In this document: positions 1-55,725 of the stretch, one piece after another
Layout of the letters: every line of letters begins with the position of its first letter
How positions within the stretch are numbered: the first letter of the stretch is position 1
DNA from: Nostoc sp. DedSLP01
GTDB taxonomy: Bacteria; Cyanobacteriota; Cyanobacteriia; Cyanobacteriales; Nostocaceae
DNA length: 55,725 bases
NCBI GenBank assembly: GCA_034530875.2
Contig: JAVRCJ020000042.1
Location: forward strand, 1 to 55,725
Reading direction: 5' to 3'
Notes under the pieces: model-generated
Seen by the model: the letters and a program-made list of their open reading frames with translations, nothing else
What the model was told of the DNA's origin: nothing
Databases searched by the model: none
Program-made: the position numbers and the translations under genes

Positions 1-230
1 TCATTTCCAGCGCCGCCGACATTATTTTCATTTCCAGCGCCGCCGACATTATTTTCATTTCCAGCGCCGCCGACATTGTTTTCATTTCCAGCGCCGACAT
101 TGTTTTCATTCCCAGCGCCACCTACCGTGTTTTGATTTCCAGCCCCACTGACATTATTTTCATTCCCAGCGCCACCTACCGTGTTTTGATTTCCAGCCCC
201 ACCTAAGGGGTTTTCATTTCCAGCACCATG
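1..230 (-). repeat. 27-bp coding tandem repeat, at least 9 units, encoding GGAGN(E/Q)N(N/T)V
   Basis: ccagc recurs at 7, 34, 61, 88, 112, 139, 166, 193 and 220 (27-nt period, one 24-nt unit). Confidence 0.95.
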
Positions 231-1202
231 TACGGAAGGTTCAGGTTGGGTTGTGGTTTTAGTGGAGTCAACACTCACATTATTATTCTGGGTACTTGTG
301 TTGTTATTAGTAGTTTGAGTACCCTGCTGAGTATTTGATAAGGCTTCCCCTGATTTGTTAGTGGAATTTGCTGTGGAATTATCTGTACTCGAATTTGCTG
401 AGGAACCATTTGTAACAGTATTATTTGTTGCTGAATCTGAAGGAGTAGGAGTTAACTGTAAGAAAGATGGGTTTTCAACTACTTTCTCACCTGTTACTGG
501 CGGCTGTGCTTTTAAAGCCGCTGTAGTTTCAGCTTGAACGCTGGCGATCGCTGGGTCACTCGGGGGTGTAACATTTTGATTATTTAAATCAAGTTCTCGA
601 ACTAAATCGCTAGTTTCATAAAAATTTCTCAGGTCAAAATCGTATAAACCCTCAAATCTACCTCTAACTACAACCATCAGCTGTCCTGCTTCCAGCATCC
701 GAGTTTGAGAACCGTCCTTATTAGAAACTTCAATGCCGCTATTTGTCAGTGCGCCCACAATCGTGGTATCTGTTTTTTGGTCGTAGCGTACAAATAATGC
801 TGAACCACGAATTGCTGCTGCTGCACTTGGCGTTTGTATACGTGTTTGCCCTCTTCCTGGTGGTATAAGCAGCAATGCTGTTCCATTTGAGAGTTTAAAG
901 CTGCGAGTCTTGGGTAAAAATTGAAATATAGCTTGTTCCCCAACTCTTGCCAAAGACCCATCGTTAAATCGCAAGTCTGCTAAAGAAGCTCGACCTGTTA
1001 ACAACCCATCTCCAGGGGTCATTGTATCCAATCTTTGTGCGGGACGCTTCTTGAGTTTGTTTTTGGGTATTAGTTGCACTAAGTTGCGGAGGTTCTGAAT
1101 CTCAGCTCGTGTGAGAGGAGTTAGTGCACTTACTCTATCTGGCAAAGGTAATGCTAGGATTCCCCATAAACCAATTACTAACAGCGGTAAGGATTTATTC
1201 AT
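1..1202 (-). CDS. FecR-domain protein with signal peptide, Ser/Thr/Asn-rich linker and C-terminal Gly/Asn nonapeptide repeats (3' end runs off the window)
   Basis: Not in the ORF track because there is no stop in the window. Translated by hand from ATG at 1202: MNKSLPLLVIGLWGILALPLPDRVSALTPLTRAEIQ...GDGLLTGRASLADLRFNDGSLARVGEQAIF...TPSAAAAIRGS, which is the FecR pattern. The same frame reads (GGAGNENNV)n at the window edge. Confidence 0.85.
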   Translation of the reverse strand, partial: MNKSLPLLVIGLWGILALPLPDRVSALTPLTRAEIQNLRNLVQLIPKNKLKKRPAQRLDTMTPGDGLLTGRASLADLRFNDGSLARVGEQAIFQFLPKTRSFKLSNGTALLLIPPGRGQTRIQTPSAAAAIRGSALFVRYDQKTDTTIVGALTNSGIEVSNKDGSQTRMLEAGQLMVVVRGRFEGLYDFDLRNFYETSDLVRELDLNNQNVTPPSDPAIASVQAETTAALKAQPPVTGEKVVENPSFLQLTPTPSDSATNNTVTNGSSANSSTDNSTANSTNKSGEALSNTQQGTQTTNNNTSTQNNNVSVDSTKTTTQPEPSVHGAGNENPLGGAGNQNTVGGAGNENNVSGAGNQNTVGGAGNENNVGAGNENNVGGAGNENNVGGAGNENNVGGAGN

Positions 1203-1848
1203 AATTTTGATTATTTGTACAGCCTAATACCAAAAAGCACTAAGCAGTTACCCTGGTGCTAATTGTTATAGCCAGTTTTTAATGTAAATTTATCTGCACC
1301 TAAGTCTACATTTAATAGATAAAATAAACAACTAATAAATATGTATTTACTTTATTTAAGTTTTGTTCTAAAGTCTATTCTTTACGCAATTAGGTCTAGA
1401 GCAGATTTAAAACTTAAGGCTCAATAACAATTGCTAAATGCTCTATGGTATGGAGAATATCTCTTGAGGCTTTGAATATTTAATTTCAGCCTTTTTCCTT
1501 TCATCTACATTAAAAGCCAGGAATAACAATCTGAAAGTTAGCTATGGAGTAGGCATGATTTATGGCTTTTCATAGGTAAAAGTTTTCGGTATACTTACAT
1601 TTTGTAATCTAACTATGTTTATTTACACCTATTGATTTAACAAAAGTTGAAAGAACTTTGTGTCAGAGCAGATAATTTTGGCAAAAAATTATAGGAATGA
1701 ATCCGAAAAATAACAATTTTAATTTGTATATCTCAGTATATACCTAAAAAGCTGAACTAGATAGACTCAATCGTATGTTTGTGAGTCAAAACTTATGATA
1801 CAGCTTCTCAGCCTACATTCGCCAAACACGCTCAACGCGATCTAACAG

Positions 1849-3087
1849 ATGCGACTCAAGAATTGGAAAAATTTGTTTTTTTGGATTTTGTTAGCTTCTA
1901 CTACTGGAAGCTGGTATTGCATCAGAGTAGATGCGGCAGAATCTCAAAATTATGATTTGGCATCAATGGGTTATGCTGACTCCTCGCCGGCTTCTTTACA
2001 AGAGGTTAACCGAACAGTACAGCCGTTAACTTTAGCACAACAAACGCCAGATATTAAACAAGCCCAACCAGCACGAACTCAAGAAACTGGCGATACTCCA
2101 GAACAAAGCGAAACGCCGCAGCTAGAATCCCAGCCAAGCAATTTGCCAACATCTCCTTCAGACTCAACAGAACAACTGTTAAATCTACCTGATATCAATC
2201 GTTTTCAACAGCTAGAGAGATTAATGAGGCTGTTACAACAGTCAAAACAGTCGTCTGAGTCTGATAACAATATCGAACTTGGTTTGCGGGTGCGGTTAAG
2301 ACCTCTAGAACAACAGCCACTTCCACCGCAACCTCCTGTGCGAGAATTTACACCCGTTGGCTATCTACGAGGTCGTGTGAGTTATTTCCACACGAGCAAC
2401 ATTTTTTCTTCAGAAAAAGATCCGATAGAAGATAGTTTGATCGTTTCTGGACTAACACTAGCCTCTGCATATTTTCCTATCGGATCTAAAACATATTTAA
2501 ACGGGTCAATTGATGGCAATATCATTCGTTATCTAGACCAATCGCAATACCATTACAACCAGCTGAGATTTAATTTCAGCCTTTACCAGCAACTATCGCA
2601 ACGAATGTATGGAGAACTCAGTTTCAGCAATCAGCAGTTATTTTATGCCAACAACAGCGATCGCCCCAATAGCTTCAAAGCAGGCGATCGCTTTTTGAAC
2701 GAAAATTCCCTGCAACTATCTTTCGGACGGCGCGATCCGTTAACCTCAAGATTAATGCTAGATAGCTTTTACGAACTGAGTGTCAATTTTGCCGATCCTC
2801 AAAGTCGCAGCCGGGTTGTTAATTCTTATTGGTTTTCTCTGAACTACTATTTACAAAAGCCTCTGCAAATTGGTATCGACTACCAGGGGAACTTCTCTGA
2901 CTTTACACAACGCGATCGAGAAGACCAATTTCATCGGCTATTTGGGCATTTAATTTACCGAATATCTGATTCTAGTAGCATGAATGTCCAGACTGGGTAT
3001 ACTTTTGGTAGTTCAACTGCTCAAAACATTGATTTTGACGGCTGGTTCTTCAGTATTAATTACAATTTGTTATTGGGTCGGTTTTGA
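1849..3087 (+). CDS. Exported protein, probable outer-membrane beta-barrel
   Basis: Signal-peptide-like N-terminus, Q/P-rich linker, C-terminal amphipathic strands rich in aromatic residues, terminal Phe (NYNLLLGRF). Confidence 0.7.
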   Translation: MRLKNWKNLFFWILLASTTGSWYCIRVDAAESQNYDLASMGYADSSPASLQEVNRTVQPLTLAQQTPDIKQAQPARTQETGDTPEQSETPQLESQPSNLPTSPSDSTEQLLNLPDINRFQQLERLMRLLQQSKQSSESDNNIELGLRVRLRPLEQQPLPPQPPVREFTPVGYLRGRVSYFHTSNIFSSEKDPIEDSLIVSGLTLASAYFPIGSKTYLNGSIDGNIIRYLDQSQYHYNQLRFNFSLYQQLSQRMYGELSFSNQQLFYANNSDRPNSFKAGDRFLNENSLQLSFGRRDPLTSRLMLDSFYELSVNFADPQSRSRVVNSYWFSLNYYLQKPLQIGIDYQGNFSDFTQRDREDQFHRLFGHLIYRISDSSSMNVQTGYTFGSSTAQNIDFDGWFFSINYNLLLGRF

Positions 3088-3168
3088 AATTAGTCATTAG
3101 TTATTAGTTATTGGTCATTGGTTATTCGTTGGGTTCCCAAGTTCGATCGTCTTTTCATCACTCAATGA

Positions 3169-3987
3169 CTAATAACTAATCCAATCACTCCAGCTACCAG
3201 CATAAAGTTTGCCCTTGGTAATGCCAGCTAATTCTAGAGAAAGTAAATTTACACAAGCAGTCACGCCAGAACCGCAATAAACTAAAATTTCTTCGGCTGT
3301 TTCTAGATTTTCCCAGCGACGGCGTTGTTCGCTTTCGGGAAGTAAGCAGCCGTTAGAATCTGTAACTTCTTGCCAAGGATAATTAACGGCGCCAGGAATA
3401 TGTCCAGCAATTTTATCAATTGGTTCTCGTTCGCCTCGGTAGCGATCGCTTTCTCTCGAATCTACTAATACTACACCTGGCGTATCTTTGCGGCTTTTGA
3501 CTGCTGTCATATCTACAACTTTTTCTGTTTGCACTTGAGGTACAAATGTCCCTATCCGTGGCTGAGGAATAACATTCGTAACGGGATATCCGGCTTTTTG
3601 CCAGCCGCTAAAACCTCCATCAAGTACTGCTACTTGTTCGTGTCCTAAATAGCGCAACAACCACCACAGACGAGATGCAAAAGCAAAGCGAGAATCATCA
3701 TAAGCGACAACTAGAGTTTTTTGATAATTAATCCCGATCGCTGTAAATTTCTTAGCGATATCATTAGGGTTAGGTAAAGGATGTCTTCCGCCATGCTTAC
3801 CCACCGGACTAGAAAGATCCTGGTTCAAATCTAAGTAATATGACCCTTTAATATGACTTGTTTGATACTGTTGTTGTCCTAATTGCGGTTCCGCCAGAGA
3901 AAAGCGACAGTCCACGATTGCTACTTGCGGATCTTCTAGATGTTCAAACAGCCAAGTTGGTGAAACAACGAATTGGGAATTGCGCAT
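3169..3987 (-). CDS. Sulfurtransferase (tandem rhodanese, SseA/3-MST-like)
   Basis: GRHPLP, LDGG, GHIPGA, CGSGVTAC and YAGSWSDW motifs. Confidence 0.93.
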   Translation of the reverse strand: MRNSQFVVSPTWLFEHLEDPQVAIVDCRFSLAEPQLGQQQYQTSHIKGSYYLDLNQDLSSPVGKHGGRHPLPNPNDIAKKFTAIGINYQKTLVVAYDDSRFAFASRLWWLLRYLGHEQVAVLDGGFSGWQKAGYPVTNVIPQPRIGTFVPQVQTEKVVDMTAVKSRKDTPGVVLVDSRESDRYRGEREPIDKIAGHIPGAVNYPWQEVTDSNGCLLPESEQRRRWENLETAEEILVYCGSGVTACVNLLSLELAGITKGKLYAGSWSDWISY

Positions 3988-4075
3988 AGAGTATGGAGAG
4001 ATGAGTAGGACAGGCGCAGAGGGGGCAGAGGGGGCAGAGGAAAACTAATGACTAATGACCAATGACTAATGACCA

Positions 4076-5071
4076 ATGACTAACTTAGAGAATTTTACAC
4101 CTCAGCTGACAGCAGATGGCTCTTTCACCTTTGTCTCCCAGGAGTTTGGTGAATCTTTTCACAGCCATTATGGTGCTAAACAAGAAAGTTTTTTCAAGTT
4201 TGTGGAACCAACTCAATTGGCTACAGCGGCGCAAAAACCTGTGTTGCGGTTGTTGGATGTTTGTTATGGTTTAGGATACAATACCGCTGCTGCTTTACAG
4301 ACAATTTGGGCAGTAAATCCTAGTTGTAAGGTTGAAGTCATCGGCTTAGAACTGAATCCAGCAGTACCACAAGCTGCGATCGCTCATCATTTGTTCGACG
4401 GTTGGAAGTGCGATCGCATTGAAATTTTGTCCCAGTTAGCTTTTGAGCATCAAGTGCAAACAGATTGTCTAGAAGCGAAACTCCTAATTGGCGATGCTAG
4501 AAAAACAATCGCGCTAGTACGTCAATGGAATTTCTCGGCAGATGCAATCTTCCTCGATCCGTTTTCACCACCACAGTGTCCTCAATTATGGACAGTTGAA
4601 TTTATTAAACAACTGTCATTGTGTTTAGAGCCAGATGGTTTATTAGCGACCTATTCTTGTGCTGCTGCTGTACGCACAGCAATGTTATCTGCTGGGTTAG
4701 CGATCGCTTCTACCCCACCTGTAGGCAGGCGATCGCCTGGTACCGTGGCAGTAATAAGAGGATGGGGAGCAGAAAAGCAGGGGAGCAGGGGAGGCAGAGG
4801 GACAGAGGGGGGAAAGATTTCTTCCCCATGCTCCCATACTTCCCACACCTCCCACACCTCCTGTTATCCTCTTTCCCAAGCTGAGGAAGAACACTTACTA
4901 ACTCGTGCTGCGATTCCCTACCGCGATCCTAAATTCAGCGATCCAAGTGAAGTTATAATCAAGCGTCGCCAACAAGAGCAAGAAAGTTCTTCTCTCGAAC
5001 CTACCTCCCACTGGCGAAAAAGGTGGCTATCTACAACACAAGGTAGGGATTTTATAGGAAGTAGTTTGTAG
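4076..5071 (+). CDS. MnmC-family (MnmD-like) SAM-dependent tRNA methyltransferase with an in-frame repeat-derived insertion
   Basis: TADGS, ESFHSHYGA, DVCYGLGYN, FLDPFSP..CPQLW and LATYSCA motifs. Confidence 0.88.
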   Translation: MTNLENFTPQLTADGSFTFVSQEFGESFHSHYGAKQESFFKFVEPTQLATAAQKPVLRLLDVCYGLGYNTAAALQTIWAVNPSCKVEVIGLELNPAVPQAAIAHHLFDGWKCDRIEILSQLAFEHQVQTDCLEAKLLIGDARKTIALVRQWNFSADAIFLDPFSPPQCPQLWTVEFIKQLSLCLEPDGLLATYSCAAAVRTAMLSAGLAIASTPPVGRRSPGTVAVIRGWGAEKQGSRGGRGTEGGKISSPCSHTSHTSHTSCYPLSQAEEEHLLTRAAIPYRDPKFSDPSEVIIKRRQQEQESSSLEPTSHWRKRWLSTTQGRDFIGSSL

Positions 5072-5617
5072 TTGGATAGCGATGTCTACAACGGGCTAAG
5101 TTTAAGCAATAGACTTCAGAAAAGTTGGACATCTTTCCAAAAATTGTAATTTCGTTTTTTAGTACTCAGACAATGAGGTTTTCGCAACAAAATAACTTAA
5201 ACTATAATAAGTAGCTAATATTACACTTAAGTTAACAGTATTTAACTATTGCTATAACTGAGTAAGTAAAAAGGTGTATACCTAATGAGAAGGATCGATA
5301 CTGCCAAATCAAAATCGGTTTTTTTTAGAAAAAACAGAATATTGTAAGCTTTTGTGGCGCTAATATATGGAAAAATCTCCGTGGAAAGCCTGATTTAACA
5401 TTTGTACGAATTTATGATACTGGAATTAGAAGCAAAAAATTTGACAACAATATACTCTTTACTTCGTAACATAAAAAATACATCGAGTGAAAAAACCACA
5501 TCAGCGGCTTAACATCATACATAATCCTTATGAAAAGCCTAAATCAAATACAGTCAAATACTAAATTTTTTTTGAAATCTGACACTGTTAACTTGTGCAA
5601 ATAATTGGAGCGCCTTT

Positions 5618-6856
5618 GTGATTCCGTGGAATTCCAACCATAGAGGCTTTACAAAAGAAATTATTAATGGGTCGAACCCCCTAAGCAAAGTGAAAAGTAT
5701 CGGTTCAAATCACACTATAGGTTCGCAAAATATAGAGGGTTATTCTTTAGGCTTATCTCAAGAAGACTTGATGCTTGAAGATACCCAGGCAGTGTCTTCT
5801 TTGATGAAAACTGATGTTAATTTTAATCAAGATTTATTGGCCTCTAAAACACTACAAGCCAAAGGTTCTAAAGTGAATGGGTTCGATCTAGATCCACCAA
5901 AGGTTTTAGTGGTTGATGACCATGCTGCAAGTCGCATGACTGCTGTTGCTCTCTTGGGGATGGAAGGATACGATGTGATTGAGGCAGACAGTGGTTCTAT
6001 TGTTGTGGGATTGGTAACCCAAAAACAACCAGATTTGATTTTACTGGATGTGATGATGCCTGGAATGGATGGATTTGAAGTCTGTCAATTGCTCAAACAG
6101 GACGAACAAACCAGGCTCATACCAGTAATTTTTATTACTGCATTAAATGACAGGCGATCGCGCATTCGGGGCATTGAAGTCGGCGGAGATGACTTTCTCA
6201 CCAAACCTTTCGATCGTGTGGAATTGGCGGCGCGTGTCAAGTCCTTAGTCCGGCAAAAGCGTCTTAACGAAGACTTAGACCACGCCGAACAAGTCTTGTT
6301 TTCCATTGCTATGTCCATTGAAAGTCGCGATCCAAATACAGGTGACCATTGCGAACGGCTGGTAAAACTAGGACAAGCATTTGGTGAATACCTCAATCTT
6401 TCGCGCTACCAAATTAGAGATTTAATGTGGGGCGGTTATCTCCACGATATCGGTAAAGTAGGCATTCCCGATGCGGTGCTGCTCAAAAAAGGCAAACTCA
6501 CCCCCGAAGACTGGCACATTATGCAGCAGCACGTTTTAATTGGGGAAAAAATCTGCAAGCCACTACGCAGTATGCGGGGTGTAATTCCCATTATTCGCCA
6601 TCATCACGAACGCTGGGATGGTTCCGGCTACCCGGATAAACTTAAAGGAGATGAAATCCCATATCTGGCGCAGATATTTCAGTTAATTGATATTTACGAT
6701 GCTCTAACCAGCGAACGGCCTTACAAGGCAGCTTTGACGCCGCAAGAAGCACTTTTGGAGATGCTAAAAGAAGCTAATTCTGGTTGGCGCAATCCTAAAC
6801 TTATGCAAAAGTTCGCTGACTTTATTTGCTCTTGTCAGCAAAACCAGAGTGAGTAA
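5618..6856 (+). CDS. Response regulator with HD-GYP (c-di-GMP phosphodiesterase) output domain
   Basis: REC domain (LVVDD, LLDVMMPGMDG, KPF) followed by HDIGK and HHERWDGSGYP; start codon uncertain. Confidence 0.92.
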   Translation: MIPWNSNHRGFTKEIINGSNPLSKVKSIGSNHTIGSQNIEGYSLGLSQEDLMLEDTQAVSSLMKTDVNFNQDLLASKTLQAKGSKVNGFDLDPPKVLVVDDHAASRMTAVALLGMEGYDVIEADSGSIVVGLVTQKQPDLILLDVMMPGMDGFEVCQLLKQDEQTRLIPVIFITALNDRRSRIRGIEVGGDDFLTKPFDRVELAARVKSLVRQKRLNEDLDHAEQVLFSIAMSIESRDPNTGDHCERLVKLGQAFGEYLNLSRYQIRDLMWGGYLHDIGKVGIPDAVLLKKGKLTPEDWHIMQQHVLIGEKICKPLRSMRGVIPIIRHHHERWDGSGYPDKLKGDEIPYLAQIFQLIDIYDALTSERPYKAALTPQEALLEMLKEANSGWRNPKLMQKFADFICSCQQNQSE

Positions 6857-7070
6857 GCAATAAGGATTTGTACTTACGCAATCGGCGTTAATTAATATTA
6901 ACGTACTTAGTATTATAATCTTAATTTTTTATCAGTTAACTTATTGTCACTCCTGAGTTCTAACTCCTTTGCTAATTTCAGTCTTCTATGATTAGCTGGT
7001 ATGATTTGAGCCTATGTCTTAAAGTACCAACAGCATTAATCGCAATTTTACTGATAGCTGATAGCTAATT

Positions 7071-8432
7071 ATGGTAGTTGTAGCAATTCTAGCAGCCGGA
7101 CGCGGCACACGGATGAAATCAAGTTTACCCAAGGTGCTACATTCTTTGGGTGGGCGATCGCTATTAGAGAGAGTTCTCAAAAGTGTAGAACCTCTTTCTC
7201 CCTCACGGCAAATTGCGATCGTCGGGTATCAGGCTGAGGAAGTGAAAGCTGCCATGCAATCAATTCCCAACTTGGAGTTTGTCGAACAAACTCTGCAATT
7301 AGGGACAGGTCACGCCATCCAGCAATTACTTCCTTACTTAGAAGATTACACTGGGGATTTACTGGTACTCAACGGCGATTTACCGTTGATACGTAGTGAA
7401 ACCCTTGAGCAGATGTTACAAACTCACACTCAAAATCAGAACGCTGCTACTATTCTCACTGCACGCCTAACTGACCCCACAGGCTACGGACGCGTTTTTT
7501 GTAGCGAGCGCAATATCGTCCAGCAAATGGTCGAACACAAGGATTGTAGTCCCGAGCAAAGACAAAATAACCGGATTAACGCTGGAGTTTATTGCTTTCG
7601 CTGGCCAGATTTGGCTCGCGTACTTCCGCACCTCCAGGCAAATAATGCCCAAAAAGAATACTATCTTACTGATGCGGTGACTCAGGTCGGACAAGTGATG
7701 GCAGTGGATGTAGAAGATCCTCAAGAAATTCTCGGCATCAACGATCGCTTGCAATTAGCAGTTGCCTATGAAGTTTTGCAAAAGCGCATCAAGGAAAAAT
7801 GGATGCTTGCAGGCGTCACCCTCGTTGACCCCACAAGTATCACCATTGACGAAACAGTTGAGTTACAGCCGGATGTAATTATTGAACCCCAAACTCATCT
7901 GCGGGGAAATACAGCGATCGAAACAGGAAGTCACATCGGCCCTGGGAGTTTAATTGAAAATAGCCATTTAGCCGAAAATGTGAAAGTACAGTATTCAGTG
8001 GTAATAAATAGTACTGTGCAAACAGGCAGCCGAATTGGCCCTTATACCCATTTACGGGGTCAGGTACAAGTGGGTGCAGGTTGTCGTGTGGGAAATTTTG
8101 TGGAATTGAAAAATACGGAATTAGGCGATCGCACGAATGCAGCGCATTTGTCATACATAGGCGATACCGTTGTCGGCAATCACGTAAATATTGGTGCTGG
8201 TACAATTACTGCCAACTATGATGGCGTTAAGAAACATCGAACTAAAATAGGCGATCGCACTAAAACTGGTGCTAACAGCGTTCTAGTAGCCCCAGTAACC
8301 TTAGGTGATGACGTCTATATAGCTGCTGGTTCCACAATTACAGAAGATGTTCCTGATGATGCCCTAGCGATCGCTCGTAGCCGCCAGGTAGTCAAGCTAG
8401 GTTGGCGGAAGAAGGCTAGCTTGAAAGAGTAG
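7071..8432 (+). CDS. glmU: Bifunctional UDP-GlcNAc pyrophosphorylase/glucosamine-1-phosphate N-acetyltransferase
   Basis: [29 protein letters not shown], hexapeptide repeats, NYDG. Confidence 0.98.
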
Positions 8433-8560
8433 GGAGTGGGGAGTGAGGAGTGTGGGGAGTGTGGGGAGTGTGGGGAGTGTGGGGAGTGTGGGGGGAAATA
8501 GAATTTATGCTTCTCTGTCCTCCCATACCTCCCCATGCCCCATACCCTATGCCCCTATAA
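8430..8560. repeat. STRR-type short tandem repeats (GGGAGTG/GTGGGGAGT and CCCCATG/CCCTATG units) between convergent genes
   Basis: Directly visible. Similar tracts at about 3089-3127, 4012-4082, 10790-10945, 15407-15548, 18526-18556, 22226-22345, 24970-25115 and 26230-26320. Confidence 0.9.
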
Positions 8561-8567
8561 GCTAATC

Positions 8568-10700
8568 CTACTTATCAACTGTTGGAAAATTCACAACTAT
8601 GGGCGGAAGACCGTTGTCCGGGGTTGTTTGTGTTTGGGTTATTGGTTGTGGGTGCAAAGGCGTTGGTGTGAGTTCGCCTGGTTTAGCAGTTTGATTCCAT
8701 AAAATCAACGATAGTAGACCATCTACTAAGCCGTTGTTATTGCCATTACTGCCAACTAAAACATCTGGAATCAAACGGACATGGCGATCGCCGATAATCT
8801 GCATTAGTTGCATTGCTGTATAACCTTGCGAACCCAAGGCTTCCACACCAGTGCGGTAGGTTTCAGCTTTGGCGTTACCTGTGGCGCGGATACCTTCCGC
8901 CTCCGCAATTGCCCGGAGTTTTATACCCTCGGCTTCACCTGTAGCTTGCTTAATTTGGGCTTTGGCTTTTAAATCCGCGATATGTACGCTCTGTTCGGAT
9001 TTGACCATTTCTTGTTGAATATCAGCCAGCGCTGTTTCCCGCACAAGTTGCTGGCGTTGAGTTTGCGCCAGTTGCTGGACTTCATAAGTCTTGCGTTCCT
9101 CTTCGGCAATTTTTCGGTCTGTTTGTGTCTGCATTAACGACGCTGGTGGCTGAATATCACCAATCAAGGTATCGATCGCTTGCACGTCATAAGCCCGTAG
9201 AGCTGTTTTAATATACTCAGCAGCCTCAGCTTGTCGCTCGCTGCGAGCCGTCAAAAAGTCTAATACTGTATAGTCTTGGGCTGAGTTACGGAAATAATTA
9301 CCGATAGTTGGTTCTAATACATGGTCTACAAGATTTTGCATTGCGCCAACACGAGAAATTACCTTCGGCGCATCTAAAGCACCCACATGGATGATTTGCG
9401 CTACTTCCAAATCAAAAGCAAATCCATCGCGCGATCGTACAGTTAAGGAAGCCAGTTTAGCATCATAGCTGTGACGTTCGGTACGACCCGACCAGTTTAA
9501 AACAATGTTGGTCGTTGGCACCAGTTCAATTTTCATAATCCGAGAATTAATCGGGTGCTTCCCTGGATACAGCGGTTCCACCCATACACCCTTGTGTCCT
9601 TGATTCACCAAGTTGCCATGAGTGAAGGCTGCACCGCTGACATCTTGATGTGCCTTACCCACGAAAGAAATTACCACACCCACGTAACCAATGGGAATTT
9701 CTGTCATTGGCACTTGTTCAACTTGGACAAACCAGGGATTTAAATTCCAAGAACCAGAAAGCAGAATTTGTTCTTGTAAGCCTCGTCGTCCACCGCCATC
9801 AATAAATTTCTGACCATTTTGGAAATTGTCGTGTCCGTCAATTATCGGCCCTGCCAGTTCACCAGCTGAAATTGGTACACCATCTAAAGTGGTAACGATG
9901 CCTACTTTGTCAGATGCCAAGCTGTACACCCGTAACTGTTCTGGAGTCATGCCATGAGACGTAGCATTTGATGCCACAATTACTTTAAACAGAGCAGTGT
10001 TAATACGGTAAGTTCCAGCAGTCAGAAAACCCATTTGCCGACCTTTTTCCCCACCTTGGGTAAGGAACTTCCGGGCATCTTGGTAATTGTCACAATCGAC
10101 AATTTTACCCAGAATGCGCTGTGGTGGGTTGGGTTCGCCATCTGCGGCTACAATTAAAGCGATTTCACCCTGGGGAACAACAACCACTGATTCTTTGCGA
10201 ACCGAGTATTGCCAAGGCCAATAGCCCCAATGCCAGCCAGGAGCCAAAGTATCTGCCTGTAAACCAGCCTCACCATTGAGAGCAATTAACCTTCCTGCGG
10301 GTAGTCCGCGTCCAGAAAGAGTAAACTTTCTGACAACAATGCCAACTTCTCGTTCGCCAATTACCACCAGTCCGCCAAAAAACAGCGGTACAAATATAAC
10401 TAAACCCCCGAAAACCAGGATAGGAACCAGAACAAAAGCATCAGCCCCAGCAGTTTGATAGCGAATCTGATTAGTTTGTAGCTGGGCAATACTTGCTTTA
10501 GCTGGACTCAGCCCAACTGATGCGGGAGTGATTTCTTTTCCAGTAGTGATTTTTATGGGTGTAGCACTGGCATAATTAATACTGCTTGCGTTTGTCAATG
10601 ACATTGGCGCAGCCATCGCCAGCGCTGCTACAACAGATGCTGCAAAACGACCTATTTTATTTTGTTTGCGCTTACCAAGGCAAGATGGAAAACTTTTCAT
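8568..10700 (-). CDS. SPFH/Band 7 (flotillin-like) membrane protein
   Basis: One TM segment, repeated L.PG.H/Y.IN motifs, RSRDGF..DLEVAQ, coiled-coil AEAE tail; ATG at 10700 preferred over the track start at 10721. Confidence 0.88.
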   Translation of the reverse strand: MKSFPSCLGKRKQNKIGRFAASVVAALAMAAPMSLTNASSINYASATPIKITTGKEITPASVGLSPAKASIAQLQTNQIRYQTAGADAFVLVPILVFGGLVIFVPLFFGGLVVIGEREVGIVVRKFTLSGRGLPAGRLIALNGEAGLQADTLAPGWHWGYWPWQYSVRKESVVVVPQGEIALIVAADGEPNPPQRILGKIVDCDNYQDARKFLTQGGEKGRQMGFLTAGTYRINTALFKVIVASNATSHGMTPEQLRVYSLASDKVGIVTTLDGVPISAGELAGPIIDGHDNFQNGQKFIDGGGRRGLQEQILLSGSWNLNPWFVQVEQVPMTEIPIGYVGVVISFVGKAHQDVSGAAFTHGNLVNQGHKGVWVEPLYPGKHPINSRIMKIELVPTTNIVLNWSGRTERHSYDAKLASLTVRSRDGFAFDLEVAQIIHVGALDAPKVISRVGAMQNLVDHVLEPTIGNYFRNSAQDYTVLDFLTARSERQAEAAEYIKTALRAYDVQAIDTLIGDIQPPASLMQTQTDRKIAEEERKTYEVQQLAQTQRQQLVRETALADIQQEMVKSEQSVHIADLKAKAQIKQATGEAEGIKLRAIAEAEGIRATGNAKAETYRTGVEALGSQGYTAMQLMQIIGDRHVRLIPDVLVGSNGNNNGLVDGLLSLILWNQTAKPGELTPTPLHPQPITQTQTTPDNGLPPIVVNFPTVDK

Positions 10701-10996
10701 AATTTTTGCCCACTTGGGCAACTAATTAGCTAAGTTAACACTTCACTAAGGTAGACCTCGATTTCTTAAACATGCCTTCAGGAGTTCAAACTGGGGAGTG
10801 GGGAATGGGGAGTGAGGGAGATGGGCAGAGTTAGAATCTCAACGTTCGACCTCGGAACTCGGAACTTCGACCTTAAATACTCAAAATCTCCAATCCCTAG
10901 TCCCCAGTCCCCATTCCCTACTCCCCACTCCCCACTCCCCATTTCCTGTTAAAAATAACTAGGATCGAATAGCGAGGTTAACTGTAAATCTAAATT

Positions 10997-12451
10997 ATGA
11001 CTTCCACATTGCCCGAACCTCATCACAGCAACTCACCCAGTTGGGAGGAAGAACTAGATAGTGCCATTTTCAGTTTTGAAGACATTCAGACGGAACTGAA
11101 TTATAAACAAGCACAAACGGCGCTGCGAAATTTGGTGAGTAATCTTGACCTCAGCCCCCAGGAAAAAGCAGGACTGGAGGCGGAGATTACTGATTTAGAA
11201 ACTATGCTCTTAAAGTTAGACAGCATGGTGGTGCAGATTGCGGCTTTTGGCATGGTGGGGCGTGGTAAATCTTCGCTACTTAATGCTTTGGTTGGGCAAA
11301 CAGTATTTGAAACCGGGCCGCTGCATGGGGTTACCCGTGCTGCACAAAGAGTTAATTGGAGTATTAGTGAAGAGGCTGTTGGGGAAACTGAACGCGCTTT
11401 GCGAGTGACTCTTCCTGGTATAGGTCAATCGCAGGTGGAATTAATTGATACTCCTGGGTTAGATGAGGTAGATGGTGCGACTAGGGCTGCATTAGCCGAA
11501 CAGATTGCCAAGCAAGCAGATTTGATTCTTTTTGTCATCTCTGGCGACATGACAAAAATAGAACACACTGCTCTTTCTCAATTGCGGGAAGCAGGTAAAC
11601 CAATAATTCTGGTATTTAATAAAGTAGACCAATATCCAGAAGCCGATCGTATGGCAATTTATCATAAAATCCGCGATGAAAGGGTGCGAGAATTACTCAC
11701 GCCTTTAGAAATTGTCATGGCGGCAGCATCGCCATTGGTGAAGACAGCAGTTTTTCGCCCTGATGGTACTAGGGGCATACAGTTGCGTCCGGGTAATGCC
11801 CAAGTTGAAGAACTGAAGCTGAAAATTTTAGAGATTCTCCACCGCGAAGGTAAAGCCTTGGTTGCTCTCAATACCATGCTTTATGCTGACACCGTAAACG
11901 AGCAATTGGTAGAGCGAAAACTGATGATTCGTGAGGTGAATGCCAATCAGTTGATTTGGAAAGCTGTGATGGCGAAGGCAGTGGCGATCGCTCTTAATCC
12001 CGTAACTGTGGTAGATATTCTGAGTAGTGTAGTTATTGATATCGCTCTAATTTTAGGTTTATCAAAACTCTATGGCTTCTCTATGACCGAAGCCGGAGCC
12101 GTACAATTATTACAAAAAATCGCCTTGAGTATGGGTGGCATCGGTGCTAGCGAACTCTTGGCAAACTTGGGTTTAAGTGGATTGAAAACTTTACTTGGTA
12201 TCTCTGCAACCGCTACAGCTGGTATTGCCCTTGCTCCTTACATATCTGTAGCACTCACCCAAGCCGGAGTTGCTGGTGTTTCTTCTTACGGTATCGGACA
12301 AGTTACCAAAGTTTATTTAGCCAACGGTGCAACTTGGGGGCCTGATGGGCCAAAAGCAGTAATTAATCGGATTTTGACAAATCTTGATGAAGCTTCAATT
12401 CTCAGCCGCATTAAAGATGAATTACTCCACAAAGTAAAACTCAGAAACTAG
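10997..12451 (+). CDS. GTP-binding protein with C-terminal DUF697/YcjF-like domain
   Basis: GMVGRGKSS (G1), DTPG (G3), NKVD (G4), hydrophobic C-terminal domain. Confidence 0.9.
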   Translation: MTSTLPEPHHSNSPSWEEELDSAIFSFEDIQTELNYKQAQTALRNLVSNLDLSPQEKAGLEAEITDLETMLLKLDSMVVQIAAFGMVGRGKSSLLNALVGQTVFETGPLHGVTRAAQRVNWSISEEAVGETERALRVTLPGIGQSQVELIDTPGLDEVDGATRAALAEQIAKQADLILFVISGDMTKIEHTALSQLREAGKPIILVFNKVDQYPEADRMAIYHKIRDERVRELLTPLEIVMAAASPLVKTAVFRPDGTRGIQLRPGNAQVEELKLKILEILHREGKALVALNTMLYADTVNEQLVERKLMIREVNANQLIWKAVMAKAVAIALNPVTVVDILSSVVIDIALILGLSKLYGFSMTEAGAVQLLQKIALSMGGIGASELLANLGLSGLKTLLGISATATAGIALAPYISVALTQAGVAGVSSYGIGQVTKVYLANGATWGPDGPKAVINRILTNLDEASILSRIKDELLHKVKLRN

Positions 12452-12698
12452 AAATGTCGGGTACGTTGTCGCCAAGCGCCCAACCAGCAACAATTCAAGA
12501 GGCTATAGTAAACAGGATAGGAGTAGTTACTTGGATTTTGGTCAAATTTACAACTCGGAAGTTGAGTACAGAACTCAAAATGTCAAGTTCTACACTCAAA
12601 TTCCGAGCTTTTAAGCTGTGGCTTTCAACTTATTAAGGAAATTGGTAGTAGATTTTTTCTACTCTTGATGCCTGTGGCTGTATTTTCTGAGATAACTT

Positions 12699-14360
12699 TT
12701 AGCTTCTACCTTTGAAAGAATTAAGCCATTCTTGAACTTGTTCGCGGGCAATATCGCGACCTCCCAAGCCAAAAGCTAGGGCTATAGCAACAGCGATCGC
12801 ACCTAATAAAAGTCCAAAGGCTAAATTCACAATATCACTAGCAACTCCAATCTGTTGCAGTGCCATTGCTGAGACTAAGGTAATGATGCAAATCCGCGCT
12901 ACTTGTCCTAAAATCTGTGCTTGGCGATCGCCAGAACTAGTAATAATGCTAAAAGCCAGATTTGCCAGGAATAAACCAATAGCAAAGATTACCAAACCCG
13001 CCAAAATTCGCCCGAATATCACCAAAATCCCAGATACTAAAGCTGTCAGGGCTGGTATATTCAAGATATTTACTGCCGCCACCGTTGCAAACAGCATAAT
13101 ACCCACTAAAGTAATAATGCCGACAATTTCTGATGGGGTACGGGTGGGAATTTGAGGTGGTGTTGGTTCTGTTGATTGTGTGGAAATGACAATTCGTCTA
13201 GTAGGTGTGGTCAGACCCAAAACGCTGAAAATGTTATTAAAGCCTAAATTAGTCAGGATACTTGTAACCAAATCTGCTACAAACCGTCCCAGGAAATAGG
13301 CAACAATCAAAATTGCTAAGGCTGTAAAGATTGCAGGTAGAGCGTTGAGAACCTGTTGTAGCATAGCGATCGCTGGCACTGATATTGCTGCAATTTGTAA
13401 AGCATCAAGGGCTGCGATCGCGACAGGAATCAAAATCAAAACATAGACAATTGTACCGATAATACTCGATAAAGATTGCACTCCCGCACTCGAAGACAAT
13501 CCAAATCGATTACCTAAATTGTCAACACCAGTACTTACCAGCAAGTTCGTCACAATTCGCCGCACCACATTAGCTATAAACCAGCCAACTGCGGCAATCA
13601 CCACTGCTGCTAAAATGTTTGGCAAAATTACCAAAATCTTTGTAATTAAAGCTTGTACTGGTTGTAGAGCTTCCCTAAGTCCGAGAGTATCCAGAATCGG
13701 TACGAGAAAGAGTAAAAATATAAACCAATACAGAGCATTACCGATGCTTTCACTTAGAGACAATTGATTGAGGCTCGGGGTACTATCAGTAGGTTGTGGA
13801 TTCAATCGCTCATCGAGATTAAATGTATCCAACAAACGCACACTAACAATCTTGACTATAGTCGCTAATACCCAGGCAGTTGCTAAAAGGATTCCTGCAC
13901 CAACTAACTTTGGCAAAAAGCCAACAAGTTGCTCCAGAAAAATATTCAGGGGTCGAGACGCTATCTCTAGATTCAGCGTTTGTAAAACAGCTACCGCTGT
14001 CAGCAGAATAATACTCCAAAAAACTAAATCAGAGATTAATTTCTCTACATTAGGAACATCCTGACGGCCAGTTATCCCTGCGGCAATGCGGTTATCTATA
14101 TTTGTGCTGTTGAGGATTTTTCGCGTCACTGCTGCGGCGATCGCTGCAATTAGCCAACCTACAAACAAAATTGCCACCGCCCCAAGTACCCGGGGCATAA
14201 ACAGAATCAACTGTTGAACAATTCCTTGCACATCAGCGATACCGTCATTTATTGCTGCTTGACCTGTTTGCAGACTAGGTGATTGTGCTAAAAATTGCTG
14301 TCCCTTCATCGATAAATTAATATCTATCAACTGGGTTATCCCTTGCCATGTTGCGTTCAT
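12699..14360 (-). CDS. Multi-pass TM-helix-repeat protein (CmpX/mechanosensitive-channel-associated family)
   Basis: Repeated LP.(I/L)..A..I...GW..A segments; C-terminal AIALAFGLGGRD. Confidence 0.85.
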   Translation of the reverse strand: MNATWQGITQLIDINLSMKGQQFLAQSPSLQTGQAAINDGIADVQGIVQQLILFMPRVLGAVAILFVGWLIAAIAAAVTRKILNSTNIDNRIAAGITGRQDVPNVEKLISDLVFWSIILLTAVAVLQTLNLEIASRPLNIFLEQLVGFLPKLVGAGILLATAWVLATIVKIVSVRLLDTFNLDERLNPQPTDSTPSLNQLSLSESIGNALYWFIFLLFLVPILDTLGLREALQPVQALITKILVILPNILAAVVIAAVGWFIANVVRRIVTNLLVSTGVDNLGNRFGLSSSAGVQSLSSIIGTIVYVLILIPVAIAALDALQIAAISVPAIAMLQQVLNALPAIFTALAILIVAYFLGRFVADLVTSILTNLGFNNIFSVLGLTTPTRRIVISTQSTEPTPPQIPTRTPSEIVGIITLVGIMLFATVAAVNILNIPALTALVSGILVIFGRILAGLVIFAIGLFLANLAFSIITSSGDRQAQILGQVARICIITLVSAMALQQIGVASDIVNLAFGLLLGAIAVAIALAFGLGGRDIAREQVQEWLNSFKGRS

Positions 14361-14962
14361 GGTTTTCCGGTATTAAGGTTTTACGTGTTTGCTAAAAACA
14401 CTTAAATACTTATTGGTTGCCTTGATTTCAACTAGGGACTAGGGATTAAATACCGAGAATATAAGTATATGTATTTATACTTAAAACAAATCTTACAGCA
14501 GTTTTTATTTGAAGTGCATCTGTAGTATGTGCATAAATACCGTGCCCTCAGTGCGTAGTATTTTTAATTAAAAATTGCTGTAAAAGAGTTTCTTTGACAT
14601 TACTCAGTACCATTACCCAATTCCAGAGCGCCCATTGTTCCCCAATTTGTTGTACTGGAATTGTGGAATCTTGGACGCGGCTCGTTGAATAATTCTGCAT
14701 CCCAGTAAGTTTACTAGTGTTTTGCCTATCAATTTACCAGTAAATTAGCCGTAAACTCACTATCTGTTTAATATAGTCAAGATTTTTTTCGTTTTCTCAA
14801 AAAAAACGTCAAAAAGTAGTGGAGAGATGTGGAGAGATAAGGAAGTGTGGGAAGCTTTTTTCTAATCTCCCCTCTGCTACCCCATGCCCCATGCCCAATG
14901 CCCCATTCCCCATACCCCATTTTGCGTTACTCTAATTGCAGCAACAGCTTAAAAGATTTGGA

Positions 14963-15406
14963 ATGCCCCAAGTACTGGAACAATCGATTCAAATTAACGC
15001 TACAGCCACGGTAGTCGAACGCTGTATTACCGATTTAGGACTTATGCACCGTTGGCTGAACCCCGTCCTTCGTTGCGAACCTGTGGGCGAAGTCTGGAGT
15101 ACCGATGTAGGCAGTCAAAGTCGTTTTATCATTCAAATTCCTCTACTCAAACCTACTTTGTATAGCGTAGTTGTAGAACGACAACCAGGTTTGGTAGTCT
15201 GGGGCTTTAAGGGATTTTTTCAAGGTCGCGATCGCTGGGAATGTCAACCAACAGAAAAAGGAACCCTCCTACTCAACCGTTTTGAATTCGATATTCCCAA
15301 CCCCTTAGTAAGTTGGGGTTTCAAAACCTTTGCCGCATCTTGGACAAAACAAGATATGGAAGCCCAACTCCGTCGCCTCAAACGAGTCGCAGAACAACAA
15401 AATTAG
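14963..15406 (+). CDS. SRPBCC (START/polyketide cyclase-like) family protein
   Basis: EQSIQINAT..V...ITD...MHRWLNP, C-terminal QLRRLK..AE; ATG at 14963. Confidence 0.85.
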   Translation: MPQVLEQSIQINATATVVERCITDLGLMHRWLNPVLRCEPVGEVWSTDVGSQSRFIIQIPLLKPTLYSVVVERQPGLVVWGFKGFFQGRDRWECQPTEKGTLLLNRFEFDIPNPLVSWGFKTFAASWTKQDMEAQLRRLKRVAEQQN

Positions 15407-15548
15407 CATTAGTCATTAGTTATTAGTTATTAGTCATTAGTCATTAGTTTTCCCCTGCTCCCTGCCTCCTTTGCTCCCTCTGCCTCCCCTGCCTCCTCTG
15501 CCCCCTTTGCCCCTTCTGCCCCCTCTGCCTCCCCTGCCTCTCCACTCC

Positions 15549-16373
15549 CTATTCATCCTTTCCTAACTCGCTAAGTAGTCTGCGAATCACTGATGCATCA
15601 TTGGCATCAGGAACTTTTGCTAAATAAGTTTGTAAGTCTTGTACGGCTTGGGGATAGTGGCCGAGTTGATAATAGATCAAACCGCGATCGCGCAATTCTA
15701 AAGTTAAATCGGGAAATAGCAGTAAAATTCGTTCCACTGCTCCTAAAGTTTTTTCTAACTCTTGTTGTTTCAGATAAATAAATTTGAGATTTGTCAGCAT
15801 CCGTGCCAAAAACTGCCGATTACTGACTACAGCTAAAAACTCTGGTTGTAGCGTCACAGGTTGCTGGTAAAGTTGAGATAGTCTTTCTTGACAATCTTCA
15901 GGAAATATTATTTCGCCACCATTGAAGGCATCGACGAAAATTTCCATATCTGCAACATCCGGGCGAATCAAGAAATGTCCTGGCATTCCTACACCCACCA
16001 TCGGAAAATCAATCCGTCGCGCAACTTCTAAGTAAACCAGCGCTAAAGTAATGGGAATTCCTAATCGTCTGTCAATTACATCATTCAAAAAACTGTTGCG
16101 CGGATCGTAGTAGTCAATTTTATTACCAGAAAATCTCAAATCTTCGTAGAGATATTGATTAATAGTTTGAATAACCCTTAGAGGATAGCGTTCTTGGGGC
16201 AGGCGTTCTTGCAGCTCGAATGCCATTGTATCAAGGGCGTTGAGATATTCCTCTGTGTCTAGCTCCGGATATTCTTCTTGTGCAATATATAAAGCTGCCT
16301 TTCCTAAATTAATTTCTTCGTCAGACTGCTGAATCTCCTGATAAAAGTATTGTCGCGCTAACGAGAAATTCAT
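15549..16373 (-). CDS. SirB1 family protein (transglutaminase-like core plus TPR)
   Basis: YYDPRNSFLNDV..RRLGIPITL, GMPGHFL, RML.NLK, RDRGL. Confidence 0.92.
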   Translation of the reverse strand: MNFSLARQYFYQEIQQSDEEINLGKAALYIAQEEYPELDTEEYLNALDTMAFELQERLPQERYPLRVIQTINQYLYEDLRFSGNKIDYYDPRNSFLNDVIDRRLGIPITLALVYLEVARRIDFPMVGVGMPGHFLIRPDVADMEIFVDAFNGGEIIFPEDCQERLSQLYQQPVTLQPEFLAVVSNRQFLARMLTNLKFIYLKQQELEKTLGAVERILLLFPDLTLELRDRGLIYYQLGHYPQAVQDLQTYLAKVPDANDASVIRRLLSELGKDE

Positions 16374-16769
16374 AAACTATTGCTCTGTGGAAGTGTAAGG
16401 ATGAAGCGACAGCGCCTTAGCTGAACTAAAAACAGTTTCAAAGGAAAGTTATGTTCGCTAAAAGCCGGTTGCTGGGACTTTTCGCTTTTTGTACCTGTTT
16501 TTATATTATGAATATTTACGAGATTTAGACACGTAGTTTGTACATAGATTTTGATGAAACCAATCTATCCAAAGCAATGAAAATAAATTGATATAGCTAT
16601 TTACTGTTGACTAAAATGCATATTTATAGTATATAATTTTTCTTCAATTTGTTAGCGTCAGTAGAAGAAAGTATAGTATAAAATAAAAAACTATTACTTA
16701 CTGGTTTAGCCAATTCCGAAACAGTATTAAGAGCATTTGTATTAACTATTGGAATGAAATGGCATGGTA

Positions 16770-16807
16770 CTGCTCTCTCTAGGATCGCTAGAGAGGCAGA
16801 TTTTTTT
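16770..16807 (+). terminator. Intrinsic terminator-like hairpin in the sirB1-like/atpD intergenic region
   Basis: ctgc-tctctctag/gatcg/ctagagag-gcag followed by a run of T. Confidence 0.55.
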
Positions 16808-17051
16808 CCGGCTAACTAATTTTTAGCTGCTGTGTTAGCGATCGCATAACATAGCAGTTTTAATTTCAATACTGAAAAAAAATATATTTTCAAGTATTTT
16901 CTGTTACTACCGAGCTAATTTGACAGCTGAGGCGAATTTTCGATCCCCAACCTCAGTCTTAAGAATCAATTTATGGCGTAGAGGGGGGGCGTTCAGTGCT
17001 AACCTGAAAGATGACATTGCTTATTTTTATGTCTTCAACGACCTTATCTGA

Positions 17052-18527
<1,476 letters not shown>

Positions 18528-18614
18528 TCATTAGTCATTAGTCATTAGTCATTAGTGCAAATTCTAATGACTAATGGCAATTGCAAAAGACAACGGACAA
18601 AGGACAAAAGACAA

Positions 18615-19028
18615 ATGACATTAACCGTTCGCGTAATTTCCCCAGATAAAACAGTCTGGGATGCACCAGCTGAAGAAGTAGTTTTGCCTAGTACTACCGG
18701 TCAGTTAGGTATTTTAACTGGACACGCACCACTGTTGACCGCCCTGGATACAGGTGTAATGCGAGTTCGTGCTGCTAAAAATCAAAATTGGGAAGCGATC
18801 GCTCTTTTGGGCGGTTTTGCTGAAGTGGAAGAGAATGAAGTGACTATTCTCGTTAATAGTGCCGAACGTGGTGACAAAATTAACCTTGAAGAAGCCCGTG
18901 CCGCTTACAATCAAGCAGAAGCACGCCTCAGTCAAGTACCAGCAGACGATCGCCAAGCCCAAATCCAGGCAAATCAAGCCTTCAAACGTGCCCGTGCTCG
19001 GTTTCAAGCCGCCGGCGGTTTAATCTAA
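18615..19028 (+). CDS. atpC: ATP synthase F1 subunit epsilon
   Basis: [12 protein letters not shown]...G.LGIL.GHAPL...GGFAEV; follows atpD. The track's upstream extension is STRR sequence. Confidence 0.98.
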
Positions 19029-19073
19029 CAATTTTGGATTTTAGGTTTGTTCCAAAATCCAAAATCACAAAAA

Positions 19074-19115
19074 ACAAAGACGCAAAGGCATTTTTATTGC
19101 TTCTGCGTCTTTTGT
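19074..19115. terminator. Probable bidirectional terminator between atpC and secA
   Basis: Imperfect inverted repeat acaaagacgca-aaggca...tgctt-ctgcgtcttttgt between convergent genes. Confidence 0.6.
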
Positions 19116-19208
19116 ACGTCAAATCTTTTCACTAGTCAGTAGCGAGTACTGAATAAAAAAATGAGATTCTTTACTCAGCACTCCTAACTCCTAACTCAGC
19201 ACTCTCGA

Positions 19209-22001
19209 TTACACCATCTCTGATGAAGTCTGTACTGCTGGTTGCGGCTGCGGCTGGAACATGAATAAGGAGTAAACTACATCTCGGCGAATATTCACCA
19301 TCATATCCAAGAAAAGTTCATAACCCTCGCTCTTATACTCAATCAGCGGGTCTTTTTGACCGTAACCGCGCAATCCTACCGATTCGCGTAAAGCATCCAT
19401 TTGTTGCAGGTGTTCTCGCCACAGAGTATCGATGCGTTGCAAAATAAAGAAGCGTTCCGCTTGGCGCATGAGTCCTGGTTGAACTTGGTCAATTTGAGCT
19501 TCTTTGAGGTCGTAAGCAATTCGCACTTGTTCGTGGAGGAACTCTTTAATCTCAGTCACAGACATATCTTCCAACTGAGTAGCCTGCAAATCCGATAACA
19601 AATAGACGAATTCTTTGACTTTATCAACTAGCTTTTCTAACTCCCATTCTTCAGAAGGCAAGTCTACGTTGATGTAATAGTCAACGATGTCATCCATCGT
19701 TTTTTCAGCGTACTTGATTACTTGTTCTTTTAAGTCTTGACCTTCTAGTACCCGACGGCGTTCGGCGTAAATAGCACGACGTTGATTATTCATCACTTCG
19801 TCATACTCAAACACCTGCTTGCGGATGTCATAGTAGTAGGTTTCGACTTTTTTCTGTGCGCCTTCCAAGCTGCGAGTTAGCATCCCCGATTCAATGGGCA
19901 TGTCTTCTTCCACTTGGAAAGCATTCATTAATCCAGCAACGCGATCGCCACCAAAAATCCGTAGTAAGTTATCTTCTAAACTCAGGAAGAATCTTGTGGA
20001 ACCGGGGTCGCCTTGTCGTCCGGCGCGTCCCCGCAACTGGTTATCAATCCGCCGCGATTCGTGGCGTTCCGTACCAATCACGTGCAAACCGCCGATTTGT
20101 ACTACTTCATTATGCTCTCGTTCGGTGAATTGTTCGTATTCTTGCTTAATGCGCTTGTAAGCTTCCCGCAACTTCTGAATTACCGGATCTGATGTCGGAG
20201 CTTTTTCAGCAGCTACGGCTACCTTGTCTTCAGCTTCTAGTTCCGGTAAACTGCGATCGCCATACTCACGTACTGCAACGTCTACTGCTTCTTTAAGTAG
20301 CTGTTCTGTTTCTTTTGTCAACTGGGTGGGGAAAATTTCCGGTGAAGCCCGCCAGGTTTTGACTTTTTTACCAGGGACGAAACCTTGACCGCCACCGTGT
20401 CCTGTAGGCAATCCCGCAGCTCTTTGAACCCCAAACGAATCTTCATCTTCTGGCATGACGATGCGAGGCATCAAGTATTCCCGTAACTTCAGACGCGCCA
20501 TGTATTCAGAGTTACCACCAAGAATGATGTCTGTACCTCTTCCCGCCATGTTGGTCGCAATGGTCACAGCACCTTTACGTCCTGCTTGGGCGACGATTTC
20601 TGCTTCGCGTTCTACGTTCTCCGGTCGGGCATTGAGTAATTCATGAGGAATTTCTAGCTGCTTCAGCAGTCGGCTAAGATATTCAGACTTTTCTACACTC
20701 GTGGTTCCTACTAATACTGGCCTGCCGAGTTCGTGCATTTCGGCACATTCTCTGGCGATCGCTCCCCACTTGCCTGCTTCCGTCTTAAAGACCATATCAG
20801 ACAAATCTTCGCGTCTTCTTTCTCGGTTAGTGGGAATTACCGTTACTTCTAGTTTGTAAATTTTTTCAAACTCTGGTTCTTCAGTTTTTGCCGTTCCAGT
20901 CATTCCACCCAATTTCGGATACAGCAAGAACAGGTTTTGATAAGTAATTGTCGCTAGAGTTTGAGTTTCTGGCTGAATTTCTACGTGTTCTTTGGCTTCA
21001 ATTGCCTGGTGTAGTCCATCACTCCAACGCCGTCCGGGTAGTACCCGACCGGTAAATTCATCCACAATTACAACTTCACCATTGCGGACAATGTAATTTA
21101 CGTCCTTAAGGAAAAGTTCTTTAGCCTTAATAGCATTGAAAACGAAGTGCGCCCAAGGATCTTCCGGGTCAAATAAATCTGTAACTCCCAAAAGATTTTC
21201 TGCTTCTGCAAAGCCTTCATCTGTCAATAAGACGTTACGAGCTTTTTCATCTACCTCATAATGCTCGTCTTTTTTGAGAGTGAGTGCTATTTCAGCAGCT
21301 TGTAAGTATTTTTCTGTAGGTCTTTCTACTTGCCCCGAAATAATTAGAGGTGTCCGCGCCTCATCAATTAAAATCGAGTCTACCTCGTCGATGACGCAGT
21401 AATTAAACGGGCGTTGTACCACATCTTTCATGTCTGTGGCCATATTGTCCCGCAGGTAATCGAAGCCTACCTCACTGTTAGTTACATAAGTAATATCGCA
21501 GTCATAATTTTTCTGGCGTTCAGTGGGAGTCATACTTGCCTGGATTAGTCCCACACTCAAGCCCAAGAAACGATGTACCTGTCCCATCCATTCGGCGTCC
21601 CGACGAGCCAGGTAATCGTTCACAGTGACGACGTGTACGCCTTTCCCAGTAAGCGCATTTAAATAACTGGGTAACGTGGCTACTAGGGTTTTACCCTCAC
21701 CCGTTTTCATTTCAGCAATTTGCCCTACGTGCAAAATGATACCGCCAAGCAGTTGGACATCAAAATGCCGTAAGCCTAAAACTCGCCGTCCTGCTTCTCG
21801 CACAACGGCGTAAGCTTCTGGCAAAATGTCATCCAGAGTTTCGCCTTTAGCGAGTCTTTGTCTAAATTCTGCGGTTTTACCTTTTAACTCTTCGTCAGAA
21901 AGAGCGTTAATTTCTTCCTCTAAAAGGTTAATTTCAGTAACGTTAGGTTGGTATTTTTTCAGCTTACGAGCGTTGGGATCGCCCAACAAAAGTTTTAGCA
22001 T
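19209..22001 (-). CDS. secA: Preprotein translocase ATPase SecA
   Basis: [48 protein letters not shown]. Confidence 0.99.
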
Positions 22002-22345
22002 GGCAGGTTATCGAACTGAATCAAGGGGGATGGGGATTAAAGGTTTGGCATTGATTATAAACATTTAACCCACTCAACAGTCTTAGTTGGAGATGGGTAT
22101 GAAATGAGAATTAACTCAAAAACAGGAGAAAACCTAGTCAATCAGTTTCTTAAATGATTGGTTTTAACTCTTATCTTATATTTACTCTTTCTTCATAGTA
22201 TCATTTTGCCTCCAGATGGGGCGTTGGGGACTGGGGATTAGTGAGTGGGTATTGGGCATGGGAAGTGTGGGAGGTGTGGGAGGTGTGGGAGGATGGGGAA
22301 GAAATCTTTCTCCCCACACTCCCCCATCTCCCCTATCCCCAGTCC

Positions 22346-22942
22346 CTAATCCTTCCACTCTGCGGTCAGCCGGCGGAAGTTGTAATCATTAGCACCAGGA
22401 TGGCAACTGACACAGCTACCAATTTGGATGGGACGTGGTAGCTTAACTCCTGGATGCAAAGCTTTGAAATAACGTGAGTCACTCAAGCGATAAGGTATTT
22501 CTTCATCGTTGAGTTTGACGCGGGAGAAAGTCAAAAGATATCTCCACACTAAGATGCGTGGCGGATCGACTAAGGGCTTAAGTTGTGCGCCGTAGTGCTG
22601 GGAGTCTTCTAAAAGATTTTTCCAGGTTTGGGTGGGAAAAACGCCTGGTGGTAGGGCGATATGGCATGTGGAACAGTTTTCTAAATATAGTTCTTGCCCT
22701 AATTGATACTGTGCTGGCACTACGTCAACTGTGCCAATTTCGGCGCTAGGGGTAGCACTTTGGGCGTTAGTTACCAAAGCTAGAAGCCAGCCCATAGCCA
22801 GACTCCAGGTGATTATTACCAAAAGTAAACCGAAAAATTGGCGTTTGAATTCGCGTTCGGCGCTTTGTTGTAGCGCTTGCCGATTGCCAAATAGCGATCG
22901 CTTTTCTCCATTGCGAGATTTCCGCTTAACAAAAATTGACAT
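22346..22942 (-). CDS. Diheme cytochrome c family protein
   Basis: N-terminal TM/signal; two CxxCH motifs (CSTCH, CVSCH); P...P..TW..LL....HYG. Confidence 0.88.
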   Translation of the reverse strand: MSIFVKRKSRNGEKRSLFGNRQALQQSAEREFKRQFFGLLLVIITWSLAMGWLLALVTNAQSATPSAEIGTVDVVPAQYQLGQELYLENCSTCHIALPPGVFPTQTWKNLLEDSQHYGAQLKPLVDPPRILVWRYLLTFSRVKLNDEEIPYRLSDSRYFKALHPGVKLPRPIQIGSCVSCHPGANDYNFRRLTAEWKD

Positions 22943-23157
22943 TCCTCACATTCCCAGATTTTTTAGAAGTGGCGCTTGTGTTAATGATATGACTTACGGA
23001 GTATTGGAGGTGTTTCAGGCTATGCGTCAGTAGTTTTGGAAAGCAATTATAGCTATAGCGATCGTATTTTTTGGAGATACGAAAATTAATATAAATAATA
23101 TAAATGTTTATACAGTATCTACTGCCAAGGAACCAAGGAAAAAATGTCTTGACAGTT

Positions 23158-23523
23158 TTAACCTTCTCGACTAGAAAAATCAGCTAAAATATCCCTGATT
23201 TCATTGGCAGCGATATCTTCTCGGTCAGATTTAGAATAAATCGTTAACAACAAAATACTTACAGGTGACTCCATTTGATAAATTAACCGATAACCAGCAC
23301 TTTTACCTTTTTGGATGTTACTGTTGCGAACTCTCACTTTGTAAACAATATATTCTTCACCTATACCAGCAATTCTATCTCCTACAATATTCCCTTGCTG
23401 TAATTGTTCAATAATCGGTTGAACATCAGAGCGAATATTGCGAAATCTCTTAGACAAGTCACGTAAGTTTTGTTTATATTCAGGAGTTAAATCAATAAAT
23501 ATTGATGGCTGTTCATTCGGCAT
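23158..23523 (-). CDS. Type II TA toxin, RelE/ParE (HigB2-like) family
   Basis: YKVRVRNSNIQKGKSAGYRLIY...LLTIYSKSD; overlaps the upstream partner gene. Confidence 0.88.
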   Translation of the reverse strand: MPNEQPSIFIDLTPEYKQNLRDLSKRFRNIRSDVQPIIEQLQQGNIVGDRIAGIGEEYIVYKVRVRNSNIQKGKSAGYRLIYQMESPVSILLLTIYSKSDREDIAANEIRDILADFSSREG

Positions 23524-23770
23524 CAATTCCCTCCCACATTTGGGATAGTGGTAGACGTTGCCCGATTTTAGCTTGTTGCAAAGCTCTTCTTAAACTAGCT
23601 TTAATCTCCTCAACAGGCGTATCGTCAGGGTCAATTTCTTCTGTATCTGTTGATTCTGGAACCAACACAATTACCCGAACCTGATGAGGATAATTGGTTT
23701 CTTGAATCGGCCGATCTAAAACTAAGTTGCCTTGAGAATCGATTTTACCAGTAAGTTCGATCGCTTTCAT
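23513..23770 (-). CDS. Probable cognate antitoxin
   Basis: 85-aa acidic protein directly upstream of and overlapping the RelE-type toxin. Confidence 0.78.
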   Translation of the reverse strand: MKAIELTGKIDSQGNLVLDRPIQETNYPHQVRVIVLVPESTDTEEIDPDDTPVEEIKASLRRALQQAKIGQRLPLSQMWEGIDAE

Positions 23771-24054
23771 CTGTTATCCACCTGATTTTTTAGAAGATCC
23801 TAACACGCCCAAAAATAAATTTAGTATTGATTAAAGCACCATACTTAGCAGAAAACAGACATATAATTACGCAATTAATTTTTTATACTTGTTAAAAGCG
23901 ATCGTATTTTTTGACTGGCTTTTATCCATGAAAAAGGCGCAAAGGATAACTCTAATTGGTAACCGTTATCAAACACGATTCACCTGAGTAGAAATGCAAG
24001 CAATTATCCTTCACACCGATAAATACAATTACAAAGATATCTATTAAATTATTT

Positions 24055-24963
24055 TTAAGGAATAGGAACCGAGCGCAATAATCGCTCAACAACAGTTCTA
24101 GAATTGCGCCCTCCTCTAGCAATGAGGCGATGGCAAATAACGTGAGGGACGAGAGTTTTTACATCATCAGGAATGGCATAATCACGCCCTAATAGAAAAG
24201 CTAGTGCTTGGGCAGCCCGTTGTAATGCCACTGTGCCACGAGGACTGACGCCAAGGGCGATTTCCTCATCTTGGCGCGTTGCCCGCACTAATTCGAGGAT
24301 GTACTGTTGCAACGAAGTTGCCACCCTAACTTGAGAGCAAAGAGAACGTAATTCCTGTAATTCTGCCAAGGTAATACAAGGCTGTAAATCGCCAAACTTT
24401 ACACCATTTTGGAGATTTTGCAGCATTTGTAGTTCTTCTGACTCAGAAGGATAGCCCAAACTCAAAGACAACATAAACCTATCCATTTGCGCTTCGGGCA
24501 GCGGAAAAGTACCTTGATATTCAATGGGGTTTTGAGTCGCAATTACAAAAAACGGTTGAGGAACTGCACGAGAGACACCATCCACTGTGACCTGATGTTC
24601 TTCCATAACTTCCAGCAAAGCTGACTGAGTGCGGGGTGTAGCGCGGTTAATTTCATCAGCTAGTAGCACATTGGCAAAGACTGGCCCCGGAAGAAAAGTA
24701 AATTCGCCGCTTTTTGGGTTCCAGATATTAGTACCAGTAATATCAGTCGGCAGTAAATCAGGGGTGCATTGTAGCCGTTGAAACTTGCCGTCTACCGAAC
24801 GAGCTAAAGATTTAGCAAGCAGCGTTTTGCCAACACCAGGAACATCTTCTAAGAGGGCATGACCACCAGCAAGTAAGGCGACTAGAACCAAGCGTATCGC
24901 CTCACTTTTACCAACGATAGTAAGAGTCAGATTTTGTGTTAAAGCGTCAATTTTTTCTCTCAT
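24055..24963 (-). CDS. MoxR family AAA+ ATPase
   Basis: EDVPGVGKT, QCTPDLLP.D, DEINRATPRTQSALLE, LPEAQMDRF; ATG at 24963 (upstream extension is STRR). Confidence 0.95.
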   Translation of the reverse strand: MREKIDALTQNLTLTIVGKSEAIRLVLVALLAGGHALLEDVPGVGKTLLAKSLARSVDGKFQRLQCTPDLLPTDITGTNIWNPKSGEFTFLPGPVFANVLLADEINRATPRTQSALLEVMEEHQVTVDGVSRAVPQPFFVIATQNPIEYQGTFPLPEAQMDRFMLSLSLGYPSESEELQMLQNLQNGVKFGDLQPCITLAELQELRSLCSQVRVATSLQQYILELVRATRQDEEIALGVSPRGTVALQRAAQALAFLLGRDYAIPDDVKTLVPHVICHRLIARGGRNSRTVVERLLRSVPIP

Positions 24964-25115
24964 GCAGCTTGGGGAGTGGGGAGTGGGGGCAGGGGAGGCA
25001 GGGGAGATGGGGAAGTGTGGGAAGTGTGGGAAGTGTGGGAAGTGTGGGGGGAAAGATTTCTTCCCCATCCTCCCACACCTCCCACACCTCTAATGCCCCA
25101 TGCCCAATGCCCTAT

Positions 25116-26195
25116 CTATTGTTCCCACTCAGCACTAAGAACTTCTCTAGCAACAATGCTATCGAGTTGAATTTGTGCTTTTAGGGCTTCGAGAGAAGGA
25201 AATTTTTGTTCGGGGCGTAAAAATTTGACTAGCTCTACAGCTAGTTTCTTACCATACAAATCACCAGACCAATCGAGTAGGTGTACTTCCACGGAGGCAG
25301 CAGCACCATTTACAGTTGGACGGTTACCGATATTCATGACGCCCAATATTTCAGTAGGAGAGACATCTGGGGTTTCACCTAGAAGGTAAACCCGGACAGC
25401 GTAGACTCCTTGGCGGGGCAAAAACTTTTCTTTTGGTAGCTGGAGGTTGGCGGTGGGAAAGCCAATAGTTCTGCCGAGTTGTTGTCCTTGAACGACTACA
25501 CCAAGGAGAGTGTAGGGGCGTCCTAGTAGCAGATTTGCGTTTTTGATGTCGCCTTCCTCAAGGGTTTGGCGAATCAATGAAGTGCTAATGCGGGCATCCT
25601 GAGTTGGAATACTACCGCTGCAACTGCTTTCGGTCGGCGAGTCACCTGTATAAGTTTGTAAGGGAACGATGGTAACGGGAATATTGTACTTGGCGGCGAG
25701 TAATTGTAAATCTTTAGCAGTACCACTGCGCTTTTTGCCAAAACAAAAATCTTCCCCAATACTAATTCGCTGGCATTGGAGTTGTTGGACAAGAATTTTT
25801 TCGACAAATTCTTCAGGGTTCAAAGCAGATAATTCTTTGTCGAAGGGTAATAATACAAGTTGTTCTACCCCAAGCGATCGCAATTGTTGGACTTTTTCAT
25901 CAAGTGGCGTTAACAAAGTCCGGGGTTGCCCCGTAAAAAACTCGTGTGGGTGAGGATCGAAGGTGACAACTGTCGAGTAAGTATATTGTTGATTTGTCAG
26001 TTGTTGATTTTCGTTAGGCTGTGGACTACTGACAACTGACAACTGACTACCAGCTTGCAATACTGGCTGAATTACCCTTTGATGACCAAGATGTACGCCA
26101 TCAAATTTGCCAAGTGCAACAGCAGTCGGCGTTAGTAGCCCTTCGGTCGAAGAAGCAACCCACACAGAACACCCATTTTGAGACAAATTTAGCAC
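25116..26195 (-). CDS. ribF: Bifunctional riboflavin kinase/FAD synthetase
   Basis: GKFDGVHLGHQ, TFDPHP, GRTIGFPTAN, NIGNRPTV, EVH. Confidence 0.96.
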   Translation of the reverse strand: MLNLSQNGCSVWVASSTEGLLTPTAVALGKFDGVHLGHQRVIQPVLQAGSQLSVVSSPQPNENQQLTNQQYTYSTVVTFDPHPHEFFTGQPRTLLTPLDEKVQQLRSLGVEQLVLLPFDKELSALNPEEFVEKILVQQLQCQRISIGEDFCFGKKRSGTAKDLQLLAAKYNIPVTIVPLQTYTGDSPTESSCSGSIPTQDARISTSLIRQTLEEGDIKNANLLLGRPYTLLGVVVQGQQLGRTIGFPTANLQLPKEKFLPRQGVYAVRVYLLGETPDVSPTEILGVMNIGNRPTVNGAAASVEVHLLDWSGDLYGKKLAVELVKFLRPEQKFPSLEALKAQIQLDSIVAREVLSAEWEQ

Positions 26196-26383
26196 GTGGA
26201 TTCTGAGATTTTAGGTTTATTTTAGCTATCAGTCATTAGTCATTAGTCATTAGTCATTAGTCATTAGTCATTGGTCATTAGTGAATAACCAATGCCCTAT
26301 GCCCTATGCCCTATGCCCTTTCCTGCTGAAAGCCTCCGATCGCCAATCTAATCTAAAATCTACAATTACTGCAATCGCAACCT

Positions 26384-27280
26384 TTAAACAGAAAACTTGC
26401 TAACAGGAAAAGATTCTGATAAGGGAACTGAGGTGGAAACTTGGAGTACGATGCCTTCCCGTGCCATAATTGCACCAGGAAACTTCGCCGCCGCTTGTTT
26501 GCCTACACGATCCAAAAAGTCATCATTGTGTGCCGGATCGTGGTGGTAAATCACCAAAGTTTTGACGTTAGCTGCTTGTGCCACTTTTACAGCTTCTTGC
26601 CAGGTAGAATGTCCCCAGCCAATTTTTGGGGATGTTGGCGAATGATATTCCTCGTCAGTGTAGGTGGAATCGTAAATTAGGATGTCGGCATTACGAGATA
26701 GCCAAAGCACATTATCGTCGAGTCGGTCGGGGAAATGTTCGGTATCGGTAATATAAACAGCAGCGCCATCGCGCCAGTTGACGCGATAGCCTATGGCTTC
26801 ACCTGGATGATTTAAAGGTGCTGTTTCGATGGTAATGTCATCAATATCTATTGGTTGCCCGGCTCGAATGTCATGGAAACTTAAATTGGCTTGCATAATC
26901 TGCAAGGGTACGGGAAAATTCGGGTGGAGCATTTGGTCGTTGAGGCGCTGTTCTATGGTAGAGCCATCAGGAGCGATCGCGCCGTAGATATGAAAGTCAT
27001 TCCCCTTAACAAATCCTGGAACAAAAAAGGGAAAACCCTGCATGTGATCCCAGTGAGAGTGGGTGAAAAATATATGAGCTTCTAACGGCATCTGGCGCAA
27101 TAATGATTGCCCCAAGACATGCAGTCCCGTACCACCATCAAAAATTAAGCGTTTACCGCCCACTTGCATCTCAACGCAAGGGGTATTACCGCCGTAACGA
27201 ACGGTGTGTGGCCCTGGACTGGGGATGCTGCCGCGAACCCCCCAAAATTGCACGGTAAATTGATTCTCTATCCTAGACAT
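26384..27280 (-). CDS. MBL-fold metallo-hydrolase
   Basis: FWGVRGSIP, YGGNTPC, THSHWDH, GWGHS, HHDP. Confidence 0.93.
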   Translation of the reverse strand: MSRIENQFTVQFWGVRGSIPSPGPHTVRYGGNTPCVEMQVGGKRLIFDGGTGLHVLGQSLLRQMPLEAHIFFTHSHWDHMQGFPFFVPGFVKGNDFHIYGAIAPDGSTIEQRLNDQMLHPNFPVPLQIMQANLSFHDIRAGQPIDIDDITIETAPLNHPGEAIGYRVNWRDGAAVYITDTEHFPDRLDDNVLWLSRNADILIYDSTYTDEEYHSPTSPKIGWGHSTWQEAVKVAQAANVKTLVIYHHDPAHNDDFLDRVGKQAAAKFPGAIMAREGIVLQVSTSVPLSESFPVSKFSV

Positions 27281-27578
27281 GGGTATTGTTTGCTGGACTG
27301 AGCGGGCGATAAATGAAAAAAATGTTACCTATTTGGTTTAAGTTTATGCTGTCTCACTGATTTTGTTCGGGGAAGGATTAGAGCCAAGATTTCTTGGTAA
27401 AACAGCATACCCTTTTTCTAACTGATTGTGTAAATGTCAACTATCTCTTCTAAACTAGAACTTTCCAGTTTTTAGAGCTTATGTGTATCCGTTATCTCAA
27501 GGGTGCCCCTACGTTATAGCCTACATTTTGCTCTGATGCATTTGATTAATTCCTGTTGTCTCTTAATTAATCAATAAT

Positions 27579-28376
27579 TCAGGGAAAGTTAAATTCCCAG
27601 TCAGACAATTTATCTAATCCGGTTGCGTAGGTGAGATTATATTGTAACGGAGTAATACTGATGTAGTTTTTACGTAGAACATGCACGTCTAATGGTACGT
27701 TTTGCGGCAGATTTAATCCCATTGGGGGTTCCACATCTTCAATTACTTCTCCAGTTAACCAGTAGTAGGTTTTTCCACGAGGATCGACTCGTTTATCAAA
27801 TACATCTATATATCGGCGTACTCCTTGACGGGTAAGAGTCACTCCAGCAATTTCTTCCCACTCAACAGCGGGAACATTGACATTAAGCAACATTAAATCT
27901 GGCAGTGATTTTTGAGCTAACTGGTCTAAGAGAATTTTGGCAAACTTAGCAGCAGGTTGAAAGTTTTTTGAGACATGGCTGGTGAGACTGATGGCTATAC
28001 TGGGAATGCCTTCAATTAGTCCTTCCATCGCCGCAGAAACAGTGCCAGAATACAAAATTTCTGTTCCCAAATTCGCCCCTTGATTGATGCCAGAGAGAAC
28101 AAAATCTGGGGGACTCTCTAGCAAAGCCCACAGCGCTAACTTGACGCAATCTGAAGGCGTGCCATCGCAAGCCCAAGCTTTGATGGCGGGATGAAAAATC
28201 GATTCTACAATTTCGGCGCGAATTGGTTGGTGCAAAGTTAATCCATGCCCAGTTGCCGATCGCTCTCGGTCTGGGCAAACTACAGTTACATCATGGCCTG
28301 CTTGGGCTAAGTGGTTAGCTAAGGTACGAATACCGACAGCAGAAATGCCATCATCGTTGCTAATTAGTAATTTCAT
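27579..28376 (-). CDS. surE: 5'/3'-nucleotidase SurE
   Basis: [33 protein letters not shown]. Confidence 0.97.
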
Positions 28377-28650
28377 AGGTATCAGGCAAACAGAAAATTG
28401 GGCATAGGGTATTGGGTATTATTTGGTCATTTGTCATTTGTCTTTTGTTGGTTGTTGTTTGTCAATGACAGCCGTCACAACGAGGAGGAAAAAAATGTGC
28501 TCCCTTGGCTAATGGCATCTAAACTAGTAAAACAAGGGTAATTCTGGCTACTGCCTTTGGTTTAGCAATGGCATCTCACTAGAATTATTTTGTAAACAGT
28601 CCATAGCTCTGAACTATAGACTAATGACTATAGATAATGACTAATAACTA

Positions 28651-29643
28651 ATGACTAGCAATTTAGAAGCTCAACTTTTAGCACTGCGGCATCAAGGAGA
28701 ACAAGCGATCGCCGCCGCTGATACCCTAGAACGTCTAGAAGAACTCAGAGTTAGCTATCTGGGCAAAAAAGGAGAACTCGGGGCGCTGTTGCGAAGTATG
28801 GGGCAGCTGAGTGCAGAGGAGAGACCGGTAATTGGCGCGATCGCCAATACAGTCAAAGAATCCCTGCAAACTAGTCTAGATCGGCAACGTGCCGCCCTGG
28901 AAGCCGCACAAATTCGCTCTCAGTTAGAGGCTGAGACTCTGGATGTGAGTATGCCGGGAATTTACCGCCCCCAAGGTCGCATTCATCCCCTCAATGGAAT
29001 CATTGACCGGGCGCTGGATATCTTTGTCGGCATGGGTTACACCGTGGCTCAAGGGCCAGAGATGGAAACAGATTACTACAATTTCGAGGCGCTGAATACT
29101 CCGCCCGACCATCCAGCGCGTGATATGCAAGATACTTTTTACCTGCCAGACGGCAATCTTCTTAGGACTCATACATCTTCAGTGCAAATTCGCTACATGG
29201 AAAGAGAGGAACCACCAATTCGGGTTGTAGCTCCAGGGCGAGTTTATCGGCGAGATAATGTAGATGCTACTCACTCAGCAGTTTTCCATCAAATAGAACT
29301 TTTAGCCATTGATGAGGGATTAACTTTTACAGACCTCAAAGGCACAATTAAGGTATTTTTACAATCAATATTTGGCGATTTACCGATTCGTTTCCGTGCC
29401 AGTTATTTCCCATTTACCGAACCTTCTGCGGAAGTAGATTTGCAGTGGAATGGTCGCTGGCTGGAAGTTATGGGCTGCGGTATGGTCGATCCAAATGTCC
29501 TGAAAGCTGTGGGTTACGATCCAGAAATTTATACTGGGTTTGCTGCCGGTTTTGGTGTAGAACGCTTTGCAATGGTATTACATCAAATTGATGATATTCG
29601 TCGTTTGTATGCCAGCGATTTGCGATTTTTGCAGCAATTTTAA
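28651..29643 (+). CDS. pheS: Phenylalanine-tRNA ligase alpha subunit
   Basis: [35 protein letters not shown]. Confidence 0.99.
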
Positions 29644-29686
29644 GCATACATAATAATTAGTACTGCTAGCAAGGTAACAATAAATA

Positions 29687-29902
29687 ATGACCCAATTTTC
29701 GAGGTTAGATCGAGTTTTAGAAAGCGTCGAAGACTTATCAATAGATGAGCAAGAAACATTAATCGAGCTGATACGTCATCGGTTGGCAGAAAGGCGACGT
29801 TCTGAAATTGCTGCTAATATCGCTCAAGCACAGGTAGAATACCAAACGGGTAAAGTCTTTCGTGGTACAGTTACTCAAATAATGGATGAGCTACGCAAGT
29901 GA
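29687..29902 (+). CDS. Probable antitoxin
   Basis: 71-aa protein with a GTGA overlap into the downstream toxin. Confidence 0.75.
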   Translation: MTQFSRLDRVLESVEDLSIDEQETLIELIRHRLAERRRSEIAANIAQAQVEYQTGKVFRGTVTQIMDELRK

Positions 29903-30183
29903 GAACTGTAGTTCTGGCATCATCGTTTAAACGAGCATTTAAGCGATTGGTAGGACGACAGCCACAATTAGAAGAACGAATTCAGGAGCGGTTAGCACTA
30001 CTAACCGCCGATCCTTTCCATCTACTGTTGCAGACCCATAAACTCAAAGGCAAGCTGTCTGGAGCTTGGGGATGTTCAGTGGATTATGATTGTCGCATTG
30101 TCTTTAATTTTGTGCAAAATATAGAATCTGGTGAAGAGGAAATTTTGCTAATTGATATCGGCACTCATGATGAAGTTTACTAA
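29899..30183 (+). CDS. Type II TA toxin, RelE/StbE-YafQ mRNA interferase family
   Basis: SFKRAFK, HKLKGKL, CSVDYDCRIVF, DIGTHDEVY. Confidence 0.9.
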   Translation: MRTVVLASSFKRAFKRLVGRQPQLEERIQERLALLTADPFHLLLQTHKLKGKLSGAWGCSVDYDCRIVFNFVQNIESGEEEILLIDIGTHDEVY

Positions 30184-30267
30184 ATTTTCAGTGCTGCTAT
30201 ATTGTTTTTCTACTAATGAATTTTGGATTTGGCATTGAATAATTCAAAATTCGCACCATGTAACCTG

Positions 30268-30339
30268 ATGAAGCTGGCTTGTGATGAAAAGAAACGGTAA
30301 TCAAATTTGAACAAAAACGGGTTTGATTTCATGATTGAT
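30268..30339 (+). pseudogene. BrnT-like toxin N-terminal remnant
   Basis: ATG at 30268 reads MKLACDEKKR*SNLNKNGFDFMID, compared with the BrnT pattern M.F.WDE.K...N..KHG.DF; internal stop, truncated. Confidence 0.55.
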
Positions 30340-30397
30340 ACTTAGACCATGCAAGATTGAAGTAAACTATTGAGTAAGTAACTCCTGTTTATGGTGT

Positions 30398-30985
30398 ATG
30401 ACTGCAATTAATAGTAAACATCTAACACTTGAGGAGTATTTGAAGTATGACGATGGCACAGATAGGCAGTATGAACTGGTGGCAGGTGAGTTAGTTGCAA
30501 TGCCACCCGAAAGCCCCAAAAATATTCAGATATCTCTATTTGTGCTGGTAAATTTCCTCAAGTTTGTTCCGATTAATCGGTTGAGTAATAAAGTTGAAAT
30601 TGTTGTGGCTGGTTCTCGTGCAACAACTCGCATTCCTGACTTAGTTGTGCTGACAGATGAACTGGCAATAATTTTAGAAGGCGCAACACGGTCTACGGTA
30701 ACTTTGGATATGCCACCTCCAGCATTAGTTGTCGAAGTAGTTTCTCCTGGCAAAGCTAACGAAGACCGGGACTATCGCTACAAACGTTCCGAGTATGCTG
30801 CAAGAGGAATTGCTGAATATTGGATTGTCGATCCACAAAGGGACATAATTACTGTACTGGTATTAGTTGATGGGCTTTATGAAGAAACTAGATTTTCCGG
30901 AAATACAGCCATAGTTTCTACCATCTTAAGAGAATTACAGCTAACCGCAGAGCAAGTACTCAAAGCTGGAGATAGCAATATTTAG
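30398..30985 (+). CDS. Uma2 family (PD-(D/E)xK) putative endonuclease
   Basis: LTLEEYL, YELVAG, RIPD, LVVEVVSPG, RDY..KR.EYAARGI.EYWIVDP. Confidence 0.92.
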   Translation: MTAINSKHLTLEEYLKYDDGTDRQYELVAGELVAMPPESPKNIQISLFVLVNFLKFVPINRLSNKVEIVVAGSRATTRIPDLVVLTDELAIILEGATRSTVTLDMPPPALVVEVVSPGKANEDRDYRYKRSEYAARGIAEYWIVDPQRDIITVLVLVDGLYEETRFSGNTAIVSTILRELQLTAEQVLKAGDSNI

Positions 30986-31169
30986 AAGGTAGATAGAGGA
31001 AGAGATTTGAGAGGTGCGATCGCACAATTTTATTGGGAGCTTATAGTTATCTCAATAGATTTAAGATGAGTCAGTTTAATAATATCATTTAAGCTTTTTT
31101 CTTATTTGTGTTTCAGCATTTTATTAAGTTACTTATAGTAGAGTAATTTAAGTGTAGTGGTGAAATTAA

Positions 31170-31592
31170 ATGAAGTATGATGCAAGTCAAATAAAGGTAA
31201 TAAATATACCTCAACTAGAACAGCTAAAAGATCGAAAGTGCTGCCGAACATACGTTTATCGCTTCACTGATACATTGCCTGAACAAAATATTATTGACGA
31301 AATTGCAAAAAGCTTGGAGAAAAGATTCACATTTTCAAAGGAAGTATATGAGATTCCTGAAGATGTTGAAATTTGTGCATCTATTGTTATAGAGCGTTTA
31401 CAAGATGACGAAGCCAGGGTTTGTGTTTTGACAGACCAACCGGAAGAATCTTGCGTTTACATTTTTGGGATACGTACTCTGCCGTGCAAAATTGAAGAAA
31501 GGTTTGGAATTCTACAGTCGATTCAGGGGGAACAGCGAGAGAATTGGATTGATAAAAGTGCGATCGCACCCAATCCCGCAAAACAGGAATAA
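31170..31592 (+). CDS. Hypothetical protein in a HIP1-bounded cassette
   Basis: 140-aa ORF with ATG; no family recognised. Confidence 0.65.
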   Translation: MKYDASQIKVINIPQLEQLKDRKCCRTYVYRFTDTLPEQNIIDEIAKSLEKRFTFSKEVYEIPEDVEICASIVIERLQDDEARVCVLTDQPEESCVYIFGIRTLPCKIEERFGILQSIQGEQRENWIDKSAIAPNPAKQE

Positions 31593-31684
31593 TCAACTCT
31601 GGTGTTTCCCACAGTAAACTCCTTGGCGTCTAAGCTTACCAGATTAAAAATATTAGTAAATTATATTAACCACCTTTTGAGACT

Positions 31685-31774
31685 TTATTTAACTATTCCT
31701 GAATGATCTGGAATATCTGCCAAAGGTTCAAATCTGCCACCTAAGTATTTAGCAAGAAACTCTTGGGCGATCGC
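31685..31774 (-). repeat. Duplicated 3' end of the S9 peptidase gene (copy of 32575-32664)
   Basis: 86/90 nt identical by manual alignment at offset 890; includes the stop codon and ends in GCGATCGC. Confidence 0.92.
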
Positions 31775-31877
31775 ATCTTTTAATTAAACGATTTTCTAGT
31801 CTGAAAAATCAGCCTGCTACTAACAAAAATTATTGGTAAACTAGAGGCTACGCCAGTTCTATTGAATGATTTATTTT

Positions 31878-32171
31878 ATGTTTGCTGAAACCTGCTCTCG
31901 CTACGTTACCCGTAACGCTGAAATTTTAAGTGGAGAGCCAATTATTATAGGTACTCGGACATCTGTTCGTGCCATTGTCGGTTTGTGGCGATTGGGGATT
32001 ATGCCAGAAGAAATCCTCAGCCATTTGCCACACCTGACCCTGGCACAAGTGTTTGATGCCTTAAGTTTTTATCTCGATCATCAAACAGAGATTAATGAAT
32101 ACATTGAACGGAATCGAGTACCAGATGAATTAATACATCCATCTGTAAAAGCTATATTGGGCACATCATGA
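31878..32171 (+). CDS. DUF433 family protein (putative antitoxin)
   Basis: EILSGEPII.GTR..V, EEIL...PHLTLAQVFDALSFY. Confidence 0.9.
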   Translation: MFAETCSRYVTRNAEILSGEPIIIGTRTSVRAIVGLWRLGIMPEEILSHLPHLTLAQVFDALSFYLDHQTEINEYIERNRVPDELIHPSVKAILGTS

Positions 32172-32512
32172 CAGTTTGTGCTGCACTTTACAGCGATGAA
32201 GATATGTCAGCGTTAGTTGCTACCTTATTGCGCTCCCGTGGTTTAGATATTACAACTGTTGCCGAACAAGCAACCCTCGGCAAAAACGATCGCGAGCAAC
32301 TTGAATTTGCAACTTCTGTTGGTAGATGTATTCTCACACATAACCGTATCGATTTTGAGCGTTTGCATCTCCAGTATATAGAGGAGAACAAAGAACATTT
32401 TGGTATTATAGTTGTGCCTCAGAAAAACGCTTATGAAGTCGCCCAACGAATTGGTATTCTGGTAAGCTCACTAACGGCTAATGAAATTAGGAATCAATTG
32501 TTGTATGCATGA
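32168..32512 (+). CDS. DUF5615 family PIN-like protein (putative toxin)
   Basis: LYSDEDM, D.EQLEFA...GR.ILTHN..DF, H.GII; ATGA overlap with DUF433. Confidence 0.88.
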   Translation: MTVCAALYSDEDMSALVATLLRSRGLDITTVAEQATLGKNDREQLEFATSVGRCILTHNRIDFERLHLQYIEENKEHFGIIVVPQKNAYEVAQRIGILVSSLTANEIRNQLLYA

Positions 32513-32536
32513 ATCCTTGCAAATTAAAAATATTAA

Positions 32537-32563
32537 GGTGGTTAGTGAATTACACTAACCACC
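32537..32563. terminator. Hairpin terminator between convergent genes
   Basis: ggtggttagtg-aatta-cactaaccacc. Confidence 0.75.
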
Positions 32564-32574
32564 ATTTTGAGATT

Positions 32575-34464
32575 TTATTTAACTATTCCTGAATGACCTG
32601 GAATATCTGCCAAAGGTTCAAATCTGCCACCTAAATATTTAGCAAGAAACTCTTCAGCGATCGCAAAAAAATGCAAGCGGTTTTCTGGTCTAGCAAAACC
32701 ATGTCCTTCATCGGGGTAAAGTACATATTCCACTGGTAAACCAGCTTGTTGCATTGCGTTAACAATTTGGTCGCTTTCTGCTTGTTTCACCCGCGGATCG
32801 TTTGCACCTTGACCGATGAGTAAAGGTTTTTGAATTTTGTCAATGAAAAATAAAGGCGATCGCGATTTCAAAAACTCTTCTTGTGTCTCTAAATTACCAA
32901 TACGATGATATAAGCTTGCCTTGAGTGGTTCCCAATAAGGCGGTATAGTTTGAATCAAAGTAATCAAGTTACTGGGGCCGACAATATCCACGCCAGCAGC
33001 AAAAACTTCTGGTGTAAAAGTCAACCCCACCAAAGTTGCGTAACCACCATAAGAACCGCCCATAATTGCAATCTTTTGGCGGTCAGAAATGCCTTTTTCT
33101 AGTAGCCAGTTCACAGCATCAATTAAATCATCGTGCATTTTGCCTGCCCATTCTCGGTTTCCAGCATTCAAGAACGCCTTACCGTAACCAGTGGAACCTC
33201 GAAAATTTACTTGCAAAACAGCATAACCCCGGTTAGCTAGCCATTGTGCTTGCGAGTTGAAGCCCCAGCGATCGCGCGCCCAAGGGCCGCCGTGAACCAG
33301 CAGTACTGTTGGTAAATTCTGGCTAGGTATTCCCACAGGAGTGGTTAGGTAACCGTGAATAGTTAAACCATCCCGCGCCTCATAAGAAATTGGTTGTATT
33401 GAAGCTAACTGCAACCCATCAAGTTTGGGTTGGTTACTAAAGAGGAAAGTGCTAGTTTTTGATTCTCGGTTGTAGGCATAGTAATAAACTGGGCCATCGT
33501 CAGTGTTGTAAGCCACTAGCCAGTTTTTATCTTCTAAGTCGCGGCTAATTATGGAGAACTCCCCAGAACGTACTTTGGCAATCTCTTCAAAATCAGCAGC
33601 AATACTCTGGTCAATTACCTGCCATTCCTGTTTGTCTTTGTAGAAAGAAACTGCTTGGATAACTCGTGTCACTGGATGAATCTCTATGCCGACAATATCG
33701 TATTGCTCATCTTGGGCAATGACAGTTTCTTGACGAGTATCTAAGTCAATAGCTAACAAGCGTTCGGCATTAGCATCATGATTGGCTTCGATATAAAGTG
33801 TTTTACCATCAGCCGAAAAGCTAACAGGACCTCCTTCTTCTTCTGGCCCCCAGTGGCGAAGAATTTCCCATTGTTTATCCCTGGTTTCCCGGAATAATAA
33901 ATCATCACCACCGTCAGGGGTAGTAGCTCTTGCTGCACGTATTTGGAAATTAGCATCAGGTGTCCAGCTAACAACGTTACCAGGGTTGTCAGTGTCAAAC
34001 TCCACCGCACCATTTTTTAAGTTGATGCGGTAAACGTCGAACTTTTGGGGATTGTTCAAGTTCAAACCTACCAGTACTTGGTCTGGAAATTTAGGTTCTA
34101 CTTCCACTAAGCCTACTTTTACACCTTGAAATGGTGTTAAATCGCGGACAATTTTTGACTCAATATTGACTAAGTAGAGGTGAAAATTTTCATCACCGTC
34201 TGAGTCCTGCATGTAAATCAACTCATTGGGGTTATGAGTCCAAAAGAAAACGCGGATACCACGTTTTTTGTCAGCAGTTAATATTTGGTCATCTTCTTGT
34301 CCCACAGTTCGCAACCATACCTGCAAGATATTTTGTTCGTTGGGGGCGATATATGCCAAATACTTGCCATCAGGTGAGAGTCTTGGGCTAGTTTTTTCAG
34401 GATTTCCAAACAGAATTTCGCGCGGAATCAATGGTGGTAGTGAGGTTGCTGTTGCGGATGACAT
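32575..34464 (-). CDS. S9 family serine peptidase (prolyl oligopeptidase/acylaminoacyl peptidase-like)
   Basis: Beta-propeller N-terminus, HGGPW, GGSYGG, GANDPRV, DEGHGF. Confidence 0.95.
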   Translation of the reverse strand: MSSATATSLPPLIPREILFGNPEKTSPRLSPDGKYLAYIAPNEQNILQVWLRTVGQEDDQILTADKKRGIRVFFWTHNPNELIYMQDSDGDENFHLYLVNIESKIVRDLTPFQGVKVGLVEVEPKFPDQVLVGLNLNNPQKFDVYRINLKNGAVEFDTDNPGNVVSWTPDANFQIRAARATTPDGGDDLLFRETRDKQWEILRHWGPEEEGGPVSFSADGKTLYIEANHDANAERLLAIDLDTRQETVIAQDEQYDIVGIEIHPVTRVIQAVSFYKDKQEWQVIDQSIAADFEEIAKVRSGEFSIISRDLEDKNWLVAYNTDDGPVYYYAYNRESKTSTFLFSNQPKLDGLQLASIQPISYEARDGLTIHGYLTTPVGIPSQNLPTVLLVHGGPWARDRWGFNSQAQWLANRGYAVLQVNFRGSTGYGKAFLNAGNREWAGKMHDDLIDAVNWLLEKGISDRQKIAIMGGSYGGYATLVGLTFTPEVFAAGVDIVGPSNLITLIQTIPPYWEPLKASLYHRIGNLETQEEFLKSRSPLFFIDKIQKPLLIGQGANDPRVKQAESDQIVNAMQQAGLPVEYVLYPDEGHGFARPENRLHFFAIAEEFLAKYLGGRFEPLADIPGHSGIVK

Positions 34465-34575
34465 ATTTTTATTCTCTAATTGGGGAATAATTCGTAATTG
34501 ACTATCTTTAATTTAGACAAGTTGTTTGTAGGGTAGGTATTATTTCCAGTCTAGCGTGGTCGTTTACTTGTAAAT

Positions 34576-34716
34576 GAGTCTTTGATATTCGCCGACGAGT
34601 CTTTGATACTCGGTGACGAGTCTTTGATACTCGCGAACGAGTCTTTGATATTCGGCGACGAGTCTTTGATACTCGCGAATGAGTCTTTGATACTCGTGAA
34701 TGAGTCTTTGATACTC
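34576..34716. repeat. 21-bp tandem array, 7 units of GAGTCTTTGATA(C/T)TC plus 6 variable nt
   Basis: Units start at 34576, 34597, 34618, 34639, 34660, 34681 and 34702. Confidence 0.95.
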
Positions 34717-34831
34717 AGAAATACGAAATTATGGCAAAGCAGAGATGTCGCATCGTAATATCTCTACACACACGAAATTCCTAGCGAGTGTTATTCATCC
34801 AAGCTTCTTGGAAAATATGGTACAAGTGGCA

Positions 34832-35125
34832 TACAGCGTTTTTCATCTGAACGACAATTTTCGATAAGGGCGCAAAGCTGTTCATTGGTGTCATCTTAAG
34901 CTCAAACTCTTGCTCCACAATCGTTTTACCCCACCCCCAACCCCTCCCCTTGGCAAGGGGAGGGGAAGTTTTGCGTCAGCAAAGCCGGGGTGGGGTAACG
35001 CGGATCTTGATGGGAAGTGAGTAGAACTCGCTCATCACGTTTTCATCAGGGTTTCACGTTAAGTTGACACCAATGTATAGCTTTGCACCCCTACAACGCG
35101 GTCTATTTACCTGAAAATTGCTGTA
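34832..35125. mobile_element. Outer miniature element (TACAGC...GCTGTA ends) carrying nested insertions
   Basis: Imperfect terminal inverted repeats tacagcgtttttca / tgaaaattgctgta. Confidence 0.55.
34883..35075. mobile_element. MITE with CATTGGTGTCAACTTAA-type terminal inverted repeats, copy 1
   Basis: cattggtgtcatcttaa ... ttaagttgacaccaatg; homologous copy at 44196-44359. Confidence 0.85.
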
Positions 35126-35134
35126 AAAACAACG

Positions 35135-36577
35135 TTAGCGACAATTATCGCAATGTCCGCAACGCCAGTTGGCTGCTTCTTTGTCAAAACCAAAGGCGTT
35201 TAATAAAAATTGCCAACGACACCGCTTGCTTGTGAGATATTGATGCATTTGTTTGGCGGCGTGTAATTGCGTTGCTGGCTGATTTTTCGCTTTTTCTTCA
35301 ATGCTGTAGTGAAAAGGGTCAAGCCATTTTAATTGGCCGTTGCTGTGGAGTAAAGCTAAGGCTGTAGCAGCTTCGGGGAATTGTCGGGTTACTAGGTTCA
35401 CTTCTCCCTGCTTTGGTAATTTTTTCACAAGTTGCTGCGCTATTTGTTGTTGCGATCGCATTTTGTCCTGAAAAAACTGCTGTCTTTGCTTATCTCCTGA
35501 ATCTAACCAGCCTGTAGGTTCGCTTACCAATGTTAAAGCTTCTGCCGGTTTTCCATCTCTTCCAGCGCGGCCGATTTCTTGCACGTATTCTGAAAGCAGA
35601 TGTGGCGCGTGAAAGTGAATAACCCAGCGCACTGTGCTTTTATTAATCCCCATACCAAACGCACAGGTACAAACCACAAACGGCATTTCGCCACTTAACC
35701 AACCGGCTTCTACTGCACGGCGTTCTGTTGCACCTAATCCCGCATGATAACTTGCTGTGTTATAGCCCATGTCTGCTAACCATTGGGCTAAATCTTCGCT
35801 ATCTTGCCTAGTACGAACGTAAACTAATCCCGATTGTTGCGGTCTATTTTGAATAAACTTTAATATTTGTTGTTTCCTACCTCGTGGCGTCCAAGCAATG
35901 CGAACGGTAGGATGCAAATTAGGACGGTAAGGATTCAACCGGAAAATCTCTGGTTGCTGTAATTGTAAAACTGTTTGAATAATTTTTTGAGCTAAGGGAT
36001 CAGCAGTTGCGGTGAAAGCTGCGATGCATATTTTTGTTCCTGGCGGTTTTGATTTTAGTAGTGCAGGACGCACCGCACCTAGTCTGCGATAAGCTGGGCG
36101 AAAAGTATCACCCCACTGCACTAAACAATGGGCTTCATCTAAAATCAAACCATTTATTTGTAATTGCGGTTGAGATAATATTTCCCAAACTGGCGCACTC
36201 AACAAAGTTTCTGGCGATAAATACAATAATCTTAGTTGTTGGCGTTGCAAAGCTTGCAGAGTTGCACGGCGTTGAGATGTCGGTAATTCGCTATGTAAAA
36301 GTGCTGCTTTTTGATTGTTTTGTCGTAGTTCCTGTACTTGGTTTTCCATCAACGCTACTAAGGGGGAAACTACTAGAGTTAAGCCTGTTTGGAGGAGTGC
36401 GGGAAGTTGAAAACAAATCGATTTACCTCCACCTGTGGGCATAATAATCAGCGCATCTTTTTGTGTTAGCAAAGTACTGACTATTTCTCCCTGTGGCGGC
36501 CGGAAATCTTCGTAACCCCAAATTTTTTTAAAAGCTGTTAGGACTTCTTGCCAAGATTTCGTTGTTGGTTGATTCAT
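35135..36577 (-). CDS. recQ: RecQ-family ATP-dependent DNA helicase (short form)
   Basis: MPTGGGKSICFQLPA, DEAHC..QWG..FRP, TATA, YHAGL, QEIGRAGRDG, C-terminal CR...CGHCDNC zinc motif. Confidence 0.93.
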   Translation of the reverse strand: MNQPTTKSWQEVLTAFKKIWGYEDFRPPQGEIVSTLLTQKDALIIMPTGGGKSICFQLPALLQTGLTLVVSPLVALMENQVQELRQNNQKAALLHSELPTSQRRATLQALQRQQLRLLYLSPETLLSAPVWEILSQPQLQINGLILDEAHCLVQWGDTFRPAYRRLGAVRPALLKSKPPGTKICIAAFTATADPLAQKIIQTVLQLQQPEIFRLNPYRPNLHPTVRIAWTPRGRKQQILKFIQNRPQQSGLVYVRTRQDSEDLAQWLADMGYNTASYHAGLGATERRAVEAGWLSGEMPFVVCTCAFGMGINKSTVRWVIHFHAPHLLSEYVQEIGRAGRDGKPAEALTLVSEPTGWLDSGDKQRQQFFQDKMRSQQQIAQQLVKKLPKQGEVNLVTRQFPEAATALALLHSNGQLKWLDPFHYSIEEKAKNQPATQLHAAKQMHQYLTSKRCRWQFLLNAFGFDKEAANWRCGHCDNCR

Positions 36578-36832
36578 AATTAATGCTGCGATGCACCCAT
36601 ATTCTTGAATACTGAATATAGCTTTTGCTTTTGAATTCATGGTTCAGTAATTCATCTGAATATTGACTAGAGGGATTTCTAGTTAAGTGAGGTAGACAAA
36701 GTTTTGAAACGCAAAGAAACGCAGAGTCAAGCGCAGAGTTACGCTGAGGTTTGCCCAATTTAAAAAGTGAAGTACTTTGTAACTAATTATCAATTATAAT
36801 TAATTATTAATTTCACAAATATTAAATTAAAT

Positions 36833-37279
36833 ATGAACGAAGAATTAAAGCATAAGTTTTATATCAGCACCGATAAAGGTAAATTAGATATTAAAATTAT
36901 TCATGATTTTTTACAAACTTCTTATTGGGCTGAAAATATACCATTAGCGATTGTGGAAAAATCAATACAAAATTCTTTGTGTTTTGGATTGTATGAAGGG
37001 GAACAACAAGTTGGTTTTGCTAGAGTCATTACTGATTATGCAACTTCTGCATTATTAAAAGATGTTTTTATTTTGGAGCCTTATCGAGGGCAGGGTTTAG
37101 GAAAATGGTTTGTAGAATATATTTTAGAATATGCGGAATTACAAGATATTCAAAGGTGGATGTTAGGTACGAAAGATGCTCATGGACTTTATCGGCGTTA
37201 TGGGTTTAAAAATTTAACTGAGCCGGAAAGAATCATGATAAGAATTCAGCACTCAGGAGCTAAAAGTCAGAATTTATAA
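36833..37279 (+). CDS. GNAT family N-acetyltransferase; C-terminus altered by an insertion
   Basis: SYWA, GFARVITD, YRGQGLGK, TKDAHGLY..YGF. Confidence 0.92.
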   Translation: MNEELKHKFYISTDKGKLDIKIIHDFLQTSYWAENIPLAIVEKSIQNSLCFGLYEGEQQVGFARVITDYATSALLKDVFILEPYRGQGLGKWFVEYILEYAELQDIQRWMLGTKDAHGLYRRYGFKNLTEPERIMIRIQHSGAKSQNL

Positions 37280-37367
37280 GGATTTCAGTAGAATTAAGAT
37301 ATTTATCAAACCTTGGTCTAATTCTTTAATTATTCTGACTCCTGAATTCTGACTCCTGAATTCTTAC
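37241..37367. mobile_element. Miniature inverted-repeat insertion in the GNAT 3' end
   Basis: Ends agaattcag.../...ctgaattct; flanked by the 11-bp direct repeat GAATCATGATA at 37230-37240 and 37368-37378. Confidence 0.75.
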
Positions 37368-37496
37368 GAATCATGATACGTTTAAATCTTAATAGCGATC
37401 GCTCTTAACAAACTGCTAGTAGATTCATCGCCAAGCTACATTGACACCTAGATTACAATCATAGGTATAGTTTCTCTGACTGGAGTTATTCATCGG

Positions 37497-38579
37497 GTGA
37501 TTCAATCCGATTCAATGACAAAGCACACCAGACAACTATTACTGACTGTCCTCAAAGTCGTTGTCTTATGCCTAACACTGCTCTTACTGGGAACAAGCAA
37601 CAGTTGGGCGCAAATTGCTAGTGACAGTAAAATCGCTCCTTTAATTGAGAAGCTGATAGATAACGACGCCCACATTCGCAGCATTGCGGCAGATACATTA
37701 GTTAATATCGGTTCGCCAGCAGTGCCATCTCTAATTGAGGCTTTGAAAAATCAAGATCGCAATCTTCGCTGGCACGCGGCTTCTGTTTTAGGAGATTTGG
37801 GTGCAGAAGCAGCACCAGCCGTCCCGGCTTTAAGCGCGGCGTTGCAAGATGAGGATGCACAAGTCCGCCTTTACGCTACCTTAGCTTTAGGAAATATTGG
37901 TACGGCAGCAAAGCCAGCAGTTCCATCTTTGATGGCGGCATTACAAGACAAGGAACAATACGTCAGGATTTATGTACCTTCTGCACTTAGGAAAATTGGC
38001 GTCGAAGCGAAAGTTGCTATTCCAGTACTAACTGCTGCCTTAAAAGATAATAACCCCACAGTACGTTACAATGCCGCCTACGCTCTGGGTGCAATGGGTA
38101 CAGAAGCAGTATCCGCTGTCCCGAATTTAATTAGCCTGTTAAATGATGACCTGTCTTACGTGCGTTTAGGTGCTATCAAAGGTTTGGGAGGAATAGCAGC
38201 AGGTTTTCAGGACAAAGCAAACGCTTTACCTACTTCCAAGTTGCAGAAAGTCATTTTAGACTTTGAGAAGGTATTAGCAACCATCCAAGAATACAAAGAA
38301 AAATTTACAGAAACCGACATTAGGCTGATACGCCGCCCTTTGAATGCGCTAAAAGCAGAAAAAGAAACTCGCCTCTTCGATAGAAGTTTGGAATGGGTAT
38401 TTGGGCATAAATTACTCTTGGGAATTGCCGCCTACGTTATCTTATTGCCTAGTGTATGGTTAATTCTCTTGCGGGTAGCACCTTTATGGTTGTTGAAAAT
38501 TAACAATGCCCTCAAACCCTACAAAGATTTTTCCCTACCATTTGTCAGCGTTAATGTACTTCCATCGGTGAGAGGTTAA
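37497..38579 (+). CDS. HEAT/PBS-lyase repeat protein with signal/TM segments, probably 3'-truncated
   Basis: Repeated AVP.LI.AL.D....VR..AA.ALG.IG units; ends shortly after a TM segment at the edge of an AT-rich insert. Confidence 0.85.
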   Translation: MIQSDSMTKHTRQLLLTVLKVVVLCLTLLLLGTSNSWAQIASDSKIAPLIEKLIDNDAHIRSIAADTLVNIGSPAVPSLIEALKNQDRNLRWHAASVLGDLGAEAAPAVPALSAALQDEDAQVRLYATLALGNIGTAAKPAVPSLMAALQDKEQYVRIYVPSALRKIGVEAKVAIPVLTAALKDNNPTVRYNAAYALGAMGTEAVSAVPNLISLLNDDLSYVRLGAIKGLGGIAAGFQDKANALPTSKLQKVILDFEKVLATIQEYKEKFTETDIRLIRRPLNALKAEKETRLFDRSLEWVFGHKLLLGIAAYVILLPSVWLILLRVAPLWLLKINNALKPYKDFSLPFVSVNVLPSVRG

Positions 38580-38688
38580 GGTAATAGCACATTTGTCAAG
38601 AGGTGTGGAAAAGTATTAGTGACGCTATATGTGTATGCATTTTTAGAATTTTATCAAAAAATAAGGGATAAGTTTAGCTTCACGGGCT

Positions 38689-38955
38689 ATGCTAGAAACA
38701 TCCAGTCAATACTACTGGAATATGAACAACTCTAATCCTGATAAAAATCTTGATATAGAAGAAATTGCTGAGTATATCGCTAGGGCATCTCAAAAGATAG
38801 TTGATGAGATGAAAAAACAAGCTGAAAATTATTCAGGTTTTGAGGAAACTGTTCAAAAAATGAAAGATGAATCATTAATAGAGCAACAAAAGCATCAAGA
38901 GGATTTTAATGAAAGAAGAATTCAAATTAAAGGAAAATTTAATAGAAGAAGATGA
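38689..38955 (+). CDS. Hypothetical charged helical protein in the AT-rich insert
   Basis: 88-aa ORF overlapping the next gene by 47 nt. Confidence 0.55.
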   Translation: MLETSSQYYWNMNNSNPDKNLDIEEIAEYIARASQKIVDEMKKQAENYSGFEETVQKMKDESLIEQQKHQEDFNERRIQIKGKFNRRR

Positions 38956-39850
38956 TTTAAACTTAAAACATTTTATTTATTTAGATAAAAGTAAGTTACA
39001 TTCATATTCTTCTCAATTATTTGAAGGGTTAGTACAACTTAGAAGATTAATAGAAAATGAAGGTACTAAATCTACACAAAGTTCAGGTGAAGAATATACA
39101 GAAAAGGTTCAAGAAGATAGTAAAGAAGGAGAGATAAGTGTTGGGCCTAAAAATTATGCGGGTGGTCTTAGTGGAAAAACAATGGATAAAACAATTCATA
39201 GAGATGGATATAAAAAAGGAGTTAATACGAAAAGTGATGAATACTTATATTCTATGGCTGAAGATATTGTTGAACATGACTATGGTTATTTGAAGTTTGA
39301 AGAAATTTTAAGCAATAAAGGAATTTTAAAAAAAATAAATGATATAGAGGAATTACAAAAGTATTCATCATTAATAAAAATAACTGGGGTATGTAGATTT
39401 ACAGACTGGGATTCAATTATAGAAGCATTCAATAGTGATAATGTAATAAATCTTTTTATAGAGAAATCTAATCAAAATACTGATAAGGCTTTTAAAAAAG
39501 ATTCTCAACAAAAGAAAAAAGAAAAAAATGATTTCAAAGCTACACTAGAAATAATTAAAGCATTTTCAATTGGATCTGTTACTGTCAATACAAATATAGG
39601 AAACTCAAATTTAATAGGAACTCTAAACCAAGAATATCTTCGCCTAACAAGAGATCAACTTAGATCCGCATATATTCTGCCTGGGGATGTAGAAATGACA
39701 ATAGTTGGATTTATTCCAAGGAGAAAAATAGAAAAAATTACCTTCCCAGGTCTTTCAGGAACAATAGACATGACAGAAGTATGGAAAGGTTGGACAGGAG
39801 AAATTGATGCAGTAATAGAACCAATAGCAATATATACCGAAATTAAATAG
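38909..39850 (+). CDS. Hypothetical protein (tentatively DUF6414-like) in the AT-rich insert
   Basis: 313-aa ORF; N-terminal FIYLD..KLHSYSSQLFEGL and C-terminal IEPIAIY recall DUF6414-type proteins (from memory, unverified). Confidence 0.75.
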   Translation: MKEEFKLKENLIEEDDLNLKHFIYLDKSKLHSYSSQLFEGLVQLRRLIENEGTKSTQSSGEEYTEKVQEDSKEGEISVGPKNYAGGLSGKTMDKTIHRDGYKKGVNTKSDEYLYSMAEDIVEHDYGYLKFEEILSNKGILKKINDIEELQKYSSLIKITGVCRFTDWDSIIEAFNSDNVINLFIEKSNQNTDKAFKKDSQQKKKEKNDFKATLEIIKAFSIGSVTVNTNIGNSNLIGTLNQEYLRLTRDQLRSAYILPGDVEMTIVGFIPRRKIEKITFPGLSGTIDMTEVWKGWTGEIDAVIEPIAIYTEIK

Positions 39851-39983
39851 GGGCAGATATAGCATAGCTGGCATCAGAGGGTCAAAATCATCGTGAAATT
39901 GACCGAAATTGGGTAAAGTCGCTGGGATTACACCTCCAGTTAATACACCACCTAGTGTTGTGCGATCGTTAATACCATGAATA

Positions 39984-40014
39984 TGTAGAGACGTTGCAAT
40001 GCAACGTCTCTACA
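39984..40014. repeat. Small palindromic dispersed repeat (GTAGAGACG...CGTCTCTAC family)
   Basis: tgtagagacgttgca-a-tgcaacgtctctaca; degenerate relatives at about 40059-40087, 34740-34768 and 48682-48750. Confidence 0.85.
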
Positions 40015-40105
40015 GGGATTTTCCTATCATGCACAATCGTTTTTATACCAATACGGTTCAGAGACGCGATCGATCGGCGTCTCTACAAGTCTTTTGGTGT
40101 GATGC

Positions 40106-40342
40106 CTAAAATACTGTACCATCACTTTCGATTTGGATGGGGGACGTACCACTTGTTCTGAGTTCAGCTGCAATTTTACGCCCAGCTGTCCAAGTTCCAC
40201 TTGGAGAATTTTTACTAGTGGCATTTCTTGGGGATTCATATTCAACTTTTCGCGGACTTTAGCGGCGATATAATCTAAGAGAATTACCGTTAAAGCGCGC
40301 CATTCAACTATTATTTCTGATTCTACTGGATGGGGCGATCGC
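40106..40342 (-). pseudogene. 3' fragment of a URC4/urg3 (DUF1688) family gene
   Basis: Reads RSPHPVESEIIVEWRALTVILLDYIAAKVREKLNMNPQEMPLVKILQ, then after a 1-nt frameshift near 40200 (G)GTWTAGRKIAAELRTSGTSPIQIESDGTVF*. VEWRALTV/GGTW.AGR/SDGTVF is the URC4 C-terminus. Begins at HIP1 40335-40342. Confidence 0.85.
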
Positions 40343-40474
40343 CAAACATCTAAATCTTTTACATTATGAAATTAATTCTTGTTTATCATTAGTCATTAGT
40401 CATTTGTTATTAACCTAACTTGGTAGAGTAAGTTAATGTTAGCTTAAGAAGAAATTGTAAACTCGACAGAGCTT

Positions 40475-40729
40475 ATGACAATAAAGATTAATATTGAACT
40501 TCCAAATGATGTTTTTTCAGCACTCCGCAGTAACCCAGAAACCTTTGTTCAGGAAATGCGTTTGGCAGCAGCTGTCAAATGGTATGAAGTTGGTATGGTT
40601 TCCCAATCTAAGGGTTCTGAAATCGCAGGAGTAAGTCGTCACCAATTTCTAGAAGCACTCAATCGTTACAATGTTTCACCTTTCCAAGTGACTCCAGAAG
40701 AATTAGCAGAGGAGTTAGGACGTGAGTAG
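40475..40729 (+). CDS. UPF0175 family protein (putative antitoxin)
   Basis: EMRLAAAVKWYE.G.VSQSKG.EIAG.SR..FL..L. Confidence 0.9.
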   Translation: MTIKINIELPNDVFSALRSNPETFVQEMRLAAAVKWYEVGMVSQSKGSEIAGVSRHQFLEALNRYNVSPFQVTPEELAEELGRE

Positions 40730-40824
40730 ACGATGGGTTGTGAACGCTTCTCCATTGATTGTACTTACTAAAATTAATCAGGTTCATCTGCTTTTTGAAC
40801 TTTGTGATGAAGTTATTATTCCTA

Positions 40825-40950
40825 TAGGAATCCGGTTTGATTACTGAAATTATTTGTGTAGGTAGGGAGTAGGGAATGGGGAGTAGGGAGTGGGAAAGAA
40901 GCCTTGTTTGGGTGTACTGATTTTTTTCACCAAATCAAATATGATTTTTA
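40825..40950 (+). mobile_element. About 126-bp MITE with TA target duplication, copy 1
   Basis: TA|taggaatccggtttgatt...aatcaaatatgattttta|TA; removing it restores CCT-AGT-GGT in frame; homologs at 49194-49318 and 55246-55372. Confidence 0.9.
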
Positions 40951-41149
40951 TAGTGGTATTGTTGCAGAAATCTGTGTTGCATCAGATAACGATCCTGCAA
41001 AAGTGTGGATTTTGAATGAAGGATCTAGCTATATTCGAGATGTGGAACAAATCGATCCGGTGATTGCTGCATGGGATCTTGGTTTGGGAGAGAGTCACGT
41101 TCTCACCTGAATATATAAAAACCTTGGCTATGAAGCAATTTTAGACGAT

Positions 41150-41170
41150 GCCTGCGGCGGGCTACGCCTA
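41150..41170 (+). mobile_element. 21-nt small dispersed repeat inserted into a CGAT^CGC (HIP1-like) site
   Basis: gacgat|gcctgcggcgggctacgccta|cgcgcc; removing it restores LDDRAA. Confidence 0.75.
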
Positions 41171-41383
41171 CGCGCCGCAAAAATCGCAGCAGTTGCTTTG
41201 GGGATGTCGGTACGGGGAACTTTAGGTGTTATTCTGCTTGCTAAACAAGAAGGTAAGCTAAAAGCTGCTAGACCAATTTTTGAGCAACTGACTCAGGTTA
41301 ACTTTAAAGTCAGTACAGAAATTTTGGAGTCAGCACTTAGACTTGTTGGTGAGTAGTACATTAACAAACCACATACGGAAAAT

Positions 41384-41462
41384 GCGATCGCAACGATAGG
41401 CCAAAGCTTCTAGGATGGGAAGTAAGAACAATATGCCGCGAAACATCGTTTTGCTTTGGCAT
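41384..41462 (-). pseudogene. 5' fragment of a GTP cyclohydrolase II-like (URC1-type) gene
   Basis: ATG at 41462 reads MPKQNDVSRHIVLTSHPRSFG, matching the HIVLTSHP N-terminal motif recalled for this family; ends at HIP1 41384-41391. Confidence 0.65.
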
Positions 41463-41748
41463 AGTCATGAATTGTTTGTGATGGTTTTATGAATTATTAA
41501 TGACTCAGGATTTGTCAACTACCTATAGTAAGTTTTGATGCTTAAAAGTGTGGCATCCTGACCGCCAAGTACTTATAAGTATGAATATTGAGTGTGTTAT
41601 TGCTGATGTTGTTGAATATAACAAATAACACAGAAATTTCATAAATAGCAATTAATCTCCGTAATTTTAAAGATGACTTTAAAAATGTTTGAGAAAAGGA
41701 ATTTTGTGAGAAAGTAAAAATAAAGGTATATTCACTGATTTCAAATTC

Positions 41749-42231
41749 ATGGATTCTTTATCTATCAATTCCTTACTTGAAGAATTAAAAAATCCCGATG
41801 CTACAGTCCGCGAACAGGCAACCAGAAAAATCTGGCGCATCTGGTTTCAGCAAAAGGGAATCTATGGGCTGGAAAGAATTGACCGCAGTCAAAAGTTACT
41901 TGATGCAGGTGAAACTACTGAAGCCGAAATAGCCCTGACAGAACTACTCAGAGAACAGCCAGATTTTGCCGAAGCTTGGAATCGCAGAGCTTTTCTGTAT
42001 TACAGTATTGGCGATTATCAAAAATCTCTGGCAGATTGCCAGATGGTTATACAGATAAATCCAATACATTTTGGTGCCCTTCATGGCATGGGTTTGTGTT
42101 ATGCAGCACTAGGAAATTATAGTGAAGCAATCCGAGCTTTTAAACGCGCTCTCGAAATTCAACCTTATTCGCTGGTCAATCAAAAGTTGATTCTAGAATG
42201 TACGTATAGATTGAGCTACGACGGTAGATAG
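41749..42231 (+). CDS. Tetratricopeptide repeat protein
   Basis: PDFAEAWNRRA..YY..G.Y..S..DC, P.HFGAL.GMG TPR units. Confidence 0.9.
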   Translation: MDSLSINSLLEELKNPDATVREQATRKIWRIWFQQKGIYGLERIDRSQKLLDAGETTEAEIALTELLREQPDFAEAWNRRAFLYYSIGDYQKSLADCQMVIQINPIHFGALHGMGLCYAALGNYSEAIRAFKRALEIQPYSLVNQKLILECTYRLSYDGR

Positions 42232-42252
42232 GAGAAAAGATCGTACTTTTTT

Positions 42253-43314
42253 ATGAATCCGTCATCCTCATCAACAACAATTCACCGCTTAAGTCGCCGC
42301 AATTTTATTCAATATGGTTCTATATCTATTGCTAGCAGCCTGATTGCAGCTTGTACTAACAACAACCAAGCGTCAACTAACAGTTCGCAACTGGATAAAG
42401 TGACATTTGGCACGAACTGGGTAGCACAAGCAGAACACGGCGGATTTTATCAGGCGATCGCCACTGGTATTTACAAAGACCACGGTTTAGATGTCACAAT
42501 CAAAATGGGTGGTCCCCAGGTCGGCAGCGGTACCCAATTGTTGATGGGGGGTGCGGTAGATTTCTTCATGGGTTACGGTATCGATGCCATTAACGCCATA
42601 GCGCAAAGTATTCCCAAAATCACAGTCGCAGCAATTTTCCAGAAAGATCCTTGGTGTCTCATCGCCCATCCCAACACAGCGATTAAAACTCTTGCAGACC
42701 TCAAAGGCAAACCGATTTATGTATCGGCTTCTGCCAATATTATGTACTGGCCTTTGCTAGAAGCAAAGTATGGTTTTACCGAAGACCAAAAGCGTCCTTA
42801 CAACTTTAATCCTGCTCCTTTTTTGACTGACAAAAACTCAGCCCAGCAAGGTTATATAACATCCGAACCCTTTGCCATTCAAAAGCAGGGCGGTTTTGAA
42901 CCACTGGTATTTTTATTAGCAGATTATGGTTATCAAGCTTATGCAACTACTATTGAAACCAAAAAAGAACTAGTAGAAAAAAATCCCGATTTAGTACAGC
43001 GATTTGTTGACGCTTCAATCAAAGGTTGGTACAGCTATTTAGAAAATCCCCAACCAGCTAATGAATTGATTAAAAAAGATAATCCAGAAATGACGGACGA
43101 ACAGCTTGTTTATAGCCTTCAAAAGCTCAAACAATATGGAATTATTCTTTCTGGGATAGCAGAAAAACAAGGTATTGGGGCAATGAGTGATGAAAGATGG
43201 AAATCGCTCTTTGATAGCATGGTTGCAACGAAGATGTCCCAGCCCAACGTTAATTATAAGGATGCGTACACCTTGCAATTTGTGAATAAAGGGGTAGGCT
43301 ATTACAAGAAGTGA
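42253..43314 (+). CDS. ABC transporter substrate-binding lipoprotein, NitT/TauT (NMT1/THI5-like)
   Basis: Twin-Arg SRRNF plus lipobox LIAAC; NWVAQAEHGGFYQA; QQGYITSEP. Confidence 0.92.
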   Translation: MNPSSSSTTIHRLSRRNFIQYGSISIASSLIAACTNNNQASTNSSQLDKVTFGTNWVAQAEHGGFYQAIATGIYKDHGLDVTIKMGGPQVGSGTQLLMGGAVDFFMGYGIDAINAIAQSIPKITVAAIFQKDPWCLIAHPNTAIKTLADLKGKPIYVSASANIMYWPLLEAKYGFTEDQKRPYNFNPAPFLTDKNSAQQGYITSEPFAIQKQGGFEPLVFLLADYGYQAYATTIETKKELVEKNPDLVQRFVDASIKGWYSYLENPQPANELIKKDNPEMTDEQLVYSLQKLKQYGIILSGIAEKQGIGAMSDERWKSLFDSMVATKMSQPNVNYKDAYTLQFVNKGVGYYKK

Positions 43315-43341
43315 GCGATCGCTGTTATTCTCTAAATTTGC

Positions 43342-44094
43342 ATGAGTAGCCGTCCCATCATCACACTCAATCAAATTAGCAAAGTCTACGCTAATGGTAC
43401 TGTTGCTCTAAAAAACCTGAATTTAGTAATTTCAGAGTCACAATTCGTCAGTTTAGTTGGCCCCTCTGGCTGCGGTAAAAGTACAGTACTGCGGCTGATT
43501 GCCGGATTAGGGCGTATGAGTTCTGGTAATCTTGATTGGGGTATAACCGAGCAAGCAAGGAAACTGGCTTTTGTTTTTCAAGATGCCGCCCTCATGCCTT
43601 GGGCAAACGTCTGGGAAAATGTCCGCCTACCGCTAAAATTGGCGGGAATCTCCAAAAAAGATAGTCAAAAATTAGTGCAGCAGACATTAACGCTGGTAGG
43701 GTTAAAAGGTTTTGCAGAAAACTATCCCCGCGAATTATCTGGTGGGATGAAAATGCGGGTATCAATTGCTAGGGCATTAGTTACTCAACCAAATGTTTTG
43801 TTAATGGATGAACCATTTGGGGCGTTAGACGAAATTACTCGGAGTAAACTCAATAGCGATTTACTCAATTTATGGTGTCAACAGCACTGGACAGTGGTTT
43901 TTGTTACTCACAATATTTACGAAGCAGTCTATTTATCAAATCGTGTATTAGTCATGGGGACAAATCCCGGACGTATCGTAGCAGATATAGAAATTGATGC
44001 TTCTTATCCTCGCGATGATGACTTTCGGACATCATTGCTGTATAACCAATATTGCCGGGAAATTTCTCTGCATTTAGCGCAAGCAATGAATTAA
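43342..44094 (+). CDS. ABC transporter ATP-binding protein, NitT/TauT family
   Basis: GPSGCGKS, LSGGMKMR, LLMDEPFGALD, FVTH. Confidence 0.95.
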   Translation: MSSRPIITLNQISKVYANGTVALKNLNLVISESQFVSLVGPSGCGKSTVLRLIAGLGRMSSGNLDWGITEQARKLAFVFQDAALMPWANVWENVRLPLKLAGISKKDSQKLVQQTLTLVGLKGFAENYPRELSGGMKMRVSIARALVTQPNVLLMDEPFGALDEITRSKLNSDLLNLWCQQHWTVVFVTHNIYEAVYLSNRVLVMGTNPGRIVADIEIDASYPRDDDFRTSLLYNQYCREISLHLAQAMN

Positions 44095-44195
44095 ATGTTG
44101 TAAATAGGAGTCAGAATTTAGAATTCTGAATATTCAACAGATAAAAGGTAATCGGGAAGCTGCGGTAAATTATTAATTGTGGAGGCGGGCAGGAT

Positions 44196-44359
44196 ACTTG
44201 GTGCTAACTTAAGCTCAAATGCTTATCCCATAAGCGTTTCACCCCACCCCGGTTTTGGCTTTAGACAAAACCGGGGTGGGGTAACGCGGATCTTGATGGT
44301 AAGTGAGATAGCTGAATATCACATCTTGACAAGGGTTTCACGTTAAGTTGACACCAATG
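44196..44359. mobile_element. MITE with CATTGGTGTCAACTTAA-type terminal inverted repeats, copy 2
   Basis: Shares ccggggtggggtaacgcggatcttgatgg and agggtttcacgttaagttgacaccaatg with 34883-35075; left TIR degenerate. Confidence 0.82.
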
Positions 44360-44422
44360 GCGAGACGCCCACCCCACAAGAAATGGTTGGGTATTTTTGT
44401 ATTTAATCATCGCGAATAGATA

Positions 44423-45238
44423 ATGTTTAAAAAATCACAAAAAATACTAGATAAATTAATTTCTACCGATGTCTTTGCACCGATCGCAGTTGGTATTTTA
44501 GCATTATTGCTGTGGGATATCTTAGTGAGAGTAATGCATTTACCACCTTATATTCTCCCCAGCCCGATATTAGTCTTTCAAACCTTAATTACTGACTGGA
44601 ATGAGCTTTTCCCGTCATTATTAATTACACTGCAAATCACAATCGTTGCCTTTGTAGCTGCGGCAATTTCTGGTTTATTCATAGCGATTTTATTTGCTCA
44701 AAGTAAATGGATTGAACGCAGTTTATTTCCCTATGCAGTAATTTTACAAACAACTCCCATAGTTGCGATCGCACCTTTAATCATTCTCTGGCTGAAAAAT
44801 AACACCTTCGCCGCCTTAGTAGTTTGCGCCTGGATAGTCGCCTTTTTCCCCATAGTATCTAACACTACTTTAGGACTCAAAAGTGTTGACCGAAACTTAC
44901 TCAACTTATTTCAACTTTATAAAGCTTCTCGCTGGCAAACACTAATATATCTCCGCTTACCTAGTGCCATGCCTTACTTCTTAGGCGGGTTAAAAATTAG
45001 CGGTGGTTTGGCGTTAATAGGCGCAGTGGTTGCCGAATTCGTTGCTGGGACTGGCGGGGCGAAATCGGGTATTGCTTACCGTATTTTAATATCTAGCTAC
45101 AACTTACAAATTCCTCGGATGTTTGCAGCATTATTGCTAACAACTGGGTTAGGCGTATTGATTTTTGTTGGCTTGAGTGCCTTGTCTGAGTTTATATTAA
45201 GCAAGTGGCATGAAAGTGCTGTTAAAGAAGAAAATTAG
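44423..45238 (+). CDS. ABC transporter permease, NitT/TauT family
   Basis: ILPSP, QTTP.VAIAPL, LRLPSAMPY, IGAVVAEF. Confidence 0.94.
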   Translation: MFKKSQKILDKLISTDVFAPIAVGILALLLWDILVRVMHLPPYILPSPILVFQTLITDWNELFPSLLITLQITIVAFVAAAISGLFIAILFAQSKWIERSLFPYAVILQTTPIVAIAPLIILWLKNNTFAALVVCAWIVAFFPIVSNTTLGLKSVDRNLLNLFQLYKASRWQTLIYLRLPSAMPYFLGGLKISGGLALIGAVVAEFVAGTGGAKSGIAYRILISSYNLQIPRMFAALLLTTGLGVLIFVGLSALSEFILSKWHESAVKEEN

Positions 45239-45282
45239 ATTTAAATAAAATTAAAATTGATAAATAATATCTGGTTTTACTC

Positions 45283-45699
45283 GTGTCTGCAAAAGATATT
45301 TTTCATGAATCAGTTAAAAAAGCTTTACAAAAACAAGGATGGATCGCTTGTAACGATCCATTAAAGTTTAAATTTGGGGAAGTTAACTTCCAAATTGATT
45401 TAGGAGCAGAGAAAATAATTACTGCACAGAAAGGAAATGAAAAAATAGCAATTGAAATTAAAAGCTTTTTGAACCCCTCTCCGATTACCGATTTTTACTC
45501 AGCTTTGGGACAATTCCTGAGTTACCGTCTAGCATTAGCAGGATATGAACCAGACCGAGTATTATACTTAGCAGTTCCATTGGATACTTACAAAATATTT
45601 TTTCAACTTGAATTTACTAAAATTGCAATAAAACAGTATCAGGTGTTGTTAATTGTTTACGAGCCAGAAAATGAGGTGATTGTAGAGTGGATAAAATAA
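45283..45699 (+). CDS. xisH: XisH family protein
   Basis: MSAKDIFH..VK.AL.K.GW, IDLGAEK, EIKSF, ALGQF..YR.AL...EPDR.LYLAVP. Confidence 0.93.
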   Translation: MSAKDIFHESVKKALQKQGWIACNDPLKFKFGEVNFQIDLGAEKIITAQKGNEKIAIEIKSFLNPSPITDFYSALGQFLSYRLALAGYEPDRVLYLAVPLDTYKIFFQLEFTKIAIKQYQVLLIVYEPENEVIVEWIK

Positions 45700-46022
45700 C
45701 AAAATATCAAGAGTGTGTGAAAACATTGTTGACTAATTATGCCAGTGATGATGTGTCAGATAACGATGTCGAAGTCCAACTCATTTTAGATACCGAACGC
45801 AATCATTATCAATGGATGAATGTAGGCTGGCAAGGATTTAATCGTATTTATCGATGTGTGATGCATTTTGATATTAAAGATGGTAAAATCTGGCTGCAAC
45901 AAAATTTAACCGATCGCAATCCGGCAGAAGAATTAGTGATGATGGGAGTACCACGAGAGGATATTGTCCTGGGTTTGCAAGCTCCTTACAAGCGGAAGTA
46001 TACAGATTATGGCGTAGCGTAA
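45687..46022 (+). CDS. xisI: XisI family protein
   Basis: D.ERNHYQ..NVGW, HFDIKDGKIW.Q.N.T, ELV..GVP.EDIVLG. Confidence 0.93.
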   Translation: MDKITKYQECVKTLLTNYASDDVSDNDVEVQLILDTERNHYQWMNVGWQGFNRIYRCVMHFDIKDGKIWLQQNLTDRNPAEELVMMGVPREDIVLGLQAPYKRKYTDYGVA

Positions 46023-46076
46023 TTAATAATAAGCTAGGAAGGAAGCCAATTTAGATGTCCCCATAGATAAACGATC

Positions 46077-47423
46077 GTGACAACTAACTTAGATAGCTTA
46101 ATTAATTCTCTACAAGGTATAGAAATTATTACCGATGCAAACCAAGTAGCAAAATTATCCCAGGATTATCACACCTTTAGCCCGGTACTTGTGCCGAAAC
46201 TAGAGGGAAAAGTCGGGGATATTGTGGTGCGTCCCGCAAACGAACAAGACGTTTTAAAAGTTGCAGCAGCTTGTGCGAAACATCGCGTACCCGTGACTGT
46301 GCGGGGTGCTGGTACTGGAAATTATGGGCAATGCGTACCTTTGCACGGTGGCGTAATTTTAGACATGACGCGGATGCAAGATATTCTTTGGGTGAAGCCG
46401 GGGGTAACGCGGGTACAAGCCGGGATAAAGTTAGCGGCTATAGATAAAAAAACGCGAGAAATCGGCTGGGAAATTCGTATGGCACCTTCCACTTATCGCA
46501 CAGCCACCCTTGGCGGATTTATTGCTGGGGGGAGTGGGGGTATTGGCTCGATACAATATGGCTTACTAGGCGATCGCGGTAATATCTTGGCGCTGCGAGT
46601 GGTAACCTTAGAAGATGAACCCCGCGCCATTGAGTTACGAGCAGACGACGTACAAAAAGTTAACCATGCTTGGGGTATTAACGGCATCATCACCGAAGTC
46701 GAAATTCCCTTAGGACCAGCTTACCCTTGGGCAGAAGTTATCGTCACATTTGACGACTTTATGAAAGCAGCCAAGTTTGGTCATACACTTGGCAAGGCAG
46801 ATGGTACAATCAAAAAATTAATTTCTGTCTTCGCATCCCCCATCCCCCAATACTTTCAAGCCTTACAGCAATATATTCCTGAAGGTACTCATGCGGTATT
46901 TTTGATGGTTGCCGAACAGAGTTTAGAAGTATTACCCGGTTTAGTAAAGCGCTACGACGGCCAAATTACTTATGAAAAATCAGCACAGGAAGCAGCCAAA
47001 GGTACGCATTTAGCAGAATTTACCTGGAACCACACCACCTTACACGCACGGAGTGTAGATACCAAAATCACTTACTTGCAAAGTATGTTTCCAGTTGGTA
47101 AAGGTCTGCAACTTGTAGAGCATCTGTATAATTATTTCGGTAATGAAGTGATGATGCATTTAGAATTTTTTCGAGTCAACGGTGCTGTAGTTGCTGGTGG
47201 TTTGCAACTTGTGCGTTACACCACAGAAGAACGTCTCAACGAAATTATCCGCTATCACGAAGAACAAGGTGTGGCTATTGCCAATCCTCACACCTATATT
47301 ATCGAAGAAGGTGGCAGAAAAGTTATCGATCCTCAACAGTTAAAGTTTAAGGAAATAGTAGATCCGCATTACTTAATGAATCCTGGAAAAAGCAAGGTTC
47401 TCCAATTAAAGTTACAAAATTGA
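46077..47423 (+). CDS. FAD-binding oxidoreductase (GlcD/FAD_binding_4-like)
   Basis: RGAGTGNYGQ, ATLGGFIAGGSGG, C-terminal DP..LMNPGK. Confidence 0.9.
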   Translation: MTTNLDSLINSLQGIEIITDANQVAKLSQDYHTFSPVLVPKLEGKVGDIVVRPANEQDVLKVAAACAKHRVPVTVRGAGTGNYGQCVPLHGGVILDMTRMQDILWVKPGVTRVQAGIKLAAIDKKTREIGWEIRMAPSTYRTATLGGFIAGGSGGIGSIQYGLLGDRGNILALRVVTLEDEPRAIELRADDVQKVNHAWGINGIITEVEIPLGPAYPWAEVIVTFDDFMKAAKFGHTLGKADGTIKKLISVFASPIPQYFQALQQYIPEGTHAVFLMVAEQSLEVLPGLVKRYDGQITYEKSAQEAAKGTHLAEFTWNHTTLHARSVDTKITYLQSMFPVGKGLQLVEHLYNYFGNEVMMHLEFFRVNGAVVAGGLQLVRYTTEERLNEIIRYHEEQGVAIANPHTYIIEEGGRKVIDPQQLKFKEIVDPHYLMNPGKSKVLQLKLQN

Positions 47424-47523
47424 ATTCTAAATATAGAATTTAGAATTATGAATTTTAAATATTATCCGTGCTTTAATTTCCAAAGTCTGGGGAAATATCG
47501 AATATCAAATCCCAAAATTACCC

Positions 47524-48573
47524 ATGATTGAAATTGATGGTTCTTACGGAGAGGGAGGCGGACAAGTTCTTCGCACTTCCTTAAGTCTAGCCGCTATTAC
47601 TGGCGAACCCATACGAATTGCAGGTATTCGTGCGGGACGCAAAAAGCCAGGACTAGCACCACAGCACTTAACAGCTGTTCGTGCCGCAGCTAGAATTTGT
47701 AATGCCCAACTACGGGGTGATGCTTTGGGTTCAATGCTGCTGGAATTCATCCCAGGTAGTCCCGTGCAAGCTGGAATTTATGCCTTTGATGTTAGTGAAG
47801 CACAACCTGGTGGTTCTGCGGGTGCGATCGCTTTAATTCTCCAGACAATTCTTTTACCATTAGCACTAGCAGGCGGCGACTCGCGGGTAACACTTAAAGG
47901 TGGAACTCATGTTAACTTTAGTCCCACAGTCACATACATTGAGCAAGTTTATCTGCGGATACTGCAACGTATGGGAATAGAAGCAAAAGTCAAGTTAGGC
48001 GCTTGGGGTTGGTATCCCCAAGGCGGTGGAGAAATAGAATTACAAGTCACCGGTAACAGTCAACTCGGCGGTATAAATATATTAGAACGGGGAAATTTGC
48101 AGCAAGTGCGGGGAGTTGCGGTAGTCACAGAATTACCTTCCCATATTCCTCAACGAATGGCCAATCGTGCTGAAAATTTGTTAAGAGAAGCGCATTTAAA
48201 AGTTACTGTCCAAGCATCGCGAGAAAAAGGTGTCGCACCTGGCGCGGGTATTTTTCTTACTGCTGAGTATCAAAACAGCTTGGCTGGTTTTGGTGGCTTT
48301 GGACGTTTGCGCTTGTCAGCCGAGACAGTTGCAGAAATTGCTTGTCAGCAACTACTTGAATTTCATCACACAGGCGCACCAGTAGACGAACACTTAGCCG
48401 ACCAATTATTATTACCTGCTGCTTTAGCATCACATGAAAGTCATTATCAAGTAGCTGAGGTCAGTAGCCATTTGACTACAAATGCTGGAGTAATTCAACA
48501 GTTTGGATTAGCGCAGATAAAAATAGATAAAGCTCACAATAGAGTATCGGTAATTCCTCAAAACCATTTTTAA
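47524..48573 (+). CDS. rtcA: RNA 3'-terminal phosphate cyclase
   Basis: DGSYGEGGGQVLR, PGL..QH, GGTHV, YPQGGG, HLADQL, SHL.TN. Confidence 0.95.
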   Translation: MIEIDGSYGEGGGQVLRTSLSLAAITGEPIRIAGIRAGRKKPGLAPQHLTAVRAAARICNAQLRGDALGSMLLEFIPGSPVQAGIYAFDVSEAQPGGSAGAIALILQTILLPLALAGGDSRVTLKGGTHVNFSPTVTYIEQVYLRILQRMGIEAKVKLGAWGWYPQGGGEIELQVTGNSQLGGINILERGNLQQVRGVAVVTELPSHIPQRMANRAENLLREAHLKVTVQASREKGVAPGAGIFLTAEYQNSLAGFGGFGRLRLSAETVAEIACQQLLEFHHTGAPVDEHLADQLLLPAALASHESHYQVAEVSSHLTTNAGVIQQFGLAQIKIDKAHNRVSVIPQNHF

Positions 48574-48642
48574 ATAGAACCGGCCGATAAATTCGGCAAA
48601 ATATAAATTTGCCTCATTCCCAAAAGTAAAAATAATTTAGTT

Positions 48643-48792
48643 AATACCAATTAAAAAAAAGAATGCAACAAATAGACCGCTTGTAGAGACGCGATTCATG
48701 AGCCAGCGCGTTGCGGGGGTTCCCCCCATTGTAGCGACTGGCGTCGCATCTTGACCCAAAAATGTGTTGCAATCGTTAATTGAATTGGTATA
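48643..48792. mobile_element. Miniature element (TACCAATT...AATTGGTA ends) with nested palindromic repeats
   Basis: Terminal inverted repeats plus internal tgcaaca/tgttgca; contains gtagagacgcgat...tcgcatc split by a gagccagcgcg...actggcg segment. Confidence 0.6.
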
Positions 48793-48917
48793 AGGTAGTT
48801 TGCGATCGCACATACAAAATATAGAGCATCAAGCATTGGGTATTGCACACAGAATATTTGTTGTTGGCTCTATCCAATCGTCTGTATAACTCTTGCACAC
48901 CAGAAATTATCATCTTG

Positions 48918-49030
48918 GATAAGTATTAGAGCTTCGTCGATGAATATCTAAGGTTCGCCAATGAATATCTGAGGTTCGTCGATGAATATCTGAGCTTTGT
49001 GAATGAGCCTTTTATACTCGTCGACGAGTA
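48918..49030. repeat. Degenerate 21-bp tandem array (about 5 units, GATGAATATCTGAGGTTCGTC)
   Basis: Units at 48918, 48939, 48960, 48981 and 49002; related to the array at 34576. Confidence 0.8.
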
Positions 49031-49193
49031 TTATAAAGACGATCGCCTCTGTTCGGATTTTCTGAAATTACATCTAAACTAAGGTTTGCAGGCAATGTAT
49101 GAAGCGTTTTAGTAGAATTAAAGTCTCACTTTCTTCTTCCTCAAAATAAATAAGCGTAAAAAACCAGGTCTTTAGTCAAACCTGTTACCAATA

Positions 49194-49318
49194 TAGGACT
49201 CACATTTGATTGTTGAAAAAAATGAGTACATCCAGACAAGGCTTCTGTCCTACTCCCTACTCCCCATTCCCTACTCCCTGTCTACACAAATAAATTCACA
49301 AATCAAACCGGATTCCTA
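49194..49318 (-). mobile_element. About 126-bp TA-flanked MITE, copy 2 (inverted)
   Basis: TA|taggactcacatttgatt...aatcaaaccggattccta|TA. Confidence 0.9.
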
Positions 49319-49344
49319 TAGCTTCTTCGCATACCCGCGTTTTC

Positions 49345-50799
49345 TTATCTTCCCCTCATCTCTTGCCTTTCTCTGAGTTTCAGCATAATTTCTGCGTGCA
49401 TCTCGCGAGTAATTGGGTAAAAATACGTTAAAACTAAGCCGCAAATCAAACAAATTGTAGGTATAGGGCCGATGGCGATGCGAATAGCTAACAATGCCGA
49501 TTCAGGTTGGATGGGTAGTGTCGTTTGTCCTACTACACCTTCTTTAAAACCAGATGCTTGCAAGGCATTTCCTACTAAAAATAACCCGAAAGCTAAACCA
49601 AATTTTTGCAATAAAACCATGAAACCATAAAAAATACCTTCTCTACGTTGTCCGGTTTGCAGTTCATCTAATTCAATCACATCTGGAATCATTGACCAGG
49701 GAATCAAATAAGCCGTGGATACGCCAATACCTGCCATAACAGCCATAAAATACATCAAAACAGGGTGACCAGGTTGCAAGAAAAATAATCCTGCACCTGC
49801 TATAATCCACATACTCATTCCCAGAAAATAAACAACTTTTTTACCGACTTTCTTACTTAACTCACCCCAAACAAATAGCATTAATAAAGCAGTTCCTTGG
49901 ACTGCAATCATTAATGAAGGCACATCTGATTCTTTGAGGCGCATACAATTGACTACAAAATAGGGAATAATACTGGCTGTTACTTGCACGCCTAGCCAAG
50001 AAAAGAGATATATACCAATAACAAATAAGAACGGTCGGTTACTGAAGACAATTTTTAACTGTTCCAAGAAAGGAAGAGATGCTGGTTCCTCGGTTTCGAT
50101 GCGTTTAGCTTCAAAAGCAAGGATGCGATCGCGGACTCCAAAAACGCAGCAATATAATCCTAAAATTGAAATTATCGTACAAATTGCTGCTAAAACTAGA
50201 TATTGTTGCTGGCGATCGCTAACTTGAGAAAAAACAACTTGCGTTAAAATCAACGACAGAATACTGCCACCAATGGAAAATGTAAAGCGAAAGCTATTGA
50301 GACTAGTGCGTTCGTCATAATCTTGAGTTAATTCCGGAGTCATCGCCGTATAAGGCAAATTCACAACAGTGTAAAACGCCTGAGACATCACCCCAATCGC
50401 CACGTAATACCAGAACAACGGCCAAACATTATTACTCTTGTCTGCACTAAATTGCGGTACAATCCATTGCAAGAAAAAGAAAATCCCAAAGGGAATTGCC
50501 CCATAAAACATCCAAGGAAGACGACGACCCCAGCGACGAGATTTTGTTTTATCAGTTAAAAACCCGACAACCGGATCGTTTACCCCATCCCAAATTTTGC
50601 CAATCATCAAAATACTGCCAGCTAACCCCGCAGGAATACCAGCAACATTAGTGAAAAAAACCAGCAGAAAAAATACAGAAATATTTGCAGTAATTGCTGG
50701 CCCTAAATCTCCCGCGCCGTAAGCCAATTTTGTTTTCAAATCTAATTTTTGGCTGACAGTATTTCCTCGCCCATCCCCATCAGCAACAGAGTCATTCAT
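49345..50799 (-). CDS. MFS transporter, glycoside-pentoside-hexuronide (MelB-like) family
   Basis: KLAYGAGD, WDGVNDP..G..TD, WGRR.PW, ELT..YDERT.L, RREG.FYG. Confidence 0.92.
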   Translation of the reverse strand: MNDSVADGDGRGNTVSQKLDLKTKLAYGAGDLGPAITANISVFFLLVFFTNVAGIPAGLAGSILMIGKIWDGVNDPVVGFLTDKTKSRRWGRRLPWMFYGAIPFGIFFFLQWIVPQFSADKSNNVWPLFWYYVAIGVMSQAFYTVVNLPYTAMTPELTQDYDERTSLNSFRFTFSIGGSILSLILTQVVFSQVSDRQQQYLVLAAICTIISILGLYCCVFGVRDRILAFEAKRIETEEPASLPFLEQLKIVFSNRPFLFVIGIYLFSWLGVQVTASIIPYFVVNCMRLKESDVPSLMIAVQGTALLMLFVWGELSKKVGKKVVYFLGMSMWIIAGAGLFFLQPGHPVLMYFMAVMAGIGVSTAYLIPWSMIPDVIELDELQTGQRREGIFYGFMVLLQKFGLAFGLFLVGNALQASGFKEGVVGQTTLPIQPESALLAIRIAIGPIPTICLICGLVLTYFYPITREMHAEIMLKLRERQEMRGR

Positions 50800-50872
50800 A
50801 AATAGCTTGCCTTCATACTAAAATCTTTTAGTTTGCCTTCAACAGTAGTTGTTTAACACTTAAATGAGACTT

Positions 50873-51388
50873 ATGCCAGATATTTATGTTTCTTGGTCAG
50901 ATTATCACCAAAAAATTGAACAACTGGCCATTCAGATTTATCGATCGGGTTGGGAATTTAACCAAATTATCTGTCTCGCCAGAGGAGGGCTAAGAATTGG
51001 GGATATTCTCTCCCGTATATATCAGCAACCCCTGGCAATTTTGGCAGCCTCGTCTTACAGCGGCCGGGGCAAGCAAGAAAGAAGCGATCTAATTTTTTCC
51101 AGCCATTTGACGATGACTGCCGAAAAATTAGGTTCCCGCATTCTTTTAGTCGATGACTTAGTAGACTCCGGGATCACACTCGAGCAAACTATTCCTTGGC
51201 TGAAACAAAATACAGATTTTGTCATTGAAGAAATTCGCACAGCCGTACTATGGTATAAAGCCTGTTCAGTTATATCACCCGATTATTATATTGATTACCT
51301 ACCCGATAACCCCTGGATTCACCAACCCTTTGAACGCTACGAAAATATGAACATCACCGAACTAGCGGGTCAGGTCATGAGGAGATGA
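50873..51388 (+). CDS. Type I phosphoribosyltransferase (purine PRT-like)
   Basis: LARGGL, LLVDDLVDSGIT, WIHQPFE; start 50873 or 50864. Confidence 0.9.
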   Translation: MPDIYVSWSDYHQKIEQLAIQIYRSGWEFNQIICLARGGLRIGDILSRIYQQPLAILAASSYSGRGKQERSDLIFSSHLTMTAEKLGSRILLVDDLVDSGITLEQTIPWLKQNTDFVIEEIRTAVLWYKACSVISPDYYIDYLPDNPWIHQPFERYENMNITELAGQVMRR

Positions 51389-51475
51389 GGGGTAGGGGAG
51401 TGTTGGGAGTGTGGGGGGAAAGATTTCTTTCCCATCTTGCCACACCTCCTCCTTCCCCAATGCCCGATGCCCAAA

Positions 51476-52393
51476 TCAAAACAGCCACAGCCAAATCGGT
51501 AGAGTAAACAGCAATAATATTGCCCCAGCAGCTAAGCTAGTTACAGCTAAATCGCGATCGAGATTGAATGTCTCAGCTATTACTAGTGTGGCAAAAGCTG
51601 GAGGCATAGCTGTTTGCAGCACGATCGCTTTTGCTGTGATGCCTGTTAATCCAAAGAATGGTAAGATACTGCTCAAAATTAAGGGAACTAGTAGCATTTT
51701 GATTCCCAAGCTCATGCCTGCTTGTGGTAAGTTTCCCCAAGACTTTATCAGTGCTAATCGCATTCCAATTAGCACCAAAGCTAAAGCTACGATAGTCCAA
51801 GCCAATTTCTCTAACCAGAATTCCGCAAGCGTGGGAATTGCTACCTGTCGAAATAGCAAGCCAAATCCGAAACTCCACAGGGCAGGATTAATTAACACAG
51901 CTTTCATTGTTTGCCAAAGATTCTGGGTACTACCACCAAAATGGGCTGCTAGTAACACGCCTAAAATATAAGTTGCTGGGAACGAACCTAACAAATCATA
52001 AAATAACGCCCAAGCAAAGTATTCCTTACCTACCATTGCTAAGCTGATGGGAAAGCCCAGTAAGCCTGTGTTACCAAGCATTGCCGATAGGAGTAAGCTA
52101 CCCTGAGTTGGTGCTTGGGGAACAGAATTTCTCAAATGGGCTTGCGCTTTCATGCCTACCCAAGCTAAAAATGCACCGAGTAGAATGGCTAGATAAGCGA
52201 TCGCAGGTGCAATCCAAATCTGTCCGGACAAGCTAGATTGACGCAAAAAAGATACTATGCTTATGGGTACTCCCACCCAATAAAGAAACTGTCCCAAACG
52301 GGTAGGAACCGTTACAGGTAGTTTGCGTCCCAAAATAAAACCTACCAGTACTAAGCCTCCCAGCTTGACGTATAGTTCTAAAAGGTTTGTCAA
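51476..52393 (-). CDS. AEC family transporter
   Basis: GNTG.LGFP, NPALW, IKMLLVP, QTAMPPAF; about 10 TM segments; TTG start. Confidence 0.9.
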   Translation of the reverse strand: MTNLLELYVKLGGLVLVGFILGRKLPVTVPTRLGQFLYWVGVPISIVSFLRQSSLSGQIWIAPAIAYLAILLGAFLAWVGMKAQAHLRNSVPQAPTQGSLLLSAMLGNTGLLGFPISLAMVGKEYFAWALFYDLLGSFPATYILGVLLAAHFGGSTQNLWQTMKAVLINPALWSFGFGLLFRQVAIPTLAEFWLEKLAWTIVALALVLIGMRLALIKSWGNLPQAGMSLGIKMLLVPLILSSILPFFGLTGITAKAIVLQTAMPPAFATLVIAETFNLDRDLAVTSLAAGAILLLFTLPIWLWLF

Positions 52394-52495
52394 AATTGTG
52401 CCTAAGAATCACAAAGTTAAAATGCTAGCTGTTACCTCTACTTTTTGTCCAGTGCAAAATCTCTTATGGCTATTCCAAAAAACAGGAGTTTTTCC

Positions 52496-53296
52496 TTGAA
52501 GAAGGCTGGGTTTTCTAAAAAAGTACAAAATTCATCACCCGATCCTGATGATATTCCAGTGGCTATACGGGATACTCCTGTTGCAACACCAAAAATGTGG
52601 TTGCAGCCCCGAATTTTGCTGCTTGGGATAGTAGGGGGTTTTTTGCTCGTGACTGTAATTAGCAATTTTTTGTTTTTCCTCACTACACCCAGAAAAACTA
52701 GCAATTCTGAACCTTTACCAGCTAGTTCTACTCCTCCAACCACCACGCAATCCAGCGGTTCTGGCAATACTCTGTTGGGGCATCTGACATACCCACAAGC
52801 CCCCGACTCAGAACTAGTAACTCTTTTTGGAAATAGGGGTATTAGAATGCGAAAAGCTGCTGCCCAAAAATTTCAGGAGATGGTAGCAACAGCACGGAGT
52901 GCAAATGTAATTTTAGTGCCGATTTCTGGCTTTCGGTCAGTCAAAGACCAAGAGCAATTGTTTTTTGGTGTTGGCGCGCAGCGAAATCAAACACCAGCAC
53001 AACGAGCTGCCCTCAGCGCTCCTCCAGGTCATAGCGAACATCACACAGGTTATGCTGTGGATATTGGAGATGGTGCAGCACCAGCAACCAATCTCCAAAC
53101 AAACTTTGACAGAACCAAAGCTTATCAGTGGCTACAAGCAAATGCAGCCCGTTTTGGTTTTGAAATGTCTTTTCCTAAAGACAATGTTCAAGGTGTAAGT
53201 TATGAGCCTTGGCACTGGCGTTTCGTTGGCGATCGCGATAGTTTGGAAATGTTCTACAAAGCCCGAAATTTGAAACCCACTCAGGCGGATAAATAA
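52496..53296 (+). CDS. D-alanyl-D-alanine carboxypeptidase, M15B (VanY-like)
   Basis: SGFRS, SAPPGHSEHHTGYAVD, YEPWHWRFVG; TTG start at 52496 chosen for the upstream AGGAG. Confidence 0.9.
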   Translation: MKKAGFSKKVQNSSPDPDDIPVAIRDTPVATPKMWLQPRILLLGIVGGFLLVTVISNFLFFLTTPRKTSNSEPLPASSTPPTTTQSSGSGNTLLGHLTYPQAPDSELVTLFGNRGIRMRKAAAQKFQEMVATARSANVILVPISGFRSVKDQEQLFFGVGAQRNQTPAQRAALSAPPGHSEHHTGYAVDIGDGAAPATNLQTNFDRTKAYQWLQANAARFGFEMSFPKDNVQGVSYEPWHWRFVGDRDSLEMFYKARNLKPTQADK

Positions 53297-53306
53297 AACT
53301 TTACCT

Positions 53307-53334
53307 ACGCTCAAAGTCAAATGAGCGTTTTTTT
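53307..53334 (+). terminator. Intrinsic terminator
   Basis: acgctca...tgagcgt plus T-run after the stop codon. Confidence 0.65.
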
Positions 53335-53650
53335 ATTTTCTACTTCCCAATTTATTTTTATTTCAGCTTTCTTAGATTTTTCTTAACCTGGGTTCCATAC
53401 TCACTTCCTTTTTGTGCTTTACCTCTGCAAGCACTCAAATAAATGGAATTTTTCTATTCTCTGTTTTCTTTTAAACGCTTTCCCAGACTTCAATTACTTT
53501 ACTAAAAATCTCTTGCACCGAGCAAACTTGGCTTGGGGTACTACTAAGCGTTATCTTAAAAAATAGTGCGCGGGCGTAACTATATATCCAGCCCAGTTTG
53601 CCAATTTCAGCACAACTCAGGACAAGTAATAGCTTGCAAGGTTTCATTTG

Positions 53651-54238
53651 ATGAATAGCACGAAGTTTCTTTTTTTACATAAAAAATTTACTGGATGGCG
53701 GAGATTGCTGTCCAAATGCCTGTTGTTAGTTGTTTGTCTGTTCATTATAAGTATGCAACCTGCATCTGCTGGTCTAAATGATGATAGATATGATGGCAAC
53801 ATGTTCGTAGTTTATGCTGGTAATGGTTCGTTAGTTCCTTCTAGACAGACACTCGCACAGTCTTTAGCAGAACATAAACCCGTATTTTTGGCATTTTATC
53901 TCGATGACAGCAGCGATTCCAAAAGATATGCCATTTCCATTTCACGAGTACAAGAACTATATGGCAAGGTAGCAGAGATTATTCCTATCAGTGTAGATAG
54001 TATCCCGTCGAAACAAACCTACGACCCCACAGAACCCGGATATTACTATTCTGGGAGCGTTCCTCAAGTTTTGGTATTTAATCAATCAGGCGAGGTAGTT
54101 TTGAATAAAAAGGGTCAAGTCCCTTTTGAAGATATAGACGATGAATTTCGCAAAATATTTAATTTATCACCACGCACTGAAACAGCACAGCTAAAGCGAC
54201 GAGCTTTCAATGAGTTCAGTAGCGAGTTAGCTAAATGA
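53651..54238 (+). CDS. Thioredoxin-like thylakoid protein (photosystem I accumulation factor family)
   Basis: Signal peptide; conserved cyanobacterial motif DDRYDGN.F..YAGNGSLVP; FYLDDSSD; family recalled from memory. Confidence 0.78.
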   Translation: MNSTKFLFLHKKFTGWRRLLSKCLLLVVCLFIISMQPASAGLNDDRYDGNMFVVYAGNGSLVPSRQTLAQSLAEHKPVFLAFYLDDSSDSKRYAISISRVQELYGKVAEIIPISVDSIPSKQTYDPTEPGYYYSGSVPQVLVFNQSGEVVLNKKGQVPFEDIDDEFRKIFNLSPRTETAQLKRRAFNEFSSELAK

Positions 54239-54244
54239 CTTCTG

Positions 54245-54267
54245 GGGTAGACCAAATTGGTCTACCC
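54245..54267 (+). terminator. Hairpin terminator
   Basis: gggtagacca-aat-tggtctaccc just after the stop codon. Confidence 0.7.
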
Positions 54268-54536
54268 TAATTTTTAGTACTATGTGTTACTGCATTGTTT
54301 TCCATGCCAAAGCATAATGAATAGAAGACGGTGCGCAGGAGGCATAAGTTCTCAACTCAATTCTTTAACTCTTCTGTTTTCACTCCTTTATTTGTCTGCA
54401 CAGTTCATCACGGCTACTTATTTAGATATTCTGTATAACACCTGAAAAAATTTATTAATAGTCTATAGTTCATAGTTAATAACCAATGCCCAATGCCCAA
54501 TGCCCACTAACAAATGAGTAACTAAAGTGTATTCTG

Positions 54537-55145
54537 ATGTCAAAGGTTTACACCACTCAAGAACTAATCCAAATTTTGGCTGAAGAACGCCAAGCTTGCC
54601 TCACAGGAAAACGCTTAAAATTAGAAGTAACAGTTTCTGGCAATCCCGTAATTGACCAGTTTATCAGAACTGATGGGTTGCAAAAGTTCACAGCCTATCA
54701 AGATTTTAAAGCGGCAATTCACGAATATCAAAGAGAAAATCAAGTATCAGGTATTATCTGGCGGGAAGTAACAATTAAGGGTAAAAACTTAAATTATCCT
54801 GAAGTAGATACCGAATTAATCGCGCTTCACAGTGACTTGGAAGTATTAAAAGCTACTAAAAATTCTATTTTAGAATTTTGGTATGAAGTCACTATGGAGA
54901 TGGATTTGTACTTGAGTTTCAACAATAGTAAGCAACATCAACAGATTGCCATACCCGATGTCGAAAGAATTGCTCAAAGAACAGAATGGGCAAGTTTGTG
55001 GAAGTGGGAAAATTCTAGCTTTTTGGAAATAATTTTACAGCTAGGATGGGGTAAACCAGAAGAAGCTTACTATAAACGAGGAAGACCGCGATCGGGTAGC
55101 GAATATATTCATGCGGTCAATCCTGGTAATCGTCCTATTGGTTGA
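54537..55145 (+). CDS. Conserved-looking cyanobacterial hypothetical protein
   Basis: 202-aa ORF with ATG; no domain recognised. Confidence 0.8.
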   Translation: MSKVYTTQELIQILAEERQACLTGKRLKLEVTVSGNPVIDQFIRTDGLQKFTAYQDFKAAIHEYQRENQVSGIIWREVTIKGKNLNYPEVDTELIALHSDLEVLKATKNSILEFWYEVTMEMDLYLSFNNSKQHQQIAIPDVERIAQRTEWASLWKWENSSFLEIILQLGWGKPEEAYYKRGRPRSGSEYIHAVNPGNRPIG

Positions 55146-55245
55146 TTGAGTAGCGATCGCATTTCATTTTTGCAACTGATTGCAAAAATATTATCAAAGA
55201 TTTAAACCTGTCAAAATCAGCACTGAAAAAGTTGCCGATCTAATA

Positions 55246-55372
55246 TAGGAATTCGGTTTAATTTGGAGAATTTATTTGTATAGACAGGGAGTAGGGAATG
55301 GGTAGTAGGGAGTAGGACAGAAGCCTTGTCTGGATGTAGTGTTTTTTTTCACGCAATCAAATGTGAATCCTA
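55246..55372 (+). mobile_element. About 126-bp TA-flanked MITE, copy 3
   Basis: TA|taggaattcggtttaatt...aatcaaatgtgaatccta|TA. Confidence 0.88.
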
Positions 55373-55450
55373 TACTTTGTTGCTGTTGGAATACAGTTTT
55401 AATTCTATTGCAGTCCAATACTCTATCTCTTTAGATGTATTGAGATAGTT

Positions 55451-55484
55451 AAAAGCCCAGTCATTCTCGAAACTGGGCTTTTTT
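55451..55484. terminator. Terminator-like hairpin upstream of the psbA promoter
   Basis: aaaagcccagt...actgggcttttttt. Confidence 0.7.
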
Positions 55485-55594
55485 GCTTGAATTCTCTCTC
55501 ACAGAACTGGAAACGAGCGACTGTGCGATCGCACCCCGGAATTTTTCATAACTAAAACTTATCTCTTTGATAAGATTTACTGTTTTAACAAAAC

Positions 55595-55624
55595 TTGATT
55601 AAATTACGTAAAGCAATGTAAATT
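55595..55624 (+). promoter_or_regulatory. Putative psbA promoter (-35 TTGATT, -10 TAAATT)
   Basis: Sigma70-like hexamers 18 nt apart, about 65 nt upstream of the psbA ATG. Confidence 0.4.
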
Positions 55625-55688
55625 ACATTCACAGGCACACAACAAGTGCCTAATTCATTCGCTAAAAAGCAACCGCATTTATAAAACA

Positions 55689-55725
55689 ATGACAGCAACC
55701 ATTCAACAGCGCTCCAGCGCCAACG
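55689..55725 (+). CDS. psbA: Photosystem II D1 protein, 5' end only
   Basis: ATG ACA GCA ACC ATT CAA CAG CGC TCC AGC GCC AAC = MTATIQQRSSAN, the typical cyanobacterial D1 N-terminus; only 12 codons visible. Confidence 0.85.
   Translation, partial: MTATIQQRSSAN

Follow-up and report, generated by a model that had tools for sequence, protein, structure and literature searches.

Joints of small toxin-antitoxin and defence cassettes at HIP1 palindromes in Nostoc genomes

The window analysed here, the whole stretch of 55,725 nucleotides of contig JAVRCJ020000042.1 from Nostoc sp. DedSLP01, contains 55 exact copies of HIP1, the 8-letter palindrome GCGATCGC. Genome-wide there are 7,591 sites, a density of 0.89/kb, i.e., one per 1.1 kb. 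The function of HIP1 has been a matter of debate for 30 years. Purifying selection on the motif is reported in passages of PMC13756078, and some lineages have switched palindrome, such as Calothrix PCC 7103 with GGCGCC (PMC4390886). A first-pass annotation had drawn four HIP1-to-HIP1 cassettes in the window, three of them with toxin-antitoxin (TA) pairs, and had proposed an integron-like gene traffic through HIP1 sites as dispersed crossover points. The sequence elements behind this proposal are in place: the 17-bp direct repeat AGCGATCGTATTTTTTG at 23057/23897, the repeat GTGCGATCGCAC at 31014/31558, and HIP1 at both 40335 and 41384. The duplication near 31767/32657 also ends at HIP1, while its size is 101 bp with 95% identity (31675–31775/32565–32665) instead of the 90 bp first given. 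Three cassettes indeed carry TA-type pairs with family matches for at least one partner each, namely, RelE (weak, below the cut-off), DUF433 with DUF5615, and UPF0175 with an interrupted partner. As had been noted, no recombinase or transposase is adjacent: none was found among the 50 window ORFs scanned, and the contig has no PF00589 or PF00239 match. Among the eight named boundaries, 23058, 23898, 31016, 31767, and 32657 are HIP1 joints or their target in comparison with relatives, at 41384 only the cassette side has a joint, and 31560 and 40335 are not joints; two of the four cassettes, as first drawn, do not run from HIP1 to HIP1 (Table 1).

Table 1. Genes and HIP1 sites at the cassettes and array of the window
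Feature	Position	Strand	Basis or remark
Cassette 1 left site: HIP1 variant GCGATCGT in 17-bp direct repeat	23057..23073	.	Sequence and relatives
RelE-like toxin gene	23158..23526	-	PF06296, E 1.6e-4, below cut-off; plasmid match annotated RelE/ParE
Putative antitoxin, 85 aa, no family match	23513..23770	-	Inferred from overlap with toxin start
Cassette 1 right site, HIP1 variant identical to left	23897..23913	.	Repeat and relatives
pheS, conserved left anchor of array	28651..29643	+	Family match, relatives
Antitoxin-like ORF and YafQ toxin, array module	29687..30183	+	In 5/19 arrays
Uma2 (PF05685) gene, array module	30398..30985	+	Family match
HIP1 closing Uma2 module	31016..31023	.	True breakpoint
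Orphan ORF, 140 aa, array module	31170..31592	+	In 4/19 arrays
HIP1, both flanks conserved in relatives, no breakpoint	31560..31567	.	
Orphan copy of S9 peptidase 3′ end	31675..31775	-	Ends at HIP1 31767–31774
DUF433 and DUF5615 pair, TA-type	31866..32512	+	In 9/19 arrays
Functional S9 3′ end with in-gene HIP1 32657–32664, recurrent crossover site	32565..32665	-	
S9 family peptidase, conserved right anchor of array	32575..34464	-	
Replacement inside HEAT-repeat gene (88-aa ORF and DUF6414)	38563..39904	+	HIP1 at neither end; counter-example
DUF1688 gene 3′ remnant, native HIP1 at 40335–40342	40107..40363	-	
UPF0175 antitoxin and interrupted PIN-like partner	40365..41391	+	Right end at HIP1 41384–41391
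GTP cyclohydrolase II-like gene, 5′ stub (419 aa in relatives)	41399..41462	-	

At the left site of cassette 1, an exact HIP1 occupies the corresponding place in many relatives. Alignment to relatives, suggested earlier as a way to obtain empty-site alleles, returned one: in relative G062, a single HIP1 links the left and right flanks of the cassette (23058/23898). TA-less alleles are found in five of 28 evaluable relatives (G102 was left out of this census); only that of G062 runs HIP1-to-HIP1, and the other four lost the TA pair elsewhere. A plasmid collection searched with three cassette queries gave no full cassette match. Three runs of one study, possibly the source sample, contain 96% of the window and were given no weight as support.

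The interval between pheS and the S9 peptidase gene is a variable array of TA and defence cargo, whose gap ranges from 191 to 7049 bp in 18 relatives and whose cassette order can vary. The array census covers 19 genomes, these 18 and the present one; of 20 loci retrieved, G016 and G026, in which pheS is missing, were dropped. At 31016, homology to G065 and G027 stops exactly at HIP1. At 31560, homology continues through HIP1 in G065, G014, and G062, with the G062 junction about 27 bp to the left; cassette 2 (31014/31558) was rejected as a HIP1-to-HIP1 unit since its right site is internal to a conserved flank. Orphan S9 tails are recurrent: 13 of them, in 12 of the 19 genomes, end at the in-gene HIP1 beside differing cargo, and they may trace to as few as two to four founding events. 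The pair 31767/32657 is confirmed as joint and target, but weak S9-like similarity extends about 30 bp beyond 31767. Over the array, 38 of 65 HIP1 sites, which are not independent of each other, have an abrupt one-sided partner, compared with 6.3% of other 8-mers. Furthermore, cargo moves between lineages; the TA pairs of G011 and G013 are 98.3% identical, while their S9 and recQ are 89.9% identical. In the TacA/GNAT cassette of G013 and G104, the position equivalent to the junction in the present genome (G000) lacks HIP1.

A two-parent chimera is found in G018, where an S9 tail is fused at HIP1 to the 3′ end of Uma2, a gene unrelated to it; intact Uma2, the parent, carries a HIP1 of its own. 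Both parents exist: native S9 flanks are present in 17 genomes and native Uma2 flanks in six, and the 3′ part of Uma2 carries HIP1 in six relatives. In this junction, as in cassette 1 of G062, both parents carry HIP1 and the product is joined there without further homology. The pheS, S9, and recQ of G018 are G057-like (98.1, 92.9, and 96.0%, respectively) and the 5′ part of its Uma2 is lost, so that replacement by linear DNA explains this array better than a circle that inserted. The G018 array also holds an IS (DDE_Tnp_1_4 transposase), which was considered as a HIP1-targeting element and rejected, its ends lying 135–190 bp inside the HIP1 sites.

Toward the right end of the region, the proposed left end of cassette 4 at 40335 was discarded; this HIP1 is native to the DUF1688 gene, and the junction is at 40363–40365, 21–23 bp off. 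At 41384, homology to G016 ends at HIP1+1, and the truncated GTP-cyclohydrolase-like gene resumes 7 bp on, at 41399. The UPF0175 cassette between them contains a multi-copy 130-bp insert (40823–40952) and a 21-bp insert with an SDR5-like motif (about 41150–41170).

The occurrence of HIP1 at indel ends was compared with HIP1 density over the genome, as had been proposed, and the excess was borne out: in unselected blocks, HIP1 is at six of 314 alignment ends vs. 0.74 expected, and vs. 1.2–1.35 under a conservation-aware null (P about 0.001–0.002). In equal-length gaps, taken as a control, it is at 2 of 404 vs. 1.8 expected. Large indel events ending at HIP1 amount to 5 of 157, about 3%, and most junctions lie elsewhere. 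The closest pair, G031/G046, has HIP1 at none of 28 ends with the final filter and none of 62 with the first, and G016/G000 has it at one of 94 (P 0.23). G046 vs. G000 (0/66 ends) was kept out of the pool since G046 had already been used; with it, the count becomes 6/380. The relatives are 85–95% identical, and junctions are resolved to a few bases at best. Among clean indels with an overlap of 7–14 bp, three of nine are HIP1 or HIP1-like.

Repeats within the genome itself gave little signal in a first test over all 1,591 with shifted ends (39 terminal; only the 50–99 bp class above the null maximum, 15 vs. 14), and 11 of 50 vs. 5.2 in a matched test. Of the 84 repeat placements of HIP1, 25 are one-sided, compared with 12.7% for all 8-mers, and one-sided HIP1 pairs enclose a match to one of five TA/Uma2/XisI families in 7 of 26 cases vs. 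256 of 9800 plain pairs. A null of random distant HIP1 pairs (36 vs. 0.8) ignores local paralogy and was not relied on. In this genome, HIP1 together with a flank duplicated on one side encloses ten TA/XisHI/Uma2 loci. At a second locus, 17 of 31 HIP1 sites, again not independent, have an abrupt one-sided partner vs. 5.4% (G077, a different locus, was left out). A 120-bp duplicated unit there was tried as an exact HIP1 joint; it ends about 16–20 bp past HIP1 and was not counted. In a prospective check, of 14 relatives compared at C6:168544, seven have matches that restart on the first HIP1 base and two more have matches that restart 2 bp further in, and five are empty alleles; a 571-bp module is absent from G065 in exact HIP1 register; and the duplications at C6:87728 and C27:58286 are present in 0/14 and 0/11 relatives, respectively.

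The earlier proposal is partly supported. Its core holds, in that small cassettes are indeed gained, lost, and exchanged by crossover at HIP1; empty alleles, two-parent chimeras, and genome-wide enrichment over conservation-aware nulls agree on this. It is restricted by the two cassettes that do not run from HIP1 to HIP1, the small share of large indels, and the replacement at 38563–39904. Probably, host recombination crosses HIP1 with HIP1 between otherwise unrelated DNA with no cassette-encoded enzyme. In this reading, a fragment originating in a relative or in a sister chromosome would pair on one side through ordinary homology within a conserved gene; on the other side, where the slot holds different cargo and homology is lacking, the second joint would be made HIP1 × HIP1, giving a product with both alleles in tandem. 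The signature left would be HIP1 and 15–140 bp of flank duplicated on one side only, around a cassette of 0.5–2 kb. Repeated rounds could stack TA and defence modules beside core genes, and a HIP1 × HIP1 crossover in cis could delete a module or duplicate it in tandem. Entry may occur by transformation, with dependence on RecA; a ComEC-family gene is present in the genome. The geometry of G018 is compatible with a one-sided donor anchor. The donor-like tract of G011 stops no more than about 35 bp from the S9 HIP1 and leaves no long anchor, so that a circle or a HIP1-promoted crossover fits equally, and a mosaic analysis of S9 for a long donor anchor gave no clear tract. The joint may be made either by passive use of the commonest GC-rich microhomology or at a hotspot promoted by methylation or nicks. 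HIP1 makes up 2.8% of all 8-bp chance matches and 51% of those with at least 6 G+C (it has 6 G+C itself, so that rows for GC ≥7 and ≥8 are meaningless); with this share passive use is still viable, and active targeting is therefore unproven.

An alternative, which we regard as unlikely, is that a host HIP1-specific recombinase or nicking activity acts in trans, excising HIP1-to-HIP1 circles and reinserting them at other HIP1 sites, as a genuine system of dispersed cassettes. Such an enzyme would fit a 783-bp insert with an exact 8-bp target duplication in G014, the G011 tract with its two ends close to HIP1, and the single HIP1 variant shared within the 17-bp repeat by both ends of cassette 1; methylation raises integration, and site-specific HIP1 recombination in Synechococcus PCC 7002 and SDR5 insertion at a fixed bond are cited in passages of PMC4390886. 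However, one-sided homology already predicts duplicated flanks of 15–140 bp, the loss of the 5′ part of Uma2 in G018 would not follow from simple insertion of a circle, and only about 3% of events use the 7,591 available sites. An electrophoretic mobility shift assay (EMSA) found no HIP1-binding complex, according to passages of PMC13756078, and the passive expectation is already high: in three of the four genomes checked, the S9 end and Uma2 share 5–8 exact matches of 8 bp, two of which are HIP1 pairs. To a like degree we doubt a broader scheme, in which HIP1 would be a methylation-licensed universal attachment site where a host activity cuts or pairs DNA, any of about 7,600 sites could take up HIP1-bounded stretches of a relative's genome, and the chromosome would be a dispersed integrase-free integron whose gain of defence genes maintains HIP1.

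Coincidence or alignment artefact is very improbable as a general account. Dense, conserved HIP1 could stop alignments, sit in flanks by chance, or arise by mutation after insertion, and its frequency and reported purifying selection invite such a reading, for which 31560 and 40335 are actual cases. Nevertheless, the excess is reproduced neither by the conservation-aware null nor by the equal-length-gap control, and alignment bias cannot yield two-parent HIP1 chimeras or empty alleles in exact register, so that at the array this account is largely refuted. Duplication of a gene 3′ end is the usual attL/attR scar, and the S9 target gene shows one, but scars of integrase or transposase elements (or of an integron) whose enzyme gene was since lost are scarcely credible, even with tyrosine and serine recombinases encoded elsewhere in the genome and an IS in the G018 array: scans of the array ORF clusters of 18 relatives show no integrase, no integron integrase exceeds the cut-off in the genome (TIGR02249, 0 matches in G000), the IS ends are away from the HIP1 sites, and the duplicated flanks of different loci have only HIP1 in common.

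The term integron-like accordingly holds for the outcome and not for the machinery. As in an integron with IntI, attI, and attC, TA and anti-phage cassettes are stacked beside a fixed site in changeable order; here, there is neither IntI nor attC, cassette ends share only an 8-mer, and the resident flank is duplicated. A crude pattern search for attC between cassettes (22500–42000, no covariance model) found one RYYYAAC..GTTRRRY core pair, at 39642, which is not a cassette end. As in integrative elements with attL/attR, the target gene 3′ end is duplicated, but no element-encoded integrase is present.

Homology-facilitated illegitimate recombination prefers GC-rich matches. As described in passages of PMC6382021 for Acinetobacter, Streptococcus, and Pseudomonas, it combines one homologous anchor with another joint formed where a few bases match; in the present case, a single methylated motif, fixed and spread over the genome, supplies the microhomology, and the anchor and RecA dependence are presumed. 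HIP1 recombination is already known from experiments, namely, from a deletion between HIP1 sites at smtB (Gupta, 1993) and from recombination of plasmids at HIP1 (Akiyama, 1998; Robinson, 1997), cited in passages of PMC13756078 and PMC4390886, where two GCGATCGC sites cross over without other homology. As presented there, each was a single event in the laboratory or a plasmid assay, whereas the joints here occur naturally and repeatedly across the genus, extend to gains and to mergers of alleles, and give rise to TA/defence arrays. The natural signature, HIP1 with a one-sided duplicated flank, was not found in the literature searched. It can be searched for in genomes, and the named loci, among them 23058/23898, 31767/32657, C6:168544/169618, and C13:140888/141459, allow direct assay. 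In passages of a recent preprint, HIP1 promotes chromosomal integration as a transformation enhancer or Chi-like hotspot (Kamoku and Nielsen, bioRxiv 10.1101/2024.09.10.611283); two homology arms were used there with joints unmapped, and those passages do not mention illegitimate or site-specific joints. While such recent work points to transformation and not to crossover positions, natural products with both parents are available here. TA and defence blocks often joined at HIP1 without a nearby integrase suggest a testable gene-capture role for HIP1, offering heterocyst-forming cyanobacteria an integrase-free route to accumulate TA and anti-phage genes. As a practical caution, HIP1 in constructs can give one-arm or rearranged integrants. 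The small dispersed repeat SDR5, which targets HIP1 in Nostocaceae according to passages of PMC4390886, differs from these cassettes in that it is about 21 bp, cargo-free, and splits HIP1 instead of duplicating it; SDR5-like inserts split several of the HIP1 joints described here.

Joints at HIP1, an 8-letter palindrome abundant in cyanobacteria, are a real feature by which accessory arrays are built and pruned in this genus, in a narrower sense than the first-pass annotation had stated for its four small cassettes; genome-wide they are a minority route, prominent at toxin-antitoxin (TA) and defence slots. Recombination at HIP1 is itself already known, and the present case is a variant of it. 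A HIP1-flanked 352-bp deletion and plasmid recombination at HIP1 are on record (Gupta 1993, Robinson 1997, Akiyama 1998, via PMC4390886 and PMC13756078), as are SDR5 insertion at HIP1 (PMC4390886, PMC5861425) and methylation-dependent transformation gains (bioRxiv 10.1101/2024.09.10.611283), with further background in PMC9239245, PMC3025956 and PMC6382021. No paper was found that places natural indel ends or TA cassettes at HIP1 (mainly outside subscription journals; Elhai 2008 or supplements could hold related observations).

The genome under study, G000, has 8.57 Mb and 7,591 HIP1 sites (0.89 per kb), and its nitrogenase and XisH/XisI genes point to a heterocyst-forming, Nostoc-like cyanobacterium. 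It was compared with 126 same-genus genomes, the nearest of which are ~88-94% identical in core genes. The repeats described in the first-pass annotation were located at their positions, and the reported lack of a neighbouring recombinase or transposase was borne out, none being found among the 50 window ORFs scanned or on C42, the contig that forms the window.

The boundaries drawn for cassette 3 were confirmed against relatives in the variable interval between pheS and an S9 family peptidase gene (the pheS-S9 array), where the gap is 191-7,049 bp in the 18 relatives with both anchors. Its cargo consists of TA pairs (YafQ, BrnT, DUF433/DUF5615), Uma2, GmrSD+HEPN (PD-T4-2/NsnA-like), a Drt4/Drt6-like reverse transcriptase, an AAA+DUF4276 pair and others; we take the DUF433 pairs to have a TA role and DUF5615 to be PIN-like. 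The S9 3′ end recurs as 13 orphan copies in 12 of 19 arrays, the window included, and these terminate at the HIP1 inside the gene, one with a variant site and one with an insert in the site that is presumably of the SDR5 (small dispersed repeat) kind. In six of these tails, among them that of the window, weak S9-like similarity extends ~30 bp past HIP1, a sign of an older duplication; in G039, their right-hand module follows an unrelated gene and has HIP1 as its precise starting point.

Relative G018 holds the most clear-cut product, in which an S9 tail is followed by HIP1 and then by the Uma2 3′ end; both parents of this joint occur in native form, S9 flanks in 17 genomes and Uma2 flanks, which have a HIP1 of their own, in six. 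Since four other orphan tails share with G018 the initial 6-17 bases of this Uma2 flank, founding events may be few. The G018 backbone resembles that of G057, and Uma2 has lost its 5′ part, consistent with a linear piece, anchored towards pheS, having replaced resident DNA. Furthermore, G011 and G013 share 98.3% identity in the DUF433 pair against 89.9% in S9 and recQ, indicating recent movement of the pair, and in G011 the switch of informative sites from a donor-like to an own-clade state falls around HIP1, between 32640 and 32677. Abrupt one-sided partners occur at 38 of 65 HIP1 sites versus 1,480 of 23,448 other 8-mers in the pheS-S9 arrays, and at 17 of 31 versus 535 of 9,936 in an independent locus with the cassette 4 pair in eight genomes, the sites being non-independent at both. 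In the latter, several pairwise comparisons show homology stopping on HIP1, and G045 has its modules in a different order.

The other three cassettes gave differing results. Cassette 1, a RelE-like pair, is present in 22 of 28 evaluable relatives, as a remnant in one, and absent from five. In G062, a single HIP1 is bordered on the left by the sequence that precedes 23058 and on the right by that which follows 23898, while in the other four the loss lies at positions other than these; the 22 carriers and the one clean allele thus make cassette 1 an old resident with one HIP1-to-HIP1 allele. For cassette 2, HIP1 at 31016 is a true breakpoint, an exact stop of homology to G065 and G027, but both flanks of HIP1 at 31560 are conserved in relatives, and this right boundary was rejected. 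Cassette 4, whose UPF0175 partner we assume to be PIN-like, sits in place of the middle of a GTP cyclohydrolase II-like/DUF1688 operon. Its right HIP1 is its own end, homology to G016 stopping at HIP1+1, but its left junction is 21-23 bp from a HIP1 (40335) that is native to DUF1688 and was rejected as the left end.

Locations of cassettes and associated features (window positions unless a contig or a locus from a relative is named)
Feature	Location	Observation
Cassette 1	23057/23897	
Cassette 1 ends	23057-23073; 23897-23913	Identical departure from HIP1 (last base T), exact HIP1 at both ends in relatives; suggests copying or homogenisation between the ends in the G000 lineage
Cassette 2	31014/31558	
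Cassette 3	31767/32657	
Cassette 4	40335/41384	
Cassette 4 left junction	40363-40365	
GTP cyclohydrolase II-like stub	41399	Gene restarts here
L208 (G070:C75)	matches 41412	GTP cyclohydrolase-like gene cut at nearly the same place; HIP1 ~2 bp from junction
130-bp element	40823-40952	Inside cassette 4 toxin-like gene; dozens of copies genome-wide; likely a MITE
Replacement in HEAT-repeat gene	38563-39904	1,342 bp (88-aa ORF + DUF6414) for 1,334 bp, near-equal length; HIP1 at neither end; DUF6414 also array cargo in G038
Defence reverse transcriptase	L049:7616-9169 (G070)	Array cargo; stand-alone, Drt4/Drt6-like
DUF6745 gene	L041 array, G018 versus G057	Split or chimeric at internal HIP1, 14-bp identity; break surrounds an IS with DDE_Tnp_1_4 transposase
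Second hypervariable slot	L212-L219	Between ABC-type gene and conserved operon; HIP1-dense, duplicated 120-bp units, shuffled TA modules
PIN + DUF2281 pair	C13:180182-181229	Between HIP1-ended repeats, at 3′ end of nitrogenase component 1 gene segment
Tandemly repeated 429-aa gene	C39:20447-23671	Three ~360-bp repeats with HIP1 as the exact end of each; suggests amplification through unequal HIP1 × HIP1 crossover
Rearrangement point	17079-22001	Immediately left of the cassette region
21-bp tandem repeat	34544-34732	Lies between the S9 peptidase gene and recQ; relatives differ in copy number
Multi-copy element	~34832-35126	After the 21-bp tandem repeat

Among local repeats of G000, 11 of 50 have a shared HIP1 at their end (5.2 expected). 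HIP1 takes a one-sided position in 25 of 84 repeat placements, the rate over all 8-mers being 12.7%; the other 8-mers that rank highest as terminal resemble the ends of CRISPR repeats. With the window excluded and several distance windows tried, HIP1 is over-represented next to TA-type genes: 7 of 14 DUF433 genes have it ≤100 bp upstream, versus 5.5% of genes, and it lies ≤50 bp downstream of Uma2 (12/97), PIN (4/18) and XisI (3/15) versus 3.7%. A TA-type gene is enclosed by one-sided HIP1 pairs in 7 of 26, compared with 256 of 9,800 plain pairs. Counting family matches, ten loci share the HIP1-bracketed build, six of which were compared with 14 relatives. At C6:168544, the match restarts on the first HIP1 base in seven relatives and 2 bp in for two more, and five are empty alleles (by coordinate overlap, from match tables); at C13:140888, a 571-bp module is absent from G065 in exact register. 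At C6:87728, nine of 14 relatives have one HIP1 and one flank copy and two have the TA but no duplication, which was found in none of the 14, as that of C27:58286 was found in none of 11. Comparison was uninformative for C13:180182 and C9:112446. G000 has 102 Uma2 and 17 XisI matches, and because both families often sit beside HIP1, these nucleases are candidates for a role at the motif.

The joints are real HIP1 × HIP1 crossovers, and they probably arise by host recombination with HIP1 as the main microhomology, in which homology would join one end and HIP1 the other, giving a one-sided duplication. Specificity for HIP1 is putative. Of the 8-bp direct matches that arise by chance in G000, 2.8% are HIP1, but the share is 51% among those with ≥6 G+C, and of the 5-8 that link the S9 end with Uma2 two are HIP1. 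Nine of 61 clean indels have overlaps of 7-14 bp, three of them HIP1 or HIP1-like, a share that exceeds the unweighted expectation and lies inside the GC-weighted one. A HIP1-bounded circle entering at a resident copy could also yield the one-sided duplication, and a HIP1-specific activity with circles is accordingly an alternative, an unlikely one.

That the joints fall at HIP1 by coincidence is quite improbable. The genome-wide check of indel ends against HIP1 density, proposed in the first-pass annotation, was run on unselected aligned blocks (G014 and G016 against G000 over 800 and 400 kb, G031 against G046 over 180 kb; 157 large events): a shared terminal HIP1 is at 6 of 314 event ends versus 0.74 expected, or 1.16-1.35 with cut points simulated inside real alignments (P 0.0008-0.002), with 2/404 versus 1.8 for equal-length gaps and 3/416 versus 1.6 for small indels. 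The excess comes mainly from G014 (5/192); G016 gave 1/94 and G031/G046 0/28 ends, and G046/G000, outside the pooled count, 0/66. In one of the large events, a 783-bp insert is accompanied by an exact duplication of HIP1. Lost integrases are the least credible explanation. No integron integrase is above cut-off in G000, and no attC pattern was found at the cassette ends. To the left of the cassettes, atpB-atpE is adjacent to secA in few relatives only, most being split at this junction.
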